Shown here in pieces: positions 1 to 64,000 of a DNA stretch of 64,000 nucleotides. Below the pieces are notes generated by a model. The model was not told where the DNA came from and did no database searches. It worked only from the letters and a program-made list of their open reading frames with translations. How positions within the stretch are numbered: position 1 is the first letter of the stretch; every line of letters starts with the position of its first letter. Made by a program: the position numbers and the translations under genes. Origin of the DNA: Candidatus Shapirobacteria bacterium CG_4_10_14_0_8_um_filter_39_15 (GTDB lineage: Bacteria; Patescibacteriota; Microgenomatia; UM-FILTER-39-15). The stretch lies in contig PFLE01000013.1 of the NCBI GenBank assembly GCA_002784465.1, positions 10,972 through 74,971 of the forward strand. The letters run 5' to 3'.

Positions 1-1437
1 TTGCCCTAAAATTTTTATCGGTTAGAATCCGCGGAACATCAACCAATGTCGTATCTTCCTTGTGTAAAAGGGTTAATAAGGAATTCCTCAAAATATATTC
101 CAGCCGCGGCCCCCAAGAGTAAGAATAAAGTTTGTAAAAAATCGCCACAATCCCTGACGCTACCAATTCCCGTAATTCCGGATTTTTCACTTCCAAAAAA
201 TTTAAATGGAACGGGTGGGCAATATCTGACGGGTCAAGATAGCAAACATCATTTATTCGATTAGAAGGAACATAATCTAAAATATTGGCCGAAAGATCAC
301 CGTGAGGATCAATCACGCCTATTCCCTCTCCGTTTCTCATATCGTTAATCGCCATATTGGCAATTAAGGTAGATTTTCCGGTTCCGCTTTTCCCGATAAT
401 ATAAACATGTTTTGCCCGATCTCTTTTTTTAATTCCATAAACCACCATTTTATTTTTATATTCGGTTTTGGCAAAAAAATTAATCAGTTTTTTCTCTTCA
501 TCAGTAGTAACACTAAAAGAAGTTGGTAGATTATCCGGCGGTTCTCCGACTAAGCGCGTTCCCCAAGCAATATTTCTAATCCCCGCTAAAGTTAATGAAG
601 GCAGATGAAAAATTGTCGCCAATTCCGCAATATTTAAAACTTGACGGCCCGGAAAATAAGCTGCCCGGCGGGTAAGAATCGCCTTAAGGAATTTTTTATC
701 CTGTAAAAATGAAGGGCGGCTTAAGGACAAAGCATTTCCTTCACCTAAAGAAAGGCTGCCGAAAGAACCGGCCAAGTTTTTTAGTTGCGACTGGCTTTTG
801 GATTTATAAGGAGAACAAACCAATAATCTAATCGCGCAGTTAAATCCCTGTTGATTTATTTTTAGCTCAATAATTTTAGCGTGAGGGTGGGCCACCACTC
901 GTCCATCCGGAGAAAGAATTCCTTTGCGGACAACGCTGGCACCGATTTGCTGCCAACCGCTGCCGGCCGGCAAGATAACAATTTGCATCAGCATTTTTTC
1001 TTCCTTTTCTGCCATGGCCATCGTTCCCAAAACTGCGGACAAAGGATCAGTTTCTTTAAAATCGGTATATGTTTTAAGCGGATAATAAAAAGGTGCCGTC
1101 AGTTTCAATTGTCCATAAGATTGGGAAAAGTCTTTAGTAAGCCAGCCGGGTAGATAATCCGAGACGACGGTCAAAGTAGCTTTAGGATATTGGGCCGATA
1201 ATTGGCTCTCAAAGTAGGTCCGATATTCCAGCGGAACCACGGCATAAAAATGAATTACCTGCTCATAAGTAGCAATTTCAAAAACAATCGGCTGACCTTT
1301 TCCCAAAAGACGATCTAAAAAAGAAAGTCTGATGTTAGAAAGAGAGGCAAAGACACCCGCCATCGTTTCCGGTGTGTGTTCCGTATCCCTTGGCAATCTC
1401 AATTCCAAAATTACATTTTTCTCAATTTTCTCCATCA
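1..1437 (-). CDS. P-loop ATPase resembling T4SS coupling proteins (TraD/TrwB/VirD4 family); 5' partial at window edge
   Basis: Minus-strand ORF starts ATGATG at 1437 (MMEKIEKNVILELRLP...) and runs to the window edge. It has a Walker A IIGKSGTGKST followed by VIDPHGDL, which matches the TrwB/TraD pattern GxTGxGKS...IVDPxGD. No N-terminal TM helices seen. It is not in the ORF track because it is truncated by the edge. Confidence 0.45.
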
Positions 1438-1603
1438 TAATAATTTTAGCAGATTATTGTATTTCTTCATAATTTCCATTTCAAGATTATGGGGGTGAAA
1501 TTTAATTATGTTTTCATTTACAATTTCTGTTGTCCTGTGTTTGCGCATATATAACAACTGCGTCTTTCTCGCTAAAATTTCTAAAAAATCAAGGAAAAAA
1601 TTC

Positions 1604-2284
1604 TTAGGCATTAGGTAAATATTTTTTCACCCAGAAATTCGCGGTCATAAATTTATGATAAGTATTTTCTCTTTCAAAAATTGGTCTCATTTGGCAAATC
1701 TCGTGAGCAATAAATAAATTCTGGTCTTTAATAACCAAGTTATCATTAGAAATAAACAGATTCGGACAAATCATGTTGGCAATTTTATTGGGCCGCCGAT
1801 ACAATCCCCGAAGACAAAGAAGCACCACAACTAATCCCCTGGTTAACCAAAGACGATTCTTTGAAGTAATAAAGAATAAATCAATATCGTCTTTTTCGTC
1901 TGAATTTTTTACCGCCAGCGAACCGGTAATGCCTATCAGCTTGATCCATTTAATATGTTTCAAGATTTGTACTGCACGGTTAGCAATTGCTAATTTCTTC
2001 CTCGACCAAACTTCCCGATCTTTTCTAATCTTGATGTTTCTTTCTTTTCCCGATAAACAATAATAATTGTTAAGCAACCGAATCTTTTTATCTTTTAACA
2101 GACCTTCCAGATCCATATTCCATTTTCTTTTTCCATCTTCTACCTTCCAACCTCCACCTCGGCTCGACCGCCGAGTCGAGACGGGTCCACCTTCCAACAC
2201 CAACCACCGCCAGATTTCTTCTTTTTTCAGAGGGTAGGCAAATAAATCAGCATAAAGCAAAGTTCGAAGAATAGCATTTTTCAT
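1604..2284 (-). CDS. Nucleotidyltransferase-fold protein (pol-beta-like NTase) with a GC-rich in-frame insertion
   Basis: GS-x9-DxD motif GITGSLAVKNSDEKDDIDLFF. The central low-complexity segment GGPVSTRRSSRGGGWKVEDG is encoded by a GC-rich palindromic stretch at about 2135-2212. Confidence 0.5.
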   Translation of the reverse strand: MKNAILRTLLYADLFAYPLKKEEIWRWLVLEGGPVSTRRSSRGGGWKVEDGKRKWNMDLEGLLKDKKIRLLNNYYCLSGKERNIKIRKDREVWSRKKLAIANRAVQILKHIKWIKLIGITGSLAVKNSDEKDDIDLFFITSKNRLWLTRGLVVVLLCLRGLYRRPNKIANMICPNLFISNDNLVIKDQNLFIAHEICQMRPIFERENTYHKFMTANFWVKKYLPNA

Positions 2285-2290
2285 TCCCGA

Positions 2291-3733
2291 TCATCTTACC
2301 ACAGAAGCGGAAACGCCGTACTGGCTTAAGACTTGAGATACTCCTTGGCTGGTTGTTTCCAAAGCCTGTTTGGCGCCGGATTTGCCGAAATTGACCGCGT
2401 TGACGGCATCTTCAAAATATTTGATAATCTTGTCGTTTATCCCATTGTCGTGGGTATCCGAAGAAAGATATCCGGACTTGGCGGCCTGCGCCTGCTGAAC
2501 AAAAGCACCAACGTAATTTGAATCTTTAAGCGAATCCCCTAATTCACGGCGGGAATACGGCTCGCCGAAAAGCCGAAGATCGGATTCGGTTTTATAAAGC
2601 TTTTGCATTGTTTCTTTGTTGGAAAGGTATTTGACGAATTTCCAGGCGGCTTCCTGACTCGGACTTTTTTTGGAAACCCCTTCCACCCAATAGCTGGCCC
2701 AGGTAACATTGGTGTCGGCCAGCTGCGGAATCGGCAAGATTTTAAAATTTAGGTTTGGATTAGCCTGCTTAATCGTAAATGCTTCCCAGGAAGGACCGAA
2801 ATAAATTGCCAACTTGCCTAAGATAAACTGTTGGGTAGATGACGACAAGGTTTCATCCCAAACCAAATCCGATTGGGAAAACAAAGTAAAATAAGTAAGC
2901 GCGTCTTCGGCCAACTGACCGATCGGTTTATTAAGATCCGCGCCGTTTTGAAGCATCATCGCCGCCAGAATATCCGACCAGTGATCAATATTTTCCGTTC
3001 GGCCCAAGGCCGCCCCGGCAATTTGGATCTGCCCCCGGCTTCTTTGGGCCGGCGTTGTTAATTCACTGGCGGTTTTGCGCAATTCATCCCAAGTGGTTGG
3101 CGGCGTTTTTCCGGCCGTCGTAAAAAGATCTTCATTAATATACATTCCTAAGCCATCAATTTCTAAAGGTATGCCGACATAATTATTGCCAATTTTTAAA
3201 TCTCGGGCAGCAACCGGATAAAAAGTTGATTCAAAAGTGGCATTGTCCATCACGCTGACCGGCACCGGCGACAGTTCGTTTTTGAACATCGGCACCCAGG
3301 TGTTGTGATACCGAAAAATATCCGGACCTTTATTTTGAGCAAAAGCGGAGGATAACCGCTCGCGGTATTCGGTTGGCGAATTATAAACGTAATTAATTTT
3401 AATATCCGGATTTGCTTTTTCAAAATCGGCAATCACTCCGGCCATTGCTCCATACGGTTCCCAAAGACCCCAATAGGTTAAAGTTGATTTACCAACTTTA
3501 GAAGCATTGGGAAGTAGAATTTTTGAAACCGCCACTAAAACAACGGCTAAAACAATTAAAATCAAAACGATTGGTAAAAATCTTTTAATAACGGAGGGTT
3601 TTTCTTCAAAAGGTAAAACCGCGGGCGCTTCCGGACCGGCCGGGGAAAAAGTTTCTACCGGCGGCGTTTCTACAACAGGCGGTGTTTCTGTCACTGGTAA
3701 AGGATTAGACGGTAAGGGTAGTTCCGTATCCAT
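2291..3733 (-). CDS. Extracellular solute-binding protein (ABC sugar-type, family 1), N-terminal Pro-rich tail and TM anchor; no permease or ATPase partner nearby
   Basis: 480 aa with a TM segment FLPIVLILIVLAVVLVAV followed by an SBP-like domain (TYWGLWEPYG..., many W/Y). It sits alone, so it is an orphan SBP. Confidence 0.65.
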   Translation of the reverse strand: MDTELPLPSNPLPVTETPPVVETPPVETFSPAGPEAPAVLPFEEKPSVIKRFLPIVLILIVLAVVLVAVSKILLPNASKVGKSTLTYWGLWEPYGAMAGVIADFEKANPDIKINYVYNSPTEYRERLSSAFAQNKGPDIFRYHNTWVPMFKNELSPVPVSVMDNATFESTFYPVAARDLKIGNNYVGIPLEIDGLGMYINEDLFTTAGKTPPTTWDELRKTASELTTPAQRSRGQIQIAGAALGRTENIDHWSDILAAMMLQNGADLNKPIGQLAEDALTYFTLFSQSDLVWDETLSSSTQQFILGKLAIYFGPSWEAFTIKQANPNLNFKILPIPQLADTNVTWASYWVEGVSKKSPSQEAAWKFVKYLSNKETMQKLYKTESDLRLFGEPYSRRELGDSLKDSNYVGAFVQQAQAAKSGYLSSDTHDNGINDKIIKYFEDAVNAVNFGKSGAKQALETTSQGVSQVLSQYGVSASVVR

Positions 3734-3751
3734 ACAACTATATTAACATAA

Positions 3752-3872
3752 AGTAGGTAATCAGTTAATCAGGATATCGGGAAAAGAGAGTAGAGATCAG
3801 TTGTCAGAAATCTCCCGATATTCTGTTCTCTGTTTTACTTAACCCGATACTCTGGTCTACTGATTTACTTCT
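3752..3872. repeat. Palindromic ~120-bp dispersed repeat (family A: ATCAG/CTGAT words), copy R1, in the divergent promoter region of the SBP gene and tsaD
   Basis: GGTAATCAGTTAATCAGGATATCGGGAAAAGAGA...CTCTGTTTTACTT...TCTACTGATTTACT aligns at about 75% with the copy at 26873-26996 and with the other copies. The termini are inverted (ATCAG...CTGAT). Confidence 0.6.
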
Positions 3873-3909
3873 ATTTTCAGATTTATCTTTTTGGCCGTAT
3901 AATACTCCT

Positions 3910-5154
3910 ATGAAGATTTTAGCTATTGAATCCTCTTGTGATGAGACCGCTGCGGCGATTGTTGAAGATGGAACGAAAATTTTATCCAACGTTGTCGCCT
4001 CTTCGGTCGAAATGCACGCCAAAACCGGTGGCATTATTCCCGAGGTAGCGGCAAGAGAACAGGTTAAATGCATTATTCCCGTAATACAAGAGGCTCTCAA
4101 CAGGACAGATTTCAGTAAATCAGTAAAACAGTACAACAGTGAAACGGTAATCGGTAAAACGGTAAAAAAAGTTACTGAAATTACTGATTACTGTTCTACT
4201 GATTCACCGCTTAACCGTTTTACTGACATAGACGCCATAGCGGTAACCGTTGGTCCCGGATTGGTTGGTTCATTGCTTGTTGGTATTGAAACCGCTAAAA
4301 CGCTTGCCTATCTTTGGCAAAAACCAATTGTACCGATAAATCATTTGGTTGGACACATCTACGCGAATTGGCTTAACACCAGTAAACCAGTAGAACAGTT
4401 AAACCGTACAACAGCAGTCGGTAAGACAGTAAAAAAAGTTACTGAAATTACTGATTACTGTTCTACTGATTTACCGTTTCACTGTTTTACCGAACCGAAT
4501 TTTCCAGCGATAGCCCTCGTTGTTAGTGGCGGACATACTGATTTAGTTTTAATGAAAAACCATGGAAAAATTGAGTGGCTTGGCGGAACCAGAGACGATG
4601 CGGGCGGAGAATGTTTCGATAAATCGGCACGTTTACTGGATTTACCTTACCCTGGAGGTCCTTCTATCTCTGCCGCAGCTCAACAATATAGCAATATAAC
4701 AATAAAACAATCGGCCATTCGACTCCCTCGCCCCTTAATGGATGAAGATAACTTTGACTTTAGTTTTTCGGGATTAAAGACAGCGGTCCTCCGTGAGGTT
4801 CAAGACCTAAAAAACAATCAGCAATATAACAATATAACAGTAGAACAATTATCTTATGAACTCCAAGAAGCTATTACCGATGTTTTGGTTACTAAAACCA
4901 TTCGTGCTGCCGAAAAATATAAGGTTAAATCCATTCTTCTCGCCGGCGGCGTCTCCGCGAACCAAAGATTACGAGAAAAAATGCATTTAAAATTTAAAAA
5001 TTTAAAATTTAAAATTGAGTTTTGGTGTCCCCCGCCAAAACTTTGCACCGACAACGCCGCCTATATCGCTTCCTGCGCTTATTTCAACTATAAACCAGTC
5101 CCCTGGCAGGATATTAAAGTTAATCCGGGATTAACAATTTCCGACAAAATCTAG
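3910..5154 (+). CDS. tsaD: tRNA N6-adenosine threonylcarbamoyltransferase TsaD (Kae1/YgjD family) carrying in-frame repeat insertions
   Basis: N-terminus MKILAIESSCDETAAAIV, HAKTGGIIPEVAAREQ, VSGGHT, DFSFSGLKTAV and C-terminal CTDNAAYIA are present. It is 414 aa versus about 340 typical, because of two ~38-aa inserts and simple-repeat segments. Confidence 0.85.
   Translation: MKILAIESSCDETAAAIVEDGTKILSNVVASSVEMHAKTGGIIPEVAAREQVKCIIPVIQEALNRTDFSKSVKQYNSETVIGKTVKKVTEITDYCSTDSPLNRFTDIDAIAVTVGPGLVGSLLVGIETAKTLAYLWQKPIVPINHLVGHIYANWLNTSKPVEQLNRTTAVGKTVKKVTEITDYCSTDLPFHCFTEPNFPAIALVVSGGHTDLVLMKNHGKIEWLGGTRDDAGGECFDKSARLLDLPYPGGPSISAAAQQYSNITIKQSAIRLPRPLMDEDNFDFSFSGLKTAVLREVQDLKNNQQYNNITVEQLSYELQEAITDVLVTKTIRAAEKYKVKSILLAGGVSANQRLREKMHLKFKNLKFKIEFWCPPPKLCTDNAAYIASCAYFNYKPVPWQDIKVNPGLTISDKI
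4113..4226. repeat. Family-A-like palindromic element inserted in frame within tsaD (insert 1)
   Basis: cagtaaatcagtaaaacagtacaacagtg...gttactgaaattactgattactgttctactgattcacc is self-complementary (CAGTAAATCAG vs CTGATTTACTG words). It encodes DFSKSVKQYNSETVIGKTVKKVTEITDYCSTDSPLNRFTD, placed before the conserved IDAIAVTVGPG. Confidence 0.55.
4379..4492. repeat. Second in-frame palindromic insertion in tsaD (insert 2), about 85% identical to insert 1
   Basis: ...ggtaagacagtaaaaaaagttactgaaattactgattactgttctactgatttaccg... encodes TAVGKTVKKVTEITDYCSTDLPFHCFTEPN, placed between HIYANWLN and the conserved FPAIALVVSGGHT. Confidence 0.55.
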
Positions 5155-5295
5155 CCTCGCAAGGCCTGACCTTACGAGCTTAAACCTCATACACTATATC
5201 ATCACAAAGTGATGCTATAGCAAGACTTTGTGTCAAACAATTTAACAAAAAAAACAATTTAACAATTTTCTCCTCTCTTTGTGCTAAAATAAGGC

Positions 5296-5745
5296 ATGAT
5301 AGAAAATAAAAAATCCTTGGAAAAACCTGTTTATGCCTTTATTGATAGCCAAAATCTCAATCTTGGGGTTAGAAGTCAAGGTTGGAAACTTGATTGGCGG
5401 AAATTTAGACAATATTTACGGAATAAATATAATGTTGCAAACGCCTTTGCTTTTATTGGATATAAAGCAGGAAACGAAAAACTCTATCTTCAATTGCAGG
5501 AAATGGGTTACCTTGTAATTTTAAAACCAACTCTAGAACTTCCTGATGGATCAGTAAAAGGAAATGTTGATGCAGAACTAGTCCTGCATACCATGGTTCA
5601 GTTTAAGAACTTTAATAAAGCAATTATCGTTTCTGGAGACGGAGATTTTCATTGTTTGGTTGAGTATCTAGATCAACATGAAAAGATTTTTCATCTATTT
5701 GCTCCAAATAAACATTACTCATCGATTTACTTAGAAGTTCCCTAG
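5296..5745 (+). CDS. NYN-domain (LabA/DUF88-like) predicted RNase
   Basis: AFIDSQNL...KGNVDAELVLH...AIIVSGDGDF matches the NYN/LabA-like acidic-residue pattern. Confidence 0.55.
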   Translation: MIENKKSLEKPVYAFIDSQNLNLGVRSQGWKLDWRKFRQYLRNKYNVANAFAFIGYKAGNEKLYLQLQEMGYLVILKPTLELPDGSVKGNVDAELVLHTMVQFKNFNKAIIVSGDGDFHCLVEYLDQHEKIFHLFAPNKHYSSIYLEVP

Positions 5746-5853
5746 AATTAAAAGTGACCAAGATCAGCGGTCGGTCGAAACCTTAGGCTGCTTAGCTTGG
5801 TCATCGTGATGGTATAATCATACCAAATATTATTAAGTAAGTCAATTAGACGT

Positions 5854-7860
5854 ATGGATAAAAATTATGACCCAAAATTAGTTGAAGATAAAATTTACCA
5901 AATGTGGGAAGATGGCGGGTATTTTAAACCAAAAATTGATAAGACCAAAAAACCTTTTACCATCACCCTTCCCCCGCCAAATGTCACCGGTAGTCTTCAC
6001 GCCGGCCACGCAATGTATGTGATTGAAGATATTATGGTTCGCTACCACCGAATGCTTGGTGATCCAACCTTATGGCTGCCGGGTTTTGATCATGCCTCGA
6101 TTGCGGTCGAATATCTAGTTACCAAACGACTAGCCAAAGAAGGCAAGAACAAAAATGAAGTTGGTAGAGAAAAATTTATTAAAAGAGCCCTCGGCTTTAC
6201 CAATGAATCAAGAAGTTATATCCGCAACCAATTAAAAAAACTGGGCTTTTCTTTAGATTGGTCAAAAGAAGCTTATACCATGGACGAATCTTACGCCAGC
6301 GCAGTCAAGGAAGCTTTTAAAAGACTTTATGACAAAAATTTAATCTACAAAGGTGAAAGAATTATTAATTGGTGTCCTAAATGTCAAACCGCCATTTCTG
6401 ATTTGGAAAACGAACACCAAGAAGAAACCGGAAAACTTTATTATGTTAAATACGGTCCAATTACCATTGCCACCACTCGGCCGGAAACCATGTTTGCGGA
6501 TGTAGCGATCGCGGTTAATCCTAAAAATAATAATTACCAAAAATTTGTTGGTACTTTAGTCCCCCTTCCCCTAACTAACAGAAAAATCCCCGTTATCGAA
6601 GACGATGCGGTTGACCTGAATTTCGGAACCGGGGCTTTAAAAATTACTCCGGCTCATGATGAGTTGGATTTTGAAATTGGCAATCGTCATAAGCTTGAAA
6701 AATTATCAGTAATAAATAAGTATGGAAAATTAACCGAAATTGCAGGTAAATACGCCAACCTAAAAGTATTCGAGGCAAGAGAAGCAGTTGTAAATGATTT
6801 GCAGAACCAGAGCTTTTTGGAAAAGATTGAGGAATACAAACATTCTGTCGGCCATTGTCAAAGATGCCATACCATCACTGAACCGATTATTTCTGAGCAA
6901 TGGTTTGTTAAAACCGAAACTTTAGCTAAAAGAGCAATTAAGGCGGTAAAAGACGGTGAAATCAAAATCATTCCCAAATCGTTTGAAAAAATCTATTTTA
7001 ATTGGCTAAACAATATTCGGGATTGGTGCATTTCTAGGCAACTTTGGTGGGGACACAAAATTCCACTCGAAGGAGAAAACGATATTCTTGATACTTGGTT
7101 TTCTTCCGGACTTTGGCCGATCGCGGTTTTTGGTTGGCCAAACAAAACTTCTGAACTTAGTTATTTCTACCCTACCTCTGTCCGGGAAACAGGTTACGAT
7201 ATTTTATTTTTCTGGGTTTGCCGAGAAATTATGTTATGTTTGGAAATGACTAATCAAGTTCCCTTTCGAACCGTATATCTTCACGGTCTTATCCGGGATG
7301 AAAAAAATAAAAAATTTAGTAAAACTGCCGGCATTGGTTTTGATCCTTTAGAAATGATTGAAAAATACGGGGCTGACGCTTTAAGAATGGCTCTGGTTTT
7401 TGGCACGACCGCCGGCAAAGATCTGCATATCAATGAAGATAAAATCCGGGCGATGCGGAACTTTACAAACAAGATCTGGAACGCGGCGAGATTCACCTTG
7501 GCGCCTGAAATCAGCGTAGATCAGCGTACAAATCAGCGATCATCTGCGATTCATCCCGATGATCAATGGATCCTTTCGGAATTAGACAAAACAACAAAAA
7601 CAGTTACCCAGCATGTCGAGAAATATCAATTTGGACAAGCCGCAGAAGATTTGTACGAATTTTTCTGGCATTCATTTTGCGATAAATATATTGAAATGAC
7701 CAAAACCAGAAGAGAAGAGGCTCAACCGGCTTTGTTGTTTGTTCTAATTACCAGTCTCAAACTTCTCCACCCTTTTATGCCTTTTGTTACTGAAGAAATT
7801 TGGCAAAAAATGCCTCAACATGAAGACAAACCACTAATTATTGCCCAATGGCCAAAATAA
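5854..7860 (+). CDS. valS: Valine--tRNA ligase, short form lacking the C-terminal coiled-coil
   Basis: HIGH motif PPPNVTGSLHAGHA, KMSKS motif KFSKTAG, the CP1 editing region, and an anticodon-binding region. It ends at 668 aa. There is a simple-word in-frame segment at 7508-7550. Confidence 0.85.
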   Translation: MDKNYDPKLVEDKIYQMWEDGGYFKPKIDKTKKPFTITLPPPNVTGSLHAGHAMYVIEDIMVRYHRMLGDPTLWLPGFDHASIAVEYLVTKRLAKEGKNKNEVGREKFIKRALGFTNESRSYIRNQLKKLGFSLDWSKEAYTMDESYASAVKEAFKRLYDKNLIYKGERIINWCPKCQTAISDLENEHQEETGKLYYVKYGPITIATTRPETMFADVAIAVNPKNNNYQKFVGTLVPLPLTNRKIPVIEDDAVDLNFGTGALKITPAHDELDFEIGNRHKLEKLSVINKYGKLTEIAGKYANLKVFEAREAVVNDLQNQSFLEKIEEYKHSVGHCQRCHTITEPIISEQWFVKTETLAKRAIKAVKDGEIKIIPKSFEKIYFNWLNNIRDWCISRQLWWGHKIPLEGENDILDTWFSSGLWPIAVFGWPNKTSELSYFYPTSVRETGYDILFFWVCREIMLCLEMTNQVPFRTVYLHGLIRDEKNKKFSKTAGIGFDPLEMIEKYGADALRMALVFGTTAGKDLHINEDKIRAMRNFTNKIWNAARFTLAPEISVDQRTNQRSSAIHPDDQWILSELDKTTKTVTQHVEKYQFGQAAEDLYEFFWHSFCDKYIEMTKTRREEAQPALLFVLITSLKLLHPFMPFVTEEIWQKMPQHEDKPLIIAQWPK

Positions 7861-8369
7861 ATAAACCAAGACTATTTGTTTTTCTGTTTTTATTGATTAT
7901 CGCGTTTACCAGTCTTTATTCTCTTTTTCTTCCTAAAACCAGGGCTGAATTAGCCAAACAGCAATTAATTAATAATCCCAATGACATTCCTGCCCATCTG
8001 GTTTTAGCCGAAGAATTCTTGAATAACAACCAGCTCGAGGAAACACAAAAGGAATTGGTCGTCGTTGATAATCTAAACAAACAGCTAGCCCAAACCGAAC
8101 AGAAATCCAATGTTCTTGGAATCTCTTCAGTCGTCAATGGTCTTTGGACAAAGTGGCAGGAGGCAAATAAGACCGAACTAGAAAAGCTGGTTTTAAAATG
8201 GCGAGGAATTGTCGCCGATAACCTAAATTATCGCGACGGCTATCTGCGTTTGGCAATTTATTATTTCCGTCTGGGTGATGATCAAAAAGCCAAAGAAAAT
8301 CTAAATATCGCATTAAAGCTTGATCCCAATTTTGAGCCGGCAAAAAATCTTCAAAAATTCATTCCGTAG
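7848..8369 (+). CDS. Membrane-anchored hypothetical protein with TPR-like C-terminus
   Basis: Start overlaps the valS stop. TM segment LFVFLFLLIIAFTSLYSLF. Helical repeats (LAIYYFRLGDDQKAKENLNIALKLDPNF). Confidence 0.4.
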   Translation: MAKINKPRLFVFLFLLIIAFTSLYSLFLPKTRAELAKQQLINNPNDIPAHLVLAEEFLNNNQLEETQKELVVVDNLNKQLAQTEQKSNVLGISSVVNGLWTKWQEANKTELEKLVLKWRGIVADNLNYRDGYLRLAIYYFRLGDDQKAKENLNIALKLDPNFEPAKNLQKFIP

Positions 8370-8925
8370 AAAAAAGTCTAATCGTGGAAAGCATTAATTC
8401 AAATTGGCCCAAAAGCTGCGAATTGGCTGGCGTTAAAGAAATTTGGAATAAAGTATTTCCTTTGCGTAACAAATAATAAAAATTATTATTAACCATCAAC
8501 TTGGCCGCCTCGTTTCCCTGAATTGTCAGTGCCTCAAATTTTACCGGATTGTAGATTTTTGTTTCCGAATCATATTGACCAAATTGTCGATTAATATATT
8601 GAGACAAGGGCAAATTTTGGAAGCCGCTCACTTGCTGACTGACTACCAAAGTCACACAACTTTTCTCAACCAAAGGATTAATCGGAAAACCGTTCTCGTC
8701 AATACAATTGCTGGTTTGGAAATTGGCCAAAATTTTTATGCCGCTGCCTTGTTTTTTTTCAGAATAGAACCAGGTTGGCGGATATTTCAAAGAATAATCT
8801 AAGTCGCTTAAGGTTTTCCAACCGGCCGTCGGATTTTGTGCCGGCCTTCTGATTGCTTTAACTCCCAACAATAAAATAACAATCGTAACAATTGTAACAA
8901 GGAATGTCGCAGTTATTTTCTTCAT
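8359..8925 (-). CDS. Hypothetical secreted or membrane-anchored protein
   Basis: Likely start MKKITATFLVTIVTIVILLLG (internal Met of the ORF-track ORF; the track start overlaps the rplY 3' end). Confidence 0.4.
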   Translation of the reverse strand: MKKITATFLVTIVTIVILLLGVKAIRRPAQNPTAGWKTLSDLDYSLKYPPTWFYSEKKQGSGIKILANFQTSNCIDENGFPINPLVEKSCVTLVVSQQVSGFQNLPLSQYINRQFGQYDSETKIYNPVKFEALTIQGNEAAKLMVNNNFYYLLRKGNTLFQISLTPANSQLLGQFELMLSTIRLFSTE

Positions 8926-8935
8926 CAAAACGAAA

Positions 8936-9607
8936 TTATTCTTTTGGTGTTTCACTCGGAGCGGCCTCTTCGGTCGGTGTTTCTCCAGACGGAGCGGCTT
9001 CACCTTCGGCCGGAACTTCTGCCGCCGGAGGGGGCGTCACCACTTCTTCTTTTTGCAAAGCAACAATTTTTACTACCACTTCGGCCGGATCAGCCAAAAT
9101 CTTAATGATTTTAGTATCAACTTTAATTTCTCCAACCGTAATTTGATTATCAACCTCGACCAGACCAGAAATATCAACCGTTAATTTTTCCGGCAAATCG
9201 GCAGGCAGGGCCTCGACTTCCAATTCCGATAAAGGTTGAAGTAAAACCCCTAAGTTTTGCCTGATGGCTGGCGATTCACCAATTAGTTCTACCGGAACTT
9301 TCGCGGTTGTTTTTTCCGTTAAGGAAACCTCGTGGAAATCAATGTGAAGAATTTCTCCGGTTACCGGATGGATTTGAACATGGTGAATCAAAACCGGGTG
9401 AACCTTCTCCCCAATTTCAACATCAAGTAAAGTTGTCTCCCCGACCTGATCCCAAACTTTTTTAAACTCGTCATTTTTTACCTGAAGAGGTTCCGACTTA
9501 ATTTTCTTGCCATATAAATTAGCAGGGATTTTCCCCTCATTGCGGATTTTTTTAACCTTACGACCTAAGATTTCTCTTTTTTCGGCTTTAATGGCGATTC
9601 TTTTCAT
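8936..9607 (-). CDS. rplY: 50S ribosomal protein L25 / general stress protein Ctc
   Basis: MKRIAIKAEKREILGRKVKKIRNEGKIPANLYG..., with an acidic Pro/Glu-rich C-terminus typical of Ctc-form L25. Confidence 0.8.
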   Translation of the reverse strand: MKRIAIKAEKREILGRKVKKIRNEGKIPANLYGKKIKSEPLQVKNDEFKKVWDQVGETTLLDVEIGEKVHPVLIHHVQIHPVTGEILHIDFHEVSLTEKTTAKVPVELIGESPAIRQNLGVLLQPLSELEVEALPADLPEKLTVDISGLVEVDNQITVGEIKVDTKIIKILADPAEVVVKIVALQKEEVVTPPPAAEVPAEGEAAPSGETPTEEAAPSETPKE

Positions 9608-12381
9608 TTAATTAAAGAAATTTCCAACTGACGATCCTCGGATAAAGAAGTATTATATACTACCGACCCCTTCTCGGTCAAGATAGGGAAATTTGACCAA
9701 GAAACTGCCGAAGAAACCGGATAGGAAATCGATAACTTATAAGGGTCGCTGCTAAAACCTGATTGTTTTTGAATATATGCTAAATATTGTCCGGAAATAA
9801 ATTTTTGGCTCTCCGGCAATTGGTAGACAATTTCCAAGCTTTGTTTTCTACCCACGGGGACCGTCAAAACCAATCCAAATATTTTTTTACCAAGATCACT
9901 CGATTGCTCAACTTGACATTCTTGATTAGCAATCTGGCAGCCAATCAAGGAACTGTCCGAATTAACCAAAATCCGCAGATAGGCTTTGTAATCGCCGGCA
10001 GGAAAAACATTGCTCGGACTTTTGTTTTCGTAATCCAAACGCAAAGTTTCTTTTATTCCCCCATCCTCTTGAATCTGAACCGAACGGGAAATCGACCGAA
10101 CCAGAAAATAGTTGGCTTTGTTCACACCAACATTGGCCTCATTAACCATCAGATAATCGGACAAACAAGATCCAGATTTTTGACAAACAGCGTTTTCGAT
10201 TATTCCGTCCCAATGATTTTTCTCAAGAAAGGCGGCTATTTTAGAATCGTTGGAACTAATTAAAATATCTCTTTGGTTAAGCGATTCCATCATTGCTTGA
10301 AAAATTTTTATTTTCGTTTTCGCATCGGCGGATTTAATTTTGTCCATTAAAACCTGGGCCACTTGCCCTAAAAAATCTTCCTTTTGCTTTGATCCCGGGA
10401 AAAATCCGGCTTCAATATAATATTCGGCGGTTTGAAAAAAATTGTCGGCATTGATTGTTTCCCGATAATCAGGCAATTTCAATTCCCCAAACACCTTAAT
10501 TAATTTTTGGGCGGCGTTTAAATTAATTCCAATAACCGCATCGGCCTGCCGGCCGGTTTCTTTTTCCAGGAACCACTTGGCGCGGATCGCGTTCTGGCCA
10601 AAATCTGGGCTCCAATTCGAATCGCGCAAATACCAACCGTCAACACCCAAGAGTTCCTTCAGTCTTACCGGCGGCTCAACATGACCCTTTAGCTGGCCAT
10701 CAGCATCATAAACATCGCCAACGCCAAAATGAAAAAGCTTTCCCGATTCGAAAGAAGCTAGTCCATAAGAACCGATAAATCCTCCGCCCGGCCGAAGCTC
10801 CATATTGTTTTGAAAAAGAAAAAGATAAACTATCCCTTGATCAGCACCTAACAATTTCGGGGAAACAACCAAGAAATCGCGGTAAATTAATAAAAATTTT
10901 TTTATCTCGGGAATAAATTTTTTGATTTCCAGAATTTTTGGCCCAACAATTTTTTCCCGCCCGGTAAAACTATTTAATAAAGCATTCGTGACAGAGACTT
11001 TTTCAATCGCCGAATTGCACTCGACTTGCAACGAAGATAATGCTTCCTTGAAAGGTTGGTTTTCCGAGCCAATCACCGTTAAGAAAAGCAGGTTGCTTAA
11101 TTTACCAACCCGGCTTAAAACCAATAAGCTGTCTGCTAAATTTTCTCCTAGAGCAATTGTCTTTTCCTGATTACCCCAAACAAATTGGCCGGCTTTGGCA
11201 ATCGGACCAAGTAAGCTAATTTCTTTTTGAAAAACTAAGGTTTTATTTTCCAGATCCACAAAATCGCCTTTTCCGGCCAAGCGCTGAATTTCTTTCATTT
11301 GATAGACTAGTTGAAAGAAAATCAAGATTATAAACATCAAGGCAACAGCTAAAGAAGCAGGAATAAATAATAAAAATTTAGGAATTGTTTTTCGGGGGCG
11401 GGTTTTCTGTTCCTTTACCGCCGGCTTTCGGGAAAATTCCCTAAGAGTTTCTTTAATCCCATCTTCCAGGGTATATTCCGGACGCCAGCCTAAGGGGTTT
11501 TCGGTTTCTTGGGGTGTACTTTCGATTAAACTGGAGAAAGAATTTTGGGCCACATATTCGATTTCGATTTGCTTATCGGTTGCTAATTGCCGGTTTTTTT
11601 TCAATTCCTGACAAAAATCAACAAGCGTAATCGGATTAGCCGGTTTTAAATCAAAAATCTTGCCGGCGGTTCCCGGAACAAGAATTGACCGCAGGATGCC
11701 GCTGACCGCGTCTTTAACATAAAGCGGGTAAATTTTTCCCTCGCCTTCGGCCGGAATTTTCAGGTTTTGTCCGGACAACAATTGATCAAAACAATAACCA
11801 ATCAACCCTCCGTTCATTTTCATTCTTGGTCCATAAACATCGCCAACGCGAACGACCCGCAAGTCAAGATCTTGCCGCTTTAAATGATTAAGAATTAATC
11901 TTTCGGCGAACCGTTTCGATTCGTGAAAAGAGAGGTTCTCCCATTGGCCGGCGTTGTCCCAATCGGGCAATTTAAATATTTCCAAAGACGAACAGAATAA
12001 CAATTTGGCGTTGTTCTTTAAACATAAAGCGATTAAATTTTCGGTTCCGATTGAATTGCTTTGCATAATTTCCAAAGAAATATCTTTTCCGGAAAGATAT
12101 TCCTCAACTGAAGTTAAATTAAAAATATAGTTGATGGCCGGAAAGTGATTTTTAATATAGAAGTCCGGGTTGTTAATATTATCCTCCAACAAAACGAAAC
12201 TATTTTTTCCCTGCAGCGGTTCAATGTTTCTTTTTTCACCGGTTAAAAAATTATCGACACAAAGAACCTGACAATCTAAAGACAAAAGCGACTCGCACAA
12301 ATAAGAACCAACAAATCCGGCTCCGCCGGCAACCAGCGCCGTTGTTTTTCCGGGGGACAAATTTTCTAAAGAAGAAGGCAT
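9604..12381 (-). CDS. Fusion protein: NAD-dependent epimerase/dehydratase (UXS/RmlB-like), then a TM helix, then a large extracytoplasmic domain resembling DUF4012
   Basis: Rossmann GGAGFVGSYLCESLL at the N-terminus. TM segment LLFIPASLAVALMFIILIFF at about aa 335-355. The C-terminal ~570 aa contain LFQNNMELRPGGGFIGSYG (from memory, like the DUF4012 signature motif). Confidence 0.55.
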   Translation of the reverse strand: MPSSLENLSPGKTTALVAGGAGFVGSYLCESLLSLDCQVLCVDNFLTGEKRNIEPLQGKNSFVLLEDNINNPDFYIKNHFPAINYIFNLTSVEEYLSGKDISLEIMQSNSIGTENLIALCLKNNAKLLFCSSLEIFKLPDWDNAGQWENLSFHESKRFAERLILNHLKRQDLDLRVVRVGDVYGPRMKMNGGLIGYCFDQLLSGQNLKIPAEGEGKIYPLYVKDAVSGILRSILVPGTAGKIFDLKPANPITLVDFCQELKKNRQLATDKQIEIEYVAQNSFSSLIESTPQETENPLGWRPEYTLEDGIKETLREFSRKPAVKEQKTRPRKTIPKFLLFIPASLAVALMFIILIFFQLVYQMKEIQRLAGKGDFVDLENKTLVFQKEISLLGPIAKAGQFVWGNQEKTIALGENLADSLLVLSRVGKLSNLLFLTVIGSENQPFKEALSSLQVECNSAIEKVSVTNALLNSFTGREKIVGPKILEIKKFIPEIKKFLLIYRDFLVVSPKLLGADQGIVYLFLFQNNMELRPGGGFIGSYGLASFESGKLFHFGVGDVYDADGQLKGHVEPPVRLKELLGVDGWYLRDSNWSPDFGQNAIRAKWFLEKETGRQADAVIGINLNAAQKLIKVFGELKLPDYRETINADNFFQTAEYYIEAGFFPGSKQKEDFLGQVAQVLMDKIKSADAKTKIKIFQAMMESLNQRDILISSNDSKIAAFLEKNHWDGIIENAVCQKSGSCLSDYLMVNEANVGVNKANYFLVRSISRSVQIQEDGGIKETLRLDYENKSPSNVFPAGDYKAYLRILVNSDSSLIGCQIANQECQVEQSSDLGKKIFGLVLTVPVGRKQSLEIVYQLPESQKFISGQYLAYIQKQSGFSSDPYKLSISYPVSSAVSWSNFPILTEKGSVVYNTSLSEDRQLEISLIK

Positions 12382-12408
12382 TACTTGAATTTTAATCTGC
12401 GGGGCCGT

Positions 12409-12849
12409 TTAATGCAACAATTGTTCTGCTTGGTCTAAAGTTTGATTGACTAAACTATCCGCCAGAGAATTTTTTTCGCGGGGAATAAGACAATAAATTA
12501 TTATTTTATTTAGTTGTTTTTCCAATTGACGCGCTTGAATAATTAAGGACCGTAAACGAATATTTTTGATTTTATATATACCTTTTAGTTGATTAACCAT
12601 TAATTGTGAATCGGAAAAAAAATTTACGGTGTTAGTTTTTTCGCCGAGACTCTTTTTGTTTTTCAATAACCATTGCAGGGCCGCAATCATTGCCGAGAAT
12701 TCCGCAACGTTATTGGTTGTTTGTCCCAACGGCTTTCCCGTTCCGAAAATCTTTTTTCCGTTACCCGTCATCACGACAAAACCAATTGCTGCCGGTCCGG
12801 GATTTCCTCTTGCTCCGCCATCCGTATAAATATTTATTTCGTTATCCAT
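12409..12849 (-). CDS. rnhA: Ribonuclease HI
   Basis: IYTDGGARGNPGPAAIGFVV...TNNVAEFSAMIAALQ... is the RNase H fold, with catalytic D/E/D context. Confidence 0.85.
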   Translation of the reverse strand: MDNEINIYTDGGARGNPGPAAIGFVVMTGNGKKIFGTGKPLGQTTNNVAEFSAMIAALQWLLKNKKSLGEKTNTVNFFSDSQLMVNQLKGIYKIKNIRLRSLIIQARQLEKQLNKIIIYCLIPREKNSLADSLVNQTLDQAEQLLH

Positions 12850-14160
12850 TCAAAATATTTTACCTTTTGTTTTGAAAATTTCAATAAGGGTTTTTGGAAA
12901 TGTTATGCTAGGACGAAGGTCAAATTTTTTCGCCAAATATAAACTGGTTAAAACAAAAACCAGTCCTTCGGTCGCAATGGTATTAAAAGCCGCTGCTAAA
13001 TAAGAAAAATTTGGAATCAATAAAATGTTCGCGCCTAAATTAAAAAATAACGCCATAATCGCGATTGACAAAGAAACTTTTTGTTTTCCCAAAGCGATAA
13101 GAGTATATCCGGTAAGATGATTAAAGTAGGCGATAAAAGTAGCAAAGACTAAAATCCTTAAGGCAATAACACTGTTGCTAAAATCCGGTCCGCCGATAAT
13201 AGAAATTATCAAAGGCGCCAAAATAATTACGGTCAATAAAATTCCAACCGCAGCAATAAAAAGAATATCAAAAGTTTTCCGGTAAATTTCTTTAAGGATC
13301 GGGTTTTCTTTTGTATGATCAACCGAAATTTTTGCGATTACCGGAAAAAGAGCACCGGTTAGATAGGCCGCGCCTAAAATAAGATTATCGTGAACTTTAT
13401 ATGCCAACCCGTAAATTCCCACTGCTTCCGGTCCTTTCATTCCTTGCAGAATAATAATATCCAAGCGATTGTAAACGGAAAATAAAATGAGAAGAGCGCC
13501 GGTGGGTAAAGATTCACGTAAAATTTTCCTCGTTAAATCGGGATCTAAATGATAAGTAAAATTTGCCAATTCCCTCGCCCAGAAAAAAGAAAGGCCGATA
13601 CCAACCAAATTGCTGAAAAAATAAAGCATTAAAATTGTTGATAAATTTATTAATTGTCTGGCAAAGAGAAAAACCAATAAAAGAAAAATCAAGAAGAGAA
13701 TGCTAATTAAAACGTCAACCATTGCCATAAATTCAAATCTCAATTTAGTTTGGAAAACAACACTTAAAGAGGTCTTTAAAGAAATCAAAATTAAAACTAA
13801 ACCGATGATTTCAATCGGGATAAACAATGGCCTGAATAATGGAAAAATAGTTGCAATTAAGGTAATAAAGACCAGGCAAACCAAGGACGAGACTAAGCGG
13901 ATTACTAAAGCACCACCAAAAAGCGGGGATTGGGAGCTTTCGATTTTTGACGCTTCCCGAACAAAAATCATGCTGGTTCCCCAATCGGAAATCGTAACGA
14001 AAAACATTAAAACAGAAATAACAAAAATATAATTACCATAACCAGTGGTACCTAGAAGGCGGGTTAGAAGCGCGGTTGTAATAATCGTCGTAAAAATAAC
14101 GCCGGCGCGTCCTAAAATTTGCACAATCGTATTTTTAGCAACCTTTGGAAATAAACTCAT
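12850..14160 (-). CDS. Polysaccharide biosynthesis flippase (Wzx/MOP superfamily)
   Basis: About 12 TM segments with the N-terminal motif KNTIVQILGRAGVIFTTIITTALLTRLLGTTGYGNY typical of Wzx-like exporters. Confidence 0.65.
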   Translation of the reverse strand: MSLFPKVAKNTIVQILGRAGVIFTTIITTALLTRLLGTTGYGNYIFVISVLMFFVTISDWGTSMIFVREASKIESSQSPLFGGALVIRLVSSLVCLVFITLIATIFPLFRPLFIPIEIIGLVLILISLKTSLSVVFQTKLRFEFMAMVDVLISILFLIFLLLVFLFARQLINLSTILMLYFFSNLVGIGLSFFWARELANFTYHLDPDLTRKILRESLPTGALLILFSVYNRLDIIILQGMKGPEAVGIYGLAYKVHDNLILGAAYLTGALFPVIAKISVDHTKENPILKEIYRKTFDILFIAAVGILLTVIILAPLIISIIGGPDFSNSVIALRILVFATFIAYFNHLTGYTLIALGKQKVSLSIAIMALFFNLGANILLIPNFSYLAAAFNTIATEGLVFVLTSLYLAKKFDLRPSITFPKTLIEIFKTKGKIF

Positions 14161-14163
14161 GTT

Positions 14164-15384
14164 TCAATTATACCTCGTCAAACGAGGTTTACTCCAAGAC
14201 AGGCCGAGAACAATAGTAAAAAGGAGTTGAGTGGATTGTAAGGTCAGCCAATAGTGATCGAAAAGACCAAGGAACAAAATCACCGAGAGAGAAGCGAGAA
14301 GTGAGAAGTGGGAAGCGGGAATTCTTTTTAATGTTTGAAATAAAAGCCAAAGAAATAAAACTAAACCAACAAAACCGGTTTCGGCTAATACCAACAGAAA
14401 AATATTATGAACTGCCTGATACCAAAGAACTTGACCGCTGTCGTTCCAAAATTCCGGAAGTCTGACAATAAAATTATTTAGACCAACACCGAGAATTGGG
14501 GATTGTTGAAACATTTTTATTGCGGCGATATTTAAATCAACCCGCTGAAAAATTGCTTCGCTGCCTGATAGTTGACTAAACGCGAAAATAAAAATCAATC
14601 CAATAATCAAACTGGCCGAAAGAAAAACTTTTTTACCAATGATCCAGACAAGAATTAAAATTCCCGCCAGCCAAACAGAACGGGAGAAAGAAAGAAAAAT
14701 CGCACTAACAACTAAAATAATATACAAAAAGGAAAAAGACCGATTTCTTTTCCACCAATATGGAAAAGACAAAATAAAACCGACCAAAAGAAATCCGGCC
14801 AAAGCATTGGGATGGGGAAAGGTGGCATATGGTCTTAAAACCAGTTGTCCGTTGATAATTGCTTTGGCGATTCCCGGCGTCCCGGCGTCAAAAGTTCTTT
14901 CTCCCAACCAATACATTATTCCTCCTAATGATTTCTGTTTTAAAAACTGAATAACTGCAAACAGGCTGGAATAAATTACACTAATAGAAACTGGAAGCGA
15001 GAAGCGGGAAGCTTGATAATGATTTTGGATGATATAGATACCCAGAAAAACAAATTCAATAATTTTTATTAATAAATAAAATGCCGCTCCCTGGTTTTGA
15101 GCGAACAAGCAATTGATTAGCAAGAAAACCAAGAGACATAAAAACAAGATAAGAACTTTTGAATTTTTACTTGTAATTTTGACTTTTGACTTTTGACTTT
15201 TGACTTTCTCTACCAACCAATTAATCAGAATTCCAATAATAATCAGGTCCGTTAGATAAACAGTTGGGGAGAGGTAATCAATTCTTAATCCCTGAACAAA
15301 AGAAAAAGCCGGCCAAAAATGCTTACCCAATTGAACCGGCATCAAAAGCAGAAGAAGATACCAAAAAACAGAATGAAGTTTCAC
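14164..15384 (-). CDS. O-antigen ligase / Wzy_C family polymerase-ligase
   Basis: Polytopic membrane protein with a large loop (ATFPHPNALAGFLLVGF...). Contains simple-repeat-encoded segments (KVKSQKSKVKITSKNSKV from the 4x ttttgac run). Confidence 0.6.
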   Translation of the reverse strand: MKLHSVFWYLLLLLMPVQLGKHFWPAFSFVQGLRIDYLSPTVYLTDLIIIGILINWLVEKVKSQKSKVKITSKNSKVLILFLCLLVFLLINCLFAQNQGAAFYLLIKIIEFVFLGIYIIQNHYQASRFSLPVSISVIYSSLFAVIQFLKQKSLGGIMYWLGERTFDAGTPGIAKAIINGQLVLRPYATFPHPNALAGFLLVGFILSFPYWWKRNRSFSFLYIILVVSAIFLSFSRSVWLAGILILVWIIGKKVFLSASLIIGLIFIFAFSQLSGSEAIFQRVDLNIAAIKMFQQSPILGVGLNNFIVRLPEFWNDSGQVLWYQAVHNIFLLVLAETGFVGLVLFLWLLFQTLKRIPASHFSLLASLSVILFLGLFDHYWLTLQSTQLLFTIVLGLSWSKPRLTRYN

Positions 15385-15389
15385 TTGTT

Positions 15390-15854
15390 TTAACCCGCTT
15401 TATTAGGTTTTATAACCAAATGGCGATCCTTACCTTCACCTTCTGATTCGGCCGCCACATCGTTATATTCTGACAAAACCAAATGGATGACCCTTCTGTC
15501 CGAAGCCGAAAGACCTGGAAGACAAACCGATTCGCCGGAAAAACGGACTTTCTGGGCGGCATTCAAACCCATGTGGCGCAAAACTTCTTCTCGTTTTTGC
15601 CGGTAATCACCGACGTTGACAATAATCCGACCCCATTCACCCATTTCCCTGCTGGCAATAATGCTTAGCAAAAGCTGGAATGACGCTAAAGTTTCACCAT
15701 GTAAACCAATAAGAACACCGGAATCTTCGGTTTCTATCTGAACCATAATTGCTTGATTTTCTTTATCTTCAGAAACATCAAGTTTGGCTTCGACTTTCAA
15801 AAGCTTAAGCATTTTGGCTGCAATCTTTTTAACAATTTTCAATTTCTTTTCCAT
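15390..15854 (-). CDS. jag: Jag/KhpB-like KH-R3H RNA-binding protein
   Basis: KH-like IGLHGETLASFQLL and R3H LPGLSASDRRVIHLVLSEY; positioned after yidC as in the canonical operon. Confidence 0.8.
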   Translation of the reverse strand: MEKKLKIVKKIAAKMLKLLKVEAKLDVSEDKENQAIMVQIETEDSGVLIGLHGETLASFQLLLSIIASREMGEWGRIIVNVGDYRQKREEVLRHMGLNAAQKVRFSGESVCLPGLSASDRRVIHLVLSEYNDVAAESEGEGKDRHLVIKPNKAG

Positions 15855-16645
15855 GTTTTTATTTTGTTAATCCAAGGGGTTAAACCGCCAAGACCAGTTA
15901 TAAGATATTGTTGAATCATAGTAAAGAGGGAAAATATAAACCAGTACAAAACCAAGCCGGCGGGAAAGGTAAAACCAATCAAAATCGTCATAATCGGAAA
16001 AAGATAGAGCATTTGCGATTGCATTCCGGCCATCAAATCGTCTGATTTTTCTTTTGTCTGCGCCGCTTCTTTTTCCTCTTCCTTAACAATCGGCATCATC
16101 ATTTTTGAAGAAAGCAGTTGGGTCAGGGCGGCAAGGATTAGAAAAACTCCGGGTAAGGTTGGCAAACCGGCCAAATGTAAAACGTCGGGCTTGGTCAAAT
16201 CAATTATTCCCAAAAACGAAGTGTTAAGATGAGCTTGGGCCGGCAACTGCAAAATCGGGTAGAGCATTTGGTTTAATTTTTCCACCGTGGCGGCCCCTTG
16301 CTGAAGTAAAACTTTAGAAAAAGCCTGATAAAGGCCAATCAAAACCACCAGCTGAACAATTTGCGGCAGGCAACCGGCCGCCGGATTAGCCCCGTTTTTC
16401 TTATAAAGTTCCATCTGGGCGGCCGCCAATCCCTGTTTATCGCTGCCGAATTTCTGTTTTAATTTATTGATTTCCGGCGCCAGTTCCATCATTTTTTTCT
16501 GCGCTTTAATTGAGGGAATTGTTAATGGCGCCATTACCAGCCTGATAACAAGCGTCAAGAGAATTATGGCAACGCCTAAATCGCCGAAAATCCGGTAAAA
16601 AACAAAAAGGCCGTTTAATAATGGTTGAACTAAATAAGTTTCCAT
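15839..16645 (-). CDS. yidC: Membrane protein insertase YidC (short Gram-positive-type form)
   Basis: GCLPQIVQLVVLIGLY, FPAGLVLYWFIFSLFTMIQQYLI are conserved YidC/Oxa1 motifs. Confidence 0.9.
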   Translation of the reverse strand: METYLVQPLLNGLFVFYRIFGDLGVAIILLTLVIRLVMAPLTIPSIKAQKKMMELAPEINKLKQKFGSDKQGLAAAQMELYKKNGANPAAGCLPQIVQLVVLIGLYQAFSKVLLQQGAATVEKLNQMLYPILQLPAQAHLNTSFLGIIDLTKPDVLHLAGLPTLPGVFLILAALTQLLSSKMMMPIVKEEEKEAAQTKEKSDDLMAGMQSQMLYLFPIMTILIGFTFPAGLVLYWFIFSLFTMIQQYLITGLGGLTPWINKIKTWKRN

Positions 16646-16654
16646 ACAATTTAG

Positions 16655-16733
16655 GATATCAGTTGATCAGAATATCGGGACAAGAAATCTGAGAGCAGAA
16701 AACAGAAAATTTAACTGATATTCTGATTTACTA
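16655..16733. repeat. Family A palindromic repeat, copy R2 (yidD-yidC intergenic)
   Basis: ATCAGTTGATCAGAATATCGGGACAAGAAATCTGAGAGCAGAAAACAG...CTGATATTCTGATTTACT aligns with R1 and R4. Confidence 0.55.
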
Positions 16734-16931
16734 GATTAAAGGGTCCAGCCCGCCCTTGCTCCAGGGGTGACATCTGAAAATTCTCCTTAAACCCTTCCAG
16801 CTTCCCAAAAGTATACCATATTTTTCGATTGCTTGGTATGTATATTCCGAACAAGTTGGCTGGAAGCGGCATCCGGGTAAAGAAAAATATTGATGGTAAG
16901 TCTTAAGAAATTTAAGAAGAAGGGTTTTCAT
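16731..16931 (-). CDS. yidD: Membrane protein insertion efficiency factor YidD
   Basis: 66 aa with conserved Cys pattern (GCRFQPTCSEYTYQAIEKYG...CHPWSKGGLDP). Confidence 0.85.
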   Translation of the reverse strand: MKTLLLKFLKTYHQYFSLPGCRFQPTCSEYTYQAIEKYGILLGSWKGLRRIFRCHPWSKGGLDPLI

Positions 16932-17274
16932 TTTGAATTATTTTAGCTTGAACAAGCAATTTACCAATTTCTTGTTTTAACAACAAGGCTTCCGGCTTAA
17001 CAATAATTTTTTTTGCCCAAAAAACGATTTTATTGCCGTTTTTTATTTGCGGAAGAAATTGCCGAATAATTTCCCGAAAAATTCTTCTTGTTTGATTGCG
17101 ATCAACCGCTTTTTTAGATATTCGATTAGTGACGATAAAACCAAACTTCGGTGGTTGCTGGTCTTCAATAAACAAGGCTTGAAGAGTAAATAAGGAATGA
17201 GAATATTTTTGGCCCAAAAGGCGAACGTCATCAAAATCCTTTTTTGAAACCAGACGATTTTGCTTAGGAAGCAT
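16912..17274 (-). CDS. rnpA: RNase P protein component
   Basis: LPKQNRLVSKKDFDDV...KAVDRNQTRRIFREI; position between rpmH and yidD. Confidence 0.85.
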   Translation of the reverse strand: MLPKQNRLVSKKDFDDVRLLGQKYSHSLFTLQALFIEDQQPPKFGFIVTNRISKKAVDRNQTRRIFREIIRQFLPQIKNGNKIVFWAKKIIVKPEALLLKQEIGKLLVQAKIIQNENPSS

Positions 17275-17278
17275 GAGG

Positions 17279-17416
17279 TTATAAGGTAATTCTTTTTCGG
17301 CCGGTTAGAGTCCGGCGCTTTATAATCTTCCGACCATTAACGGTTCTGTTGCGGGCTCTAAATCCGTGTTTCCTTTGTCTTTTAAGTTTCTTTGGCTGGT
17401 ATGTTCTTTTTGGCAT
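17279..17416 (-). CDS. rpmH: 50S ribosomal protein L34 (missed by the ORF track because it is under 60 aa)
   Basis: Manual translation of the minus strand: [45 protein letters not shown], a clear L34 signature, immediately upstream of rnpA. Confidence 0.85.
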
Positions 17417-17463
17417 GTTTTCAGTATAGCACATAAATCCGAAATACGAAATCCGAAAATAAT

Positions 17464-17585
17464 AGTAAATCAGTAGATCAGAAAAATCAGGTTAAGCAAA
17501 ACAGAGAATAGCAAACAGTTTAGATATTTCTGATGTTCTGATCTCAGATTTCTTATCCCGATATACTGATTAACTGATAATCTAC
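17464..17585. repeat. Family A palindromic repeat, copy R3, in the rpmH-dnaA intergenic (origin) region
   Basis: AGTAAATCAGTAGATCAGAAAAATCAGGTTAAGCAAAACAGAGA...CTGATCTCAG...ATATACTGATTAACTGAT. Its left terminus equals the reverse complement of the right terminus of R1 and R4. Confidence 0.55.
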
Positions 17586-17618
17586 AAAATTCGATATTCG
17601 AATTTAGTCATTTTGGTT

Positions 17619-17650
17619 GTTGACAGATTGTGGATAACTTGTTTAATATG
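17619..17650 (+). promoter_or_regulatory. dnaA promoter (TTGACA-17-TTAATAT) overlapping a consensus DnaA box TGTGGATAA (17629-17637)
   Basis: ttgttgacagattgtggataacttgtttaatatgag lies immediately upstream of the dnaA ATG at 17680. Confidence 0.55.
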
Positions 17651-17679
17651 AGTGTGCTTCTGTTTTCTGCCCCAAAAAC

Positions 17680-19017
17680 ATGGACAATAATAATCTTTGG
17701 CAGCGAGTTTTAGAAGAACTTCGACTTTCGGTTTCCAAGCCGTATTATCAAACTCTCTTTCTACAAACAACTTTGATATCTTTAGAAAACAACGTTGCCA
17801 CTGTTTCCTGTACCAATCCTTATGTTCAGGGGATGATTGAAAACCGCTATTACAGTCTTTTAAAAAGCATCTTAGACAGCCAAACCAAAAACAACAATAG
17901 CCTCGTCTTTGTTATCAAAACAATTACCAAACAAGAATCTAAGGAAATTGGGCCGCTTTTCGAAAAAGAAGCGGTTAGGAAACCGGTTTTTGATACTCAT
18001 ACCGGATTAAATCCAAAATACACCTTTTCCTCTTTTGTAGTCGGAAATTCCAATAATTTTGCCCATGCCGCCGCCCAAGCCATTATTCAAAATCCGGGCG
18101 GGGCTTATAATCCCTTTTTTATTTGGGGCGGGGTCGGGGTCGGGAAAACCCATTTAATGCAGGCAATCGGCCACGCAATTTTGGAAAAAAATTCTGATTT
18201 TAAAGTTCTGTATACTCCTTCGGAAAATTTTACCAACGAACTGGTTCAGGCTTTACAGGACAAAAATATTTCCGTTTTCAAGAAGAGATATCGATCGATT
18301 GATGTCTTTCTTGTTGATGACATTCAATTTATCTCCGGCAAAGAATATTCCCAGGAGGAATTCTTTCATACTTTTAATGCTTTATATATGGCCGGCAAAC
18401 AAATTGTTTTGACTTCCGACCGGCCGCCGTCAGAGATAACCAAAGTCGAGGAGCGGCTTATTAGCCGGTTTATGGGCGGATTGACCGTCGACATTCAAGC
18501 GCCGGATTATGAAACCAGATTGGCAATTCTCAAAGCCAAGCGTTTAGAAAAGAACTTAACGATTGACGATGCGGTGCTTGATATTATTGCCCAAAATATT
18601 TCTTCCAACACCCGCGAGCTGGAAGGCCTTTTGTCGCAACTGGTAACCCAAGCATCTTCTTCTCATACCGAATTAAATACCGATTTTGCCAAAAGTTTTT
18701 TTGGAATTCAAAAACAAAAAACAAGTAAAATCCTCCAGCCGAAAAATGTGATTGCCGCCGTCAGCCGTCAATTTCAAATAAAAACCAGCGACTTAACCGG
18801 AGTTTCCCGCCGGGCTGAATTCGTCTTCCCCAGACAAATTATTATGTATTTACTGCGGGACGAGTTAAAGATTCCTTTGGTCAAGATCGGGGAAATGCTT
18901 GGCGGCCGCGATCATACAACGATTATTCATGGCTCGGAGAAAATTCGTCAACTTTTCAACAATGATGCGTCAATAAAACAGCAAATCATGTTGATTAAAC
19001 AGACTTTATCTGAATAA
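17680..19017 (+). CDS. dnaA: Chromosomal replication initiator DnaA
   Basis: Walker A GGVGVGKTHLMQAIGH, sensor and box VII regions, and a C-terminal DNA-binding domain (VSRRAEFVFPRQIIMYL). Confidence 0.95.
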   Translation: MDNNNLWQRVLEELRLSVSKPYYQTLFLQTTLISLENNVATVSCTNPYVQGMIENRYYSLLKSILDSQTKNNNSLVFVIKTITKQESKEIGPLFEKEAVRKPVFDTHTGLNPKYTFSSFVVGNSNNFAHAAAQAIIQNPGGAYNPFFIWGGVGVGKTHLMQAIGHAILEKNSDFKVLYTPSENFTNELVQALQDKNISVFKKRYRSIDVFLVDDIQFISGKEYSQEEFFHTFNALYMAGKQIVLTSDRPPSEITKVEERLISRFMGGLTVDIQAPDYETRLAILKAKRLEKNLTIDDAVLDIIAQNISSNTRELEGLLSQLVTQASSSHTELNTDFAKSFFGIQKQKTSKILQPKNVIAAVSRQFQIKTSDLTGVSRRAEFVFPRQIIMYLLRDELKIPLVKIGEMLGGRDHTTIIHGSEKIRQLFNNDASIKQQIMLIKQTLSE

Positions 19018-19026
19018 CTTTAAAAA

Positions 19027-19068
19027 TTGTCCACAAAATGTTAATACTTATCAACAAAATTATCCACA
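19027..19068 (+). promoter_or_regulatory. DnaA-box cluster between dnaA and dnaN (TTGTCCACA, TTATCAACA, TTATCCACA); candidate oriC segment
   Basis: attgtccacaaaatgttaatacttatcaacaaaattatccacattt in an AT-rich 250-bp intergenic region. Confidence 0.6.
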
Positions 19069-19266
19069 TTTCTAATCAGTTTTTAAACAAGAAAAAACCC
19101 GAAACTCAAAGTTCGTTATGGGATAGTGTTTCCTTTTTAACTGATCCAATCTTTCGTTTGGAGCTTAACCACACTCAATTTATGAGCAATCGGCGGTCAT
19201 TATCAACTTATCAACCACTTCTACTAAGACTATAACTATTAAGAATATATGATATACTTGTAATTA

Positions 19267-20406
19267 ATGAAACTTGTAATTCTTCAAGAAGATTTGAATA
19301 AAGCTTTAGTCACTGTTTCTCGTTCCGTTTCCAGTAAATCTTCTTTACCGATATTAGCCAATATTTTATTGGAAACAGAAGAAGGACGTCTTAAACTTTC
19401 CGCCACCAATTTAGAAGTCGGAATCAATTATTGGCTAGGTGTAAAAATTGACAATGAAGGTTCGATCACTATTCCTGCGAGGATAGTAAACGAGCTGATT
19501 GCTTCTTTACCGGCAGCAAAGATTGAGCTGGAAACCAAAGAATCAACTCTTTTTCTTTCAACCAACAATTTTAAAATCAACGTTGCCGGTTTGGATTCGG
19601 CCGAATTTCCCAAAGTACCGTTTTTTCCGAAAAATCCTTTGGCAGTTTTTGGCAAGGAAGATTTAATCAAAGGTTTAAGTCAGGTGGTGATTGCGGCGGC
19701 TCAAGACGAAGGCCGGCCGGTTTTGACGGGTGTTTTATTTACTTCTCGAATTGAAGGATTAACCATGGTGGCAACCGACGGGTACCGATTGTCTTTAAAA
19801 AAGATAAGCGCTCAAGAAATCGATAAATCTGTAGAAAAGCTGATCATCCCCGGAAAGACATTACAGGAAGTCGTGAGAATCGCCCAGGAAACCGCGGACA
19901 ACAAAGGAGGGAGTATCACCATCAAACTAGGATTGACAACGGAAAAAAGCCAGGCGGTCTTTTCTTTTCCGAATATTGATTTCTCGACTCGATTAATAGA
20001 AGGCGAATTTCCTGATTATCAAAAAATAATTCCGCAATCGTCAACCACTAAAGTAATTTTCGGTAAAGAAGAATTTTTACGAGCCATCAAAACGGCCTCG
20101 ATTATTGCTCGGGAGCAGGCGAATATTGTCAAGCTGGTGATTGATCCGGTTGGCAGCAGCGGCAAGATGACAATTACGGCGGAAACGGCTCAAGTAGGGG
20201 CGAACGAATCGGAAATAGAAGCCAAAACCGAAGGAGAGAAACTGGAAATCGCTTTTAATTATCGTTTTTTGCTGGATTTCTTAAACGTGGTTGAAGGAGA
20301 TGAAATTATTTTTGAAGCGGGTGGACCTTTAGCCCCGGGAGTTTTCAAGCCAACCGGCGACGATTCCTTTCTTCATATTATCATGCCGGTGAGAATTCAG
20401 GGTTGA
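19267..20406 (+). CDS. dnaN: DNA polymerase III beta sliding clamp
   Basis: 379 aa, three-domain clamp with MKLVILQEDLNKAL start, immediately after dnaA. Confidence 0.95.
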   Translation: MKLVILQEDLNKALVTVSRSVSSKSSLPILANILLETEEGRLKLSATNLEVGINYWLGVKIDNEGSITIPARIVNELIASLPAAKIELETKESTLFLSTNNFKINVAGLDSAEFPKVPFFPKNPLAVFGKEDLIKGLSQVVIAAAQDEGRPVLTGVLFTSRIEGLTMVATDGYRLSLKKISAQEIDKSVEKLIIPGKTLQEVVRIAQETADNKGGSITIKLGLTTEKSQAVFSFPNIDFSTRLIEGEFPDYQKIIPQSSTTKVIFGKEEFLRAIKTASIIAREQANIVKLVIDPVGSSGKMTITAETAQVGANESEIEAKTEGEKLEIAFNYRFLLDFLNVVEGDEIIFEAGGPLAPGVFKPTGDDSFLHIIMPVRIQG

Positions 20407-21365
20407 TCTTCCGTCGCCGGGAGAATAAGAATTGCTTGTATTGATTCTCCCGTCTGGTAAAAGAGATTTCCCCTAAAGACAAAAAACGGTCGATATTCTT
20501 GCTGATTTTTTACTCCGATAAAATATGCAAGTGAAACATCGTCAACCGTAATGCTTTTAATAATATTCATCAGCGGTGGTGAGAATTGTTCGCCCTGGGA
20601 ATTTATGGTTATGAAAAATTCTCCTTGCCCCTGCTCCAATTCTTCAATTACTTTATCGGAAGTTTTGAGGGGAATATCTGTTTTTTTTGTTTCATCAGGT
20701 TCAAAAAGATAAGAAACTAAATTAATTAGTTGTCCGGAAGTATTAATCTGGGCTTCTGTTATATTTTCCTGAATACTTAAACTTTTTAAAGGATATCCAT
20801 TTATTTGCTGTTCAAAAGCAACTTTCCAAATTTGGGCGGAAGAGGAGTCGGCGACGGGCAACAATTCAAGACCAAAGGCAGAATAACCTTTAATTGTTGG
20901 TATCGAATCCTGGTCAACCAAACCCCATAAAGTCAATTTTTCTTGGACAAGTGCTTCAGCGTCTTGGTAAGCGATTTTTTTATTAGCCAAAGAATATTTT
21001 CCGGAAAAAACAATTTGGTTGATAGTGGAAATAAAATTAACCCGGCCTAAATATTTAGCCAATAAAGCTTTTTCGGCGGCGATTGATTTGATGGAAATTG
21101 GGAAAACGGAAAGAGTTTTTGGAAATTGCGCAAAATTATTTTGGTTGAGATTGATTGTCAAGTATTCTCCGCCGATCATCAGACCGAACTCTGAAATTGG
21201 TTTGTAGATCTTTGAGGGCTGGCTAGAAGTTGGTTTAGGTTGTTTGATTGGGGCAACGGGAGCAATTGGTTTGGCAAAAAATTTAATAAGCAAAAGAGCA
21301 ACCGCAATAATTGCTAAAAAAATAATAAACCAGCGTTTTTTTAAGAATTTTTTAAGATTTTTCAT
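20397..21365 (-). CDS. Membrane-anchored extracytoplasmic protein; candidate T4SS VirB8-like component (speculative)
   Basis: Probable start MKNLKKFLKKRWFIIFLAIIAVALLL (internal Met; the upstream part of the track ORF overlaps the preceding gene). N-terminal TM then about 280 aa soluble domain; co-operonic with VirB4-like genes. Confidence 0.35.
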   Translation of the reverse strand: MKNLKKFLKKRWFIIFLAIIAVALLLIKFFAKPIAPVAPIKQPKPTSSQPSKIYKPISEFGLMIGGEYLTINLNQNNFAQFPKTLSVFPISIKSIAAEKALLAKYLGRVNFISTINQIVFSGKYSLANKKIAYQDAEALVQEKLTLWGLVDQDSIPTIKGYSAFGLELLPVADSSSAQIWKVAFEQQINGYPLKSLSIQENITEAQINTSGQLINLVSYLFEPDETKKTDIPLKTSDKVIEELEQGQGEFFITINSQGEQFSPPLMNIIKSITVDDVSLAYFIGVKNQQEYRPFFVFRGNLFYQTGESIQAILILPATEDQP

Positions 21366-21369
21366 GAAT

Positions 21370-24363
21370 TTACGGTGCTGGATTTGTCGGACAGCCATTG
21401 GCAACATCTTTAAAAGTACAGGAATTGTCGCAATTTGATAAATAATCACAAGGTGCGGGGGTATGCTCGCCCTGGCTAAAACAACCAAGTTCGATACTGC
21501 CGCAATCGCTAAAGCCCAAATGCAAATGACAACCAGTTGAGTGACCGGTGGTGCCCATAAAACCAATAATTGCTCCCTTACTGACATGCTTACCTAATTC
21601 AGTGGCAATACTTTTAAGGTGTCCATAAAGAGAAAAAAGACCCCCACCATGGTCAATAATAATATAATTTCCATAAGCGCCAAGTTCTAGCTGGTTTTCA
21701 CTGTAAAATATTTTGTAAATCGTGCCGTCTGCTACGGCATGAATGAGGATATTTACATTACTATTGGTACAATTCGTTGGTCCCGGGATATCAATTCCGG
21801 TATGACAATTACATTCGGTTGGGCTAAAAGGATCGTTATGATTGCCAAAAGGGGAAGAACAGGTATGGGAATTGTCAACCGGCCAATAAAAAGGTAAGGG
21901 GGATGGAGGGGCAATGGTTGGAAATTGGGCCGGGCAGCTGGACGAAGAGCCAGTCCAGGGAAATTGCATTCCGCCGCCGTTGGTGGGTAAAATAAAAGCA
22001 CCCGAGGCAATCATTATAATTATAAAAGCCAAAAAGCCAATTGAGCCGGCGCCGACGGCCACCCCGGCGGCAATCGGAGCGCCCGCAACAGAACCGGTGG
22101 TAATGGCAGAAATTAGCGAGGCGGCGCCTGAAGCCATTCCTGAAGCGGCCCCGCCCAGAGAAACTCCTAACCCCGGAGCCATTGCGGCCAAAGACCCGGC
22201 GCCCAAGGCCAAAAGACCTCCGCCCAAGAGAGCCGGTCCGCCCATGACCAGCGTTCCCAATCCGCCCAACATCATTCCTCCGGCAACTAAAGCTCCAGCA
22301 AGCTTTGGCCCCAGGTCTTTAAATTTCTTTTTGATAAAAGAAATAGCATCGGGGATAAAACCAACGACAAAACCAATAGCCGTTCCAACTCCTGGGGCAA
22401 CAGCAGTACCGACCGCTGCCGCACCAGCCGCAGTAGCAATCTTGCTAGCAACTTGTACTCCTAATTTTTTAGCCACTGCCGCGCTGATACCTTTGCCCAG
22501 CTTGCTTTTACTTAAGGCGGAAATAACCCGGCCGAAAGATTTTTGATAGATTGCTGTTTGAATTGAACCGAAGGAAGCGAATCTTCCGCCGGAAAGAAAA
22601 GTAACAAACCTTGTTTCTAAAGAAATTCGGAAAACAGCAATTCTGGGAGTTAAGAGTTGCGGAAGATAAATTCCCAATTCCTTGTCAAAAATTCTCGCCT
22701 TTTTCGTAAGTTGAGACAAGGAGTGATAGTGTTTCAATATTGTAACGACCGGTTTATCTCTGCCGTTTTCCTGCTGAACTTTTAATAATCGTTGGCCTTT
22801 TTCTTCTAATTTAACAATCGTTGGGTGAGTTTTTGGCATTCCCGCGCTCACTAAGACTTTGGCGCTTTCTAAATAGCGTTCACCAAATCTTCCCTCGGCA
22901 ATATCTTGCCATTCCGGAGTTTTGTTTTTGGTATTGATGATTGCGCCGGCAGCGGGAGTGGAGATAATGTGTTCCACTGTTGCCTTGAATCTTGCCATCG
23001 GGGAAACTCTTAACGGTTCTGTTCCGAGTTTAGTAAAGATTTCTTCAGGGAGAGGTTTCTCGATTCTTTCCAGCGCACTTATAATTTGGAGTTTTTGGGC
23101 GGTTTGTTCGACTTTTCCAACCAAGGTTTTGGTTTCGGCTGGTGTTAAACCTACTCCTTCATTTTCCATCGCTTGTTTGACGGCTTGGATGGCCGGGTCT
23201 TGTTCCCAACCTTTGGGTGAAAGAATTTGGGCGGTTAATACCTCGGTAGTTTTCTGACCTACTTTTTTAACAGTTTCTTTTGGAAGACCTTTTAATTTTG
23301 GTTCATCGCCAAAAACCATGGCCACGGTTTCTTCAAATTTTGCTTGTAAGGTTGGCAAGTCTTGAGGCATTTCCGGTTTGGCAACAACTTCTTGAATGTT
23401 TGGCAAAGTTTCAAAATATTTCTGAACCGTTTGGGCCGGAGATGAAGATTGGATTTGTTGAATTAAATCAGTCAATTGTTCTTTTTTCACAAAAACAACG
23501 CCGGCTTCTTGGAGGATTGTTTCAACGACACCTGACAAGGCTTGAGTTTTTTGAGGATTTGGTTCAGAATAATTACGAACAAAAGCCTCGGTAATTTTTT
23601 CCGTGGTTGGTAAAATTGTTGTTTCGGGAAGAGTTGGGTGTTGTTCAACAAGAATTTTTTGAATTTGTTCCTCTAAACCCGCTTTTATATCTGTTGGGAC
23701 TTGAGTTTTAGCCGCAGCGGCTTCTTTCGCCATTTCCGCCAGAGGAATTACCACCACTGGGGCAATCAAGGTTTGAATTTGTTTGGGTTCAAGACCGGTT
23801 TGTTGCTGTAAAATCGTCTTTAGATTTTCTTGTAAAATATTTGTCTTAACTCTTTCTTCTGGGGGAATGGCAATTTGTTGAGCGATTATTTGTTCAATAA
23901 ATGGATAAGCCGTAGCGGCTTGAGGAGTTTTTTCCAAAATCGAGGAAACTTTTTCTCGGATTTCTTTTGGAAGAATTGGTTCAGGAGTCACGGTTGGAAC
24001 CGGGGGTTCATAAACAACCTTTTCTGGAGGTTTTGCTTGAGCGGCTCTTTTTTCAAATTCTTTTTGAGCTTGGGATGCGTTTTGTTGGGTTTGCTGAACC
24101 TTTTCTCTGGCGGCGTCCATTTCCAGGGCCGCATTTTCCAAAATTTCCAAGGGCGGAAGACGGGAATCGTTAACCTCATCGTTATAGATTTTTTGAAGCA
24201 GATTGACGATTGTCAGAAGATTGTCGTCGTCGCGAATGCCATATTCTTTCAAAATCAGCCGGGTGTTGTGCAAAAAAAGAGCTCTCGGTTTTTCCGGACT
24301 GTCGATTAAATCCTGGCCTTCGGTAAGCAGGTCATAAATGTAGGGAAGATATTCGCTTCTCAT
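21370..24363 (-). CDS. Large membrane protein with C-terminal M23 (LytM-type) peptidase domain; candidate T4SS cell-wall hydrolase (PrgK/TcpG/VirB1 analogue)
   Basis: C-terminal HTGIDIPGP...YGNYIIIDHGGGLFSLYGHL...GTTGHSTGCHLH are the M23 motifs. A central Gly/Ala-rich hydrophobic block (about aa 600-760) gives multiple TM segments. The N-terminal 600 aa are helical, Q/E/K-rich and repetitive. Confidence 0.65.
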   Translation of the reverse strand: MRSEYLPYIYDLLTEGQDLIDSPEKPRALFLHNTRLILKEYGIRDDDNLLTIVNLLQKIYNDEVNDSRLPPLEILENAALEMDAAREKVQQTQQNASQAQKEFEKRAAQAKPPEKVVYEPPVPTVTPEPILPKEIREKVSSILEKTPQAATAYPFIEQIIAQQIAIPPEERVKTNILQENLKTILQQQTGLEPKQIQTLIAPVVVIPLAEMAKEAAAAKTQVPTDIKAGLEEQIQKILVEQHPTLPETTILPTTEKITEAFVRNYSEPNPQKTQALSGVVETILQEAGVVFVKKEQLTDLIQQIQSSSPAQTVQKYFETLPNIQEVVAKPEMPQDLPTLQAKFEETVAMVFGDEPKLKGLPKETVKKVGQKTTEVLTAQILSPKGWEQDPAIQAVKQAMENEGVGLTPAETKTLVGKVEQTAQKLQIISALERIEKPLPEEIFTKLGTEPLRVSPMARFKATVEHIISTPAAGAIINTKNKTPEWQDIAEGRFGERYLESAKVLVSAGMPKTHPTIVKLEEKGQRLLKVQQENGRDKPVVTILKHYHSLSQLTKKARIFDKELGIYLPQLLTPRIAVFRISLETRFVTFLSGGRFASFGSIQTAIYQKSFGRVISALSKSKLGKGISAAVAKKLGVQVASKIATAAGAAAVGTAVAPGVGTAIGFVVGFIPDAISFIKKKFKDLGPKLAGALVAGGMMLGGLGTLVMGGPALLGGGLLALGAGSLAAMAPGLGVSLGGAASGMASGAASLISAITTGSVAGAPIAAGVAVGAGSIGFLAFIIIMIASGAFILPTNGGGMQFPWTGSSSSCPAQFPTIAPPSPLPFYWPVDNSHTCSSPFGNHNDPFSPTECNCHTGIDIPGPTNCTNSNVNILIHAVADGTIYKIFYSENQLELGAYGNYIIIDHGGGLFSLYGHLKSIATELGKHVSKGAIIGFMGTTGHSTGCHLHLGFSDCGSIELGCFSQGEHTPAPCDYLSNCDNSCTFKDVANGCPTNPAP

Positions 24364-26180
24364 GTCGTTTTACCCAGCGCTTCTTGCTTTTGCCGCATTA
24401 ATTCTTCAGGCCGGGTGGTAATTAGAAGATGTTCTTCAGGAGAAGCCAAAACACGAATGCGAACGTGATTGGCGCCGGCAAAAAATAACCCTTCACCGAC
24501 GTTGGCAGCCAGTAAAAGATTTTTTTCTCCTTCGGAAAGGTAAAAGACTTTGGCAATTTGGTCAATGGCGGCCGGCGACTGCTTCATTAAAATCTGAATT
24601 GACGAGTTGGTGACAATCGCTTTTCCATAATCAGTGCTCAAAAAATCCTCCACGTCTTGGGTAATCGTGGTCAGCCCCAGCCAGTATTTCCGGGCTCTTT
24701 TGGCAATTGAGTAAATAAAATTGGCCGAATCCGGAAACTTCATCAGATACCAGGCCTCGTCAATAATCAAAATCCGGCGCTTCATATCCCGCTTAACCCG
24801 GGTCCAAATATAATCAAGAATGATAAACATCGCAATCGGTCGGAGAGCCTCCTCGAGACCTTTTAAAGAAAAAACCGTAAAAGCGTTTTTAATGTCAACG
24901 GTTGATCTTTGGTCAAAAATTCCCACAAACGAACCTTTAACGAATTTTTCAATTCGGTCAGCCAGGCCTTTGGCGTCCGTTTCTTCCATGCCGATTAAAA
25001 CTTTATAAAGATCTTCCATTAACGGCGGTTCGTTTTTTTGAGTGGCTGGTTCCGGGGTAATCCCCTTCAGTTTATAAGTCAAAATTAATGCCCGATCTAA
25101 GAGCGCTTCTTCCGAGGGAGTGAGATTGCCCATAATAACTTTAAAAAGCGAATGCAGGGAAAGAATTTTTAAACCCAATTCGTTTTCGTCCTTTTCATAA
25201 ACTTGCGATAAGTCAAAAGGATTTATTTTTGTTCCTGAATTAAAGGAAAACTCAATAAACTCACCGCCGATCGCCGCGGCCAAAGTCTTATATTCGGCCT
25301 CCGGATCAACGACGATGACTTCGGTACCGAACATGAGAGAACGAAGGGCTTCGAGTTTGACCAAATAACTTTTGCCTGCGCCTGACTTAGCAAATATCAC
25401 CGAGTTCGCGTTCTCCATGGTAAACCGGTCAAAAATAATTAAACTTCCGTTATGAAGATTAATGCCATACATAATTCCTTCATTGGCGGTTAGTTCCGAG
25501 GAAGTAAAAGGAAAAGTGGTGGCTAAGCTAGTGGTATCCATATTTCTGGTGATCATCAGCCGGTCAACGCAAAGCGGCAAAGTGGTTTTAAAGCCGTCTT
25601 CCATTTGTAAAGTCGTATTTTTGGAAACAATCAACAAAGAACCAAGGGTCGATTGCACTTGTTTGGTAACTCGGTCCAACTCTTCCAGTGAGTCGGCCGG
25701 GATCGTAATATAAAGCCCGAATTGGAAAAAGCGCTCAATGCCTTTGACCAACTGTTCCTGCAAAGCCCGGGCATCTTCCAGTTTGGCGGCCGTGCTCGGA
25801 TTAATCACCCGGCCTCCTTGGATATCTAAAGAAATTTCCGCTTCCATTTCGGCAATTTTTCGGCGCAAATCGTCTAAAACCGTTTTCCCCTCCACCGGAT
25901 AAATAAACATGGAAATATTTAAAGAATGATCAAAACTGATTAAGGGCGATAGCCAATTAGCGGCCACAAACCGCGGATAGCCGGCGACAAAAAGCGTTCG
26001 GAAATAAGAGTTGTTAATTTTAATATAATTAAAGTCAACTTCAATTGCCGACGGGGCAATAATATCTTTAACCGACAGCATTCCCTCGGCCAATTTCATA
26101 TCTGCCTCGGAACTTGCGGTTGTGCTTTCAGTTCCGGGTTCCGGGTCCTTAGTTTTACTAAAAGGCAATTTAAAATTCAT
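24360..26180 (-). CDS. VirB4/TrbE/TraE-family T4SS ATPase (C-terminal ATPase portion)
   Basis: Walker A FAKSGAGKSY, Walker B ILIIDEAWYLM, plus conserved VirB4 motifs (DPEAEY, TQ...DF). It is 606 aa, shorter than typical ~800-aa VirB4. Confidence 0.8.
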   Translation of the reverse strand: MNFKLPFSKTKDPEPGTESTTASSEADMKLAEGMLSVKDIIAPSAIEVDFNYIKINNSYFRTLFVAGYPRFVAANWLSPLISFDHSLNISMFIYPVEGKTVLDDLRRKIAEMEAEISLDIQGGRVINPSTAAKLEDARALQEQLVKGIERFFQFGLYITIPADSLEELDRVTKQVQSTLGSLLIVSKNTTLQMEDGFKTTLPLCVDRLMITRNMDTTSLATTFPFTSSELTANEGIMYGINLHNGSLIIFDRFTMENANSVIFAKSGAGKSYLVKLEALRSLMFGTEVIVVDPEAEYKTLAAAIGGEFIEFSFNSGTKINPFDLSQVYEKDENELGLKILSLHSLFKVIMGNLTPSEEALLDRALILTYKLKGITPEPATQKNEPPLMEDLYKVLIGMEETDAKGLADRIEKFVKGSFVGIFDQRSTVDIKNAFTVFSLKGLEEALRPIAMFIILDYIWTRVKRDMKRRILIIDEAWYLMKFPDSANFIYSIAKRARKYWLGLTTITQDVEDFLSTDYGKAIVTNSSIQILMKQSPAAIDQIAKVFYLSEGEKNLLLAANVGEGLFFAGANHVRIRVLASPEEHLLITTRPEELMRQKQEALGKTT

Positions 26181-26863
26181 TTTTTCTCCTGTTCAACCAT
26201 GCCGGCCGCATATTCTTTACCGGTGGTTAATTTTTGCCCGCCGGCCGATTCGGGATTATAAATATCATAAAAAAGCTGAATGGCCTCCTGGGTTTTGATT
26301 TCCCTGATTTTTAACCCTAAACGGCCAAACTGGCGGACAATATGATCCCTTTTTGGTAACAAATTCATTTTGGCTTTTTCCAGAACATATTCTTTGGCAT
26401 AGGGCAGATTTCTGGGTTTTTTGACCAAGGCGGTTAAGTTTTGACTGACACCCAATTCCATTGAGGAAAAAGGAATAATAATATAAAAAGTTTTATCCAA
26501 AACATTATTCTTTTTAACCGTTTCTTCGACAAACCGCCGGTATTTGCGCATTTGATCCTGTAAAAGGGAATTGGTTTGTTTTTGGATTTCCCGATCAAGT
26601 AAAGTAAGATATTGAGTGACGTCTTTTTGGCGGGAGCGGATGACCAGCTGAATCGGAAAGGTTAACGAGTTGAGCAATTCAGCATAAGCATAAATCGTTG
26701 CATCCTGCTCTCTTTCGGAAAGTAAGCCGAAATTAATGGCCGTGGTGGATAAAATCAAACAGCACGAACCATCTTTAAGGATTACAACGTTGTCAACCAC
26801 GTCTTCAATGTTCAGATGGTCTTGGGTGGTGCCGCGAATTGGAATGGATAATGGGTCGGGCAT
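26177..26863 (-). CDS. Probable N-terminal domain of a split VirB4 (overlaps the downstream ATPase ORF by 4 nt, ATGA)
   Basis: 228 aa + 606 aa = VirB4 full size. ATGA overlap indicates translational coupling. No separate family recognised for this ORF. Confidence 0.45.
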   Translation of the reverse strand: MPDPLSIPIRGTTQDHLNIEDVVDNVVILKDGSCCLILSTTAINFGLLSEREQDATIYAYAELLNSLTFPIQLVIRSRQKDVTQYLTLLDREIQKQTNSLLQDQMRKYRRFVEETVKKNNVLDKTFYIIIPFSSMELGVSQNLTALVKKPRNLPYAKEYVLEKAKMNLLPKRDHIVRQFGRLGLKIREIKTQEAIQLFYDIYNPESAGGQKLTTGKEYAAGMVEQEKK

Positions 26864-26872
26864 AATATTTGA

Positions 26873-26996
26873 ATAAGTAGATTATCAGTTAATCAGAATA
26901 TCAGGAAAAGAAATCTGAGAGCAGAAACCAGTAAAATTAACCGATTAACTGATCTCTGTTTTACTTTACCTGATTTTCCGATCTACTGATTTACTA
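26873..26996. repeat. Family A palindromic repeat, copy R4 (intergenic inside the T4SS operon)
   Basis: ATTATCAGTTAATCAGAATATCAGGAAAAGAAATCTGAGAGCAGAAACCAG...CTCTGTTTTACTTTACCTGATTTTCCGATCTACTGATTTACT is about 75% identical to R1. Confidence 0.6.
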
Positions 26997-27962
26997 TTAT
27001 TTCGCTTTAATTTCAATCGGTTCTACAATCTCTCCTTTTAATTCTACTCTTACATTATCAAACGCGTAACCATCTTTTTCCAAAAGAATGTCATAAAAAC
27101 CATTGGCCAATTGAGTCGCGGTACGGAATTGACCGATTTTATTGGTCCGTAGGGCCCGAACCGGATTGGCGCCTTGATCCAAAATTTCCAGGATGACATT
27201 TTCCAAAATCCGGCCGTTTTTATCCGTTACCATACCAGCCAAAATATTAGGAATTGTTGGCGCCGACGGCATCGGTATTTCCGAAGAATACCGGGCCGGC
27301 TGCGCTTGAATCGGTTGGCGGAAAGTCGATGGCGGCGGAATATAAGGAATATGCGGGGGAGTGTATTTGGGAATATGAACCGGTTGAATATTTGGCTGCT
27401 GAACTTCTAAAACAAACGGGCCGCTTAATTTGTGAACCTGCACATTTCCAGGATTTGGGATCTCGTTGGTAACCCGGGTAACCGGCGGAGTGGTCATTGA
27501 AAACATATTTTTAATTTGATTTACAAATTCGTCTTCTTTTTGGTCAATGGCGCTTTTTGCGACCGGCAAGGTGGCAACATATTCGATCATTTTAATTTTG
27601 TCTTGAGGAGTGACCACTTGTTGAGCCGGTTCGACTGGAAGTGGCGGCCGTTCTTCTAAAAATTCCGGTTTTTTGGGCGTTTTTTTCCAAAGATACTGGG
27701 TGGGTGAATAAATAGTTTTCAAAAAAGACATAAGCCAGGTTTCTAAAGGTCGTTCTTCAATCGGGAAAAAAGCCAGGCCAACGCCTAAGACCGCCGAAAC
27801 AAAAACCAATGGCCATTTGAAATACCAGGCTAAACCGGAAGCGTAAAAAATTAACGCTACCACCAAACCGCCGGCTAATTCCAGAAATTGTTTTAAGGTC
27901 ATATCACCGACCAGGCGAAATTCATAGCTTGCAATATTTTGCGGGACTGGGTGTTGCTCCAT
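26997..27962 (-). CDS. Membrane protein with two N-terminal TM helices and Pro-rich C-terminal region; possible VirB3-like T4SS component
   Basis: LKQFLELAGGLVVALIFYASGLAWYF...LVFVSAVLGVGLAFF. Position directly upstream of the VirB4 ORFs as in Gram-positive-type T4SS (PrgI/VirB3-like). Confidence 0.35.
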   Translation of the reverse strand: MEQHPVPQNIASYEFRLVGDMTLKQFLELAGGLVVALIFYASGLAWYFKWPLVFVSAVLGVGLAFFPIEERPLETWLMSFLKTIYSPTQYLWKKTPKKPEFLEERPPLPVEPAQQVVTPQDKIKMIEYVATLPVAKSAIDQKEDEFVNQIKNMFSMTTPPVTRVTNEIPNPGNVQVHKLSGPFVLEVQQPNIQPVHIPKYTPPHIPYIPPPSTFRQPIQAQPARYSSEIPMPSAPTIPNILAGMVTDKNGRILENVILEILDQGANPVRALRTNKIGQFRTATQLANGFYDILLEKDGYAFDNVRVELKGEIVEPIEIKAK

Positions 27963-28009
27963 ATAATTTATTTTTCAAAGCGCATAGGGTATAGTGTATA
28001 GGAGATGCG

Positions 28010-28375
28010 CTAAGACGTATTTTTCATTAAGGTTGTTAATATTTTAATAAGCTCTTCGTTCGTATCCTTAAATTTTTTAATTATTTGCTCGTCAAATTTA
28101 TTCGTTTCTAAAATAATTTCTAGCCAATAATCAGCTTCAAAACTGGAACCGCGAGCAATTCCTAAAAATTGATGATAACTTTTCGAATAATGTCTTCCAT
28201 AACCTTCAGCGATATTGGCGCCGATTGAAGAAACCGCTCTTATTAATTGTTTTATTAAGATTTCAGAAACTCGGTCCAACTTGGCATTGGCAAAATAGTT
28301 TATAACATCAATTGTTAAGGTTTTTGCCTTTTGATAGACGATTAGATTTTTATGGGAACTGGGCGGGTTTTCCAT
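28010..28375 (-). CDS. Four-helix-bundle protein (23S rRNA intervening-sequence protein / DGR Avd superfamily, PF05635-like), copy 1
   Basis: From the internal Met: MENPPSSHKNLIVYQKAKTL...AVSSIGANIAEGYGRHYSKSYHQFLGIARGSSFEADYWLEI matches the family pattern (WQKA...IxxNIAEGxxR...FLxIAxGSxxE). Confidence 0.7.
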   Translation of the reverse strand: MENPPSSHKNLIVYQKAKTLTIDVINYFANAKLDRVSEILIKQLIRAVSSIGANIAEGYGRHYSKSYHQFLGIARGSSFEADYWLEIILETNKFDEQIIKKFKDTNEELIKILTTLMKNTS

Positions 28376-28509
28376 TCTTTCTATGCACTTTGTGCTATGC
28401 ACTATGTTACTATCCATCGAGATTGGATTCAACTGCTTCAGACCCGATCACATTACAAACAAAATATGGCAAGTGGAAACAACTTGGTTGTTTGTGGTAA
28501 AATTAGGTT

Positions 28510-28932
28510 ATGGTTACCCGAGAACAAAAGGAAAAAATCTTTGCTTTGGGGAAAAAATACAATCTGGATTTTATTATCCTCTATGGTTCTGTGGCTAGAA
28601 ATCAGGCAGGAAAGCTTTCGGATTTAGATATTGCGGTTTATAAAAAAGGAGGGATTACTTCGGAAAAATATTTTGAACTTTACGGGAAAATGTTTGGGAT
28701 TTTTGAAAGTAAAGAAGTTGATTTAAAGACACTTAACGATCAGAGTATTTTATACCGGTATTTGGTGGTTCGCGACGGAATTTTGTTATTCGGAAATGAA
28801 TTGGAATATTTAAAATTTAAAACTTATATAATCCGTGATTATCAGGACAGCAAAGATCTTTTTGATTTGGCTGGATCTCTTGTTAGACGTCACCAGAAAG
28901 AATTGGAAGAAAGGTTAAATGTTAAATACTGA
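28510..28932 (+). CDS. Minimal nucleotidyltransferase (MntA-like antitoxin)
   Basis: LYGSVARNQAGKLSDLDIAV is the GS-x10-DxD NTase motif. Overlaps the downstream HEPN gene (ATGTTAAATACTGA). Confidence 0.75.
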   Translation: MVTREQKEKIFALGKKYNLDFIILYGSVARNQAGKLSDLDIAVYKKGGITSEKYFELYGKMFGIFESKEVDLKTLNDQSILYRYLVVRDGILLFGNELEYLKFKTYIIRDYQDSKDLFDLAGSLVRRHQKELEERLNVKY

Positions 28933-29353
28933 ATTTATCTACCAAAAAATTGCTTTAATCCGCCAAGATCTGGAATTTTTGGACAAAATGGCAAATTTGA
29001 GTTTTGAGGAAGTGGCTAAGGACTTCTATAAATACAATACCGTTCAAATGTTATTAATGAAAATCATTGGTCGAGCCATTGATATTAACGAACACCTTAT
29101 TGACGAATTGGCCAACGCAGAAACGAAATCGCCTGGGACTTATCGGGAAACTTTTTTACAACTGGCAGACTTGAAAATTTTACCGGCTGATTTTGCTTCT
29201 GAAATTGCCAAAAGCGCCGGATTCCGAAATGCAATTGTTCATGAATATGACAAATTAGACGATTTTATTATTTATAAAACAATCGGCGAGGCGGTAGTCC
29301 AATATACTAAATATTGCCATTATGTTTTAGATCTTATCTCCAGAAAGTCTTAA
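28919..29353 (+). CDS. HEPN-domain protein (HepT/DUF86-like toxin)
   Basis: R-x4-H-x-Y motif FRNAIVHEY near the C-terminus; overlapping pair with the preceding MNT. Confidence 0.75.
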   Translation: MLNTEFIYQKIALIRQDLEFLDKMANLSFEEVAKDFYKYNTVQMLLMKIIGRAIDINEHLIDELANAETKSPGTYRETFLQLADLKILPADFASEIAKSAGFRNAIVHEYDKLDDFIIYKTIGEAVVQYTKYCHYVLDLISRKS

Positions 29354-29425
29354 TTTTTCCAACCATCTTTAACTCTCGTCTTGTAGACAGGACAAGAATA
29401 TGATAAAATTGTTCCAAATGCAATT

Positions 29426-30703
29426 TTGAGGACTCTTTTATACGAATGGAAGGAAAGAAAATTACCCTTGGCCATAGAGCGCGATATTCATTTGGATATT
29501 TCCCGGCCGCCGGAAATTAAGAACGCCATGGTGATAACCGGTTTTCGGCGCGTAGGAAAGACCTATCTGCTTTATGAGACGATAGAAAAACTTTTAGAAA
29601 CTTATCCTCGTGAACAAGTGGTTTATCTTAATTTTGAGGATGAGCGGATAATCTCGCCCGCCACCGACCTTTTGACTGATCTCCTGCCGGAAATACAAGC
29701 GGTTTATGGTCAAAAACCTAAGTATTTATTTTTAGACGAACTGCAATTGATTCCCAATTGGTCAAAATGGGTACGCCGGATTCTTGATACGGAAACAGTC
29801 CAGATATTTATTACCGGTTCCTCCTCAAAAATGAGCAGTGCGGAATTACCGACTGAACTTCGAGGTCGGGCTTGGGAAACAAAAGTCGAGCCCCTTACTT
29901 TCAAAGAATTTTTGCGCTTTAAAAAAACTGCGATTGATAAGGAAAAGTTGACTTATGTAAAAGAAGAAGCGGCCCGTTTTTGTTTTCTTTTTGAGGAATA
30001 CATAACTTTTGGGGCATTGCCGGCCGTAGTCCTGACTCAATCCGAAAAAAAACAAGAGCTTTTACAGTCTTATTTTCAAACCGTGGTGCAAAGAGATATT
30101 GCCGAAAGATACAAAATAGACAACGACGTCGCCTTAAGAACCCTTTTGAAATTACTTCTTAATTCCAGTTATATCACCATATCCAAACTCACCAAGAACA
30201 TAAAAAGTCTGGGGATTCCCATTGGTAAATCAACCATTGACAGCTATCTCTCGTATATTGAAACCTCATATTTCCTAAATGAACTATATATTCATAATCC
30301 GGCGGTTATAAACCAATTGCAGTATCCGCGAAAGGTTTATTTTGTGGATACTGGGTTTATGACCGCCCTGTCAACAAAGTTTTCCAAAAACATGGGACGG
30401 TTATTTGAAAATGTTGTTTATCATAAACTCGCTCAAAGCAAGGAAACAATGTATTACTATAAAGACAATAAGGGAAATGAAGTTGATTTTGCGATTTTAG
30501 GGGAGGACAAAACGACCGCTTTGTATCAGGTTTGTTTTGATTTGACAGACGAAGAAATTCTCAATCGTGAAGTTAAATCACTTTTAAAAGCGAAAGAAAC
30601 GCTTAAATGCCAAAACCTTAATCTATTGTATCTTGAAAAAACAGAAACTTTTAAATTGCCTAAAGAAATTAAGCTTCTTTCCGCCCCGGAATTTTTCTTA
30701 TAA
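29426..30703 (+). CDS. AAA+ ATPase with C-terminal DUF4143 (COG1373 family), paralog 1
   Basis: Walker A ITGFRRVGKTYLL, Walker B LFLDELQ, restriction-endonuclease-like C-terminal region. Confidence 0.75.
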   Translation: MRTLLYEWKERKLPLAIERDIHLDISRPPEIKNAMVITGFRRVGKTYLLYETIEKLLETYPREQVVYLNFEDERIISPATDLLTDLLPEIQAVYGQKPKYLFLDELQLIPNWSKWVRRILDTETVQIFITGSSSKMSSAELPTELRGRAWETKVEPLTFKEFLRFKKTAIDKEKLTYVKEEAARFCFLFEEYITFGALPAVVLTQSEKKQELLQSYFQTVVQRDIAERYKIDNDVALRTLLKLLLNSSYITISKLTKNIKSLGIPIGKSTIDSYLSYIETSYFLNELYIHNPAVINQLQYPRKVYFVDTGFMTALSTKFSKNMGRLFENVVYHKLAQSKETMYYYKDNKGNEVDFAILGEDKTTALYQVCFDLTDEEILNREVKSLLKAKETLKCQNLNLLYLEKTETFKLPKEIKLLSAPEFFL

Positions 30704-30714
30704 ACTCAGTATAT

Positions 30715-30776
30715 TAAGTATTGTGGGTATATTTTGGATTTCATCTCAAAAAAGAATTAATTTTTCTTTACTACCA
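30715..30776. repeat. Conserved ~55-bp 3' element, copy 1 (also at 32060-32111)
   Basis: agtattgtgggtatattttggatttcatctcaaaaaagaattaatttttc versus aatattgcgggtatgttttagatttcatctcaaaaaagaattaatttttc. Confidence 0.6.
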
Positions 30777-30844
30777 GGCGAGCTTGGTAATTAGATAAAA
30801 AGGACTTGACAAATACAAATTATCAGATATAATGGATTTAGTAA

Positions 30845-32059
30845 ATGACAATTATCCGAGATTTAACCCTAAAGATAAATCATTACCTTCGATCGGAAGA
30901 GATTATTCTTATTATTGGAGCTAGACAATCGGGAAAAACGACGGTTCTTCATCAGTTGGAAGGATTCTTGCGTGAAGCAAAAGAGGTTTCCTTTTTTTTG
31001 AATCTAGAGGATTCAGAATATCTAACACTTTTGAACCAATCGCCAAAAAATATTTTTCAAATTTTTCCATTTGATCTAACCCAAAAAAACTTTCTTTTTG
31101 TTGACGAAATTCAATATTTGGATAATCCCTCAAACTTTTTAAAGTATTTATACGATGAATATGCGGGGAAAATTAAGATTATTGCTTCTGGTTCTTCGGC
31201 TTTTTATTTGGATAAAAAATTTAAAGAATCTTTGGCCGGGAGAAAAAGAATTTTTCAGTTATACACGCTTTCGTTTAAAGAATTTTTAAGATTTAAAGAC
31301 GAAACTCCGCTGGCCGAGAAGGATTTTATCGGATTAACTCTTTCGGAAAAGGAAAAAATAAGCCTTTACTATCAAGAATATGTGGTTTATGGAGGATATC
31401 CTAAGGTTGTTTTAGCGCCAAAAGAGGAAAAAGAAAATTTATTAAGTGATTTGGCCTACTCCTATATTAAGAAAGATATTTTCGAGTCGGGAATTAGGCA
31501 AGATGAAGTATTTTACCGGCTTTTTAAAATTTTAGCCTCGCAGACCGGAAACTTGGTCAATACCGCAGAATTAGCGGCAACCTTAGGAGTTTCTAAAACC
31601 GCGATTGATAATTATCTTTACACGATGCAAAAATCTTTTCATTTAGCTTTAATCCGGCCGTTTTTCCAAAACATCCGCAAGGAATTAACCAAAATGCCCA
31701 AAGTTTATTTTTTGGATTTGGGATTAAGAAACTTTTTTTGCAGCAATTTTAACCTTTTTGAAACACGGGATGATAAAGGACCGCTTTTGGAAAATGCCGT
31801 TTTTCGGCAGCTATTGGAAAAATATCCTTTGGAAGAGATTAAGTTTTGGCGGACAACGGCGAAACAAGAGGTTGATTTTATCGCTGGCGAAAACTCCGCT
31901 TTTGAGGTTAAATCGCAGGCAAAAAATGTCAGGCGGAAAGACTATCAAACCTTTTTAGAAAATTATCCAAAAATTAAGCTTTCCCTGGCTGTTTTTCAGG
32001 AAACAGAAAAAAAATCTAGCCCATTTCCCGTATATGAGGTTTGGCAGCTGCCAATTTAG
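30845..32059 (+). CDS. AAA+ ATPase with DUF4143 (COG1373 family), paralog 2
   Basis: IIGARQSGKTTVL, FLFVDEIQ; same architecture as paralogs 1 and 3; TTGACA-17-TATAAT promoter at 30808-30836. Confidence 0.75.
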   Translation: MTIIRDLTLKINHYLRSEEIILIIGARQSGKTTVLHQLEGFLREAKEVSFFLNLEDSEYLTLLNQSPKNIFQIFPFDLTQKNFLFVDEIQYLDNPSNFLKYLYDEYAGKIKIIASGSSAFYLDKKFKESLAGRKRIFQLYTLSFKEFLRFKDETPLAEKDFIGLTLSEKEKISLYYQEYVVYGGYPKVVLAPKEEKENLLSDLAYSYIKKDIFESGIRQDEVFYRLFKILASQTGNLVNTAELAATLGVSKTAIDNYLYTMQKSFHLALIRPFFQNIRKELTKMPKVYFLDLGLRNFFCSNFNLFETRDDKGPLLENAVFRQLLEKYPLEEIKFWRTTAKQEVDFIAGENSAFEVKSQAKNVRRKDYQTFLENYPKIKLSLAVFQETEKKSSPFPVYEVWQLPI

Positions 32060-32111
32060 TAAATATTGCGGGTATGTTTTAGATTTCATCTCAAAAAAGA
32101 ATTAATTTTTC
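32060..32111. repeat. Conserved 3' element, copy 2
   Basis: See copy 1; 30-bp core gatttcatctcaaaaaagaattaatttttc is identical. Confidence 0.6.
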
Positions 32112-32156
32112 CTCTTCCCTATTTGAATCTTGCAAAAAATGATATAATTCAAATAT

Positions 32157-33929
32157 ATGCCAGATCCAGAACGAAGACTGCCTATTCCTCCGCCCGAGGC
32201 CAGCCAGGAGCCAAGATACGTTCCTCCCGAAATGATGGGAAGTTATTATTATCCAATACAGGATAAGGATTTGGCGGTTGAGATTGTTAAGGCTAACAAC
32301 GAAACCCTTCCTGAAGTAATATCGAATGCGATTTCCTATAGCGAGGGATTAATTTTAGGACGGGAAGTAGATTTAACCGATGATAATGAAGTTCTGTTTT
32401 ATATGGGTTTATTCTTAACCGGCGAGGGTGCGTTAAAAGTTCCGCTATTTTCTTATGCCAATCAGGCTTTGGAAATTAGAACGAGTGGTCGAGTAAGAGA
32501 GATAAGAAGCGAGGCTAGAACAACGCGCAGACCGTTGACAGAGGAAGAAAAGAAAGAGAAAACACTTTTAATTGGGATGGAGAATTGGAACAATGCTCGT
32601 CAAACGGCTCATCAGGCTTTTTTGGAGAGAGTGATAACTTGTGCCTCCGAAGAGGCAGCTGCGGATTTGGCTTTGAATACTCCGGCTCAAAAAGCCCCGA
32701 CAACACCGGACAAAACCGTTTGGCAAAATCTTTTTGGCCAACCGACGAAAGAAGGAGAAGCAACTCCTCAAAGTGAGTTTGGTAATTACGTGGATCTCAC
32801 CATGAGAGGGTTGGTGGCAATAGGAATTCCTCCTAGGGGCACACCCGAGTTTGATCGCTTACACCCTGACTTTAAGAACTTCAATTTTAGAGAAGTTTTG
32901 CCGCCAGCGGATAGAAATATACTTCCATGTACGATCTATACGACGGGTTTTGATAGCGAAAGTTTTAAAGCCTTGCTTAATTATGCGTTGCATATTTCCG
33001 ATGGAAGAATGGATGTTGTTTGGGAAGCGTGGAAATTATTTGAGACATGGGAAATGACAACAAATTTCGGATATATGAAAGATTTTGGGCAGAAGAAAGA
33101 TACCCCTAAATATATACACGGAGATCATAAATTAGGAGGCGCCCCGATAATGAGTGCGCTTTATGCCTGGATAGATCATCTTCCGGAAAAAAGGGCTTTT
33201 GAATATGGATATTGGGCCGATGGTACTTTAAATCCGGAATCGCCTCACAAACTTTCCCATAGCGGACACCCCTTAAGTATTTCTAAAATTCCATCGCTTT
33301 GCGGAGATTTTCTTAAAGAAACGAAGGTTGATGCGCCCGGCGGAGGAAAAAAGTCACTTCGGGAAATTTGGGCAGGGGGAATGTCTTTTGCTGATCGCGA
33401 ATTTCCCTGGACGCATTTAGAACAAGCAACACAAGATATGTCGCGGCTTGAGGAACAGGATTTTGGATCTTACAGCAGTTGGTTATTTAGGCGAAGAAGA
33501 GCTTTCAATATGGTTAAGGATATTAGAGAATTACCCTTCAAAGGTTTAAATGATTATGGAAAAGCAGACTTCTTTTCTTCGAGAATCAGAAACTGGAGGA
33601 ATACTTTGTATTTGCCGAAAGCGGATCAATATACACCAGATCAAAATCCGATGGTTTGGTTAATGGCAGACATCATTTTTAATCATCATCCGGAAACTAA
33701 CAATCATATTCCTTGGGCGCAAAAAAACCCGGATTTAGCTCTAAGAACCAGCCTTGATCCAAAAGAACGGTTTTCTTTTAATCCTATAAACGATCCCGAC
33801 GCAAAAAAACTATCTGCTTGGGAATTTTTAAGAGCTGGTTATGATTCAACCTGGATAACAAAGAAAGATGCTGAGTGGATTCGGGATTATCTTAAGATTC
33901 CTACCGCGGTGGGACAAAGAGGTCTTTAG
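32157..33929 (+). CDS. Hypothetical 590-aa cytoplasmic protein; W/Y/H-rich; no recognisable domain; locally higher GC
   Basis: Long uninterrupted ORF, no TM or signal peptide. First 150 nt about 47% GC versus about 37% background. Confidence 0.5.
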   Translation: MPDPERRLPIPPPEASQEPRYVPPEMMGSYYYPIQDKDLAVEIVKANNETLPEVISNAISYSEGLILGREVDLTDDNEVLFYMGLFLTGEGALKVPLFSYANQALEIRTSGRVREIRSEARTTRRPLTEEEKKEKTLLIGMENWNNARQTAHQAFLERVITCASEEAAADLALNTPAQKAPTTPDKTVWQNLFGQPTKEGEATPQSEFGNYVDLTMRGLVAIGIPPRGTPEFDRLHPDFKNFNFREVLPPADRNILPCTIYTTGFDSESFKALLNYALHISDGRMDVVWEAWKLFETWEMTTNFGYMKDFGQKKDTPKYIHGDHKLGGAPIMSALYAWIDHLPEKRAFEYGYWADGTLNPESPHKLSHSGHPLSISKIPSLCGDFLKETKVDAPGGGKKSLREIWAGGMSFADREFPWTHLEQATQDMSRLEEQDFGSYSSWLFRRRRAFNMVKDIRELPFKGLNDYGKADFFSSRIRNWRNTLYLPKADQYTPDQNPMVWLMADIIFNHHPETNNHIPWAQKNPDLALRTSLDPKERFSFNPINDPDAKKLSAWEFLRAGYDSTWITKKDAEWIRDYLKIPTAVGQRGL

Positions 33930-33931
33930 TT

Positions 33932-35515
33932 TCATCTTCCCGATAGAATCTTCTTGGTCGCAGCTTCTTTAGTATTCCAAGTAAGGCCTTGCCATTCTGT
34001 AGGTATTACAGGGCTTTTTCCTGTTGTTAAGTTGCGATAGCCTGCTTCAATTCCTCCGGCGGCCCCCATTCTTCCTGCAGCCATTGGAACACCCATTGCT
34101 GCTTCCCCTATTCCTAGTCTATCTCCAAACGATTTCCCAGCCAAAACATTTTTAATCATATCGGCAACATGAGGCGTCATGAGCATCAATCCTAAGGCAA
34201 CAAAGATCATTAAAAAGAAAAAGCTGACTCTGGCTGGGATACTCGCTTGTACGACTTGTTGAACTTCGGCTAAGGTTGATGGTGAGGCACCGGGAATAGA
34301 AACAATTCCTATTCCTGCGAAAGCTCCTTCGAGTAATGGCATTTCATGGAGGGATTCCCTAACCAGAAAATTGGCGATCAAGAGCATTGTTAAAACGACT
34401 GGTAGAACCGCGAGGTTGCTCAAAATATTTTTAAACCAAGCACCGGTTGAGCTGGAAGCAGGAAGGGCGCCAAAAGCAAGAAGAAATGGAGCGAAAATAA
34501 TTGCCAAAACAACATTTACATAAGCCTTAAGCAACGTCCACAAAAGACGAAAAAGGGCGATGATGAAAACGATAGCAAAAATGATCAAAAGAATTAATGC
34601 GCCGACGACTGCGCCGGTAGCCATTCCCGCCGGTCCTCCAAATGGAATACCGGCAACTCCTCCAACAATCATGCCAAGAATAATAAGGAAGACAGCACCG
34701 ATTTCAAACGGTGCCATTGCGGATTGAATAATTAAGCTAGCATTATCAACAACAGAGGTAACCGGGGTCCCGGAGACAAAACTGAAATAATCAGGCCGAA
34801 GTTGATGAAAAACACCCAAAAGAAGATTATTAATAATCCACATAAGGTCGACTAAAAAGCCAGCGATAGCATAGGAAAAAGTGACCAGAATTAAGCCAAT
34901 AATAATTTTTGGGAGGGCTGCCTCGAGGGTAATTATTGTGCGCGGATCCACTTTAAATCGAAACATGATGGCAAAACCGGTAATCACAAAAACCAAAACA
35001 AAAAGAAGGTAAGACATGTCTCGAAAAGCTTTCCAGAGAGGCAAAACCGTTTCCATACTTGTAAATCCAATGCCATTATCTTGTGCATAAGCCGGTTTAG
35101 CGATGCCGACCTTTGAACCAAGATCAGCTAAATAAGTCAATCCCGAAGCGGGAGGTGCTTGGTAAACTAAACCAATAAGAGAAGCGAGGGTTGGAACAAG
35201 TCCGCCATTATCTGTTCCCGGACTTGGGGTACCGCCGCTGGAAACAGTACTCAATTTTGGCATTCCTGCCTGATCCGCAAAAGAAAACATAATGGCTTTA
35301 ATGGTTTCGCGAACAAAACTTTGCAAATTCATATCCGGGGATTCTATTGCTTGCTGATATAAAAGAGGATATGAGGCTTCGGGTGTAGAAAATGCCAGAA
35401 CAGGTTTGGAAACGGCAAGAGAACCTGCAATTAAGAGAAAACCTAAGACAAATATGCGGAATTTGGTGTTCATAATGAATAAATTAAATCTAACATCATT
35501 ATTTTTTATTTTCAA
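33932..35515 (-). CDS. Polytopic membrane protein, VirB6/TrbL-like candidate (T4SS inner-membrane channel)
   Basis: Signal peptide (FLLIAGSLAVSKPVLAF), about 200-aa periplasmic N-domain, then about 6-7 TM helices rich in G/A/I (IPFGGPAGMATGAVVGALILLIIFAIVFII). Next to the pilin operon. Confidence 0.45.
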   Translation of the reverse strand: MKIKNNDVRFNLFIMNTKFRIFVLGFLLIAGSLAVSKPVLAFSTPEASYPLLYQQAIESPDMNLQSFVRETIKAIMFSFADQAGMPKLSTVSSGGTPSPGTDNGGLVPTLASLIGLVYQAPPASGLTYLADLGSKVGIAKPAYAQDNGIGFTSMETVLPLWKAFRDMSYLLFVLVFVITGFAIMFRFKVDPRTIITLEAALPKIIIGLILVTFSYAIAGFLVDLMWIINNLLLGVFHQLRPDYFSFVSGTPVTSVVDNASLIIQSAMAPFEIGAVFLIILGMIVGGVAGIPFGGPAGMATGAVVGALILLIIFAIVFIIALFRLLWTLLKAYVNVVLAIIFAPFLLAFGALPASSSTGAWFKNILSNLAVLPVVLTMLLIANFLVRESLHEMPLLEGAFAGIGIVSIPGASPSTLAEVQQVVQASIPARVSFFFLMIFVALGLMLMTPHVADMIKNVLAGKSFGDRLGIGEAAMGVPMAAGRMGAAGGIEAGYRNLTTGKSPVIPTEWQGLTWNTKEAATKKILSGR

Positions 35516-35594
35516 GACCCTAAAATTAAACTTGTTCCGAGAAAATTAACAATATTGTTAATTTGTTGGGAAGTATATTATTACCAGCGTCCCC

Positions 35595-35649
35595 TTGACA
35601 AAAACTTATTTTTTAGCTAAAATCTACTGGATGCCGTAAAAATTACGGC
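35595..35649 (+). promoter_or_regulatory. Promoter TTGACA-17-TAAAAT followed by inverted repeat GCCGTAAAATTACGGC, upstream of abiEi (likely autoregulatory operator)
   Basis: ccccttgacaaaaacttattttttagctaaaatctactggatgccgtaaaaattacggc. Confidence 0.45.
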
Positions 35650-35664
35650 TTTTAGTAGCATTAT

Positions 35665-36249
35665 ATGATTAACAACGACTTTATTTTACAACTTTATTAT
35701 CGGCCGGAAACGGTTTTCACTATTAATGAGATTGCCCAACTCTACCCTGACGTTTCTTACGAGAGTGTGCGTGACCGCCTATATTATTTTGCTAAAACCG
35801 GGAAATTGAAACGGCCTCACCAGGGGATTTATGCGAAAAACGACTACCATCCTTTTGAATTGGCCAATAAACTTTATAAACCGTCATATATCAGTTTGGA
35901 AACTGTCCTGGCAAAACAAGGCGTGGTCTTTCAGTCTTACAAAACAATTTTTGTTGTTTCCTATTTGACAAGAACAATAACCATAAACGAGACAGAAATC
36001 CAGTATCGGCAAATTAAAGGAGAAATCTTGACCAATACTGAAGGAATTGATCAGAAAGATGGTTATTTTACGGCTACCCGCGAGCGGGCGTTTTTAGACG
36101 CAATTTATATCTATAAAAATTATCATTTTGACAATTTAGGGGCAATTGATTGGAACGAAGTTGAAGCCCTTAAAAAAATCTATAAAAGCAAAATCTTTGA
36201 AAAAAGAGTTGGGGAGTATTATCAATTATCCAAGGAGGAACATGGTTAA
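35665..36249 (+). CDS. AbiEi-like antitoxin / transcriptional regulator (type IV TA, abortive infection)
   Basis: 194 aa, N-terminal wHTH-like; overlaps the AbiEii start by 8 nt; typical AbiEi-AbiEii gene order. Confidence 0.6.
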   Translation: MINNDFILQLYYRPETVFTINEIAQLYPDVSYESVRDRLYYFAKTGKLKRPHQGIYAKNDYHPFELANKLYKPSYISLETVLAKQGVVFQSYKTIFVVSYLTRTITINETEIQYRQIKGEILTNTEGIDQKDGYFTATRERAFLDAIYIYKNYHFDNLGAIDWNEVEALKKIYKSKIFEKRVGEYYQLSKEEHG

Positions 36250-36946
36250 CATTGATTTGCACCGAACCATTTTTATTAATATTTTACGGGAAATTTATTC
36301 TGATCCAAGTTTAAGAAGTGTTTTGGGTTTTAAGGGCGGAACCGCGGCCTTTTTGTTTTACGGATTGCCCCGTTTTTCCGTTGACTTGGATTTTGATTTA
36401 CTGGATTTGAAGCAAAAAGAAGTCGTTTTTACCCGGTTAAAAGAAATTCTACCCAATTTTGGTACTCTGACAGAGGCGATCGAAAAACGATATACTCTTT
36501 TTTTCCTTCTGAATTACCAAAAAGGAGAAAGAAATTTGAAAGTGGAAATCTCCAAAAGACCGGTTAAGGCGGATTTTACTATTAAAAATTATTTGGGTAT
36601 TTCGATGTTGGTAATGGCGCCGGCTGATATGGCGGCGGGGAAGATTTCCGCCTTGTTGACTCGAAAACGATTTGCCTCTCGAGATGTTTATGATGTTTGG
36701 TTTTATTTAAAAAATAATTGGCCAATTAACGAGAAGTTGTTGCAGGAAAAAACGGGAATGTCGTTGGCTAATGCTCTAAAAAAAGCACAGGAAAAGGTAA
36801 ATGGTCTTAAAAAAACAGAGTTATTGTCTGGTTTGGGTGAACTTTTGGATAATAAACAAAAAATGTGGGTGAGAGAAAAGTTAATTGAAGAAACAATTTA
36901 TTACTTAAAACTATATCAATCACAAATATTAGACTTAAGACATTAG
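36242..36946 (+). CDS. AbiEii/AbiGii-family nucleotidyltransferase toxin (DUF1814)
   Basis: FKGGTAAFLFYGLPRFSVDLDFDLL matches the GGTAL...RFSEDLDF signature of the family. Confidence 0.75.
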   Translation: MVNIDLHRTIFINILREIYSDPSLRSVLGFKGGTAAFLFYGLPRFSVDLDFDLLDLKQKEVVFTRLKEILPNFGTLTEAIEKRYTLFFLLNYQKGERNLKVEISKRPVKADFTIKNYLGISMLVMAPADMAAGKISALLTRKRFASRDVYDVWFYLKNNWPINEKLLQEKTGMSLANALKKAQEKVNGLKKTELLSGLGELLDNKQKMWVREKLIEETIYYLKLYQSQILDLRH

Positions 36947-37014
36947 TTATAAATTTGAATATCGAATATCGAAATCCGAAACAATTTTCAAAATTCAAAA
37001 TTTCAAGTTAAAAT

Positions 37015-37330
37015 TCAAAAGTTTTTGCTTTTAAGTTTGATTACGCCAGCGGCTAACATATTAGCAATTTCCGTAACTTCATTTAGCAATCGTATAATAC
37101 TTTCTTTTTTCTCTACCAAGCCGGAATCTCTTAAAAGGCATAACCAATATTTTGTTTCGTTGGCACTTCTTAAAGCAATCTCGTAAAATTTCTTGAACTC
37201 CAAGCGGGAGCTAGAAGCTCCTCCTTCAATAAGATTTGCTCCGATTGACATTGCCGCCCTTAATAATTAATCAGCAATAACCCAAGCGGCTCGTTTATTA
37301 GGAAGAGTGTCCATTAACGTAATTATAGCG
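37015..37330 (-). pseudogene. Truncated or frameshifted four-helix-bundle (IVS/Avd-like) gene, copy 2
   Basis: The ORF MSIGANLIEGGASSSRLEFKKFYEIALRSANETKYWLCLL covers only the C-terminal half of the family. An upstream out-of-frame remnant (MDTLPNKRAAWVIAD*) resembles the RRAAxSI segment. Confidence 0.5.
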
Positions 37331-37445
37331 AGGCTAAATTGATAACACCGTGTCTTTAAATCACTTTTAAATTTTGAATTGTAATTTTGCATTTTGAATT
37401 TTGCCTTTTGACTTTATGTAATTAAATTTTAAATTTCAAATTGGT

Positions 37446-40400
37446 TTATGGTTTGCAACAAACATTCACACCTCCGCAACCATCCCCGCCGGGTAGTCCA
37501 GTGCCGAGAGTGTCATTTGCAGCACAACTATCAGTGCAAGTTCCACCCAGTTGAGAACAAGAGAGGACGGGGTTAACGCTCGTTAAGCTGGCTGGAAACA
37601 GACTGTTGGTTACCCATTGTTTTGCCTGTTGGATTCCGCCCAAGTGGGGGAAATAAAACTGGCCTTCGGTCGGAGAAGTTGAACCGTCTTTGTGTCTTTG
37701 AAGGGGACAATCACCTTTGATTGGTAGGTTTCCGGAACACCAACCAACCTGATCGCTGTAAGGTGTATATTTTATTGTTGCCTGGCTTATTGCTGGTGTA
37801 TCCGGAAAACCGGGATGAAAGGAAGGACGAAAAATATTAAGCACCCCCATTGATCCACTGGTCTGATTCCAAATATCATCAAGATAGGGGTGAATTAAGC
37901 TGACCCCTATATTACGGCTAACTTGCTCACTATCATTCCAGATGGTTGGTTGGCTTCCTTCTCGGCCGGTCCATTCGTAACATCGATTATCAGTATTTTG
38001 TATTTGGACACAGACCGGATCAGGCGCAACATTATTGGGATTTGCCCAATCACCGGCTTCACAAGTTACCGTATGTCCGTTTCCTCGTCCACCCAAATCA
38101 AGACAGGGGTCCATATTTATCTGATCATATTTTCCTTCTTCAAGCAGCCAAGCTTGACAAGCCCAACTGGATCCATTGCAGGCAACATATCGATTATTTT
38201 CAAATTTATCCACCGCGGTTAGTTTATATTGAATATTGCTGCAGCAAAGAGTATCGCCGGTTCCGGTAATGGCATCTTTTTTAATACAGGAATCAATTGA
38301 TTTGGCTGGATCCTGGAAACAAGTTGGCGGTGGGGCCGGGGCAACACCGCAAGTCGTATCCCATTTATAAGTCCCATCGGCGTTTTGAGCCAAGGTGATA
38401 CTGCAAGAAACGGATCCTCCATCCACGCAGCAGTTCGCTCGGGAACCGCCGGAAGCTTTTGTCCAATTGGCAGAAACTGTAAAAGCATCGCCAACATTCA
38501 TATTTATGGTGCTGGGATGATAATTAGTTCCCCATTGAGTTTCCCATTTACCCGGACACTGGATTTCTGGACCGCCAGTGTCTGATAAAAATCCGCTGGC
38601 GCCTCCAGAATCATAGATTGATAAATTCTTTAAATGGGAAATACCGTCACAATTTTGTCCGGCCGGACAGGGAACACAAAAATAAGATTTAAAACTATGT
38701 TGTCCTGGGGCTGGAGCATCAATATCATAAAAAGTCATATTACCTGTACAGTATCTTTGGCAGGGTGGAGGAGTCGCCGCCTGAACGGATTTGGGACTAA
38801 ATAAGCCAGTGAGTGGATTGTTGGTAGAGGAATTATCAGCAAGAACATTCTGGTTATTGGAAATTTGGGCCGTTGTGGTAATTGGTTCATTGTAGGGAAT
38901 TAAAATACTGGAAACTATTTTACTTGATTCATATAATCTTGCCAGATGGGGAACTTTTTCAACCTGATTTTTATTGGTGGGATCTAAATTTGTAAAAGTG
39001 TCTTCGTTTTTAGCACCTAAATAAGGTTGAATCAGGCCTTCGGTATCTTCCCGGGAAACCAATGGAACCGCTTCCCAAATACGCCCCCAAGTACTTTTTT
39101 TCCAAGTCGCCCACTTTATTTCATAATCAGAGTCGTTGACCGAAGGAGGAAGATGACTGGCAATTTCCGAAAGTTTTTTATGCCCTTCGAGGTCTGAAAA
39201 CGGCGGAATCGGTATAAAACCCATACTATAATAACGAACGTCTATAGGTAAGAGCTTCCCTAATGGTGATGCGTTATAAGCTCGTAAGATTAAACCAATT
39301 TTATCAATTTCCACAGCTTGATCAGCACTATTATTAAATAAACAATGATGAAACCATTCATCCTTGCTAGGTACAGGTACTCCTAATTTTTTATAAATTA
39401 AACTAATTAAATTAAATTCGTTCCAAATATCATAAGAAATCTCCATAATAAACGGAGCATCCCAACAAAGACGGGTTGGATAGTTAACCATATAATCATG
39501 AATTTTTCCTTCAAAAGGCGCTTGGGTATTAAGCGAGCGCACCGCCCTGGCGACCATTTGTTCTTTAAGGGTGTCTTGGTAGGTCATGGGTGTTAATTTT
39601 CTTAAAACCCCGGCATAATTAACATAATCCAACCAGTATTTTTCATAGTTTTTATAATATTCATTTGTTCCTTCAAAATAATCCGCCAAATATTTACTTT
39701 CACTTTCTTGGTCTTCCTTACCCACAAAAGGAATAGTAATATCTTTTGGATTAATCGTAATTGTTCCGCCCCAAGTGGTAGTGACTAAATGAGGAACAGT
39801 TAACGTTGCATCAGTACAGCTATCTGGACCCATCCATCTTTGCCAGGAAACATGATCAGTGACGGTAAAACTGGTAGCGCAGCTGCCGGAATTATTACCA
39901 ATATTGCAAGCTTGACAGGCGACCGGTCGGGAATTACGGTCACCGTTTTGAGTTAGGTCGCAAACCGTTGATGGATAATTCGGAAGGGGGGGTTTAGTAT
40001 CAATCGTTCCCGGAAGTGTAGTATTTGCTTTTGCGGGTGTATTACAAGGATCCCACCAATCGTTTTTCCAGCGCGGATCCATAAATCCGCCGGTATCTCT
40101 AATTGCCACCTGAATATCTCCGTGAGCCGTTCCTAATATTTCGGAAGCACCTAAAGCGGGTAGTTGAACCCGTCCGGCAGCATTAAGTTGATTATATAAA
40201 GCTAAAAGTTCCGGTCTAACGGTAAAATTTCCCATAATATGGATACCGTATCCGTTTCTAATCCCGCCGCCGGTATTATACATAATAAAAATCTCATTAG
40301 ATGAAGCATAATAAACCATCACCTGTTTGCCGTTGCCGATACTAAACGGAGCAGCGGGCACAAGGATATTTCCGGTTGATGAACCGTTAGTGGAAAAACC

Positions 40401-40742
40401 AACAACTGAAGCATAATCACTTGGGTTTTCTTTTATAGTTTCTAAAGCATCAATCGGTAAATTGGTACCACTATCATATTGATGAATTCGGTATAAAGTG
40501 GTAACCACTGGCCGGGCATCATCCTCAACCAAACCGCACAATCTGGGAGCACTGTTTACGGGATGCGCGAAATAAAAAAGACCATAATTATGACCTTGCT
40601 CACCGATTGGAATTTGAACTAAACCTCTTAAGCTTATTCTTAGATCCAGATCGGTTTCTGCAGTACGGGCATAAATTGGGGAAGATATACCAGCAAACCA
40701 GACAACCAGTAAACTAGAAAACCCGAATAGAAGTTTCTTCAT
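37446..40742 (-). CDS. 1098-aa secreted Cys/Trp-rich surface protein, candidate pilus-associated adhesin; C-terminus carries a defensin-like 6-Cys motif
   Basis: Signal peptide MKKLLFGFSSLLVVWFAGISSPIYA. Last gene of the pilin operon. Terminal CSQLGGTCTDSCAANDTLGTGLPGGDGCGGVNVCCKP has the pattern C-x6-C-x3-C-xn-C-x5-CC. Confidence 0.55.
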   Translation of the reverse strand: MKKLLFGFSSLLVVWFAGISSPIYARTAETDLDLRISLRGLVQIPIGEQGHNYGLFYFAHPVNSAPRLCGLVEDDARPVVTTLYRIHQYDSGTNLPIDALETIKENPSDYASVVGFSTNGSSTGNILVPAAPFSIGNGKQVMVYYASSNEIFIMYNTGGGIRNGYGIHIMGNFTVRPELLALYNQLNAAGRVQLPALGASEILGTAHGDIQVAIRDTGGFMDPRWKNDWWDPCNTPAKANTTLPGTIDTKPPLPNYPSTVCDLTQNGDRNSRPVACQACNIGNNSGSCATSFTVTDHVSWQRWMGPDSCTDATLTVPHLVTTTWGGTITINPKDITIPFVGKEDQESESKYLADYFEGTNEYYKNYEKYWLDYVNYAGVLRKLTPMTYQDTLKEQMVARAVRSLNTQAPFEGKIHDYMVNYPTRLCWDAPFIMEISYDIWNEFNLISLIYKKLGVPVPSKDEWFHHCLFNNSADQAVEIDKIGLILRAYNASPLGKLLPIDVRYYSMGFIPIPPFSDLEGHKKLSEIASHLPPSVNDSDYEIKWATWKKSTWGRIWEAVPLVSREDTEGLIQPYLGAKNEDTFTNLDPTNKNQVEKVPHLARLYESSKIVSSILIPYNEPITTTAQISNNQNVLADNSSTNNPLTGLFSPKSVQAATPPPCQRYCTGNMTFYDIDAPAPGQHSFKSYFCVPCPAGQNCDGISHLKNLSIYDSGGASGFLSDTGGPEIQCPGKWETQWGTNYHPSTINMNVGDAFTVSANWTKASGGSRANCCVDGGSVSCSITLAQNADGTYKWDTTCGVAPAPPPTCFQDPAKSIDSCIKKDAITGTGDTLCCSNIQYKLTAVDKFENNRYVACNGSSWACQAWLLEEGKYDQINMDPCLDLGGRGNGHTVTCEAGDWANPNNVAPDPVCVQIQNTDNRCYEWTGREGSQPTIWNDSEQVSRNIGVSLIHPYLDDIWNQTSGSMGVLNIFRPSFHPGFPDTPAISQATIKYTPYSDQVGWCSGNLPIKGDCPLQRHKDGSTSPTEGQFYFPHLGGIQQAKQWVTNSLFPASLTSVNPVLSCSQLGGTCTDSCAANDTLGTGLPGGDGCGGVNVCCKP

Positions 40743-40747
40743 TGTTG

Positions 40748-41059
40748 TTACGAGCTGGGAATACTAAAGTTGAGAACATCAACACCGGTGAATTGCCAAA
40801 TAAATTTCATAATCAACCAGATAATTACCAGCATCACCAGGCCAAAAATGGCATAGGTTATGGTTTGAGAAGCCGAGGCAGACGCTTTTGGATCTCCTCC
40901 GGAAGTCATATATTTAAAACCACCCATGATCAACAAGATAAATAAAAGCAAAACCCCCAGCTGGGCCGCGATATTCAAAATAATTTTAAATATGCACTCG
41001 AATCCTTGAAGAGTTGCAACGCCGCCGATTGTACATTTAGGATCTTCCCAAATAGCCAT
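40748..41059 (-). CDS. VirB2/TrbC-like small pilin paralog
   Basis: Two hydrophobic helices flanking the loop motif GGFKYMTSGGDPKAS...AIFGLVMLVI. This pattern is shared by all eight paralogs. Confidence 0.55.
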   Translation of the reverse strand: MAIWEDPKCTIGGVATLQGFECIFKIILNIAAQLGVLLLFILLIMGGFKYMTSGGDPKASASASQTITYAIFGLVMLVIIWLIMKFIWQFTGVDVLNFSIPSS

Positions 41060-41142
41060 ATATTTAGTTTATCAGACCATAATAAAAACACAATACCCCG
41101 AGCCAAGCTCCGGGTATTGTAATTCTTGTACAAAAATCCAAC

Positions 41143-41535
41143 CTAAATCGTTGGAATATTTACGTTGAGAATGTGGATGTCAAAGAATTTCTCAATTAAG
41201 CTCGTAATTGCCCAAGCCGAGAAAACAATGACTAGACCGATTAAAGCGGCCGTGATTCGATTCTTCGCGCCCTCGGTTCCAGCCTTATCACCGCCGGAAA
41301 CTAGCCATTGAATACCGCCGATGACCAGCATAAAGAAAAAGGCCAAAGCGGCAACTACCATAATCAATTGAACAATTGCCGAAAGCATTGAACCAATATC
41401 TAAATTAGCCATATTAACCCATTGGCCAGTGGTGGGTTTTAAATTAATTATGTCGTTTGCTTGGGCAAAGGCTGACCCGGCTAGGTTAACCATTAAGCTT
41501 GCAGTTCCTGCTAAAGATAAAATTGTTTTTTTCAT
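41143..41535 (-). CDS. VirB2/TrbC-like small pilin paralog with signal peptide
   Basis: LVIGGIQWLVSGGDKAGTEGAKNRITAALIGLVIVFSAWAI. Confidence 0.55.
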   Translation of the reverse strand: MKKTILSLAGTASLMVNLAGSAFAQANDIINLKPTTGQWVNMANLDIGSMLSAIVQLIMVVAALAFFFMLVIGGIQWLVSGGDKAGTEGAKNRITAALIGLVIVFSAWAITSLIEKFFDIHILNVNIPTI

Positions 41536-41562
41536 TTTCTCACCTCCTTTCGAACTACTTAT

Positions 41563-41889
41563 TTATTTTAACATAATCGCGTCAATATTTATGAGCGTTA
41601 GATCCATATTGAAAAATTTACCCACCAAGCCGATTACGGCATAAGCGCTAAAAACTAAAATTAAACCAATAAGAGCATGGGTCATTTGTTCCTTGGATGC
41701 TTCTGTTCCTGCCTTATCGCCGCCGGAAGTCATATATTGGACGCCGCCGATGACTAAAAGCACAAAACTAACAAGAGAAGCAATCACGAAAAGAAGAGTA
41801 ATCATGGCCGGCAGGAATTTATTTAAGAATTCAACCCCGTTAAGAGCTTGTAAATTAGTTGATAAAGCTGGATTTGTTATTTCTGCCAT
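41563..41889 (-). CDS. VirB2/TrbC-like small pilin paralog
   Basis: LLVIGGVQYMTSGGDKAGTEASKEQMTHALIGLILVFSAYAV. Confidence 0.55.
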   Translation of the reverse strand: MAEITNPALSTNLQALNGVEFLNKFLPAMITLLFVIASLVSFVLLVIGGVQYMTSGGDKAGTEASKEQMTHALIGLILVFSAYAVIGLVGKFFNMDLTLINIDAIMLK

Positions 41890-41893
41890 TTAA

Positions 41894-42325
41894 TTATTGT
41901 AAAGTCACTGAACTAGCACAACTTGGGTCAATAAACTTACCCGGGTTTAGAATATCTAAACCAAGGATTTTGCTTACAAGATCAATAAGAAAAATTCCGG
42001 CAATAATAATTACTAAACCAACCAGCCCGTGAGTAATTCTTTTTTGGGCATTTTCTGTAGCCATTTTGTCCCCGCCGGCGGATAACCAGGCAAGCGCTCC
42101 GCCGAACAATAAAAAGACAAAATATAATCCGGCGATAATCGTTAATAGTCCCACAATCGTTGACATTGCCATGTTCAATTTATCGATTGCTCCACAAGGA
42201 TGCTTACCCCCCAAATTCATTGAAACAATATCACCAAGCTTACCTAATCCTTGTAACCAGCCCACGCTCGGACCCCAGTCGTCTATTGGTGTTTTATTTT
42301 GTGCTAGTAAAGTTAAAATTATCAT
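41894..42325 (-). CDS. VirB2/TrbC-like small pilin paralog
   Basis: LLFGGALAWLSAGGDKMATENAQKRITHGLVGLVIIIAGIFL. Internal start MIILTLLAQNK chosen to avoid overlap with the next gene. Confidence 0.5.
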   Translation of the reverse strand: MIILTLLAQNKTPIDDWGPSVGWLQGLGKLGDIVSMNLGGKHPCGAIDKLNMAMSTIVGLLTIIAGLYFVFLLFGGALAWLSAGGDKMATENAQKRITHGLVGLVIIIAGIFLIDLVSKILGLDILNPGKFIDPSCASSVTLQ

Positions 42326-42693
42326 AAATTTGGGTTTGGTGTATAAATTTGCGGAAAAAGGATTGCCCCGGCATCTTGAAACAAAAGCCAACCGAAAATT
42401 GCTGCCAAAACAAACGATCCGGCTACTAAGAATAACCCAATTAGGGATTGGGTTAATTTTCCAACCGCCTTTTCCACTTGTTTGGAGTCGCCTCCAGCAG
42501 ACATAAATTGGTAACCAGCCATAATGACATTAATAAAAGCATAAAGCCCGGCAATAACAATAACAAGCTTAATGCCGTTGTTTAAAAAAGAAACAAGACC
42601 TGGAGCGATGCCCTTACTTCCGGATAGATTTGAATAAACATCAACTCCTGGTGGAGGGTTAATTTTACCTAACGGACTGGTTGGTATCGCCAT
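42322..42693 (-). CDS. VirB2/TrbC-like small pilin paralog
   Basis: IMAGYQFMSAGGDSKQVEKAVGKLTQSLIGLFLVAGSFVL. Confidence 0.55.
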   Translation of the reverse strand: MAIPTSPLGKINPPPGVDVYSNLSGSKGIAPGLVSFLNNGIKLVIVIAGLYAFINVIMAGYQFMSAGGDSKQVEKAVGKLTQSLIGLFLVAGSFVLAAIFGWLLFQDAGAILFPQIYTPNPNL

Positions 42694-42697
42694 ATTG

Positions 42698-43021
42698 TTA
42701 CAAAATCTTAAAGCCAGTAATTGCTTCTACTATCTGGATTATCCAATAACTGGTAAAAATAATCAAGAACCCGATTAAGGCTGAAGTTACCGCCGAAGCC
42801 CCCTGACCGGTTTTTCTTGGGTCGCTTTCCTGGCCGCCGGCAATCACCGCCAACCCCCCGCCGATTAATAAAAAGAAAAGCAAAATTCCCGCCAAAATAT
42901 AAATGTTGGGTAAAAGAACGGAAACTAGAGAACCCAAACTGTCAAAAAGAGCAGGAGCATAAGTGTTTTTGTCAATGGTAACAGCGGCATAAGCATGATT
43001 CACAAGATAAGAATATAACAA
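42698..43021 (-). CDS. VirB2/TrbC-like small pilin paralog (first gene of the operon)
   Basis: LLIGGGLAVIAGGQESDPRKTGQGASAVTSALIGFLIIFTSYWI. Confidence 0.5.
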   Translation of the reverse strand: MLYSYLVNHAYAAVTIDKNTYAPALFDSLGSLVSVLLPNIYILAGILLFFLLIGGGLAVIAGGQESDPRKTGQGASAVTSALIGFLIIFTSYWIIQIVEAITGFKIL

Positions 43022-43039
43022 TTAGAGAAGGGGTGTCAA

Positions 43040-43163
43040 ATGGGTAAGGGTTAAGGTGAAGCAGTTAGTTAAGGCCATGGTTATGGTTAAGTGGAATACT
43101 CCCCCAGACTTTACCTCCCGACCAAACCAATTGCCTTACCCTTACCTCTACCTCCTAACATTC
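43040..43163. repeat. Long imperfect inverted repeat built from GGTAAGG / CCTTACC words in the divergent promoter region (pilin operon / idsA)
   Basis: Left arm gggtaagggttaaggtgaagcagttagttaaggccatggttatggttaagtgg. Right arm ccttacccttacctctacctcc. Confidence 0.6.
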
Positions 43164-43196
43164 CGGCTTGTCAGATAAAGTATAATCAAGCTAGAC

Positions 43197-44243
43197 ATGG
43201 AAGTTGATTTTAAACAAGTATTATCAGCTAAAAAAGATTTAGTCTGGTCGGAAATTGAAAAATATTTGAAAAGTCTGGGGAAATATCCCGATTACTGTTC
43301 AATCCCTCCAAAATATCAAGACTTGGCGGATTTTAACCAAAAAATCATCAGCGACTATCCCCAAAGAAAAGGTAAATATTTACGGCCAACCTTAGTTTTA
43401 TTAACTGCTTCAGCGATGAGTTTTCCCGAGCAGAAAGCAATTCGAACCGCCGCGGCGATGCAGGTTTCCGAAGACTGGATTTTAAATCATGACGATTTGG
43501 AAGACGATTCTCTGGAAAGACGGGGACAGCCCTGTTTGCACCGGTTATACGGCAAGGAATTGGCCATTAATGCCGGAGACGGTTTGCAAACTTTAATGTG
43601 GAAAATATTAATTGATAACCAATCACCGGAAATTATGGATGAGTTTTACCGGATTTTAAACCGTACAATTTTAGGCCAGACTGCCGAGATTAAATGGCGC
43701 AATGACAACCGGTTTGATTTAACCGAAGAGGATGTTTTATTTATTTTGGAAAGCAAGACGGGCTACTATACCATCGGCGGGCCGATGCGCTTGGGAGCGA
43801 TTCTGGCTGGAGCGAGTAAAAAACAATTGGATTTGCTTTATGAATTTGGAAAATTACTTGGCTATTGTTTTCAGATTAAGGATGATCTTTTGGATTTGAC
43901 TTCTGATTTTGCCGGTTTAAAAAAACAACTGGGAAATGATATTTACGAAGGAAAAAGAACGATCATGCTGGTTGATTTGATGCGGAAGCTGGACGCGGGA
44001 AGCGGGATAAGATTGAAAAATATTTTGCGAAAGACCAGAGACCAAAAGACCAAAGACGAAGTGGCTTGGGTTTTAGAAATGATGAAAATTCACGGGAGTT
44101 TGGTTTATGGGGAAAAATTAATGAATAAATATGCCAAGCAAGCAAAAAGTTTTTTTAATAAAAATCTGGATTTTCTTTCTGAACAACCTGCGCGCGACCA
44201 ACTGAAAACATGTATTGATTTTTTAACCGAAAGAACGCATTAA
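43197..44243 (+). CDS. idsA: Polyprenyl diphosphate synthase (trans-isoprenyl diphosphate synthase family)
   Basis: First DDxxD motif LNHDDLEDDS and second KDDLLD; Gerpp/Fpp synthase-like length. Confidence 0.8.
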   Translation: MEVDFKQVLSAKKDLVWSEIEKYLKSLGKYPDYCSIPPKYQDLADFNQKIISDYPQRKGKYLRPTLVLLTASAMSFPEQKAIRTAAAMQVSEDWILNHDDLEDDSLERRGQPCLHRLYGKELAINAGDGLQTLMWKILIDNQSPEIMDEFYRILNRTILGQTAEIKWRNDNRFDLTEEDVLFILESKTGYYTIGGPMRLGAILAGASKKQLDLLYEFGKLLGYCFQIKDDLLDLTSDFAGLKKQLGNDIYEGKRTIMLVDLMRKLDAGSGIRLKNILRKTRDQKTKDEVAWVLEMMKIHGSLVYGEKLMNKYAKQAKSFFNKNLDFLSEQPARDQLKTCIDFLTERTH

Positions 44244-44834
44244 ATGGAAATTTTACCAACCCCTCTTAGTGAAATTCAAAAATTGTCCCAAACTGTCTAT
44301 ATGCCAGATCAAAAACTTATTTTAGTGGATGAAAACGACCGATTTTTAGATAAATATGCCTCCAGAAAAAAATGCCATCTTGGTTTAGGTTTACACCATC
44401 GGGCTTTTACGGTCATGATTCTCAATAAAAAAGGTGAAGTACTTTTACAACATCGGAAACACCAACTTTGGGATAAGGTTTGGGATCTGACCAATAGTCA
44501 CCCGCAGCGCTTAGCTGACGGTACAGACGAAACCTACGAGGAAGCGATCCAAAAGTGTTTGATTCGAGAGTGGGGAATCAGTATTCCGGTTAAAAAAATC
44601 TTCAGTTTTAATTATTATGCCAAGTTAGATGGTCAATGCGAAAATGAATTTTGTGTTTTTTTTATGGGGAAATATAATGGTCAGATTTTTCCCAATTCTG
44701 AAGTGGCTTATGGAAGCAAATGGATAGCCCTGCCGGAATTATTGGCGGATATTAAAATTAATCCTAACCAATATACTCCATGGGCGATTAAAGCACTAAA
44801 AGAATTCTCATTAGGAAATAACTTGATAATTTAA
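44244..44834 (+). CDS. idi: Isopentenyl-diphosphate delta-isomerase, type 1 (Nudix)
   Basis: HRAFTVMILNKKGEVLLQHRKHQLWDKVWDLTNSHP and the conserved E.EF...W motifs. Start ATG overlaps the idsA stop. Confidence 0.75.
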   Translation: MEILPTPLSEIQKLSQTVYMPDQKLILVDENDRFLDKYASRKKCHLGLGLHHRAFTVMILNKKGEVLLQHRKHQLWDKVWDLTNSHPQRLADGTDETYEEAIQKCLIREWGISIPVKKIFSFNYYAKLDGQCENEFCVFFMGKYNGQIFPNSEVAYGSKWIALPELLADIKINPNQYTPWAIKALKEFSLGNNLII

Positions 44835-45694
44835 TAACCCGATAAAAGATTTAAATCATCTAAAGTAGCAAAATTGCAGCCGGTACAATACCGGTCGGAA
44901 ACATTATCATGCTCAAAATAACCTTTATATTGTCCACCATAGAGTTTCGTGGTAATAAAATTTGCCGTAAACTTGGCTTTATTTAAAAGCCACGAGGCCT
45001 CACGGGGATATGAGGTGCGCATACCATCGTATAAGGAAATAAGCCCACGAAGAATCAGGTGGTTACTCGATAACATTTTTACGCTTCTTGCCGCTCCCAC
45101 GGCCGCTTCCTTGTACCCATAATTTACAGTATCCCACAATATATTATGAGTAGCCACCGCTTTCCTCATTTTATTTAAAATCCACGTTTGTGAGGTAGAA
45201 TCAAGTTTCCAAAGCTTAGCTCCAGCCATTAACGGCATTCCCTGTTCAAAAGCAAGCGGACCTACCAATGGCTGTCCTCCATAGACCGAAATACTTTTAT
45301 AATATCCTCCATAGCTATCAGAAACCCAATAAGGTTCAAGGCTTTGTTTTAGTAAATATCTTCCCAGCATCATAAAAATGTCTTTTTCAGGGTTGGAAGA
45401 GATCTCGGCTAAAGAAAAGTCATAATAGGCAACACCGCCAATGGCAATCACCGGTCCTGCTGCTGACTTTTGAGCAAGACTCGGATTGTATATTAAAGCC
45501 AATGAGGAACCAATGGCCATCGCTCGGGAATAGAGATCAACCTTTGATTTATTATTACCGGAATAATAAGTTCTTGCGGCTACGAGAGAATATTGACCGC
45601 CAACCGTCCTTCCAATTTTGTCATAATCAAATTTATTATTTATAAGATCGGAAATTACCGAATCAATTAGTGATATTTCATAGTCAATCGTCAA
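44831..45694 (-). CDS. Hypothetical protein (287 aa), Y/G-rich
   Basis: ORF only. Possibly continuous with the upstream 189-aa ORF (14-nt gap). Confidence 0.35.
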   Translation of the reverse strand: MTIDYEISLIDSVISDLINNKFDYDKIGRTVGGQYSLVAARTYYSGNNKSKVDLYSRAMAIGSSLALIYNPSLAQKSAAGPVIAIGGVAYYDFSLAEISSNPEKDIFMMLGRYLLKQSLEPYWVSDSYGGYYKSISVYGGQPLVGPLAFEQGMPLMAGAKLWKLDSTSQTWILNKMRKAVATHNILWDTVNYGYKEAAVGAARSVKMLSSNHLILRGLISLYDGMRTSYPREASWLLNKAKFTANFITTKLYGGQYKGYFEHDNVSDRYCTGCNFATLDDLNLLSGY

Positions 45695-45708
45695 ATTCGC
45701 CCTCCTTT

Positions 45709-46278
45709 TTAGTTCATCCGAATTTTTTTGAGTTGTTCCTGCTGCGCATCTATATAAAAGAGATGGGGTAAAAGCGGTTGCGTCATTAATGTTGTCCCAA
45801 TCGCCCGCCCAATTTCCGGTTTCCGACCAATCTTGTTTATTGCGACATATAAAAACATGTTGAAAAATAGAATTATAAGAAGACGAGAGCCCGTAACAGA
45901 ACCGGTGTCAGTTGGTGTACATAGTCTCGATAAAGCAGGAGAAATACACCCTGAACCAATTTCTCCACAATCATAAGCAGCTGGTTTAGTTGCCCCGGTC
46001 AGACCTTTGTAAATCACCAAAGTTTTTTGGGTCGCATCTAAAATGCTGGAATTTTGAGCTTGGCTAAGATAATTCAAAAGGGAAGATTGTAATTGTGCGT
46101 CATTAATCATTTTGATAGCGCTATTTATGTCTGGCGGCATGGCGGAAGCGGCCTTAGGATTTAAAATCATTCTGGATTGAGGGTTAATAAAAATAGCAAT
46201 TAATCCAATAATAAGAACCGACAAAGCAAGAAAAAGAAGAGAGAATAAACTTCCCCGTTTATTAGATTTTTTACTCAC
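45709..46278 (-). CDS. Hypothetical membrane-anchored protein (189 aa)
   Basis: N-terminal TM LFSLLFLALSVLIIGLIAIF. Confidence 0.35.
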   Translation of the reverse strand: MSKKSNKRGSLFSLLFLALSVLIIGLIAIFINPQSRMILNPKAASAMPPDINSAIKMINDAQLQSSLLNYLSQAQNSSILDATQKTLVIYKGLTGATKPAAYDCGEIGSGCISPALSRLCTPTDTGSVTGSRLLIILFFNMFLYVAINKIGRKPEIGRAIGTTLMTQPLLPHLFYIDAQQEQLKKIRMN

Positions 46279-46316
46279 AATTTAATAATAAGAATCGGGG
46301 GGGGATTATCAAGGGG

Positions 46317-47681
46317 TCAATTTTTAACACATTTTCCGCTCGCATCCGGATAATTTCCGTCTAATTGACAATTATATCCTGCCGGACACGCAACTCCTGC
46401 AAATCCCCCGCAGAATTTTCCTTCGGGATTTGATGGGGTTGGAGTTGATGTTACTTCTGCTTTTGAATTGAACTCCATTGTTACAAGCAACTTATTTACG
46501 GCCGATTCGACATCCTTGTAGGTACCGGCTGTTTCAATGGTAATAATATAAACAAGATCGTCTTTAAGAGAAAATATTTCGGTAGTATTCCAAAGTCCGC
46601 AAGGAGTATCCCGATATGTCAATCCTTCAACCCTCCCAATTTTACTAGAGTATCCTTTCGATTTACTGATACAGGAGTCGATTTGCGGTACAATATCTTC
46701 TAATTTACGACTGTCTGCATTTTGATATGTTATCGCCAGGGTAAAATTTACTTTATTTATCGCCGGAGAAATTATTTGAACCACTCCGGGCGTATCAACA
46801 AAAACTCCATCAACCGAAGCTATTTTATTTTCGTTTAATTTATATCCCGAAGGGTATCGAATTGAATATCGCCCATTATTATTTGAATAGAGACTCCAAT
46901 TGGCAGGATTTTCTTCTGGATAAGTAAATTTAAAAGAAGCCCTTATATACTCAAACTGGGTATAAAAATCATGCGCCTTTTCGGTATCTGCCTGGATAAC
47001 GGAGGTGGCAATTTCATAACAGGTCGTGTTTTTCAGATGACGAAAAATCTTGTTTTTATAATTTACTCCATTGATAGTTGAAGAATTAGAATAAGTCCGA
47101 AAGAGTTCACCACCAAAAATATTATCAATTAATGAATGATCGTTATAAAGATTTTCACACTCGGTTTTTTTGATATTTGGTTTTACGGATACAGAAATTA
47201 TGGCAACCGTGTTTTCAAGTTCAATTACGGGTTTTACTCCGAGGAAAGATTGTCCCCGATCTTCAGTAGTTAAAAAGTTAGCAGGATAATTAAATTCAAA
47301 TTGATATTTTTCGTTGCGATAGACTATGTTCGGAATTGGTTCCGAAGTTGGAGTCGCAAGAGGAACCGGCTCTAAATTTTTTAGTGAAACAGGATTTTTC
47401 TCTAAGAGATTTCTCATACACCAACCTATCGCATCCGCCGTTTTGGTTGTTTTCAAACAGAAATAACCCCGAGGGCATATCGTCCCCATAAAACCACCGC
47501 AAGAAATATCTGTCTTTAAACTTTTAAATCCAAAATATCCAATAATAATGAAAATAACCAGAAAGAGAATTACCAAAAGTAAAAATATTTTTGGTTTTTT
47601 GGAAGAAACGGGAACGGGTGAAACAGGAGTATTTTCAGGTTGAACAAGATTTACGGGTGGTTGAGTTGGTTGCGGATCCAT
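46317..47681 (-). CDS. Hypothetical membrane-anchored secreted protein with CGGFxGxxCPxGYxC motifs at both ends
   Basis: TM FLLLVILFLVIFIIIGYF. N-proximal CGGFMGTICPRGYFC and C-terminal CGGFAGVACPAGYNC...C. Confidence 0.4.
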   Translation of the reverse strand: MDPQPTQPPVNLVQPENTPVSPVPVSSKKPKIFLLLVILFLVIFIIIGYFGFKSLKTDISCGGFMGTICPRGYFCLKTTKTADAIGWCMRNLLEKNPVSLKNLEPVPLATPTSEPIPNIVYRNEKYQFEFNYPANFLTTEDRGQSFLGVKPVIELENTVAIISVSVKPNIKKTECENLYNDHSLIDNIFGGELFRTYSNSSTINGVNYKNKIFRHLKNTTCYEIATSVIQADTEKAHDFYTQFEYIRASFKFTYPEENPANWSLYSNNNGRYSIRYPSGYKLNENKIASVDGVFVDTPGVVQIISPAINKVNFTLAITYQNADSRKLEDIVPQIDSCISKSKGYSSKIGRVEGLTYRDTPCGLWNTTEIFSLKDDLVYIITIETAGTYKDVESAVNKLLVTMEFNSKAEVTSTPTPSNPEGKFCGGFAGVACPAGYNCQLDGNYPDASGKCVKN

Positions 47682-47776
47682 AAATCCATTATTCCACCTG
47701 GAAAATTTTCTGTCAAGGGAAAAGTGATCAGAACCGTTTCTGAAAAAGAAATTCTTCTAACGATGATAACACCCTC

Positions 47777-47825
47777 TTGACAAAAAGAAAGTGTTACTTT
47801 ATACTTCAACTGTTAGGTAACACTT
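47777..47825 (+). promoter_or_regulatory. Sigma70-like promoter TTGACA-17-TATACT with the -10 region flanked by a perfect 9-bp inverted repeat AAGTGTTAC / GTAACACTT (operator candidate)
   Basis: ttgacaaaaagaaagtgttactttatacttcaactgttaggtaacactt ends 1 nt before the ATG at 47827. Confidence 0.5.
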
Positions 47826-47826
47826 T

Positions 47827-48231
47827 ATGAAAACAAAGATAAAAGCAAAACAGAAAGCGTGGGAGTTTTACGAAGCGTGGCGACAAGTTAAGTCAAATTC
47901 ACCAGCCTTAGGTTGTGAAGTAAGGGTATCGCTTTTGGGCTGGCGACACATTACAGGAGCAACGGGAGCGAAAAAACGGACATTTAAGGATATGTATTGG
48001 CGGTTAAAGCTTTTGCCTTATGCCAAGCAAATTATTGAAACTTCGACTACTGTTCAGAACATATCAGAAAGGAAAGGGAGGAAATATTACGCCTTAGAGG
48101 CAATGATAGAAATTGAACAGGATAACTCTAAAAGTATGCGGAAAGTAAGAGTCATTTTATTGGAAGATAAACAGGGTAATAAGATATTTTATTCAGTAAT
48201 GGACAAAAAAAGTGGGTCGCCTCACGCTTAG
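47827..48231 (+). CDS. Hypothetical basic 134-aa protein upstream of fic
   Basis: ORF with strong promoter and operator; no recognised family. Confidence 0.4.
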   Translation: MKTKIKAKQKAWEFYEAWRQVKSNSPALGCEVRVSLLGWRHITGATGAKKRTFKDMYWRLKLLPYAKQIIETSTTVQNISERKGRKYYALEAMIEIEQDNSKSMRKVRVILLEDKQGNKIFYSVMDKKSGSPHA

Positions 48232-48297
48232 GTTTTTAGACTTTAGCGTTATGGAGAGTAAAAACTCTCTCAACCCACCAAAAGAATATTAACACCA

Positions 48298-48315
48298 GTT
48301 GACAATTTTGTCAAC
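48298..48315 (+). promoter_or_regulatory. Perfect 18-bp palindrome GTTGACAATTTTGTCAAC overlapping a -35-like TTGACA, 12 nt upstream of the fic start; candidate operator for the Fic C-terminal HTH
   Basis: Seen directly in the sequence. Confidence 0.5.
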
Positions 48316-48327
48316 CTTAAGGACAAA

Positions 48328-49299
48328 ATGAACGATAAATTACAGGAAAAACTTAAAACCTTAACCGAGAAAAAAAAGGAACTGGATAAACAGAAACCTT
48401 TAACCGCCGAGGTTCTAAAAAATCTTGAAGGATGGTTGAAAGTTGAGTTGACCTATTCTTCTAATGCGATTGAGGGAAATACCTTAACTCGGTTAGAAAC
48501 GGCAGAGGTGATTGAGAAGGGGATTTCGGCGGCCTTGACAGGCAAATCCCTGCAAGACCAACTGGAAGCCATAAACCACGCAAAAGCGGTAGAGTTTATC
48601 AAAACCCTTGCCAAAGAGGAAAAGAGTCATCAATTTATAACCGAGCAAGATATCAAAGCGATTCATAAAATTATCCTCACGGGTATTAATGACGAGTGGG
48701 CGGGCAGATACCGGGAAAGCGATATGACAGAATTTATTCAGTGGCTCGAGACACAACAAAATATCCACCCGTTTCGGGTTGCCGCTGACGCTCATTTCAA
48801 GTTCGTGTCTATTCACCCTTTTGTTGATGGTAACGGAAGAACGGCCAGACTTCTCATGAACCTTATTTTAATTATCAATGGTTATCCCATGGCCATTATT
48901 AGAAATGAAAACAGAACCGAATATCTGGATGCGGTAAATACCGGACAGACTAAAGGCAATTTGGAAATGTTTTACGCGGTTATAGAAGAAGCAGAAGAAC
49001 GCTCTCTTGATGCTTACCTCAATGCCGCCCGAGGCAAACCAGTCATTCCTGTTTTAATGGGTAAAGACAAAGAGACAAAACTTCTCAAGATTGGAGAACT
49101 TGCCCAAGCCGCCAGAGAAACGAAACCGACGATCAGGTTTTGGACCAAAGAGGGATTATTGGAAATTGCCAAGCTTACAAAAGCAGGTTATGCGCTTTAT
49201 GACTCTAAAATGATCGAAAGAGTCAAAGAAATTAGACGCCTGCAGAATGAGGAGAGGTTATCAATTGCAGAGATTAAAAATAGACCAAACTTCGAATGA
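48328..49299 (+). CDS. fic: Fic-family protein (class II, N-terminal inhibitory helix) with C-terminal MerR-like/winged HTH
   Basis: Fic motif HPFVDGNGRTARLLMNLIL. Inhibitory motif S-x-x-x-E-G in YSSNAIEGN. C-terminus KPTIRFWTKEGLL...YALYDSKMIERVKEIRRLQNEERLSIAEI. Confidence 0.85.
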   Translation: MNDKLQEKLKTLTEKKKELDKQKPLTAEVLKNLEGWLKVELTYSSNAIEGNTLTRLETAEVIEKGISAALTGKSLQDQLEAINHAKAVEFIKTLAKEEKSHQFITEQDIKAIHKIILTGINDEWAGRYRESDMTEFIQWLETQQNIHPFRVAADAHFKFVSIHPFVDGNGRTARLLMNLILIINGYPMAIIRNENRTEYLDAVNTGQTKGNLEMFYAVIEEAEERSLDAYLNAARGKPVIPVLMGKDKETKLLKIGELAQAARETKPTIRFWTKEGLLEIAKLTKAGYALYDSKMIERVKEIRRLQNEERLSIAEIKNRPNFE

Positions 49300-49306
49300 T
49301 TTTTCA

Positions 49307-49348
49307 AGATAAACAACCCGATAATTTAGTAACTTGACTTTATGAATT
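49307..49348. promoter_or_regulatory. Perfect 12-bp inverted repeat AACCCGATAATT ... AATTATCGGGTT (18-nt spacer containing TTGACT) between fic and ATPase paralog 3
   Basis: Seen directly; could be a terminator for fic or an operator for the ATPase gene. Confidence 0.45.
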
Positions 49349-49369
49349 ATCGGGTTAAAATATAAGTAT

Positions 49370-50617
49370 ATGATAAAACGGAAGATTTTTAAGGAACTCA
49401 AAGACCATTTAGATAAAAAAGAAATTACCCTGATTGTTGGTCCTCGTCAGGCAGGGAAAACAACTTTGATGGTGCTTTTAAAAGAACACCTGGAAGCTCA
49501 AGGTAAAAAAACAATTTTTTTCAATCTTGATATTGAAGCGGATAAACAACTCTTTGTTTCTCAAGAGCAATTATTGCACAAAATAGCCATAGAAATAGGG
49601 GAGAGTGAAGGCTATGTGTTTATTGACGAAATCCAACGCAAAGAAAACGCCGGGTTGTTTTTAAAAGGATTGTATGACATGAATCTACCATACAAGCTGA
49701 TTGTTTCCGGTTCAGGCTCAGTCGAACTCAAAGAAAAGATCCATGAGTCCTTAGCCGGGAGGAAACGTGTGTTTGAACTTTCAACATTAAGTTTTATTGA
49801 GTTTGTGAATTACAAAACAGAATATAAGTATGAAATCAAGCTTCCAGAATTTTTTGCGATCGAACCAAACCAAACCCAAAGACTATTAGAGGAATATCTG
49901 AGCTATGGTGGCTATCCGCGCGTGATCCTTGAAGACACGGTTGATCGGAAGCGTCGGATTATGGCCGAACTGTATCAAAGTTATTTAGAGCGTGATATTG
50001 TCTCCTTGCTCGGAATTAAAAAGACTGAAAGTTTTACGGCCTTGGTTCAAATTATGGCCTCGCAGGTAGGTAATTTAGTGAATGTAACTGAACTTTCCAA
50101 TACTTTAAATATTTCAACAGTAACCGTCAGTGATTATCTGTGGTATATGCAAAAGACCTTTTTGGTAGATAAGGTTACTCCATATTTCAGGAACATAAGA
50201 AAAGAAATAACCAAAGCTCCAGTATTTTATTTTTATGATTTAGGCATGAGAAATTATGCCCTTGGTACTTTTGGGACAACTCCCATTAGCGATAACGGCT
50301 TTCTGTTTCAAAACTTCATTTACCATTTGCTTAAAAATAAAACTCAAGACTCCTCGGCTCGGGTTCACTATTGGAGAACGACCGATAAGGCAGAAGTAGA
50401 TTTTGTGATAGATAAAGTTCAGGAAGTTATTCCGATTGAAGTGAAGTATAAAAAGCTGTCAGAGACGGAGACAACAAGGTCATTTCAAAACTTCCTTTCG
50501 AAGTATCAACCCAAACTAGGGTATGTTATTCATCTGGGGAAAGAGAGCAAAGAAAGAGTAGGAAATACAGAAATTGCCTTTTTGCCTTATTCTCAATTCC
50601 TTTTTCAAGATTTATAG
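49370..50617 (+). CDS. AAA+ ATPase with DUF4143 (COG1373 family), paralog 3
   Basis: IVGPRQAGKTTLM, VFIDEIQ; collinear with paralogs 1 and 2. Confidence 0.75.
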   Translation: MIKRKIFKELKDHLDKKEITLIVGPRQAGKTTLMVLLKEHLEAQGKKTIFFNLDIEADKQLFVSQEQLLHKIAIEIGESEGYVFIDEIQRKENAGLFLKGLYDMNLPYKLIVSGSGSVELKEKIHESLAGRKRVFELSTLSFIEFVNYKTEYKYEIKLPEFFAIEPNQTQRLLEEYLSYGGYPRVILEDTVDRKRRIMAELYQSYLERDIVSLLGIKKTESFTALVQIMASQVGNLVNVTELSNTLNISTVTVSDYLWYMQKTFLVDKVTPYFRNIRKEITKAPVFYFYDLGMRNYALGTFGTTPISDNGFLFQNFIYHLLKNKTQDSSARVHYWRTTDKAEVDFVIDKVQEVIPIEVKYKKLSETETTRSFQNFLSKYQPKLGYVIHLGKESKERVGNTEIAFLPYSQFLFQDL

Positions 50618-50670
50618 CATTCGTCTCCTCGAATGATTTTTCTCCCTTTTACGACTAAATAATTACCAGT

Positions 50671-51816
50671 ATGAAGAATATTGTTGTCTTAGGTTCAACC
50701 GGTTCGGTTGGGAAACAGACATTGGAAGTGGTTGAAGCCCATCCGGAAGAATTTAAAGTTGTTGGATTAGGCTGTAATTCTAATATCGATTTGTTAAGGC
50801 AACAGGCGGACAAGTATAAACCGGATTGGTTGGCGGTTAGTGATGAAAAAAAAGGCCGTCAACTTTCCGTGAAATTGGCAAACAAAAAAATCAAAGTCTT
50901 TTTTGGTGAAGATTCCTTGTCTCGAATTGCCGTTCACCCAAAGGCAGAAATGGTGGTCGTGGCGGTGATGGGAGCGGCCGGAATAAAGCCAACCCTGATG
51001 GCGATCAGGGCAAGAAAAGACATTGCCCTGGCGACCAAAGAAGTAATGGTCGCGGCCGGTGATTTAGTTAACGAAGAAGTGAAGAAAAATAAAATTAATT
51101 TAATTCCGGTTGATTCGGAACACAGCGCCATTTTTCAGTGTTTGCATTATGACGATCGGAAGGAAGTCGGCAAAATTTATTTAACCTGTTCGGGCGGGGC
51201 ATTCCGCGGTAAAAAAAGATGCGATTTGGAAAATGTTAAACCAAAAGACGCCTTAAGGCACCCGAATTGGAAAATGGGCGCCAAAATTACCATTGACTGC
51301 GCGACATTGATGAATAAAGGCTTGGAAATGATTGAAGCCCAAAAACTTTTTGGGTTGGCAATTAACCAGGTGGAAATAGTTTTGCATCCCCAAAGCGTAA
51401 TTCACTCTATGGTAGAATTTGTGGATGGCAATATCATTGCCCAGCTTGGACCGGCGGATATGCGTTTTCCGATTCGTTACGCCTTGGCTTTTCCGAAAAG
51501 ATTAAAAAATCATTTTACTTTTCTTAACCCTTTTACTACCCCGCAAATGAATTTTTCATCCCCTGATTGGGAAACTTTTGAATGTTTATCCTTGGCTAAA
51601 AAGGCGGCCGAAATCGGAGGGACAATGCCGGCGGTTTTAAATGCCGCGGATGAAATCGCGGTTGGTCTTTTCCTGCAAAATAAAATCAAATTTCTGGAAA
51701 TTCCCAGGTTGGTTAAGAAAATAATGGAAAATCACCGGGTGATTAATCAGCCAACACTGGAAGAAGTTTTTCAGGCCGATGACTGGGCGAGAAAACAAAC
51801 CAGTGGTATGATATAG
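50671..51816 (+). CDS. dxr: 1-deoxy-D-xylulose 5-phosphate reductoisomerase
   Basis: VVLGSTGSVGKQTLEVV N-terminus, and PVDSEHSAIFQC, LTCSGGAFRG conserved blocks. Confidence 0.9.
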   Translation: MKNIVVLGSTGSVGKQTLEVVEAHPEEFKVVGLGCNSNIDLLRQQADKYKPDWLAVSDEKKGRQLSVKLANKKIKVFFGEDSLSRIAVHPKAEMVVVAVMGAAGIKPTLMAIRARKDIALATKEVMVAAGDLVNEEVKKNKINLIPVDSEHSAIFQCLHYDDRKEVGKIYLTCSGGAFRGKKRCDLENVKPKDALRHPNWKMGAKITIDCATLMNKGLEMIEAQKLFGLAINQVEIVLHPQSVIHSMVEFVDGNIIAQLGPADMRFPIRYALAFPKRLKNHFTFLNPFTTPQMNFSSPDWETFECLSLAKKAAEIGGTMPAVLNAADEIAVGLFLQNKIKFLEIPRLVKKIMENHRVINQPTLEEVFQADDWARKQTSGMI

Positions 51817-51818
51817 GG

Positions 51819-52307
51819 GTGATTGACAAGATTGATCAGGCAAAATTATTAAATTTTATTAAAAGCAAGGTTGGAGATAACGACGAAGTTGAAGAAATTT
51901 ATCAGGAAACTTTAATTTCGGCTTATGAATCATTGGGGCGTTTTTCAGGAAGATCGACAATTTTTACCTGGTTGGTGAGTATCGCCAGACACGAAATCGG
52001 TGATTATTATCGAAAAAGGAAAATTAAAATTTTTCTTTTTTCTCACCTTCCCTGGTTGGAAAATCTAGCGACCGAGGCCTTAGGTCCGGAGCAGGAACTA
52101 TTAAAAAAAGAATTACAAACAAGAGTAATAAGGGTGATGGGGGAAATAAGGGAGGAATATCGACAAGTCCTAAAATTAAAATATTATGAAGGATTCTCGG
52201 TTTTGGAAATTGCGCAAAAATTAAATGAAAATACAAAAACAATTGAATCAAGACTTTTCCGGGCCCGGGTCTCTTTTGCTAAAACTTTCACTGCTGACCG
52301 CGGTTAA
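51819..52307 (+). CDS. ECF-type sigma-70 family sigma factor (GTG start)
   Basis: Region 2 (IYQETLISAYESLGRF...FTWLVSIARHEIGDYYRKR) and region 4 HTH (VLEIAQKLNENTKTIESRLFRAR). Confidence 0.75.
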   Translation: MIDKIDQAKLLNFIKSKVGDNDEVEEIYQETLISAYESLGRFSGRSTIFTWLVSIARHEIGDYYRKRKIKIFLFSHLPWLENLATEALGPEQELLKKELQTRVIRVMGEIREEYRQVLKLKYYEGFSVLEIAQKLNENTKTIESRLFRARVSFAKTFTADRG

Positions 52308-52377
52308 AGAAAGCTATTTGTTTTTGGCCAATCTTTACGGTTTTCTTTTTCACCCCCAAAAAACCTTAAGAAAAATT

Positions 52378-52482
52378 ATGGCTGACCGGTCGCAATTCGG
52401 ACTTTTTGCGGCCAGCGGTTTTGGCTTGATTCTGTTTTTTGCCTTCTTAGCCTTTCTTTTTTACTGGTTTTTTGTAAAATGA
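52378..52482 (+). CDS. Small hydrophobic protein downstream of the sigma factor (possible minimal anti-sigma or membrane peptide)
   Basis: MADRSQFGLFAASGFGLILFFAFLAFLFYWFFVK; start uncertain. Confidence 0.3.
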   Translation: MADRSQFGLFAASGFGLILFFAFLAFLFYWFFVK

Positions 52483-53207
52483 CAATGAAAATGGAAAACA
52501 TTCCGACACATGTGGCGATTATTATGGATGGCAACCGCCGTTGGGCGGCCAAAAACGGTTTAGGGGCCGTGGCGGGCCATGAGAGGGCGGCCAAAAAGGC
52601 AATTGAACCGTTGGTAGAACGAGCCGCCAAAATGGGAATTTCCTATCTTACTTTTTGGGCGTTTTCAACCGAGAACTGGAAGAGAGACAAACAAGAGGTT
52701 GAGGGTTTGTTTAGAATTTTCCGCGAGGTTTTAGGCGATAAGATTGATTGGTTAAATGAAAAAGGAGTTAAGGTTCGGTATATTGGGGATATTGAAAAAT
52801 TTCCGGCTGATATTTGCGATAAAGTGAAACAAGGAATTGAAAAAACCAAAAATAATACCGCGATTACGGTTTCTTTTGCCTTAAATTACGGCGGCCGGGA
52901 TGAAATTTTAAGAGCGATCAAAAAAGTCCTAGCCGCGGGTGTTACCGACGGAGAATTAACCGAGGAAAGATTTTCCCAATTTTTGGATACGGCGGGTATT
53001 CCTGATCCTGATTTAATTATCCGAACCGGCGGCCAACTCCGTTTGTCCGGCTATCTTCCCTGGCAAAGCATTTATGCCGAGCTTTATTTTACCCCGGTTT
53101 TGTTTCCGGATTTTAGTCCAGCGGAATTTGATAAGGCGATTGAGGAATATCAGCAAAGAACAAGAAGGTTTGGGGGGGGAAAGTTTAAAGACTATAAAAA
53201 GAAGTGA
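52479..53207 (+). CDS. uppS: Undecaprenyl diphosphate synthase (cis-prenyltransferase)
   Basis: HVAIIMDGNRRWA, FSTENWKR, RTGGQLRLSGYLPWQS motifs. Confidence 0.9.
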   Translation: MTMKMENIPTHVAIIMDGNRRWAAKNGLGAVAGHERAAKKAIEPLVERAAKMGISYLTFWAFSTENWKRDKQEVEGLFRIFREVLGDKIDWLNEKGVKVRYIGDIEKFPADICDKVKQGIEKTKNNTAITVSFALNYGGRDEILRAIKKVLAAGVTDGELTEERFSQFLDTAGIPDPDLIIRTGGQLRLSGYLPWQSIYAELYFTPVLFPDFSPAEFDKAIEEYQQRTRRFGGGKFKDYKKK

Positions 53208-53211
53208 ATCA

Positions 53212-53290
53212 GCACACAAGAGCACTAGTACGTCAGAACACCAGAGCGCTGGAAACTAGTACACTGGTGCACTAGATCACCAGATCACTA
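53212..53290. repeat. Left arm of CACTAGTAC-word inverted repeat flanking four-helix-bundle gene copy 3
   Basis: cacaagagcactagtacgtcagaacaccagagcgctggaaactagtacactggtgcactagatcaccagatcactagtactctagg; partner arm at 53681-53760. Confidence 0.6.
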
Positions 53291-53308
53291 GTACTCTAGG
53301 ATAGGATT

Positions 53309-53668
53309 ATGAACGAAGATGCTTCTTACAAAAAACTAATAATTTGGCAAAAGGCCGATCTTTTTGCTAGAGAAATCTATAAAGTCACAGTATTTTTTCC
53401 CAAAGATGAAATATATGGTTTAACCTCCCAGATACGAAGAGCTGTTCTCTCCGTTGTTCTTAATATTATTGAAGGTTATGCAAGAAATAATAAGAAAGAA
53501 TTTAAGAATTTTTTAAGGATTGCTTATGCTTCGTTGGTTGAGGTTGAATATTTGCTCGAATTTTCATCTGTTAGAGGCTACATAACGAAAGAAAAATATT
53601 TTTTTCTTAATGGTTTAAGAGACGAATGTGGAAAAATTCTTTGGAAGTTTATGCTTTCCCAAAAATAG
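53309..53668 (+). CDS. Four-helix-bundle protein (23S-IVS / Avd superfamily), copy 3
   Basis: KKLIIWQKADLFAREIYKVT...GLTSQIRRAVLSVVLNIIEGYARNNKKEFKNFLRIAYASLVEVEYLLEF. Confidence 0.75.
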   Translation: MNEDASYKKLIIWQKADLFAREIYKVTVFFPKDEIYGLTSQIRRAVLSVVLNIIEGYARNNKKEFKNFLRIAYASLVEVEYLLEFSSVRGYITKEKYFFLNGLRDECGKILWKFMLSQK

Positions 53669-53680
53669 CGATTTATTATC

Positions 53681-53760
53681 CTGGCGTACTAGTGTACTAG
53701 TGTTCTGGAGTACTCGTTTGTTGGTTCTGGTGTACTGGCTCACTAGTGTTCTAGTGTACT
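53681..53760. repeat. Right arm of CACTAGTAC-word inverted repeat
   Basis: ctggcgtactagtgtactagtgttctggagtactcgtttgttggttctggtgtactggctcactagtgttctagtgtact. Confidence 0.6.
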
Positions 53761-54253
53761 AAAACAATCCGGTACTTAACCCCAGAATTTTCTCCATAAT
53801 CTGGGTAATCCAGAAGGCACAGAAAATGATCAGAAAACCGATTAAGGCACCGGTTAATTTGCCTTTGGCCGAAGCGGCCGCTTTTGGATCGCCGGCGCTA
53901 ACCATCAATTGAAAACCTCCGGCAATCAGCATTAACAGTAAAATAATTCCGGCCAATCCAAAAATCCAGGGAAGTAAAAGGGAAACGATGGCGCCAATGC
54001 TGGTGAATTGTGGATTAAAATTGGGAACACTGATTCCATGAAAAGAGGTGCTATTTGGAACACAACAGAATCTAGGTCCACGGGCAACGGCCTGGCAATC
54101 CATTTTCCCATTATTGGTTTCCCCAAATGGGTTACATACAGTTTTACAAATCCCATAAATGGCAGTACAATCATTTCCGTTGACCGCAAAAATATTGTTT
54201 GGTGAAATAAAAAGGGAAAGAAAAATAAATAAAAAGATAATTTTTTTTAGCAT
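53759..54253 (-). CDS. VirB2/TrbC-like pilin paralog with N-terminal defensin-like cysteine domain
   Basis: Signal peptide; DCTAIYGICKTVCNPFGETNNGKMDCQAVARGPRFCC (C-x6-C-x3-C-x12-C-x9-CC); then the pilin module LMLIAGGFQLMVSAGDPKAAASAKGKLTGALIGFLIIFCAF. Confidence 0.55.
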   Translation of the reverse strand: MLKKIIFLFIFLSLFISPNNIFAVNGNDCTAIYGICKTVCNPFGETNNGKMDCQAVARGPRFCCVPNSTSFHGISVPNFNPQFTSIGAIVSLLLPWIFGLAGIILLLMLIAGGFQLMVSAGDPKAAASAKGKLTGALIGFLIIFCAFWITQIMEKILGLSTGLF

Positions 54254-54257
54254 TTTT

Positions 54258-54761
54258 TTACAATCCAGGTATTCCTAAAATATCCATTCCAATTAATCTT
54301 AACAAAAAGACTGAAAAAATGATTAGTAAAAGTCCGGTTAAAGCCGAGGTAATGGTTTCCTTGCCGGCCTGAATGCTTTTTGGGTCACCACCAGAAGCCA
54401 TAATTTGGAAAGTGCCGAAAAGCATTAATAAAAAAGCAATTCCGCCGCCAATCCCAACAGCTAACCCTAAAATGTTAGTAATAAAATTGGTTGGGTTGAA
54501 AGTATCAATACAGCCAATGGCGGTTTTAAGGCCGGCGGGACCACTTGAAGTGGTACAACTAGAACTGTCAGGGTTGGCATCCACACAGCAAACATGATTG
54601 CCTGGAGCACAAGTTCCGACCGAATGCTCGGTGTTATCACAAGTGAACTTACAGATTCCATCACCTCCGTGACAAGTAACGACCGCGCGGGCCGTATTAT
54701 AAAAAAAAGAAAAACAAAGTGTTGCAGCAATAAAAACACCAAAAAGAAAAAACTTCTTCAT
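54258..54761 (-). CDS. VirB2/TrbC-like pilin paralog with N-terminal defensin-like cysteine domain
   Basis: Signal peptide; TCHGGDGICKFTCDNTEHSVGTCAPGNHVCC (C-x6-C-x3-C-x9-C-x6-CC, close to the beta-defensin spacing C-x6-C-x4-C-x9-C-x6-CC); then MLFGTFQIMASGGDPKSIQAGKETITSALTGLLLIIFSVF. Confidence 0.55.
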   Translation of the reverse strand: MKKFFLFGVFIAATLCFSFFYNTARAVVTCHGGDGICKFTCDNTEHSVGTCAPGNHVCCVDANPDSSSCTTSSGPAGLKTAIGCIDTFNPTNFITNILGLAVGIGGGIAFLLMLFGTFQIMASGGDPKSIQAGKETITSALTGLLLIIFSVFLLRLIGMDILGIPGL

Positions 54762-54810
54762 TAATTTTAGTTTAGCATACTCTGGTGGAATTTAACAACT
54801 AAAGAGTAAG

Positions 54811-54935
54811 AAGATCAGTTGAACAGAAAATCAGGTTAAGAAAACAGAGAGCAGAGAACTGTTAATTCAATATTGCCGATATTCTGATCTCCGATAATCT
54901 TTTCCTGATATACTGGTCTACTGATTTACCATTAA
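54811..54935. repeat. Family A palindromic repeat, copy R5 (divergent region between the pilin pair and the SpoIID-domain gene)
   Basis: GAAGATCAGTTGAACAGAAAATCAGGTTAAGAAAACAGAGAGCAGAG...CCGATATTCTGATCTCCGAT...CCTGATATACTGGTCTACTGATTTACC closely parallels R3. Confidence 0.55.
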
Positions 54936-54953
54936 CTGTTATAATTACACAAG

Positions 54954-56711
54954 ATGAAACTTCGCCGCCCAATTTTTATTTTACTGGTTGTCTTGTGTAC
55001 TAGTTCACTAGTGCACTGGTACACTAGTACATCAGTACGCGCCCTCTCTCCCGATTGCAGCCAGCCTGCTTCTAATATTCCGCCGGATAAATGGGAGACT
55101 TGCCGTTTGGAATACGAAAAAGAAGCAGATCTATTGGGCTCGGCCAATGCGACCAATCGGGAAGAACTGACCAGTCTGCAAAAACAGTTGACCAGTCTAA
55201 GTCAAAGAATCAAAGCCTTGGGAAATCAGATTGATTCATTGAGTAAAGATATTACCAATCGTGAAGTGGACATTGGGGTTCAGGAAAAACTTCTTTCTGC
55301 CAGAATCCGCGATTATTATATTAAAAGCCATTATTTTTCACCCCTATTGATCTTTTTTTCTTCCAAAACCGCCACCGATTTATCAAGGGAATTAAGTTTG
55401 CGCAACGCGGTGATGACTAATGACAAAAACGCGATTTTATCCCTTTCCCAAAAAGTGACCCAATTAACCAGTGACAAAACCACGGTTCAAAAAAACAAAG
55501 ATTCTTTAACCGCTTTGGCCAAAAAAGTTGACGACCGGGCGACTTTTTTACAAGGGGAAGTTAAAAAAACGGAATCATATTTAGCGGCCTTAAGCGCCAA
55601 ACAACAAGAGTTGATTGCCTTAAAGGCGGGCGGATTTTCGACCTCTGTCGGAGATGTCCCGCCGGCCGATGATCCGGCTTCCCGGCCCGATTATAATCCG
55701 GGTTTTTCTCCGGCATTTGCCGCTTTTTCTTTTGGCGCGCCTCACCGGAAAGGAATGAGTCAATACGGCGCTTTTGGCCGAGCTAAGCTCGGTCAATCGG
55801 TTGAAGATATTTTGCATGCTTATTACGGCGGGGGAATTGAAATTAAAAAAGATTATTCCAATGAAACGATCGTGCTTGGTAGATATAATTCTCAGGGTAA
55901 GTTAATTTGCGATCAAGGATCTGTTGATTTAGAAACGTATGCAAAACGGATTTATGAAATGCCCGGATCTTGGGGAGATAGTGGTGGCATGGAAGCACTC
56001 AAGGCCCAGGCCGTCGCAGCAAGATCGTACGGTTTAGCTGCAGTAAAAGGGAGCGGTTGTATTTGCATGACCGAAGCCTGCCAGGTTTACAAACCGGCGA
56101 ACAAAGGCGGTAAATGGGACGAAGCGGTTAACGTCACCCGCGGTTGGGTATTAATGGCCAACGGCCAGCCTTTTTCGGCCTGGTATGCGTCAACGGCCGG
56201 CGGCTATACTTTTTCTTATACCGGTAATGGTTATTCAACGCCCGGTTTATGGGATACGACCGGCGGTCGAGGAGCTTGGACAGATGGCGCTTATGAAAAA
56301 CTGGCCGGATCGCCCTGGTTTTATAAAGCCTGGTATCGGGTGAGAAGCGGCGATGTTTGCGGCGGCCGGAATCATCCCTGGCTAACATCTTCAGACATGG
56401 CTGATATTCTGAATGCCTGGAAAGTTTTATTTCAAGGCGGCGGTGATGCCGGCCGAATTTTTCCACCTGACAATTGCGGCGGGGGCAATCCTTATTCCAT
56501 AAGCGAATTGCAGACGATCGGCGGTTTTACCGGCGTTTCCGGCGTTTCCCAAGTAATTTATGGCGATAACGGCTCAACCATTTCCGTCAGCCTAGTAACC
56601 AATAAAGGAGAAGTGAAAATTACTGGTGAAGAATTCAAAAAGGCCTTTAACTTGCGGGCGCCGGGCAATATCGGTATCAAGAGCTCACTTTTTAATCTGG
56701 TTAAAAAATGA
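54954..56711 (+). CDS. SpoIID/LytB-domain protein with N-terminal signal/TM and coiled-coil region
   Basis: C-terminal domain with GMSQYGAFGRAKLGQSVEDILHAYYGG (SpoIID signature). N-terminal coiled coil (LTSLQKQLTSLSQRIKALGNQIDSL). The signal-peptide region is encoded by CACTAGT-word repeats (55000-55040). Confidence 0.65.
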   Translation: MKLRRPIFILLVVLCTSSLVHWYTSTSVRALSPDCSQPASNIPPDKWETCRLEYEKEADLLGSANATNREELTSLQKQLTSLSQRIKALGNQIDSLSKDITNREVDIGVQEKLLSARIRDYYIKSHYFSPLLIFFSSKTATDLSRELSLRNAVMTNDKNAILSLSQKVTQLTSDKTTVQKNKDSLTALAKKVDDRATFLQGEVKKTESYLAALSAKQQELIALKAGGFSTSVGDVPPADDPASRPDYNPGFSPAFAAFSFGAPHRKGMSQYGAFGRAKLGQSVEDILHAYYGGGIEIKKDYSNETIVLGRYNSQGKLICDQGSVDLETYAKRIYEMPGSWGDSGGMEALKAQAVAARSYGLAAVKGSGCICMTEACQVYKPANKGGKWDEAVNVTRGWVLMANGQPFSAWYASTAGGYTFSYTGNGYSTPGLWDTTGGRGAWTDGAYEKLAGSPWFYKAWYRVRSGDVCGGRNHPWLTSSDMADILNAWKVLFQGGGDAGRIFPPDNCGGGNPYSISELQTIGGFTGVSGVSQVIYGDNGSTISVSLVTNKGEVKITGEEFKKAFNLRAPGNIGIKSSLFNLVKK

Positions 56712-56723
56712 TATCATTGGAAT

Positions 56724-57305
56724 ATGCCGGATGTCTATGTTGCTCCACAAGCGAAATTGCCGATAAGGGTTGACAATTTAACCCTTAATCCGATCGGATT
56801 AAATTTTGAAACCAGAGACGATACCGAGGAAGTAGTTTTGCTCCTGCGAAGACACGTTATTACAAACATTCCCTGGATCATCATTGCGATTATTATGTTA
56901 TTTGCCCCGTTGGTTCTCTCTTTCTTTCCGCTTCTAAGCTTTTTACCGCTTCGTTTTCAGTTTATGGCAACAATTATCTGGTATTTATTAACCACCGCTT
57001 TTATTTTTGAAAATTTTTTAAGCTGGTATTTTAATGTATATCTGGTAACCAATGAACGGATTATTGATTATGATTTTTTCAACCTTCTATACAAAAACAC
57101 CTCTGATGCGGAATTAAATAAAATCCAAGATATTAATGTCCAAATGGGAGGATTATCGCAAACCTTATTTAACTATGGTACGGTGTTAATTGAAACCGCT
57201 GGTGAAATCCCCAATTTGGAGTTTGATTTGGTTCCTAATCCGGCTTACGTTGTAAAGGTAATAAGAGAATTAGAAGATCAGATCCCACCCGGAGGAAATT
57301 TATGA
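56724..57305 (+). CDS. Membrane protein with bacterial PH (bPH_2/YdbS-like) domain
   Basis: Two TM helices then the region NERIIDYDFFNLLYKNTSDAELNKIQDINVQMGGLSQTLFNYGTVLIETAG typical of bPH_2. Confidence 0.45.
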   Translation: MPDVYVAPQAKLPIRVDNLTLNPIGLNFETRDDTEEVVLLLRRHVITNIPWIIIAIIMLFAPLVLSFFPLLSFLPLRFQFMATIIWYLLTTAFIFENFLSWYFNVYLVTNERIIDYDFFNLLYKNTSDAELNKIQDINVQMGGLSQTLFNYGTVLIETAGEIPNLEFDLVPNPAYVVKVIRELEDQIPPGGNL

Positions 57306-57538
57306 ATTCAAATGATTTTCTGACGATGTTTTTAAATGCTCAAATTTGGTTGGTTGTTAAATTATTTGTAATTTTGGCTTTATTAATTTATCTTATTTTT
57401 GCCATTGTGATTATTCGTCAGGTGGATTTAATGACCAAGGCGATTAATTTTTCCCTGGATGGTATTTTAAAAATCATCGCGGTAATTCATTTTGTTGGAG
57501 CAATCGTGATTTTCCTGGTGGCTTTAATTGTTCTCTAG
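57302..57538 (+). CDS. Small two-TM membrane protein
   Basis: 78 aa, two hydrophobic helices; start overlaps the upstream stop. Confidence 0.35.
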   Translation: MNSNDFLTMFLNAQIWLVVKLFVILALLIYLIFAIVIIRQVDLMTKAINFSLDGILKIIAVIHFVGAIVIFLVALIVL

Positions 57539-57598
57539 GTTGGTTATAGACATCACGTTTCGGATTAAATGTGATGTATATATAAAATCGTATTTTAT

Positions 57599-59431
57599 AT
57601 GAAAAATTTTACTGTCCGAATATCCAAACTGGTTGGTCCGCCAACCGTTTCCTCCTGGTCGCAAATTCATGATTTTTTTCCTGACGATCTAGAAAAAAAA
57701 CAAAAACGGGGAATTTTTCTGGCGGTTTTAACTTTTTCCGGGGTGGAACAAGGAATTGACGCTGTCAGTTACGGCCGGGAAATTCTGTCTCGAATTCATG
57801 AAGAATATTATGGAGAGATCGAGACCTCGGCGATGGAAAAACTGGTTACCTCGGTAAAAAAAGTTGCGGCGGAGTTTGACGGGAGCGAACATCATCTGGA
57901 AATAATTGCTGGTGCATTGGTGGAAAACGCTCTATATTTGGCAATTTCCGGTTTGGGGGAAGTTTTAGTGAAAAGGAACGGTCAATTACAGAAGATTCTG
58001 GTTGGGACTAGTGAAAAAACCGAAAGCGCCAGCGGTTTTGTTCTACCCGGGGATTTAGTGGTTTTCGGAACCGAAGCATTGGCTAAAAATTTGGCCGACG
58101 GCGTATTAAAAGCCGCCTTGGATAATGAAACACCCGAGGAAATAACCGAGGTTTTAGCACCGTTGACAATCGGCAAAGAAGAAAATGCCCAAATCGCCTG
58201 TTTGGTTTTTCGGGTTTCGGAAATACCAGAATCAGTTTCAGAACCGCCGCCGGCAAAAAAAGCGAAATTTAAAATCAGCGTTCCGAAAATTAATTTAAGG
58301 CGTTTTACGATTAAGGTTTCTTCGGAATCCACAAAAGGCCGGCGAATCGCCTTCAGCATTGCCTTGGTATTAATTGTTTTACTGCTTACCAGCGTTTTTT
58401 TTGGGATTACCAAAAGAGGCCAAACGGAAAAAACCAAAATTTACACCGACTTGTCCGTTCAAATTGACCAAAAAATCAATGACGGGCAAGCTTTAGTGAC
58501 ATTAAATCCGAGCAAAGCCAAAGAACTTTTTCTTTCGGCTCAACAACAGCTCGATCAATTGAAAAACCTCAAAATTAATATTCCGGAAACCCAGCAATTG
58601 ACCGCTAAAGTTGAAGACGCTTTGGGATTGGTCGTTAAGGAATACAGCTTAAGCGAGGCGCCGCTTTTTTTTGATCTGGGTTTAATTAAAGATAAAGCCA
58701 GCGGCAACCAATTGTTTCTTTTGGGTAAAAAATTAGTCGTTTTTGATAAAGCCGCCAATAATATCTATACGATTGATATCGATCAGAAATCGGCTAAAAT
58801 TGCCGCGGGCAAGGATTTACCGGTCAACTCCCGGTTGATTGCCGGCGATAGTAATTTTGTTTTTACCTTAGGAGACGAAGGGATTTTTAAAACCGATCTT
58901 TCGAACCAAACGACCAGTCAAATGATTAAAACCGATTCCGAATGGGGGCAAATTAAAGCGCTCGGTGATTTTGGCGGCAATCTTTATTTATTTGATCCGT
59001 TAAAAAAGAGCATTTGGCGCTATCAAAGTTTGGAAACCGGTTTTTCTACCAAACAAACCTGGTTTAAATCAACCACTCTGCCTGATTTTGCCGGCGCCGT
59101 TTCCATGGCGGTTGACGGCTCAATCTGGTTATTGGATCAAAATGGTAAAATTTATAAATTCACCGGCGGGGTCCAGGAAAGTTTTAGCTTAAAAGGCTTG
59201 GATAAGCCATTACTATTACCGGCAGTGATTTATACTGATTCAGACCAAACTAATGTCTATATTTTGGATAAAGGCAATAATCGGATCTTGGTATCCAGCA
59301 AATCAGGTGATTACCAAGGCCAATATATTTGGGAGGGATTATCGGGAATTACCGATTTTGTCGTGACGGAAACGGACAAAAAAATCTTTTTACTGCAAGA
59401 GAATAAAATTTTAACAATTGAGTTAAAGTAA
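57599..59431 (+). CDS. Hypothetical bitopic protein (cytoplasmic N-domain, TM, large extracytoplasmic C-domain)
   Basis: TM IAFSIALVLIVLLLTSVFFGI at about aa 245-267; C-terminal region with repeated beta-rich segments; no family recognised. Confidence 0.4.
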   Translation: MKNFTVRISKLVGPPTVSSWSQIHDFFPDDLEKKQKRGIFLAVLTFSGVEQGIDAVSYGREILSRIHEEYYGEIETSAMEKLVTSVKKVAAEFDGSEHHLEIIAGALVENALYLAISGLGEVLVKRNGQLQKILVGTSEKTESASGFVLPGDLVVFGTEALAKNLADGVLKAALDNETPEEITEVLAPLTIGKEENAQIACLVFRVSEIPESVSEPPPAKKAKFKISVPKINLRRFTIKVSSESTKGRRIAFSIALVLIVLLLTSVFFGITKRGQTEKTKIYTDLSVQIDQKINDGQALVTLNPSKAKELFLSAQQQLDQLKNLKINIPETQQLTAKVEDALGLVVKEYSLSEAPLFFDLGLIKDKASGNQLFLLGKKLVVFDKAANNIYTIDIDQKSAKIAAGKDLPVNSRLIAGDSNFVFTLGDEGIFKTDLSNQTTSQMIKTDSEWGQIKALGDFGGNLYLFDPLKKSIWRYQSLETGFSTKQTWFKSTTLPDFAGAVSMAVDGSIWLLDQNGKIYKFTGGVQESFSLKGLDKPLLLPAVIYTDSDQTNVYILDKGNNRILVSSKSGDYQGQYIWEGLSGITDFVVTETDKKIFLLQENKILTIELK

Positions 59432-59432
59432 A

Positions 59433-59548
59433 ACAGTAAATCAGAAGATCTGGTAAAGCAAATCCGAGAGCAGAATATCAGTAAGGAGAGAACAGATTTC
59501 CGATCCCTGTTCTCTTGACCCGATTTTACCGATTTACTGATATTCTTA
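59433..59548. repeat. Family A palindromic repeat, copy R6 (upstream of smpB)
   Basis: AAACAGTAAATCAGAAGATCTGG...CCGAGAGCAGAATATCAG...CTGTTCTCTTGACCCGATTTTACCGATTTACTGATATTCTTATTG. Confidence 0.5.
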
Positions 59549-59556
59549 TTGATTAT

Positions 59557-59985
59557 ATGGTGATTCACAACCGCAAGGCCAAATTTGAATATGAACTATT
59601 TGATCACCTTGAAGTGGGCATAGTATTGACCGGCGGAGAGGTAAAGAGCGTTTCCGAAGGTCATGTCGGTTTGGATGATGCCTACGTCAAAGTGATTGAC
59701 GGAGAACTTTTTTTGGTTAATGCCCACATTCATCCTTACGAATTTGCGCAAGAGGCGGATCCAAAACGAAGCCGAAAACTTTTAATCCATAAAAAAGAAC
59801 TTCTGGCTTTAGAAAATAAAATGCAGCAAAAAAATTTGGACCTGGTGCCAATAAGTTTATATTTCCATGGTCACAAGGTAAAACTGGAAATTGCCCTCGC
59901 TAAAGGAAAGAAAGAATTTGAGAAAAAAGAAAGCGTTAAAAAGAGGGATATTGAAAGAAGAATGGAAGAGGAAATAAAAGAATAA
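59557..59985 (+). CDS. smpB: SsrA-binding protein SmpB
   Basis: From the internal Met: MVIHNRKAKFEYELFDHLEVGIVLTGGEVKS...LLIHKKELLALENK are conserved SmpB blocks. The track ORF start at 59515 would read through the repeat. Confidence 0.85.
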   Translation: MVIHNRKAKFEYELFDHLEVGIVLTGGEVKSVSEGHVGLDDAYVKVIDGELFLVNAHIHPYEFAQEADPKRSRKLLIHKKELLALENKMQQKNLDLVPISLYFHGHKVKLEIALAKGKKEFEKKESVKKRDIERRMEEEIKE

Positions 59986-60028
59986 TCGAAAACACTTTGC
60001 TTCTACTAAGGAAGAAACCAAACTTTGG

Positions 60029-60352
60029 GTGGATCAAGCGGAAGATGATTATAAAACTGCGAAAGCAATGTTCAGAACCCATCGTTGGGGATACACCTGT
60101 TTTTGTTCTCAACAAGCCTTGGAAAAGATTTTTAAGGGAGCAATAATTGAATTAGTTAACAAAAGACCACCGAGATCACACGATTTGGTGAAACTCGCCA
60201 AAGAATCGTCGCTGGAATTACTAAAATCAGATTTTGAAATATTAGACGAAATTACTCAACATTATTTTAGAGTCCGTTATCCGGATGTTTATAAAAAAAT
60301 ATATTCAAACGAGAAAGTTGCGAAAACAACCTTTGAACAAACAGAAAAGTAA
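60029..60352 (+). CDS. HEPN-domain protein
   Basis: R-x4-H motif in KRPPRSHDLVKL; helical 107 aa. Confidence 0.55.
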   Translation: MDQAEDDYKTAKAMFRTHRWGYTCFCSQQALEKIFKGAIIELVNKRPPRSHDLVKLAKESSLELLKSDFEILDEITQHYFRVRYPDVYKKIYSNEKVAKTTFEQTEK

Positions 60353-60354
60353 TT

Positions 60355-60606
60355 GTTTTTGGTTCTTATGCAAAGGGAATTGCGAAAAGAGAGAGTGATA
60401 TTGATTTTTTAGTTGTTTCAGAAGACTTTAAAAGAAAATCATTTGATAAAAGATACTCTTTATTGATGAAGGCGCGGCTTCATCCTGAAATGATGAAAAT
60501 TGCGATTGATTCGTTTGGCATTACTCCTAAAGAATATGAGAATGCCAGTACTCTTACAACTTTAGGAGAGGCAAAAGAAACCGGCATTACTGTTTATTCT
60601 GCATAA
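60355..60606 (+). pseudogene. N-terminally truncated or start-less minimal nucleotidyltransferase (MNT) immediately after the HEPN gene
   Basis: Frame from 60355 reads VFGSYAKGIAKRESDIDFLVVSEDF...TVYSA* (GS-x9-DID NTase motif). There is no ATG/GTG/TTG at the expected position and an in-frame TGA at 60334. Confidence 0.45.
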
Positions 60607-60646
60607 TCTTGCTTTTAGGATCCTTTTTTGATATAATATTCCTCAC

Positions 60647-61010
60647 GGGGATGAATTGGTTTCGACAGATTTAGTTCTTTAAAAACTGCAAGCCGGCGAT
60701 GATCACAAGCCGTAAAACCGATCAAAAACTAAACGGCACAAGCAATTATGCCGCCAATTACGCGTACTGCTAAACCCAGTATCTTAATTGCGCTGATGGA
60801 ATCTTTTTCTGGCGAGAATTCATCGGTGTCAACAAAGCCAGAATGCTCTTTACTAGATTGATTCCCTAATAAAGAAAAGATAAAAAAATCTTTATCCTGA
60901 TTTTCCTGTTGACTGGATCAGATCGGGACGAGAATTAATTATCAACCAAGCTTGTAGATGTTTTTATTAACCAAACCTGGATCCGAGTTCAATTCTCGGC
61001 ATCTCCACCC
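60647..61010 (+). ncRNA. ssrA: tmRNA (ssrA)
   Basis: 5' GGGGATGAATTGGTTTCGACAG (canonical GGGG...TTCGAC start). 3' tRNA-like T-arm CCGAGTTCAATTCTCGG and acceptor strand CATCTCC pairing with 5' GGGGATG, then ACC. TATAAT at about -10. Candidate tag ORF ...GTSNYAANYAYC ending TAA at 60771-60773. Located right after smpB. Confidence 0.75.
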
Positions 61011-61020
61011 TTCGCTCTTT

Positions 61021-61067
61021 GTTTAACAACAAAGAGCTTCGGAGTGGCACGGCCACCCTTTATTTTT
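61021..61067 (+). terminator. Intrinsic terminator module (two hairpins CTTTGTT-TAAC-AACAAAG and GGAGTGGC-ACG-GCCACCC followed by TTTATTTTT), copy 1 of a 47-bp exact direct repeat
   Basis: Exact 47-bp repeat of 61147-61192; immediately 3' of tmRNA. Confidence 0.6.
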
Positions 61068-61146
61068 CATGGAACCTTGGGATTTATAACGAAGGGTGCC
61101 CCAAACGAAGTCTTTAGACGAAGTGGGGCAATTATAATTTCTTTTG

Positions 61147-61192
61147 TTTAACAACAAAGAGCTTCGGAGTGGCACGGCCACCCTTTATTTTT
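61147..61192 (+). terminator. Copy 2 of the 47-bp terminator-like module, overlapping the GTG start region of the GIY-YIG ORF
   Basis: gtttaacaacaaagagcttcggagtggcacggccaccctttattttt repeated 126 bp downstream of copy 1. Confidence 0.5.
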
Positions 61193-61471
61193 GTGAAACG
61201 GGATAAACTGAGTGAAGGGTGTTACAATTTATTTGTGTACTACGTTTATATTCTTCAATTAAGAGATAAAACTCATTACGTTGGTTATTCCTCAAACCTT
61301 AAACAACGAATAAACGAACACATAATTGGTAACGTAAATCAAACAAAGAACCTTTTACCACTGAAATTGATCTATTATTCCGCCTTTGAACAAAAAATAA
61401 AGGCTCTTCATTTTGAAAAATATCTTAAATCTTGTTCCGGATATGCATTTAGAAACAAAAGACTCATCTGA
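61169..61471 (+). CDS. Small GIY-YIG nuclease-domain protein (YhbQ/Slx1-like); true start probably the internal GTG at about 61243
   Basis: YYVYILQLRDKTHYVGYSSNLKQRINEH is the GIY-YIG signature (YxYIL...YVGxxxNLxxRxxxH). The upstream part of the track ORF translates the terminator repeat. Confidence 0.6.
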   Translation: MARPPFIFVKRDKLSEGCYNLFVYYVYILQLRDKTHYVGYSSNLKQRINEHIIGNVNQTKNLLPLKLIYYSAFEQKIKALHFEKYLKSCSGYAFRNKRLI

Positions 61472-61478
61472 TTTTTTG

Positions 61479-62192
61479 ATGGGAATACTTGATTTTATTT
61501 TTCCAAAGAAATGTTTAAACTGCGGGAAAACCGGAGCCTATTTTTGTTCCGAATGTTTGAATTTTACTTCTTTAGACCGGGAAAGAATTTGTCCGGTTTG
61601 CGAAAGACCGGCGATTGGGGGAGCGACTCACCCCGGTTGTTTGAAAGACCGCAGTCTCGACGGTTTTACTTCTGTTTTTAATTATAAAGGGATTATCAGA
61701 AAAGGAATTGGCAAACTAAAATATAAATTTGTTTCGGATATTGCTGGTGAATTGGTGGAATTATTTTTATCTTCTTTGGGCGAGGATGAAAATTTTACTC
61801 GATTTTGCAGACAACCAAATATTGTTTTAGTTCCGGTGCCATTACACCCCAGCCGTGAACGTTGGCGGGGTTTTAGTCAGACAAAAATGCTTGGGAATTT
61901 GATAGCCGGGAATTTAGGAATTAGTTTTCAACCTGATTTACTTATAAGAGTTAAGAATACTAAGCCTCAAGTTGGTTTAAAAGAAGACGAAAGAAAAACC
62001 AATATAAAAGATGCTTTCTCTCTGAATCCCGCATCCAGCTTCCCTGCCTCGCCGCAAGGCGGGCCACTTCTCACTTCTAACTTCTTACTTTTTGACGATG
62101 TCTGGACTTCGGGATCAACTTTAAAAGAAGCTGCCAGAACTTTGAAAAAAGCCGGAGCGGGAAAAGTTTGGGGACTGACTTTGGCAAGGTGA
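61479..62192 (+). CDS. comF: ComF-family protein (phosphoribosyltransferase-like; competence protein ComFC homolog)
   Basis: N-terminal Cys4 CLNCGKTGAYFCSECL...CPVCERP and C-terminal PRTase motif LLFDDVWTSGSTL. Internal Met MGILDF chosen as start. Confidence 0.7.
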   Translation: MGILDFIFPKKCLNCGKTGAYFCSECLNFTSLDRERICPVCERPAIGGATHPGCLKDRSLDGFTSVFNYKGIIRKGIGKLKYKFVSDIAGELVELFLSSLGEDENFTRFCRQPNIVLVPVPLHPSRERWRGFSQTKMLGNLIAGNLGISFQPDLLIRVKNTKPQVGLKEDERKTNIKDAFSLNPASSFPASPQGGPLLTSNFLLFDDVWTSGSTLKEAARTLKKAGAGKVWGLTLAR

Positions 62193-62226
62193 TATTGAGG
62201 CGGGAAACTGGTATAATTGGAATACT

Positions 62227-62315
62227 GGAGGGTTGGCCGAGAGGTCTATGGCGATGGGTTGCTAACCCATTGAGTTGCAAGACTCGCACAGGTTCAAATC
62301 CTGTACCCTCCGCCA
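62227..62315 (+). tRNA. tRNA-Ser (anticodon GCT), type II with long variable arm; CCA encoded
   Basis: GGAGGGT acceptor / ACCCTCC-G-CCA. Anticodon stem ATGGG / CCCAT with loop TTGCTAA. Variable arm GAGTTGCAAGACTC. T-arm ACAGGTTCAAATCCTGT. Confidence 0.8.
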
Positions 62316-62316
62316 G

Positions 62317-62403
62317 GGAAGGGTGCCGGAGTGGTCTATCGGCCCGGTCTTGAAAACCGTGGAGGACGAAAGTCCTACGCGAGTTCGAATCTCGCCCCTT
62401 CCG
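62317..62403 (+). tRNA. tRNA-Ser (anticodon TGA), type II; CCA not encoded
   Basis: Acceptor GGAAGGG / CCCTTCC. Anticodon loop CTTGAAA. Variable arm GGACGAAAGTCC. T-arm GCGAGTTCGAATCTCGC. Starts 1 nt after the first tRNA. Confidence 0.7.
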
Positions 62404-62424
62404 CAGATCGTGAAGTGACAAAGT

Positions 62425-62456
62425 GCGCTCGCCGCGGGGGCGGGCGCGGCGAGCGC
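62425..62456 (+). other. Extremely GC-rich perfect hairpin (12-bp stem GCGCTCGCCGCG / CGCGGCGAGCGC) 3' of the tRNA-Ser pair; no T-run
   Basis: gcgctcgccgcgggggcgggcgcggcgagcgc in an otherwise AT-rich region. Confidence 0.5.
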
Positions 62457-62525
62457 ATTAAAGCCTCGCAACGGGGAAAATTCAAGGCGACGGCCGGATA
62501 AGAAGTAGTTCGAACCGACTTTTCT

Positions 62526-62559
62526 GGTGAAGAATAGCAATTCTTCGCCATTATTTTTT
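62526..62559 (+). terminator. Rho-independent terminator for the comF / tRNA-Ser transcription unit
   Basis: ggtgaagaat-agca-attcttcgcc followed by ATTATTTTTT. Confidence 0.55.
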
Positions 62560-62613
62560 GTGCGCGCGATTTTTCTTTTTGCGTGGCAAAAAGAATTATA
62601 TCATGATTGAAGA

Positions 62614-64000
62614 TTACTGTGCGGGGTTTTCGAGAAAGAAACGCGTTATTCCCTTCTTTTGCTCGGTCATTGATATATGATTTCCTTTTGGTAAAAGGGT
62701 TCCTCCTTCTTGCTGGAGAATAATTTTACTTGGTGATAATTTTGTAATTACAGTTTTAATCAAATAACTTCCGTTATTCTCTGGTAATTCGTTTCCTGGT
62801 GTATTAAGGAATTCGCTGTATGTTTCTTTTTTAACATATGTTTTAACCGGAGTGTTAATTAGGCCTAATCCTGACTCAAATTCCAGTGGTTTCGCAAAAT
62901 ATCTTACTGTTTGATTATCAATTACCTCGATAGGGTTTACAAATTGTATGATAATCGCTACGTCTCTTTCTCCATAGACCGGCGGACTCATATTCGGATC
63001 AACTAATCTTTCTGATCCATCATCATACTTGACATATACAAGATTTTCTGTCTGGTTGCGATCAAAAACTTTCAATAAATAACCACCTTCTTGATTGTTA
63101 AAACTCCTAACAATATAGTAGTAAACACCGGTGTAAGGAGCAGTAAACTCAATTCTAGTATCTTTTTGATCTAACATCTGTCCTTGTTCGTCGTAAAGTT
63201 CAGACCTGATAAAACCTCCAGGATTAGTTGTTCTATCTTCCATCGCTACAGTCGTAAGTCTTTGTCCTTTAAATGCTTCAAAGGTATAAAATTTTCCATA
63301 ACCGTCTTTATAAGGAGTGTCGTTTTTAGTAATTCTTTCTGGTAATGGGTCGCCCATCACTTCAATTTTCGTGTATTGATTTTTGTCTATTCCCGCAATG
63401 CTTTCCGCCGCATAAACATAATCTATTATCGTGAAACCTCGACTTAACTTTTGATCAGAACTCGAGACTGATTGTATTAAACTTTCAAACTGATTAGTAA
63501 TCTGTTCGGTTGACTTTCTATACAGCGTTACAACCAATGAATTCCCTTTGTTTGTAAAAGTCGCTTGTTTAACTAGACGATTAGATTTCTGAAAATTTTC
63601 TTTTCCTTCTGTTATAACTACAGATAGGTTATTAATTTTCTTTTGTTCTGTTTTTTCTGCTGTTACGAATGGATTTTTAATCAAACGGGAAGACGAAATA
63701 GACTCTATTTCAACAAAAGAATTTTCTGCACTTACATTAGGAATAAAAAACTTTCCATAAAAATGCTGTTTTGATTGATTAGAAATTTTAGCGCTCCAGT
63801 CTGTGGGCAAGTGAAAAGAAAAACCTGTTTCTAAGGAAACATTTGGTTTGCTGGTAACTTGTTGTGCCGGTTCCTTTATAGTTGTTGGAACAGCTTCCAG
63901 TGGGATAGTTGGTTCTGTTTCCGTTGTCTGACTCGTGCCAAGTTTGGTTGAGACAGAAGTTTTATAAAAATAAAATCCAAAGCTTCCACTTACTAATAAA
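62614..64000 (-). CDS. Hypothetical membrane-anchored or secreted protein, 5' partial (continues past the window end; the track start at 63810 is an internal TTG)
   Basis: Reading frame stays open upstream of 63810 to 64000 (..LLVSGSFGFYFYKTSVSTKLGTSQTTETEPTIPLEAVPTT...), with a hydrophobic anchor then a T/P-rich linker. No family recognised. Confidence 0.45.
   Translation of the reverse strand, partial: LLVSGSFGFYFYKTSVSTKLGTSQTTETEPTIPLEAVPTTIKEPAQQVTSKPNVSLETGFSFHLPTDWSAKISNQSKQHFYGKFFIPNVSAENSFVEIESISSSRLIKNPFVTAEKTEQKKINNLSVVITEGKENFQKSNRLVKQATFTNKGNSLVVTLYRKSTEQITNQFESLIQSVSSSDQKLSRGFTIIDYVYAAESIAGIDKNQYTKIEVMGDPLPERITKNDTPYKDGYGKFYTFEAFKGQRLTTVAMEDRTTNPGGFIRSELYDEQGQMLDQKDTRIEFTAPYTGVYYYIVRSFNNQEGGYLLKVFDRNQTENLVYVKYDDGSERLVDPNMSPPVYGERDVAIIIQFVNPIEVIDNQTVRYFAKPLEFESGLGLINTPVKTYVKKETYSEFLNTPGNELPENNGSYLIKTVITKLSPSKIILQQEGGTLLPKGNHISMTEQKKGITRFFLENPAQ

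Follow-up and report, generated by a model that had tools for sequence, protein, structure and literature searches.

Six copies of one dispersed hairpin family

What are the six palindromic repeats that lie between genes in the window (i.e., the whole 64,000-nucleotide stretch of DNA analyzed here), and from what kind of element do they derive? A sequence-only reading had described them as a dispersed MITE/RPE-like family, here called family A, and all six were found within a few bases of where that reading had placed them:

3748-3876, plus strand: R1, full-length copy (E 2.6e-33)
16648-16733, plus strand: R2, internally deleted copy (E 1.1e-18)
17456-17590, minus strand: R3, copy in the rpmH-dnaA spacer (E 1e-32)
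26871-27002, plus strand: R4, full-length copy (E 5.2e-35)
54802-54938, plus strand: R5, diverged copy of ambiguous orientation (E 3e-31 on the plus strand, 1.7e-29 on the minus strand)
59425-59554, minus strand: R6, diverged copy (E 9.5e-31)

Using a profile built from the six copies, nhmmer recovers the truncated R2 at E 1e-18 and the other five copies at E 5e-35 to 1e-30. Matches also far exceed shuffled controls (100 shuffles), with 4 versus 0.00 expected for a two-arm IUPAC pattern and 14 versus 0.01 expected for a 13-mer arm core. A family-specific pattern search returned ∼30 more distinct copies from contigs of the same kind of aquifer metagenomes, and an alignment of 32 copies has 19 invariant and 38 near-invariant columns, with the ordered blocks that had been read from the six copies recurring throughout. 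The six hairpin repeats (∼125 bp) are thus true copies of one dispersed family, and the description of a palindrome with inverted termini (AGWWWATCAG...CTGATTTACT in the alignment) holds, with many further copies beyond the window. The proposed split into R1/R2/R4 and R3/R5 subfamilies does not: R3 is of the R2/R4 type in the opposite orientation, the reverse complement of R3 being 85% identical to R4 and 88% to R2, versus 77% between R3 and R5, so that the R3/R5 subfamily is an artifact of orientation.

Family A is non-coding and about 120-135 bp long. Each arm consists of three 8-nt units (ATCAGnnn), a short GAnAAGA linker, and three 7-nt units, and faces its near-complement, so that an imperfect hairpin of about 45-55 pairs can form from either strand. 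Conservation lies in the CAG/CTG cores, which recur at 8- or 7-nt intervals, rather than in the pairs; the spacers differ between copies, as do many of the pairs. The arms differ in the same way in all 32 copies (left CAGTTRATCAG, right CTGATCTACTG), and this conserved asymmetry implies copying from a master element, from which the family-A copies would share common descent.

The copies sit in 5′ leaders and intergenic spacers, in mixed orientation relative to the neighboring genes, and five of the six in the window end 3-19 nt from a start codon. R1 and R5 lie between divergent starts. For R1 these belong to a solute-binding-protein gene (3733, minus strand) and tsaD (3910); for R5, to a gene resembling T4SS pilins (54761, minus strand) and to one with a SpoIID domain (54954). 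R2, which has lost most of its right arm and keeps the left arm and the right-arm tip, is 3-7 nt upstream of the start of a yidC-like gene (16645, minus strand; PF02096). R3, inverted relative to R2 and R4, is nested in a second inverted array (AAATCCG units at 17435-17458, their complement at 17591-17612). R4 lies between two co-directional minus-strand genes, overlapping the stop of 26997-27962, with the 26863 start 8 nt downstream of it. R6 overlaps the stop of the ORF at 57599-59431, and the probable smpB ATG (59559) follows 5 nt beyond its end.

Folds are stable, but selection on RNA structure is unsupported

Folding energies of the window copies, each a long and imperfect hairpin, range from -23.6 to -45.7 kcal/mol (z from -3.2 to -5.6 versus dinucleotide shuffles), with R1 at the stable extreme (-45.7 kcal/mol, z -5.6), and 83% of stem cells are paired, compared with 35-44% when the partners are slid. 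Such stability, together with the location of copies in leaders and between co-directional genes, would suit a module that selection retains for the host, whether as a structured regulatory RNA, as a bidirectional terminator, or as a promoter. However, the stems show no covariation (6 doubly changed pairs, below the shuffled expectation of 11.0) and no excess of G-U over A-C (76 versus 77), leaving a selected RNA structure without support; family A has no Rfam match, its orientation to neighboring genes is mixed, and no terminator or promoter consensus occurs inside R1-R3, the three copies scanned. The earlier suggestion that the repeats supply promoters is likewise not supported: no sigma-70-like site lies inside R1-R3, and in the only adjacent one just the first bases of the -35 box fall within R1, the -10 box lying outside it. 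Nor does R1 end in a TATAAT, which is found about 22 nt beyond the element (3898-3903). We consider this kind of host-kept module very improbable.

Sister copies in frame in tsaD

Two further matches to the family-A profile lie inside a protein-coding gene:

4110-4226, plus strand: sister palindromic array, in frame in tsaD (E 3.8e-09)
4377-4493, plus strand: second sister copy, in frame in tsaD (E 1.3e-08)

In the first, CAGTAAAA units face TTTTACTG and encode SKSVKQYNSETVIGKTVKKVTEITDYCSTDSPLNRFT in a loop of variable length among homologs; the second shares 85% identity with the first across 114 nt and occupies a second variable loop. Every third unit is altered in both, whereby an in-frame TAA is removed. 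These insertions are diverged copies of a sister family rather than family A proper. With two such diverged members inside the tsaD ORF, the repeats are not confined to intergenic sites.

Unit number does shift in situ, a tsaD ortholog differing by exactly three units (24 nt), and Coxiella strains vary in heptamer number (PMC4990558). Such changes, and the far more regular tandem repetition of arrays in other phyla, could point to an independent local origin of each palindrome, by slippage and hairpin-templated expansion, with convergence on a microsatellite-like form. Yet slippage would not reproduce the ordered non-repetitive blocks, the linker, and the arm asymmetries shared by 32 copies, an alignment that already largely refutes this origin; it is the least probable of the readings considered here.

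Inverted arrays flank four-helix-bundle genes

Arrays of 7-8-nt units recur in the window around, or apart from, genes for four-helix-bundle proteins:

53210-53776, plus strand: complete cassette (8-nt array, four-helix-bundle gene, inverted array)
27975-28425, minus strand: second four-helix-bundle gene locus (gene 28010-28375, TIGR02436)
36975-37440, minus strand: truncated four-helix-bundle gene locus (gene 37018-37360)
15151-15212, no strand: gene-less ACTTTTG-unit array, 90% complementary to 36988-37026
54984-55035, plus strand: orphan GTACTAGT-type array with the same units as the complete cassette

In the complete cassette, CACTAGTA/CACCAGAT units (53210-53307) precede the gene (53309-53668; PF05635, E 1.1e-33), which is followed by inverted GTACTAGT units (53673-53776). 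The second gene has short inverted arrays of CTATGCAC units and their complement on its two sides, and the truncated gene, a probable pseudogene, is flanked by inverted 7-nt arrays (TTCAAAA and TTTTGAA). The complementarity of the ACTTTTG array to an array flanking this gene marks it as an orphan array of another unit type. The 5′ end of the SpoIID-domain ORF includes the array at 54984-55035, which there encodes the peptide CTSSLVHWYTSTSVR. Neither the construction from 7-8-nt units nor the link to these cassettes had been noticed in the sequence-only reading.

The architecture is not limited to the window. Comparing 27 PF05635/TIGR02436 genes (four-helix-bundle, 23S rRNA IVS protein, Avd-like), three of them from the window and all examined as flanked by inverted 7-8-nt arrays, with 186 control ORFs gave p = 1e-10 for the inverted-flank score and p = 1e-12 for two-sided 7/8-nt periodicity. 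The architecture is present at three window sites, at 9/9 plasmid-borne homologs chosen by protein only (8/9 with clearly inverted arrays), and at 6/6 homologs from six lineages. ATCAG-type arrays accompany 10/10 genes of one protein subfamily versus about 2/20 others, and many phyla have ATCAG-type units in inverted arrays. The family-A profile matches the cassette arrays of the ATCAG subfamily and none of the cyanobacterial cassettes, whose genes are flanked by heptamer arrays. At two loci, L054 and L076, arms of the family-A type flank four-helix-bundle genes, the complete hairpin adjoining the gene rather than strictly bracketing it, and an insertion in a 23S rRNA gene contains one family-A copy, cassettes also lying within the 16S gene of that operon. 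The window itself has no four-helix-bundle gene with arms of the family-A type; the cognate gene was found only on short contigs of the same samples that cannot be tied to this genome, and none of 37 gene-less arrays in other phyla has a four-helix-bundle ORF within its locus of 3-8 kb. Arrays and gene could be merely co-inherited, without functional interaction.

An ordinary MITE, derived from an insertion sequence by deletion and mobilized in trans by the transposase of that element, would account for the size, copy number, inverted termini, and AT-rich intergenic sites; the likeness to four-helix-bundle cassettes would then be coincidental or result from landing nearby, in keeping with the lack of strict bracketing at L054 and L076. 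Against this, no target-site duplication is visible at the 32 aligned copies, no transposase occurs among the Pfam-annotated neighbors of the examined loci, repeated short units fill the whole element rather than its ends alone, and unit type co-varies with four-helix-bundle subfamily across phyla. We regard such an origin as unlikely.

A second alternative is that the copies are useful to the host as binding sites, a multimeric nucleic-acid-binding protein (the pentamer-forming four-helix-bundle protein or another factor) reading the periodic ATCAG cores in DNA or 5′ leaders and regulating the adjacent genes. Conservation concentrated on the cores and the closeness of copies to start codons would fit, as would the fact that reverse-complementing the ATCAGTTA unit gives TAACTGA(T) (PMC4679880) and the five chains in each of the entries for two solved homologs (2GSC and 2RLD). 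But the adjacent genes (yidC, tsaD, dnaA, smpB, pilin-like) have no common function, almost any intergenic site in this compact genome is near a start codon, and copies are also found in genes for rRNA and for protein, as would be expected of a selfish element more than of an operator. This alternative seems to us somewhat less likely still than an ordinary MITE.

Discussion

The explanation that we favor, and hold to be reasonably probable, is that family A consists of selfish, gene-less, MITE/RPE-like relatives of a cassette that is found across phyla and has inverted arrays of 7-8-nt units on both sides of a small four-helix-bundle gene (PF05635/TIGR02436, "S23p," Avd-like). That cassette is the ORF-containing intervening sequence (IVS) already known from 23S rRNA genes. 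Once transcribed, the hairpin would present a dsRNA substrate and, as the sequence-only reading also proposed and by analogy with the Coxiella IVS and Correia elements, for which cleavage has experimental proof, is probably cut by RNase III, such that processing or excision would do little harm to host RNA; the likeness of the Coxiella IVS stem arrays and the family-A copy in a 23S insertion lend support to such cutting. The invariant ATCAG/CTGAT cores may be kept through recognition by some factor, most obviously the cognate four-helix-bundle protein. Spread would proceed without a cut-and-paste DDE transposase. Against this explanation, near-identical strain contigs show no presence/absence polymorphism, so that recent mobility is not supported, and no empty orthologous site was recovered; the lack of a gene with family-A arms in the window, of four-helix-bundle ORFs beside the 37 gene-less arrays, and of covariation or G-U excess in the stems also counts against it.

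Among known systems, the 23S rRNA IVS of Coxiella and Leptospira ("S23p," PF05635) have the same architecture as the three window genes, and the family-A copy within a 23S rRNA gene insertion is a further point in common. The Coxiella IVS carries an S23p ORF, has inverted repeats at its ends containing tandem heptamers in varying number, and forms a long stem that RNase III cuts (PMC4990558); CPR rRNA genes carry PF05635 ORFs in insertions (bioRxiv 10.1101/2024.02.27.582315). The six window copies differ from IVS in having no ORF and in lying in mRNA leaders or spacers, not in rRNA genes.

Cyanobacterial STRR repeats are comparable to family A in being tandem heptamer arrays. The TAACTGA and other heptamer direct repeats of Beggiatoaceae, Cyanobacteria, and Bacteroidetes resemble family A in their 7-nt units and core, TAACTGA being the complement of TCAGTTA; they are mostly intergenic, often abut start codons, are patchy across phyla, change by whole units, and, lying just upstream of start codons, have been proposed to regulate (PMC4679880). 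They are described as direct arrays, whereas family A is an inverted pair of fixed length with non-repetitive blocks, and no link to four-helix-bundle genes is made in that study. REP/REPIN elements, mobilized by RAYT (Y1 HUH) transposases, are likewise palindromes scattered outside genes that lack target-site duplications, and the units here include GTAG-like motifs (ATCAGTAGATCAG), but REP palindromes are about 20-40 nt, paired into REPINs, and RAYT-associated, and no RAYT gene was seen in the annotated neighborhoods.

Correia and ERIC MITEs are also short, hairpin-folding, and numerous, with terminal inverted repeats and co-transcription with neighbors, and Correia hairpins are cut by RNase III (PMC10969869); family A differs from them in showing no target-site duplication, in having no known parent IS or transposase, and in arms filled by units. 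Rickettsia palindromic elements (RPE), likewise selfish palindromes (about 100-150 bp) dispersed through a small genome, occur between genes and in frame in loops of essential proteins (PMC10969869). They differ in host phylum, are not described as 7-8-nt unit arrays or as linked to four-helix-bundle genes, and have their in-frame counterparts here in a sister family, not in family A; with those sister copies in frame in tsaD, the likeness to RPE holds better than the sequence-only reading could have known.

Six copies of a short palindromic repeat

All six copies of the dispersed palindromic repeat (family A) claimed in the sequence-only reading are present in the window, where a six-copy profile recovers five of them within E 5e-35 to 1e-30 and the shorter R2, which has lost most of its right arm, at E 1e-18.

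Family-A copies in the window
3748-3876: R1
16648-16733: R2, shorter copy
17456-17590: R3, nested inside an outer inverted array of AAATCCG units
26871-27002: R4
54802-54938: R5
59425-59554: R6

That family A is a real repeat family is certain. Against shuffled controls, the two-arm pattern gave 4 matches with 0.00 expected and the 13-nt arm core gave 14 with 0.01 expected, the fold of every copy is a long imperfect hairpin (-23.6 to -45.7 kcal/mol; z -3.2 to -5.6), and a family-specific pattern found further copies outside the window in metagenome contigs of the same type. Pairwise identity among the copies is 69-88%, with R2, R4 and the reverse complement of R3 forming a tight group; the R3/R5 subfamily proposed earlier is therefore a product of orientation only. 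The DNA of the window is also on record within contig PEYO01000017.1 (GCA_002778865.1) and in several JGI/ENA groundwater metagenomes, and TsaD homologs, with the names of their sources, assign the organism to the Patescibacteria/CPR. In six related contigs (L051, L053, L061, L066, L069 and L079), family-A copies often have another small hairpin repeat in their flanks, so that the palindromes are nested; this second repeat has an approximate consensus of TGTCATTCC, a stem-loop and GGAATCTATAT, plus the complement.

Family A is copy-derived and built of short units

We aligned 32 distinct full-length copies, 6 from the window and the remainder from related metagenome contigs, over 163 columns, of which 19 are invariant and 38 near-invariant. 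The copies are non-coding and 120-135 bp long, at a density of 6 in the 64 kb of the window and ∼32 in the window and related contigs together. Their consensus reads AAGAATATCAGTTAATCAGAATATCAGGAnAAGAAATCAGAGATCAGAAATCAGT, a loop and ACTGATATTCTGTTCTCTGnTTTACTTAACCTGATTTTCTGATCTACTGATTTACT, so that each arm consists of three 8-nt units with an ATCAG core, a linker and three 7-nt units. The termini are AGWWWATCAG and CTGATTTACT, and the arms are complementary along their whole length, with 83% of cells paired. They are nevertheless inexact complements, left-arm CAGTTRATCAG lying opposite right-arm CTGATCTACTG as a conserved internal mismatch. Because this asymmetry is common to the copies, they descend from a master sequence and did not originate locally: family A is a copy-derived palindromic family of short units.

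Fold, promoters and leaders

Searching the window with Rfam 15 at the gathering threshold returned matches only for tmRNA and two tRNAs, and none for family A. Just downstream of the tmRNA gene (60647-61009) lies a perfect 50-nt direct repeat (TTTGTTTAACAACAAAGAGCTTCGGAGTGGCACGGCCACCCTTTATTTTT; 61018-61067 and 61143-61192, 125 nt apart). The two adjacent tRNAs (62227-62404) have long arms; ARAGORN calls both tRNA-Ser (gct and tga), and Rfam calls the second tRNA-Sec (55 bits, threshold 47).

RNAalifold recovered only 11 pairs from the 32-copy alignment because of alignment gaps and was replaced by a structure pooled from single-sequence folds. In this 44-pair structure, 83.3% of cells pair, as compared with 35-44% when the partners are slid. 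Doubly changed pairs are fewer than in shuffles (6 versus 11.0), the covariation score is lower (0.074 versus 0.095), on each measure no fewer than 498 of the 500 shuffles attained the observed value, and there is no excess of G-U over A-C (76 versus 77). The pairing is thus inherited through conserved columns, mainly the CAG/CTG cores, and nothing shows selection for a one-strand RNA fold.

The suggestion that the repeats supply promoters found no support at R1-R3: scanning 3600-17800 for consensus sites turned up nothing promoter-like or terminator-like within these three copies, the TTTTCA-N18-TATAAT site ahead of tsaD merely abuts the end of R1, and the dnaA promoter-like site falls outside R3. 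For five of the six, just 3-19 nt separate the end of the copy from a start codon; they must therefore lie where the promoters or leaders of yidC, tsaD, smpB and other genes are, yet leave these genes functional. In 3898-3912, a TATAAT box ends 6 nt before the tsaD ATG, which suggests that the tsaD mRNA is leaderless or nearly so; several other repeat-adjacent genes likewise leave too little room for a leader with a Shine-Dalgarno sequence.

Inverted unit arrays belong to four-helix-bundle cassettes

Three metagenomic arrays lie directly upstream of, or around, small ORFs, and an ORF in the window (53309-53668) encodes a member of the same protein family. This ORF also has a weaker match to the Avd protein of diversity-generating retroelements, and its solved homologs 2GSC and 2RLD contain five chains per entry each. 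The cassette that it forms with its flanking arrays (53210-53776) is wedged between uppS and T4SS-pilin-like genes, and the window holds two further four-helix-bundle genes as well as orphan arrays.

Four-helix-bundle genes and related arrays in the window
53210-53307: 8-nt array of GTACTAGT-type units
53309-53668: four-helix-bundle ORF; PF05635 '23S rRNA intervening sequence protein', E 1e-33; TIGR02436 'four helix bundle protein'
53673-53776: inverted counterpart of the array at 53210-53307
28010-28375, minus strand: second four-helix-bundle gene, with short inverted CTATGCAC arrays; cassette 27975-28425
37018-37360, minus strand: third four-helix-bundle gene, truncated, with inverted TTTTGAA heptamer arrays; cassette 36975-37440
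15151-15212: orphan array, unit type as around 37018-37360
54984-55035: orphan array, unit type as in the cassette at 53210-53776

The association between gene and arrays was examined in three tests, with loci chosen without regard to arrays. A tblastn search of plasmids with the window protein returned 26 records, and all nine genes fetched (from eight cyanobacterial or Gemmatimonadota plasmids and an Azospirillum 23S rRNA intervening sequence, IVS) have 7-8-nt arrays on their flanks, in eight cases clearly inverted; the genes from this search are often wedged between co-oriented host genes, for example cas6 and cas4. Homologs of the subfamily with family-A-type arms number 255, at 55-87% identity, and come from CPR, Bacteroidales, WOR-3, Planctomycetota, Margulisbacteria and Omnitrophica, and each of the six fetched, from different lineages, has ATCAG-type arrays upstream and CTGAT-type arrays downstream. 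When 27 four-helix-bundle genes were set against 186 control ORFs of the same loci, their median inverted-flank alignment score was 24, the control mean being 11.7 (Mann-Whitney p = 1e-10), with 20 of the 27 genes at or above the control 95th percentile, and period-7/8 repetition on both flanks separates the two sets with p = 1e-12.

Such arrays are therefore part of four-helix-bundle cassettes, and their unit type follows the protein subfamily: ATCAG-type arrays accompany 10/10 genes of the subfamily as against about 2/20 other four-helix-bundle genes. Co-inheritance alone could explain this correspondence between unit type and subfamily. Family-A-type arms themselves flank four-helix-bundle genes in two contigs (L054 and L076); the cognate gene of the L054 type occurs in the same samples as the window, but only on contigs of at most 5.7 kb, and so is not placed in the window's genome. 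In another contig (L073, ∼9000-9800), a putative intein, recognized by eye from Hint-type motifs on both sides, contains a four-helix-bundle cassette whose arrays consist of CAAGGTT heptamers.

Related arrays are translated in frame in tsaD

The family-A profile also matches two stretches inside the tsaD ORF (4110-4226 and 4377-4493; E ∼1e-8 to 4e-9). These are palindromic arrays of CAGTAAAA units, 85% identical to one another, that are translated in frame into two 38-residue inserts, and every third unit in them is altered to CAGTAC or CAGTTA, which removes a TAA that would otherwise be in frame. The insert sites are two TsaD loops whose length varies from zero to ∼45 residues among 41 CPR homologs, and TsaD here is 414 aa long as against about 340 aa. 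Conservation of the inserts extends to orthologs of 54-70% identity: one with 70% TsaD identity has both inserts plus a 24-nt block equal to three units, and in another, at 60% identity, a different hairpin, made of 7-nt units, occupies one insert site. R1 is lacking in the relatives with 70% and 60% TsaD identity; the neighboring genes differ in both, and its absence there is thus no clean empty site.

Further short peptide-palindromic segments occur at other variable sites in the alignment of CPR TsaD homologs (window 4240-5154), for example HLKFKNLKFKIEF, encoded by ATTTAAA repeats at 4985-5016, and KFKIENLKLKI in homologs. These peptide palindromes suggest repeated insertion of hairpin DNA at permissive loops.

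Arrays in rRNA genes, after fabF and in other phyla

Inside the 23S rRNA gene of one related contig (L061, region 10545-10850), a full family-A copy (10603-10725) lies within a ∼300-nt insertion, nested in another hairpin repeat, and the 16S gene of the same operon (433-2239 and ∼3108-4850) carries two four-helix-bundle cassettes in insertions, one of them with CAGTAAAA-type arrays like those of the tsaD inserts. None of the six window copies is in an rRNA gene. Arrays related to family A are thus found both in frame in tsaD and in rRNA genes.

A different location recurs in three organisms, in which ATCAG-type cassettes directly follow the stop codon of a fabF-like ketoacyl-ACP synthase gene. 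One of them (L102, 1000-2440) has two tandem ATCAG-type cassettes at this place, each followed by a diverged, intact-reading duplicate of the last ∼120 nt of fabF, and contigs from the other two (L074 and L100) have a cassette at the same place. Such duplicates are what cassette entry by recombination at a conserved 3' gene end would be expected to leave, and they are a hint about mobility. It should be noted that the identity between the window and six contigs of its population is 99.96-100%, without indels, so that these contigs are uninformative about mobility and unit slippage.

A scan with the two-arm pattern that took one genome per species found 37 loci, all outside the window's own genome, among them Chloroflexota (15 loci of one MAG), Thermoanaerobaculia, Mucilaginibacter, Saprospiraceae, Planctomycetaceae, Verrucomicrobiae, Actinomycetes and WOR-3. 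Nearly all consist of ATCAGTAG, ATCAGTTA, ATCAGTAA or ACCAGGAA units opposite their complements, and the family-A profile matches arrays of other phyla with E down to 2e-17. No four-helix-bundle gene lies within the stored 3-8 kb loci of these 37 arrays, and viral contigs gave no match to the two-arm pattern.

Discussion

A palindromic family in a small genome is ordinary; the anatomy of family A ties it to something broader. We consider it fairly probable that family A derives from IVS-type cassettes, being a gene-less derivative of the ATCAG-type cassette, and it probably spreads without a classical transposase. The invariant cores may be recognition sites, perhaps for the cognate four-helix-bundle protein, and by analogy with IVS stems, family-A transcripts would probably be processed by RNase III.

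The four-helix-bundle family is very common, Avd-related, and annotated as 'four helix bundle protein', 'S23 ribosomal protein' or '23S rRNA IVS protein'. It appears to travel as a cassette whose unit type tracks the protein subfamily. A more ambitious reading, which we offer tentatively as a possibility less likely than not, is that four-helix-bundle proteins and inverted arrays constitute one mobile cross-phylum system in which the protein recognizes its own unit type, perhaps with one unit per subunit of a pentamer, and that orphan arrays would be left behind or copied by the system. If so, orphan arrays would explain ORF-less rRNA IVSs, STRR/TAACTGA heptamers, CPR palindromic families and in-frame palindromic inserts. 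The findings as a whole suggest a shared origin for ORF-bearing and ORF-less rRNA IVSs, the heptamers of cyanobacteria and giant sulfur bacteria, and the palindromic insertions in CPR proteins and rRNAs. On the practical side, such arrays break assemblies, inflate ORFs (e.g., TsaD) and can mislead annotation.

Comparison with known systems

Family A resembles MITEs in being short, non-coding and dispersed in many copies with terminal inverted repeats. It differs from them in that no target-site duplication or shared flank is visible, as judged by eye, at the 32 aligned copies, and in that the gene-bearing relatives found encode a PF05635 protein and never a transposase. No RAYT (Y1 transposase) gene appears in the Pfam lists of neighboring genes. 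A CRISPR-like array was rejected for want of spacers, and Chi, KOPS, DNA-uptake-sequence arrays and telomere-like repeats were rejected as having no support beyond unit length.

With IVS cassettes the likeness is structural, family A and the 27 cassettes alike being built as inverted repeats of short tandem units and pairing into a long stem; family-A copies differ in lacking an ORF, and the complete cassettes of the window have other unit types. PF05635 ORFs are on record in CPR rRNA insertions (bioRxiv 10.1101/2024.02.27.582315) and have been noticed inside cas operons (PMC3936711). The Coxiella 23S IVS, studied experimentally and long suspected of being mobile in origin, combines an S23p ORF with terminal inverted repeats; these pair into a 28-bp stem, within which RNase III cuts, and the IVS carries two or three tandem GACAGAT heptamers, depending on the strain (PMC4990558). 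No statement of a general array-gene rule was found in the open-access literature on PF05635, TIGR02436 and S23p, and searches with the unit strings returned no relevant paper.

Like TAACTGA arrays and STRRs, family A has tandem units (TRF and lag-8 autocorrelation) with cores that recur every 8 and then every 7 nt, and related arrays change by whole units, tsaD orthologs differing by three. Those are direct arrays, whereas family A pairs two degenerate arrays in inverted orientation, with unique linkers. TAACTGA heptamer repeats, which have the same core as the family-A unit, occur in Beggiatoaceae, Cyanobacteria and Bacteroidetes; they have been described as of unknown function, with no link made to four-helix-bundle genes (PMC4679880). 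Finally, we do not count the tsaD inserts among the Rickettsia palindromic elements, their host being a CPR bacterium, but they, and among our arrays this sister family only, behave as those elements do, being in frame and at fold-compatible sites (PMC10969869).

Follow-up and report, generated by a model that had tools for sequence, protein, structure and literature searches.

In-frame hairpin repeats in two loops of the essential enzyme TsaD in a CPR genome

The essential tRNA-modification gene tsaD of this Candidatus Shapirobacteria genome (candidate phyla radiation, CPR; Patescibacteria) contains two 114-nt segments, which we regard as copies of a hairpin-forming repeat that was inserted in an ancestor, is translated and is maintained at the DNA level, much in the manner of the Rickettsia palindromic elements (RPEs); we put the probability of this reading at about 0.6. 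According to it, two tolerant surface loops of TsaD would have received the element in an ancestor common with at least the relative whose TsaD is 70% identical, and the element would have been carried in frame and translated since its entry. The encoded peptides would be tolerated and mostly unstructured, while the DNA sequence would be what is kept, with gene conversion between the copies evening out their centres. Unit-level slippage may alter the arrays, selection letting through only those variants that preserve the frame and are free of stops. Similar elements, with 7- or 8-nt periodic arms made of other units, would repeatedly have taken the same TsaD loops, as well as loops in other proteins. 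We infer the ancestral insertion, the subsequent gene conversion and the mode of spread from the comparisons given below.

The inserts and their position in TsaD

The tsaD coding sequence lies at positions 3910-5154 (forward strand) of the window, the 64-kb stretch of DNA analysed here, and includes both inserts. Its 414-aa product matches the Pfam profile TsaD (PF00814, E 1e-80) and the chains of solved TsaDs (327-354 aa, E 1e-65 to 1e-72), and is therefore some 70-80 aa over canonical length, in agreement with the excess of ~75 aa reported in a first-pass annotation of the window. The metal-binding and catalytic residues are kept, namely HxxxH (H145, H149), SGGHT (S206-T210) and the C-terminal D381, and their columns are invariant in the ortholog alignment; with the profile match, they identify the host gene as a member of the TsaD/Kae1 family. 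The HMMER match falls into three blocks, leaving query aa 66-101 and 157-196 unaligned, where the solved chains have ~3-4 residues. Pfam returned TsaD and HypF_C_2 only, without any repeat-domain match, and no Rfam family overlaps the inserts at E <= 1, so that neither an intein, an intron nor a known structured RNA was recognised in these searches. Since the same TsaD protein, 100% identical, was found on 20 contigs from several samples, the inserts are not an artefact.

Insert 1 (4113-4226, forward strand) is a 114-nt in-frame hairpin of 38 codons, at about aa 68-105 (SKSVKQYNSETVIGKTVKKVTEITDYCSTDSPLNRFT). Its left arm (4113-4165) is made of about seven tandem CAGTAAAA units, one of them 7 nt long, with a lag-8 match of 25/32, and pairs with a right arm (4172-4226) consisting of an inverted array of TTACTGNN / TTTTACTG units. 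Insert 2 (4380-4493, forward strand) is likewise a 114-nt in-frame hairpin, at about aa 157-195 (SKPVEQLNRTTAVGKTVKKVTEITDYCSTDLPFHCFT); its left arm (4380-4432) starts with CAGTAAAC CAGTAGAA CAGTTAAA, and its right arm (4439-4493), again an inverted array, is 92% identical to that of insert 1 over 73 nt. Overall, an array of about seven 8-nt units (CAGTAAAA) and, after it, its inverted counterpart (TTTTACTG) make up each insert and give it the form of an imperfect hairpin. The two inserts are 85% identical without gaps over their 114 nt and have a 73-nt core in common (BLAST E 3e-23). Both directly precede conserved blocks, IDAIAVTVGPG and FPAIALVVSGGHT respectively, as seen by ORF translation and ortholog alignment, and each contributes 38 stop-free codons. 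The first description of the locus, with two self-complementary segments of ~85% identity that keep the reading frame in front of these blocks, was thus accurate.

Palindromes were searched for with a relaxed inverted-repeat BLAST, the strict version being too insensitive; it replaced a scan of absolute folding energies, which mostly selected GC-rich coding DNA. Each insert aligns significantly with its own complement, over 122 nt at 67% (E 2e-12) for insert 1 and over 101 nt at 63% (E 4e-9) for insert 2. The predicted RNA minimum free energies (MFE) are -37.2 kcal/mol (z -6.4) and -34.5 kcal/mol (z -5.7), respectively, and none of 200 dinucleotide shuffles reaches the folding energy of either insert, which supports the hairpins suspected at first pass. 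The antisense strands fold at least as well relative to their shuffles (z -6.6 and -7.5). Four further and weaker intragenic palindrome candidates (10887-10980, 24868-24950, 14466-14559 and 34149-34216) turned out on inspection to be ordinary coding sequence.

When placed on solved TsaDs, the insertion sites fall between residues ~65/69 and ~122/126, in two loops that measure 3-8 aa both in these structures and in insert-free TsaDs; insert-free orthologs of 330-341 aa do exist. Insert 1 occupies the loop following helix 45-64, and insert 2 the loop following the helix of the HxxxH metal site. In the AlphaFold model, pLDDT is ~90 for the core, 46-67 for insert 1 and 43-50 for insert 2, so that both inserts map to predicted low-confidence loops, as the initial idea of added peptide loops had it. 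We propose that the insert peptides are tolerated, largely unstructured loops, free of protein-level selection.

Occupation of the two loops in related genomes

Inserts of 66-141 nt were present in each of the seven syntenic orthologs examined, at one of the two sites or at both. Only one of the 14 sites departs from this pattern (site 1 of L016, with 36 nt), which leaves 13 ortholog inserts. Twelve of these are periodic at lag 7 or lag 8 (0.39-0.66); the remaining one, site 2 of L017, is a plain palindrome. Folding is more variable: 9/13 have an MFE z of -2 to -6.3, 3/13 fold no better than shuffles, and the 66-nt insert at site 1 of L015 does not fold at all (MFE 0). Some inserts belong to the family found in the window, others are made of unrelated units, and the units vary by lineage. 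Indels in valS, a neighbouring gene taken as a negative control, form no hairpin (z +0.1 to +1.1), and weak lag-7 matches (0.41 and 0.50) were present in two short ones only.

In the 70%-identical ortholog, both sites hold the window family in the same frame, and the family is also present at site 2 in orthologs of 61% and 54% identity. This shared occupation indicates that the inserts are not recent transpositions. Among 105 parsed relatives, at least 15 extra aa were counted at site 1 in 40 and at site 2 in 26, while about half of the relatives have no insert. A separate related-locus search with TsaD returned seven loci, all of <=54% identity, and was uninformative. We propose that the two TsaD loops have been colonised repeatedly, by different families with periodic arms, in related genomes of Microgenomates type.

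Spread and maintenance of the elements

Copies of the window family outside tsaD were looked for in the 64-kb window and 8.4 kb of one-side flank, and none was found in these ~72 kb. The initial claim that the same elements occur here in both intergenic and coding positions is therefore not supported, the only two copies in this sample being those of tsaD. The inserts had also been traced to the word stock of an intergenic repeat family, family A, and part of this stands: the two have 13-20 nt (CTGKTCTACTGATTTAC) and the architecture of 8-nt units in common, but the inserts are not family A copies. For example, the family A hairpin at 3754-3870, 40 nt upstream of the tsaD start, has 8-nt periodic arms and shares CTGGTCTACTGATTTAC with the inserts, and is of a related kind but a different family (MFE -47 for the padded segment 3740-3905). 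The 9-mer CTACTGATT occurs six times in the window, always either at the end of a family A hairpin or within one of the two inserts. No octamer resembling an uptake sequence or a Chi site was found to be over-represented genome-wide, the words being confined to the elements. An exact scan for ATTACYGTTCTACTGATTYAC gave no match in genome contigs and two chance matches, seemingly eukaryotic, in metagenome contigs; the collections evidently do not include this organism.

Second genes were found in relatives. In L017, the family of TsaD site 1 also lies in frame in a 293-aa protein (83% identity over 77 nt, same frame), and the TsaD-insert family is present in intergenic DNA as well; in L016, the family of TsaD site 2 also lies in the ortholog of that 293-aa protein. 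Moreover, a WecG-like glycosyltransferase carries an in-frame CAGTAAAA-type element. Proteins were searched exhaustively with HMMER, using a profile of the insert peptides.

These second genes bear on the possibility, which we judge unlikely though worth serious consideration, that the inserts expanded in situ and never moved. Slippage would then have built 7-/8-nt arrays in tolerant loops, template switching would have produced their inverted copies, and one intragenic duplication or conversion would account for the similarity of the two inserts. Such an origin would fit the abundance of lag-7 and lag-8 arrays in the window (7 and 10 segments, when lags 4-6 and 9-12 yield 0-1), the presence among these arrays of several direct ones that lie within ORFs and have no inverted partner, the confinement of the sole two copies in the genome sample to tsaD, and the lack of a detected transposase in the window. 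The difference between the arrays of the window and those of the 70%-identical ortholog (L004), one 8-nt unit and a further 1 nt, is also a change of slippage type. Against it, two unrelated genes in L016 and in L017 contain a single family, read in one and the same frame, the WecG-like gene has its own CAGTAAAA-type copy, and 77 nt at 83% identity would not be recreated by independent slippage; nor would free-running slippage be expected to leave the between-genome synonymous conservation described below.

Direct marks of movement were looked for in the window and at the two sites. No target-site duplication was seen, the flanks GATTT|CAGTAAAT...TTTTACTGA|CATAG and AACAC|CAGTAAAC...TTTTACCGA|ACCGA having no common direct repeat, and neither an empty-site allele at high identity nor a presence-absence polymorphism was found. 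Transposase domains were absent from the 47 of 62 window ORFs that were scanned, and no Y1 (RAYT-type) transposase was found in the window. By sequence comparison, the inserts are old rather than recent, and their mobility in this genome is something we infer.

It is a tentative idea, and a less probable one than expansion in place, that the inserts represent an undescribed class of CPR elements, 'periodic-arm palindromes', with arms of 7-/8-nt units, which, selfish or maintained by the host, would spread among loops of conserved proteins and into intergenic DNA without a recognisable transposase and be kept, as nucleotide sequence, by a dedicated trans-acting factor or by an RNA or DNA function. 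If true, such palindromes would be a general source of new protein loops across Microgenomates. One might speculate that 23S-rRNA-IVP/Avd-like four-helix-bundle proteins provide the trans-acting factor; of the genes for two such proteins (53309-53668 and 28013-28432), the former has 8-nt arrays of this type on both sides. This gene and its flanks were also considered as a composite mobile unit, which was discarded, as the flanking blocks self-fold and form no single long stem.

The likeness of the two copies was compared within and between genomes. At the element centres, identity between the copies within a genome is 86% and 90%, against 67-75% for orthologous sites, which suggests intragenic gene conversion; moreover, in one genome the two copies have a 9-nt indel in common. 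Between genomes, site 1 is 87% identical at its left edge. From these sequence patterns, the centres appear to have been homogenised by gene conversion within tsaD, and the 85% identity of the copies is better explained in this way than by two recent insertions.

Selection on the inserts was assessed mainly by comparing the window tsaD with the ortholog of 70% identity. In this pair, synonymous sites have diverged by 0.29 in the inserts, as compared with 0.68 in the core gene (Fisher p 6e-7). For the core gene, pS is 0.68 and pN 0.18; for the two inserts, pS is 0.23 and 0.36 and pN 0.16 and 0.28, and alignment of such periodic A-rich arrays can inflate identity, which could exaggerate the low synonymous divergence of the inserts. 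The resulting dN/dS is ~0.7-1.1 for the inserts versus ~0.11 for the core, and 1.1 between insert 1 and insert 2. The possibility that the segments are lineage-specific protein insertions, conserved as protein rather than as DNA, had been named at the outset as the one that would overturn the repeat interpretation; conservation was found at the nucleotide level. These values support the view that what is conserved is the DNA sequence rather than the peptide.

The same observation raises the question of a functional nucleic-acid element, whose mRNA or DNA structure would be kept for what it does, for example in processing (by RNase III or otherwise), in pausing translation or in binding a protein along the array, the peptide being a by-product. 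We consider this improbable. It would account for synonymous sites that are far better conserved in the inserts than elsewhere in tsaD, for the persistence of hairpin and periodicity in orthologs of 54-70% identity and for the location of intergenic hairpins with the same 8-nt-unit design at promoter-proximal and gene-end positions. However, RNAalifold found a compensatory change in just 1/21 predicted pairs, so that any selection at the level of the hairpin is conjectural, Rfam holds no matching family, and other lineages have wholly different sequences at the same sites or, in many cases, none.

An adaptive protein insertion, in which the loops would add a function to TsaD (such as contact with a partner or tRNA, in an organism whose t6A machinery is reduced) and the DNA symmetry would be incidental, is very unlikely. 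Both sites are occupied throughout a clade, and insert 1 follows a helix that was assigned, in A. aeolicus TsaD, to the helical bundle formed with TsaB (PMC11648230). This reading is nevertheless opposed by the dN/dS of the inserts as compared with the core, by lengths and sequences that differ wholly across lineages, by the low pLDDT of the inserts and by the insert-free half of the relatives.

The translation of ancestrally inserted elements, which the preferred reading entails, would be consistent with the pattern of stop codons. TAA, TAG or TGA is found in 0/8 units at the phase that would put it in frame, versus 30/36 in the other two phases; units whose TAA was due to fall in frame are mutated in every case, and the 7-nt unit makes the array skip the following dangerous phase. 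From the open frame and this avoidance of stops, the inserts are presumably translated. Excision before translation, intron-like or triggered by the hairpin, which would leave a canonical TsaD protein, is scarcely credible: the perfect length symmetry and strong terminal pairing would juxtapose the two junctions, but a multiple-of-three length and a coding-phase-specific loss of stops would both be needless, and no intron family matched.

Comparison with known repeats

RPEs are described as palindromic repeats of ~100-150 bp located in frame in housekeeping genes and translated (Ogata et al. 2000, 2002, summarised in PMC10969869). The tsaD elements resemble them by palindrome size (114 nt, hairpin-capable with z -5.7 to -7.5), by in-frame insertion into a housekeeping gene, by fold-compatible positions (38 codons, no stop, low-pLDDT loops between conserved blocks) and by the lack of a cognate transposase (PMC10969869). 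They also resemble RPEs in that related copies occur in several genes, seen here in the relatives L016 and L017, where a family is present in two genes. The differences are that RPE hosts are Alphaproteobacteria, that the arms of the tsaD elements are tandem 7-/8-nt sub-repeats, that the window genome has two copies in one gene within 72 kb, that the same two TsaD loops hold different families across a clade, and that the intragenic copies show evidence of gene conversion. The analogy drawn at first pass thus appears sound for hairpin DNA, in-frame loops and second genes in relatives, and is not supported for recent copies or, in the 72 kb sampled, for genome-dispersed ones. Because the phylum and the 8-nt unit design differ, homology to RPE families is unlikely, and the likeness would be one of architecture and behaviour.

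Miniature inverted-repeat elements (MITEs) can also form in-frame fusions, as do intragenic ERIC, Anabaena MITEb and MITEe, and QMITE1, and they share with the tsaD inserts the nature of small non-autonomous inverted-repeat DNA readable within a host ORF (PMC10969869). The tsaD inserts differ in that no target-site duplication flanks them, the window ORFs scanned include neither a matching IS nor a transposase, and their copy number is not high; moreover, periodic units form a single hairpin over the full length of the element, whereas MITEs are terminal inverted repeats around a core. The cyanobacterial short tandemly repeated repetitive (STRR) heptamer arrays of Mazel et al. in 1990 (e.g., CCCCAGT) are reported to be mainly intergenic direct arrays. 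They are similar in forming genome-wide short arrays with units of the 7-nt class and unexplained origin, and different in unit and phylum, the tsaD arrays being paired, inverted and inside an essential gene.

PARCELs consist of a 25-residue amphipathic motif that is repeated in tandem and encoded by palindromic DNA; most lie in ORFs for membrane or surface proteins without a known function (PMC2996958). They too are dyad-symmetric coding DNA that adds repeat peptides and apparently moves between genes; each tsaD site, by contrast, is a loop of a conserved enzyme with one hairpin unit of 38 aa, which has a peptide periodicity of 8 aa (3 x 8 nt) and lacks the 25-residue motif. REP/REPIN sequences are extragenic, of 20-40 bp, tagged by GTAG or CGTC and associated with a RAYT gene, and resemble the tsaD elements as short palindromes dispersing without a transposase of their own (PMC3116915, PMC3733652). 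The tsaD elements are 114 nt long and intragenic, with neither tag nor RAYT gene seen in the window. TIGR arrays, whose repeat units are reportedly about 36 nt, were set aside by description, given the 8-nt period, the arrays inside an ORF and no Tas-like gene seen here. In the literature on CPR, we found no prior description of such in-frame palindromic elements.

To our knowledge, in-frame palindromic repeats in housekeeping genes have been held to be peculiar to Rickettsia. An RPE-type outcome would now be seen in an unrelated, genome-reduced CPR lineage, with elements that are built differently. The tsaD inserts also go further than those of Rickettsia, in that one pair of loops in an essential enzyme would have been colonised repeatedly, selection on DNA rather than on peptide can be measured, and two intragenic copies appear to evolve in concert. 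The tsaD system may thus serve as a test bed for the making of protein segments by selfish or structured DNA and for the spread of repeats when no transposase is visible. It is also relevant to the greater length and loop content that CPR proteins often have in comparison with their homologs. In practice, inserts of this kind add to protein length, fragment profile matches and can mislead marker-gene annotation and phylogenetic alignment.

Two short stretches further downstream in tsaD deserve mention. The first (4680-4711, forward strand) is 8-nt-periodic (CAATATAG CAATATAA CAATAAAA), encodes QQYSNITIKQ and lies in a TsaD region variable among orthologs; it may or may not be part of the hairpin-repeat phenomenon. 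It is 88% identical to a second CAATATAA-type stretch (4818-4849, forward strand), whose peptide, QQYNNITVEQ, is conserved among orthologs (NQQYNNLTIQQLS), so that this second stretch is probably ordinary coding sequence, and possibly the source of the first.

Two palindromic inserts in loops of TsaD

The tsaD gene (3910-5154, +) of this CPR/Patescibacteria metagenome-assembled genome, Candidatus Shapirobacteria, encodes a 414-aa protein (PIU03444.1) that matches Pfam PF00814 (E 1e-80) and keeps all catalytic motifs in the ortholog alignment. Using HMMER, solved bacterial TsaDs of 327-354 aa matched it at E 1e-65 to 1e-72 in three blocks, leaving residues 66-101 and 157-196 unmatched; opposite these stretches the solved proteins have loops of just ~3-4 residues. 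The gaps correspond to two 114-nt segments, insert 1 (4113-4226, +) and insert 2 (4380-4493, +), which are 85% identical in a gapless alignment. The identical protein was found on 20 contigs from several samples, and an assembly artefact is therefore ruled out as the source of the inserts.

Insert 1 separates the end of helix 45-64 from the strand IDAIAVT, and insert 2 separates the HxxxH metal-site helix (H145, H149) from the strand FPAIALVV. In A. aeolicus TsaD, the helix preceding the insert 1 position is part of the TsaB-contacting helical bundle (PMC11648230). Insert-free orthologs (330-341 aa) have 3-8 residues at both places. In an AlphaFold2 model (pLDDT averaging 82 overall and ~85-97 by block across most of the core), the values fall to 46-67 in insert 1 and 43-50 in insert 2.

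Each insert keeps an 8-nt register, with ~7 units of consensus CAGTAAAA, an A-rich turn and, in the right half, ~7 reverse-complement units (TTACTGNN / TTTTACTG), and is therefore an imperfect hairpin. Palindromic alignment gave E-values of 2e-12 and 4e-9 for inserts 1 and 2, and the sense-strand RNA had minimum free energies of -37.2 and -34.5 kcal/mol (z of -6.4 and -5.7 against 200 dinucleotide shuffles; -6.6 and -7.5 for the antisense strand). These findings confirm what the first-pass annotation had proposed, namely two self-complementary repeats inserted in frame in tsaD. A further AAATTTA palindromic stretch of tsaD, 7/8-nt periodic (4973-5032, aa 358-370), encodes HLKFKNLKFKIEF; KNLKFKI-like peptides occur in some TsaD orthologs (P0010, P0012), and this stretch may thus not be an insert but conserved coding sequence.

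Related and unrelated elements at the same loops and in other genes

The closest database relatives of this TsaD are 70%, 61% and 60% identical, and a database search returned no near-identical insert-free allele. Close relatives vary in length from 330 to 420 aa, mostly at the same two sites: among 105 parsed relatives, at least 15 extra residues were found at site 1 in 40, at site 2 in 26, at both in 15 and at neither in 54. We compared the DNA of seven syntenic orthologs sharing the SBP-tsaD-valS neighbourhood, and each of the seven has at least one insert (66-141 nt; 13/14 sites occupied). Lag-7 or lag-8 periodicity (0.39-0.66) marks 12 of these 13 inserts; the exception, at site 2 of locus L017, is a plain palindrome. 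Folding was better than in shuffles for nine inserts (z -2 to -6.3) and no better for three, and the 66-nt site-1 insert of L015 does not fold at all. Indels of the neighbouring valS gene served as the negative control; they lacked the hairpin signal (z +0.1 to +1.1), and weak lag-7 matches appeared in just two short ones.

The CAGTAAAA family recurs in the identical frame in L004 (both sites), L005 (site 2) and L015 (site 2). Site 1 of L005 and the inserts of L016, L017, L018 and L019 are built of unrelated units, such as AATATCGN, CAGAAAA and GGGAAGT, or form a GGAATCC...CGCGGGAATGAC palindrome.

No further insert copy was detected within the 64-kb window or 8.4 kb of extra flank. The window does contain six intergenic hairpins, family A (3754-3870, 16652-16735, 17455-17584 (-), 26878-26995, 54808-54930 and ~59430-59540). 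These are ~115 nt long, their arms repeat every 8 nt (ATCAGNNN units), and they fold with minimum free energies of -31 to -47 kcal/mol (padded stretches of 121-166 nt). The first reading had taken these and the tsaD inserts for the same elements. They do share the unit design and 13-20 nt, and the 9-mer CTACTGATT has six occurrences in the window, all of them at family A ends or within the two inserts; family A is nevertheless a distinct family. Several of its hairpins lie in divergent promoter regions, and one lies between rpmH-rnpA and dnaA, the presumed origin region.

In related genomes, elements of the same kind recur outside tsaD. The site-1 element of L017 is found in frame in a 293-aa protein (83% over 77 nt), in the same reading frame (ILGYYD...SKY), and the ortholog of this protein in turn carries the element of L016 site 2; intergenic DNA contains parts of the element at L017 site 2. 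Moreover, exhaustive searching with a profile of the insert peptide recovered a WecG-like glycosyltransferase, P0129 (L021 1385-2122, from another metagenome), with an in-frame CAGTAAAA-type element, the remaining matches being ORFs through long arrays of the CAGTAAAA-type 8-nt unit. P0129 carries three different in-frame hairpin/array inserts, with GAATACC / ATTCAGT heptamers, AGTAACACA-type and CAGTAAAA-type units, and its gene is apparently truncated past the last insert.

The best-supported explanation is that the inserts are periodic-arm hairpin repeat elements. Families are shared between different genes, and one TsaD loop can host different families, from which we infer that this kind of element is probably mobile on evolutionary time scales. 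The main rival is that the hairpins grew purely in situ by slippage and template switching. This would account for the array background of the window, where tandem arrays of periods 7 and 8 are enriched (7 and 10 segments, against 0-1 segments for each of the periods 4-6 and 9-12) and several are translated within other ORFs, but it leaves the shared families in unrelated genes unexplained.

Nucleotide-level conservation, concerted evolution and read-through

RNAalifold predicted a common hairpin, but with just one compensatory pair, and an Rfam search of the inserts matched no family; a functional RNA or DNA hairpin is contradicted by at least one test.

Protein-level rather than DNA-level conservation had been named beforehand as the pattern of lineage-specific protein insertions, and we found the reverse. 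Between the window genome and L004, core tsaD shows pS 0.68 (saturated), pN 0.18 and dN/dS ~0.11, versus pS 0.23, pN 0.16 and dN/dS ~0.7 for insert 1, and pS 0.36, pN 0.28 and dN/dS ~0.7 for insert 2; the two inserts of the window genome differ from each other by pS 0.157 and pN 0.175 (dN/dS 1.1). Synonymous difference is lower in the inserts than in the core (Fisher p 6e-7), and non-synonymous rates do not differ between them. The insert peptides drift freely and the nucleotides are held, with the reservation that periodic A-rich arrays align in several registers, which may inflate identity. An adaptive protein loop is likewise contradicted by at least one test.

In both genomes the two copies are 82% identical, versus 78% (site 1) and 71% (site 2) between orthologous sites. 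At the element centres, paralogs are 86% (window genome) and 90% (L004) identical and orthologs 67-75%, and the two copies of a genome have a frame-preserving 9-nt indel (an 8-nt unit plus 1 nt) in common. At the left edge of site 1, in contrast, identity is 87% between genomes and 71-77% for paralogs. This mosaic would be explained most economically by two insertions in an ancestor and later gene conversion between the copies in each lineage; four independent insertions at identical codons would be less economical.

A perfect (CAGTAAAA)n array contains TAA in every reading frame. Across six family members, none of the eight units in the coding TAA phase has a stop triplet (TTA six times, TAC once, TGG once), versus 30/36 units in the other two phases, and a single 7-nt unit moves the array register past the next dangerous phase; the arrays are thus phase-adapted to read-through. 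Excision of the inserts before translation is contradicted by at least one test.

For the hairpin repeat elements, the proposed course begins with their entry, in an ancestor, into two permissive loops of TsaD, where they would be read through as unstructured peptide. They would be kept at the DNA level through conversion and slippage, in-frame and stop-free variants alone passing the filter.

Comparison with known repeats and other observations in the window

The analogy with Rickettsia palindromic elements (RPE) drawn in the first-pass annotation holds in part. Like RPE (PMC10969869), the tsaD elements are palindromes of similar size that reside in frame in housekeeping genes, occupy loop positions and lack a cognate transposase; a scan of 47 of the 62 window ORFs turned up no transposase domain. 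Unlike RPE, their arms are built of sub-repeats, their host belongs to a different phylum, they use two loops of one enzyme repeatedly, and their copies show intragenic concerted evolution. Homology to RPE families, to which they are likened here by behaviour, is unlikely. Unlike MITEs, they have neither a target-site duplication nor a cognate IS, and they do not qualify as REP/RAYT or PARCEL elements. A full-text literature search of incomplete coverage gave no report of such elements from CPR bacteria, which is absence of evidence only.

Arrays also lie in or beside other genes. Two 8-nt arrays encode N-terminal hydrophobic/signal segments, one (54977-55046) of a SpoIID-domain protein (ORF 54954-56711, +) and the other (40682-40736) of a 1098-aa protein (ORF 37446-40742, -), and repeat DNA appears to supply leader peptides in both. 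An O-antigen-ligase-like membrane protein (Wzy_C, ORF 14164-15384, -) contains three in-frame heptamer arrays (14276-14336, 14982-15021 and 15152-15221; GAGAAGC-type and GTCAAAA x4). In a ComF-like gene (61413-62192, +; double zinc ribbon and PRTase), a GC hairpin (GCCTCGCCGCAAGGCGGGC) and an ACTTCTN heptamer array (62051-62104), possibly a further in-frame insert, directly precede the PRTase motif. Of two 23S_rRNA_IVP / bAvd-like four-helix-bundle genes (53309-53668, +; 28013-28432, -), neither with a reverse transcriptase nearby, the former is bracketed by self-complementary CTAGTGTA-type 8-nt arrays (53215-53300 and 53673-53765).

A 1-nt frameshift splits one gene into 1604-2284 (-, 226 aa) and 1435-1611 (-, 58 aa), and the break coincides exactly with a hairpin insert of the L016 and L017 orthologs. 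The protein has its own lineage-specific array in the N-terminal region (2107-2161), and the split could be an element scar, a programmed frameshift or a pseudogene.

Three copies of a 60-nt repeat (75-88% identical; 29300-29359, 30707-30766 and 32052-32111) mark the 3' ends of a HepT gene and of two AAA_14/DUF4143 ATPase paralogs; the ATPases have a third paralog at 49370-50617. An exact direct repeat of 50 nt (61018-61067 / 61143-61192) follows the tmRNA gene (60647-61010) directly on its 3' side and could be a duplicated terminator or a trace of integration at tmRNA.

Follow-up and report, generated by a model that had tools for sequence, protein, structure and literature searches.

Gene content of the locus

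The 64-kb stretch of DNA analysed here (the window) is part of the chromosome of a member of the Microgenomatia (Patescibacteria), and genes for identical proteins are present on NCBI GCA_002778865.1. A check of its ORFs found five genes on the minus strand at 20397–27962, in agreement with the operon proposed in an earlier note made from the sequence alone; the block is convergent with dnaA–dnaN. In order, it encodes a PrgI/VirB3-like protein, a TrsD-like protein, a VirB4 ATPase of 606 amino acids (aa), a 997-aa protein with an M23 peptidase domain and a bitopic protein that is likely to be 322 aa long. The neighbours of this type IV secretion system (T4SS) block are the housekeeping genes dnaA, dnaN, rnpA and yidC, and its GC content lies inside the range of the window itself. 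Pfam annotation of the called genes in or near the window (64 kb plus flanks, about 75 kb in all) gave no relaxase match and no integrase match, again as the earlier note had it. The T4SS components of the window are scattered among toxin–antitoxin and defence-like genes.

The 321-aa PrgI/VirB3-like membrane protein (26997–27962) matches Pfam PrgI at aa 5–88 (8.8e-7, 29.8 bits compared with a cutoff of 27) and has a single 50-residue hydrophobic stretch that we read as a hairpin of two transmembrane (TM) helices, so that the earlier description of a two-TM VirB3-like protein holds. C-terminal to the PrgI domain, a Pro-rich linker leads to a CarboxypepD_reg-like β-sandwich (aa 241–304; 1.2e-5, below the Pfam cutoff). 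The 133-nt spacer between prgI and trsD (26864–26996, minus strand) contains one copy of a genome-specific repeated element of about 120 nt with the core TCCYGATATTCTGATYAACTGATAATCTAC. Five copies occur in the window compared with none expected by chance, always directly upstream of a start codon and all oriented alike. A search for a consensus RNA structure of the element gave none, and it was not found in the related genomes searched; the spacer may contain an internal promoter or regulatory site.

VirB4 is encoded by a pair of genes. The 228-aa TrsD-like protein (26177–26863) has weak NCBIfam matches to the VirB4_plasma N-terminal region (7.8e-8) and to TrsD (7.8e-5) as well as a precomputed Pfam match to PF26593 (TraC-like), and is, judged by these profiles, a remote homologue of the VirB4 N-terminal domain. 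The ATPase itself (24360–26180) belongs to the NCBIfam conju_CD1110 family (1.4e-120, 403.9 bits compared with a cutoff of 325) and also matches Pfam P-loop_TraG (6.8e-28). It is a short form that lacks the N-terminal quarter, matching model positions 180–732 of 752, and its Walker A (AKSGAGKS) and Walker B (ILIIDE) motifs are intact. Because the end of trsD and the start of virB4 share 4 nt here and the two genes lie side by side in 65 of 72 related loci, the split is a conserved two-gene arrangement and not a frameshift; 'split VirB4' was thus a fair description. Pfam and NCBIfam likewise uphold the assignment of the block to a monoderm-style, MPF_FATA-related T4SS core. The nearest VirB4 relatives outside Patescibacteria are encoded by conjugative plasmids from Bacillota and Actinomycetota (30–39% identity).

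The 997-aa M23 protein and its putative partner

The gene for the 997-aa protein (21370–24363) overlaps virB4 by 4 nt, and no signal peptide was found in its product, the membrane topology of which is described here as predicted. Residues 1–636 (22456–24363) form a domain that should be cytoplasmic, as hydropathy analysis found no TM helix in it. AlphaFold2 models this part as nearly all helix, with pLDDT values of 80–90 at aa 220–560. The 'long helical repeat region' of the earlier note is therefore helical, but internal sequence repeats are not detectable. The domain has no match in Pfam, NCBIfam or PHROG, and Foldseek matches of the protein are confined to the M23 part, which points to an orphan domain with no known relatives outside its own protein family. 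It is followed by the polytopic membrane segment that had been noticed previously (aa 637–800; 21964–22455), which is rich in Gly (22%) and Ala (21%) and contains three hydrophobic stretches (649–677, 688–729 and 759–797), read as about five TM helices. An HMM of this segment recovers homologues with E values down to 9e-35.

The remaining residues (aa 801–997; 21373–21963), predicted to be extracytoplasmic, are Cys-rich, with 12 Cys past residue 810, and include Peptidase_M23 (Pfam 3.1e-20, aa 854–951, window positions 21511–21804). The HxxxD and HxH motifs reported earlier are H854xxxD858 and H946xH948; together with H913, they align with those of active M23 enzymes such that all metal and catalytic residues are kept, and the active site thus appears to be intact. 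Foldseek relates this part to LytM, lysostaphin and EnpA (TM-score of 0.70–0.77, normalized to the target), and the best NCBIfam matches are M23/LytM proteins such as EnvC, NlpD, DipM, MepM and ShyA.

The last gene of the block encodes the bitopic protein (20397–21365; 322 aa). Its likeliest start is at 21365, as in homologues, rather than at 21587 (the longest ORF), and its 3′ end overlaps that of dnaN by 10 nt. An N-terminal TM helix (aa ~7–34) is followed by a Pro-rich linker and an α/β ectodomain, in an AlphaFold2 model of low confidence (pLDDT 50). No Pfam, NCBIfam or PDB-profile match was obtained. The monoderm VirB8-like proteins (PrgL, TraM and TcpC; NTF2-like fold) share the position after the hydrolase, the bitopic N-in topology and an α/β ectodomain with this protein, but HMM, PDB-profile, hhalign and Foldseek comparisons gave no similarity to them. 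The proposed VirB8-like identity thus comes down to position and bitopic topology, which match those of PrgL, and profile searches suggest an orphan family in the PrgL position.

Distant candidate components

Other candidate components lie further along the window. Six VirB2-like pilin genes (40748–43021, minus strand) match PF18895 (T4SS_pilin) at 9.5e-11 to 2.4e-3, and three exceed the gathering score, which substantiates the pilin cluster of the earlier note. The array is followed by a gene for a secreted protein of 1,098 aa (37446–40742). Two more PF18895 genes (53759–54761, minus strand; precomputed Pfam) are divergent from a gene for a SpoIID-domain protein (54954–56711; NCBIfam SpoIID_LytB, 4.2e-27). 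The candidate for VirB6 (33932–35515, minus strand) is a polytopic membrane protein of 527 aa by the longest ORF and 513 aa as called, with at least five hydrophobic segments by hydropathy. It has no Pfam, NCBIfam, PHROG or PDB match, and all that supports the call made earlier is one BLASTP match of marginal significance (E = 0.011), to the TrbL-like protein in a Pontibacillus cluster (see below). No HMM identified a VirB6 or VirB8 equivalent.

A P-loop ATPase gene at the window edge (1–1438, minus strand), about 25 kb from virB4, encodes the N-terminal 479 of 825 aa of a candidate coupling protein (T4CP). Within the window it matches Pfam TrwB_AAD_bind at 0.003, below the cutoff. The full-length gene in the same genome has precomputed matches to DUF8128 and, weakly, to TrwB_AAD_bind and TraG-D_C. 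NCBIfam matches of the ATPase to conju_CD1115 (3.4e-4) and TraD are all far under the cutoffs. As all T4CP-like matches are sub-threshold, the coupling-protein label was an overstatement.

Conservation and exchange of the hydrolase domain

We compared the locus with those of 80 species-level Microgenomatia genomes, with VirB4 proteins that are 66–82% identical. Informative names among these are from Microgenomates-group Patescibacteria (for example, Shapiro-, Woese-, Gottesman-, Beckwith- and Chisholmbacteria); many other genomes in the set bear uninformative or unrelated-taxon names, which we took to be mislabels. virB4 is present in 80 of the 80 loci, trsD in 72 and prgI in 70, the last within 10 kb of virB4 and mostly directly upstream of trsD. 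The locus is chromosomally fixed beside dnaN and dnaA, a point that the earlier note had marked for checking: dnaN is within 10 kb in 63 of the 80 genomes and dnaA in 62.

The gene after virB4 is more variable. Among 20 loci with a gene of at least 678 aa directly after virB4, the C-terminal domain is M23 in 7, CHAP in 5 (plus 1 weak match) and a weak SLT_3 in 2, with no detected domain in 4 and an unrelated protein in 1. phmmer searches with the 997-aa protein recover both M23-ending and CHAP-ending proteins through a region common to them, which precedes the TM bundle and extends into it. The hydrolase domain has therefore been exchanged inside one gene slot on a shared scaffold, and the fact that the same scaffold ends in M23, CHAP or weak SLT-like domains supports a VirB1-like wall-hydrolase role. 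Across the 80 loci, local HMMs place a 700–1,400-aa protein ending in M23 or CHAP directly after virB4 or 3–6 kb upstream in 27. Many related genomes have no large gene after virB4, or just a form of about 480–514 aa without the ectodomain, so that retention of the hydrolase in this place is not universal. The partner family was found only beside M23-type hydrolases, and an M23 hydrolase is accompanied by a 305–367-aa partner in 12 of 12 cases. On this sequence evidence, the type of hydrolase domain and the downstream partner family change together, which is a modest new point.

Comparison with known systems

The gene order is that of pCF10 of Enterococcus faecalis (prgI–prgJ(VirB4)–prgK(hydrolase)–prgL). 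PrgK, a class DELTA VirB1-like hydrolase of MPF_FATA, is similarly built, from a cytoplasmic N-terminal domain through a membrane anchor to extracellular hydrolase domains including an M23/LytM fold, and binds PrgL (PMC11323569). It differs in that it has a single TM helix, compared with about five here, a cytoplasmic domain of 253 rather than 636 aa, and three ectodomains where the window protein has a single, intact M23 domain. The VirB4 of pCF10 is full-length, its operon also includes genes for a relaxase and a T4CP, and pilins are lacking. A Clostridium perfringens plasmid has a hydrolase with SLT and NlpC/P60 domains in the same slot (PrgI–VirB4–hydrolase). These shared slots support the earlier view of the 997-aa protein as the hydrolase of the apparatus, although it has no detectable homology to PrgK, TrsG or CD419-type VirB1 beyond the M23/LytM fold (hhalign probability of 3%). 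On the Pontibacillus sp. ALD_SL1 megaplasmid (NZ_CP062975.1), the order is pilins (two PF18895), TrbL/VirB6-like, PrgI/TraL-like, TrsD-like (30% identity to the window protein, E = 3e-30), short VirB4 (621 aa, 37% identity) and hydrolase. The latter (1,050 aa) ends in an M23 domain and has an NlpC/P60 domain as well, with similarity to the 997-aa protein limited to M23. The annotation of the ~20 kb inspected shows no relaxase, and typing classes the replicon as non-mobilizable; unlike here, the host is one of the Bacillota and no same-strand bitopic partner follows the hydrolase.

Judged by gene arrangement, lengths and annotation, the locus is laid out like part of the T4SS of Southlakia epibionticum ML1 (SEML1_0004–0019), specifically SEML1_0004–0010. 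In both, dnaA and dnaN are on one strand and a convergent operon follows; PrgI has a C-terminal extension (300 aa compared with 321 aa here), VirB4 is of similar length (612 and 606 aa), there is a pilin array and there is no relaxase. A protein of about 290 aa (0009) occupies the TrsD position, and the 1,113-aa 0007, after VirB4, ends in a LAS-type DD-peptidase domain. Southlakia belongs to another class (Saccharimonadia), and the fold annotation of 0007 is Hedgehog/DD-peptidase (M15-like) rather than Pfam M23. The genes after 0007 encode a separate lysozyme+CHAP-like protein (0006) and exported proteins that are PEGA/prealbumin-like, in place of the 322-aa partner. SEML1_0004–0010 are essential for growth on the host by Tn-seq (Wang et al. 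2023, PMC10633639). A relaxase-free Patescibacteria T4SS clade with VirB2-like pilin arrays near dnaA has been described (Quinonero-Coronel et al. 2025, PMC12102498), and our locus shares its MPF_FATA-related VirB4, TrsD beside VirB4, PrgI, PF18895 arrays, distant T4CP, lack of a relaxase and, in Microgenomatia, proximity to dnaA/dnaN. That study reported linkage of VirB3 to virB4 as rare in Microgenomatia (22.6%) and most VirB1 homologues as unlinked, whereas here 70 of 80 Microgenomatia loci have a PrgI homologue and 27 of 80 have a large protein with a hydrolase domain in or beside the cluster.

The earlier note presented M23 as a departure from the usual domains. Patescibacterial VirB1 homologues with M23 domains have been reported (PMC12102498), and the LytM domain of PrgK, the M23 domain of the Pontibacillus protein and the related DD-peptidase of Southlakia 0007 mean that M23 in a VirB1-like role is not unprecedented. 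As the PrgK LytM domain is degenerate, catalytically dead and regulatory, with an active muramidase domain elsewhere in the protein (PMC11323569), this precedent does not establish M23 activity in a T4SS.

Interpretation

We consider it likely that the region is the core operon of a Patescibacteria-type chromosomal T4SS, probably non-conjugative, with the 997-aa protein as its wall-opening subunit. A housekeeping wall-remodelling or division enzyme that merely neighbours T4SS genes near oriC would fit the surrounding dnaA, dnaN, rnpA and yidC and the division-type M23/LytM proteins among the best NCBIfam matches. We regard this as very unlikely, given the overlap with virB4, the peptidoglycan hydrolases in the same slot of the pCF10, C. 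perfringens and Pontibacillus clusters (none near oriC), a scaffold that stays in place as its catalytic domain alternates between M23 and CHAP, and the M23/CHAP protein upstream in the same T4SS cluster of other Microgenomatia. Intact ORFs, with preserved ATPase and peptidase motifs, a gene order beside dnaN/dnaA common to more than 60 species-level genomes, GC content inside the range of the window, the lack of integrase and relaxase Pfam matches among the called genes in or near the window and the essentiality of the equivalent Southlakia genes make it extremely improbable that the cluster is what remains of a decaying integrated conjugative element rather than a functional domesticated system, despite the plasmid-borne VirB4 relatives and the dispersal of components among toxin–antitoxin and defence-like genes.

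That the machine transfers DNA, using the distant T4CP-like ATPase and an unrecognized relaxase elsewhere in the genome, is suggested by the conjugative CD1110 family of its VirB4, by the 825-aa ATPase gene and by the limited part of the genome inspected (64 kb plus flanks). It seems quite unlikely, as the ~75 kb inspected gave no relaxase match, relaxases have been found in just 103 Patescibacteria genomes and rarely near virB4, and in Southlakia the T4CP homologue is non-essential and the T4SS essential (PMC12102498). The M23 domain could also be aimed at the wall of a host bacterium, for attack, feeding or attachment: Patescibacteria are epibionts, the Southlakia T4SS is essential for growth on its host (PMC10633639), and the fast evolution and swapping of a hydrolase domain that has a cognate partner recall diversification of the toxin/immunity kind. 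We think this unlikely, because the domain is just ~50 residues past a multi-helix anchor with no cleavage or secretion signal, which would limit its reach to the envelope of the producer, and in plasmid T4SSs the products of the homologous slots target the wall of the donor (PMC11323569).

For the favoured T4SS core, we propose that PrgI (VirB3-like), the TrsD-like protein and short VirB4 would form a membrane-associated ATPase motor. The wall-opening subunit would be anchored by its approximately five Gly/Ala-rich helices, with the ~636-aa helical domain in the cytoplasm and the catalytically intact M23 endopeptidase outside, where it would cleave peptide cross-links of peptidoglycan locally, enabling the channel and a VirB2-like pilus to cross the cell's own wall. 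The 322-aa protein may act as a cognate partner, positioning the hydrolase or restraining it, as PrgL does towards PrgK in pCF10; the roles of aa 1–636 and of this partner are guesses, as neither has recognizable relatives or folds. Systems of this kind have already been described in papers from 2023 to 2025, and the locus is real but not the first. Given the lack of a nearby relaxase, the probable function of the machine is not conjugation but the contact-dependent export or attachment that an epibiotic lifestyle needs.

Core operon and its conservation

Five consecutive minus-strand ORFs at 20397-27962 form an operon that is convergent with dnaA (17680-19017) and dnaN (19267-20406), the end of dnaN falling within the last operon gene. 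The gene two positions upstream of virB4 (26997-27962, minus strand) encodes a 321-aa PrgI/VirB3-like protein (Pfam PrgI, 29.8 bits versus a cutoff of 27, aa 5-88), the single long hydrophobic stretch of which is interpreted from hydropathy as two transmembrane (TM) helices; the VirB3-like two-TM protein proposed in the earlier note is therefore a member of the PrgI family. Beyond the PrgI domain, this protein has a Pro-rich linker and then a CarboxypepD_reg-like domain that scores below threshold. This extracytoplasmic extension, with its predicted beta-sandwich, is about 230 aa long; the classical PrgI of pCF10 has about 117 aa in total and that of Southlakia epibionticum 300 aa, and the PrgI-containing ORF reaches about 800 aa in some relatives (seven loci).

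The next gene (26177-26863, minus strand) encodes a 228-aa TrsD-like protein. Its resemblance to the N-terminal region of VirB4 (NCBIfam VirB4_plasma, 7.8e-8) and to TrsD (7.8e-5) is under the curated cutoffs in both cases, and precomputed Pfam results include a TraC-like match. The 606-aa VirB4 ATPase that follows (24360-26180, minus strand) matches NCBIfam conju_CD1110 at 1.4e-120 (403.9 bits versus a cutoff of 325) and aligns only to positions 180-732 of this 752-position CD1110 family model; Walker A is present in the translation and Walker B reads ILIIDE. The suggestion of a split VirB4 thus holds, as a TrsD-like protein corresponding to the N-terminal part and a short CD1110-family VirB4. 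Overlaps of 4 nt between the trsD-like gene and virB4, and between virB4 and the gene for a 997-aa protein, possibly reflect translational coupling.

We compared the locus with related virB4 loci in 80 species-representative genomes, where VirB4 is 66-82% identical to that of the window. BLASTP found homologues of PrgI in 70 of the 80 loci, of the TrsD-like protein in 72, of DnaN in 63 and of DnaA in 62; trsD lies immediately beside virB4 in 65 of the 72. The presence of dnaN and dnaA near virB4 in so many relatives answers the question of chromosomal fixation affirmatively. Median identity across loci falls from VirB4 (70%) through TrsD (53%) to PrgI (39%), and just 12 loci encode a protein that can be aligned with the 997-aa one, at about 25-30% identity. 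When the 997-aa protein was compared exhaustively with 1.84 billion representatives by phmmer, just 10 proteins reached E <= 1e-30, the best non-self match being 44% identical. The two distal operon genes are thus the fast-evolving ones. Searches with the protein encoded after the 997-aa one yielded 2, then 5 homologues. A word-indexed search with the 997-aa protein returned only itself, and we suspect its Gly/Ala region of having swamped the candidates.

Architecture of the 997-aa protein

Hydropathy, AlphaFold2 (AF2) and Pfam divide the 997-aa protein (21370-24363, minus strand) into three parts. The N-terminal ~636 residues are hydrophilic and almost entirely helical in the AF2 model (pLDDT 80-90 at aa 220-560); this domain has no match in Pfam, NCBIfam, PHROGs or Foldseek, and the hydropathy and topology analysis found no signal peptide. 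The earlier description of a helical repeat region does not survive, as neither BLASTP self-comparison nor hhalign among four sub-segments detected internal repeats. The Gly/Ala-rich polytopic segment is real: aa 637-800 contain 22% Gly and 21% Ala, and three long hydrophobic stretches are interpreted as about five TM helices. Relative to composition-matched shuffles, small-xxx-small motifs are only mildly enriched in this segment; GxxxG counts equal those of the shuffles, and we therefore rejected enrichment in glycine zippers.

The C-terminal ~195 residues are Cys-rich and hold a Peptidase_M23 domain (Pfam PF01551, 3.1e-20, 72.6 bits versus a cutoff of 28.7, aa 854-951), as the HxxxD and HxH motifs had suggested. 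The motifs H854-T-G-I-D858, H913 (in YGHL) and H946-L-H948 match the same residues in the active enzymes 9m7n, 6muk and 3slu, and these aligned metal and catalytic residues show an active site that is intact at the level of sequence. The AF2 model of the domain matched LytM (2b13, TM-score 0.77), lysostaphin (4qpb, 0.73) and EnpA (6smk, 0.72) in Foldseek with probability 1.00; these scores are target-normalised and range from 0.70 to 0.77 overall. An odd number of TM helices together with a cytoplasmic N terminus would place the peptidase outside the cell. We infer from the modelled topology an N-in/C-out protein with a cytoplasmic part, a membrane anchor and an extracytoplasmic hydrolase. By homology, the M23 head would act as a peptidoglycan endopeptidase. 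No SLT/muramidase, CHAP or NlpC/P60 domain was found in the protein by Pfam, NCBIfam or PHROG, which detected M23 alone.

Long helices, a Gly/Ala-rich hydrophobic segment and a C-terminal M23 domain also raised the idea of a relative of phage tape-measure or ejection proteins. This was rejected, as PHROG, PDB-sequence and Foldseek matches are restricted to the M23 domain.

A modular hydrolase slot after virB4

To place the 997-aa protein among its counterparts, we ran Pfam on the gene after virB4 in 20 related loci in which this gene encodes at least 678 aa. The C-terminal domain is M23 in 7 loci, CHAP in 5 and, weakly, in 1 more, and a weak SLT_3 in 2; no domain was detected in 4 loci, and the remaining locus has an unrelated gene. 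Proteins that match the window sequence through the common region before and within the TM bundle end either in M23 (nine matches) or in CHAP (one). The clusters of other Microgenomatia encode, 3-6 kb upstream, a protein of 950-1100 aa that has M23 or CHAP at its C terminus. In one Microgenomatia clade (seven loci), the gene after virB4 encodes only 466-514 aa, with a single terminal TM segment, no ectodomain and dnaN directly next; its product could be the scaffold without a hydrolase, or else be unrelated.

The position directly after virB4 is that of PrgK and of the Clostridium perfringens SLT protein. The strongest argument here for the 997-aa protein as the VirB1-like, wall-opening subunit comes from a single scaffold that carries swappable heads and keeps its position within a T4SS operon. 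Homology to PrgK is not the basis for this, as hhalign of the 997-aa family profile gave a probability of 3%, in the M23-versus-LytM region only. Slot position and modular heads thus favour the earlier view of an M23 peptidoglycan hydrolase of the apparatus; its supposed novelty does not stand, because M23 has precedents in that role. Classical conjugative systems do not usually have such a head, yet precedents exist.

The partner protein and its co-variation with the head

The longest ORF for the last operon gene, which we call the partner, spans 20397-21587 (396 aa) and shares about 218 nt with the 3' end of the 997-aa gene. All partner homologues begin M-K/N-K and have a TM helix at residues ~5-37, and the nearest database relative has 320 aa. 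These homologue starts and this length point to the ATG at 21365, 4 nt past the upstream stop, so that the partner is most likely a 322-aa bitopic protein with its TM helix at aa ~7-34. The gene lies after the hydrolase gene, a location equivalent to that of prgL. Neither the protein nor its family matched Pfam or NCBIfam, a PDB-profile search returned nothing beyond the TM helix, and hhalign found no similarity to PrgL. With so few homologues the alignment is shallow (5 sequences) and the AF2 model of low confidence (pLDDT 50.2); its best Foldseek TM-score, below 0.27, is uninformative as to an NTF2-like fold. Of the VirB8-like assignment made earlier, only the bitopic topology and the PrgL position therefore hold, and VirB8, PrgL or TcpC HMMs, profiles and hhalign gave it no support.

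Across loci, the genes after the hydrolase form distinct families that share only an N-terminal TM helix. A long family (305-367 aa) accompanies M23 heads; short family A (132-189 aa) accompanies CHAP or no detected head, family B (224-230 aa) CHAP, and family C (138-252 aa) the weak SLT_3 domain. M23 occurs with a long partner in all 12 cases (the window, seven GTDB loci and four metagenomic contigs), and CHAP with a short partner (132-230 aa) in 7 of 7. In a neighbour-joining tree of VirB4, four or more separate clades contain M23/long pairs, and CHAP/short pairs are nested between these clades. As the branches of this tree carry no bootstrap support and not every case is independent, the co-variation is suggestive only; it would fit direct contact between partner and head, as for PrgL with PrgK. 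It is conceivable, if on balance rather doubtful, that in Microgenomatia the hydrolase head is swapped together with the bitopic protein encoded downstream, the two acting as a single two-part cassette.

Pilins and other candidate components

Six PF18895 VirB2-like pilin genes lie at 40748-43021, three of them exceeding the Pfam gathering score, and two more (164 and 167 aa) at 53759-54761. This second pair is divergent from a gene for a 585-aa SpoIID/LytB-domain protein (whole region 53759-56711), which would represent a second wall-lytic function beside T4SS pilins and weakly matches TraP and IcmG/DotF in its N-terminal region. A 1098-aa protein is encoded 5 nt downstream of the six-pilin array (37446-40742, minus strand); it has an N-terminal signal or TM segment, no family match and an identical sequence across several metagenomes, and could serve the pilus as an adhesin or at its tip.

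Two further assignments of the earlier note lost ground. The putative VirB6-like protein, a 527-aa polytopic protein (33932-35515), has no HMM or PDB match, and its BLASTP match to a TrbL-like protein of Pontibacillus is marginal (E 0.011). The coupling-protein-like ATPase (1-1438, partial in the window) matches TrwB_AAD_bind at 0.003, and TraD and CD1115 far under their cutoffs; the full-length 825-aa protein has DUF8128 and weak TrwB and TraG-D_C matches, so that its similarity to coupling proteins is sub-threshold throughout. The reported lack of a relaxase and integrase agrees with Pfam, which matched no relaxase or integrase/recombinase in any called gene of the window or of the roughly 10 kb preceding it. 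Within this stretch, the T4SS genes therefore lack the linked relaxase and integrase expected of an integrative conjugative element.

A repeated element and neighbouring genes

The 133-nt spacer between prgI and trsD carries one of five copies of a genome-specific element of about 120 nt, with the core TCCYGATATTCTGATYAACTGATAATCTAC and rich in CTGAT/ATCAG; 0 copies are expected in the window by chance. The copies (26877-26994, 16652-16727, 17536-17598, 3753-3868 and 54808-54929) precede trsD, yidC, dnaA, a solute-binding-protein gene and the second pilin pair, in that order, each 7-96 nt upstream of a start codon and in constant orientation relative to the gene. The element has no Rfam match and no consensus structure as a structured RNA, and is absent from 88 loci of other genomes. 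A cluster of DnaA boxes was rejected as an explanation, as the canonical TGTGGATAA box in the dnaA promoter stands outside the element. Possible identities of the element are a lineage-specific promoter/operator and a MITE-like repeat. With a copy in the prgI-trsD spacer, trsD, virB4, the hydrolase and the partner genes may have transcription or regulation of their own, apart from that of prgI. In promoter and terminator scans, counts did not exceed those of shuffles.

Genes for PF05635 (23S rRNA intervening-sequence protein) four-helix bundles flank all three T4SS-related clusters: upstream of prgI (28010-28432, minus strand), after the pilin array and 1098-aa gene (37015-37251, minus strand) and beside the second pilin pair (53309-53668, plus strand). 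One copy also matches bAvd, and the window holds no reverse transcriptase; the copy upstream of prgI recurs in another genome (locus L095, 1985-2395). Toxin-antitoxin or defence-like genes separate the T4SS core from the pilin array (28510-32111 and 36146-36946) and also occur at 48328-50617. They include MNT/HepT (28510-29353), AbiEii (36146-36946) and Fic/MerR (48328-49299) genes, with two AAA_14/DUF4143 ATPases between core and array and a third at 49370-50617. A 60-nt repeat lies at or just past the 3' end of three consecutive genes (29300, 30707 and 32052). Elsewhere, a 114-nt direct repeat (4113-4226 and 4380-4493, 85% identity, 267 nt apart) lies within a tsaD-like gene (3910-5154), and in the region 60647-61192 the tmRNA gene (tag GTSNYAANYAYC) precedes a pair of perfect direct repeats of 50 nt (61018-61067 and 61143-61192, 125 nt apart).

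Comparison with known systems

The operon order resembles that of pCF10, where prgI, prgJ (VirB4), prgK and prgL follow one another. PrgK, which binds the VirB8-like PrgL, combines a cytoplasmic domain of 253 aa and a single TM helix with ectodomains of LytM, muramidase and CHAP type; the LytM domain lacks HxxxD and HxH and is inactive (PMC11323569). A C. perfringens plasmid encodes PrgI, a full-length VirB4 and an 850-aa SLT+NlpC/P60 protein. Among VirB4 proteins outside Patescibacteria whose gene neighbourhood is annotated, the closest (37% identity) is encoded by a Pontibacillus megaplasmid, in a cluster with two PF18895 pilins, TrbL-like and PrgI/TraL-like proteins, a short VirB4, a 1050-aa NlpC/P60+M23 protein and a TrsD-like protein 30% identical to that of the window. 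This cluster (Pontibacillus sp. ALD_SL1, NZ_CP062975.1, 351-362 kb) sits beside flagellar genes on a Bacillota megaplasmid typed as non-mobilizable, and bears on the origin of the Patescibacteria system and its pilins.

Southlakia epibionticum ML1 has, after dnaA and dnaN, convergent genes for PrgI (300 aa), SEML1_0009, VirB4 (612 aa) and SEML1_0007, all scored as essential by Tn-seq (PMC10633639). SEML1_0007 has 1113 aa and a C-terminal Hedgehog/DD-peptidase domain, with M15B and M23 proteins as its nearest AFDB matches. Quinonero-Coronel et al. 2025 described a VirB4 clade sister to MPF_FATA, with TrsD, PrgI, pilin arrays, rare relaxases and proximity to dnaA, and peptidase and lysozyme genes after virB4 that are essential in Southlakia (PMC12102498). 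The window shares a monoderm-type (CD1110/PrgJ-like) VirB4, PrgI near virB4, a TrsD-like protein beside a short VirB4, PF18895 pilin arrays and a chromosomal site near dnaA/dnaN with no neighbouring relaxase. Given this published class and the Southlakia and plasmid parallels, the locus belongs to an already published kind of T4SS; the earlier T4SS interpretation was largely right, and the system is one already described.

Proposed function and significance

In the mechanism we propose, the hydrolase would cut the producer's own peptidoglycan and let a channel or pilus through, its cytoplasmic helical domain would dock to the ATPase, and the partner would be a positioning or control factor for the hydrolase. 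The apparatus may serve a non-conjugative function linked to an epibiotic lifestyle, as suggested by the absent relaxase and by genetics in Southlakia rather than in this organism.

The Patescibacteria T4SS is the first shown to be essential to the growth of its own carrier bacterium. The present locus is a clean Microgenomatia example that leaves the published overall picture unchanged; what it adds in hydrolase architecture and head/partner co-variation is incremental. The slot gene emerges as a modular hydrolase, with a common cytoplasmic and membrane scaffold and interchangeable M23, CHAP or SLT-like heads, and an unannotated partner gene tracks the head type. The M23 head and the partner ectodomain are concrete targets for biochemical work, and the VirB1, VirB3 and VirB8-equivalent components of this phylum are targets for better HMMs. 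If the cassette reading were true, the partner would regulate, inhibit or position the hydrolase in a domain-specific way and could stand in functionally for VirB8, which is unfound in most Patescibacteria; the partners would then constitute a new family of hydrolase-control proteins.
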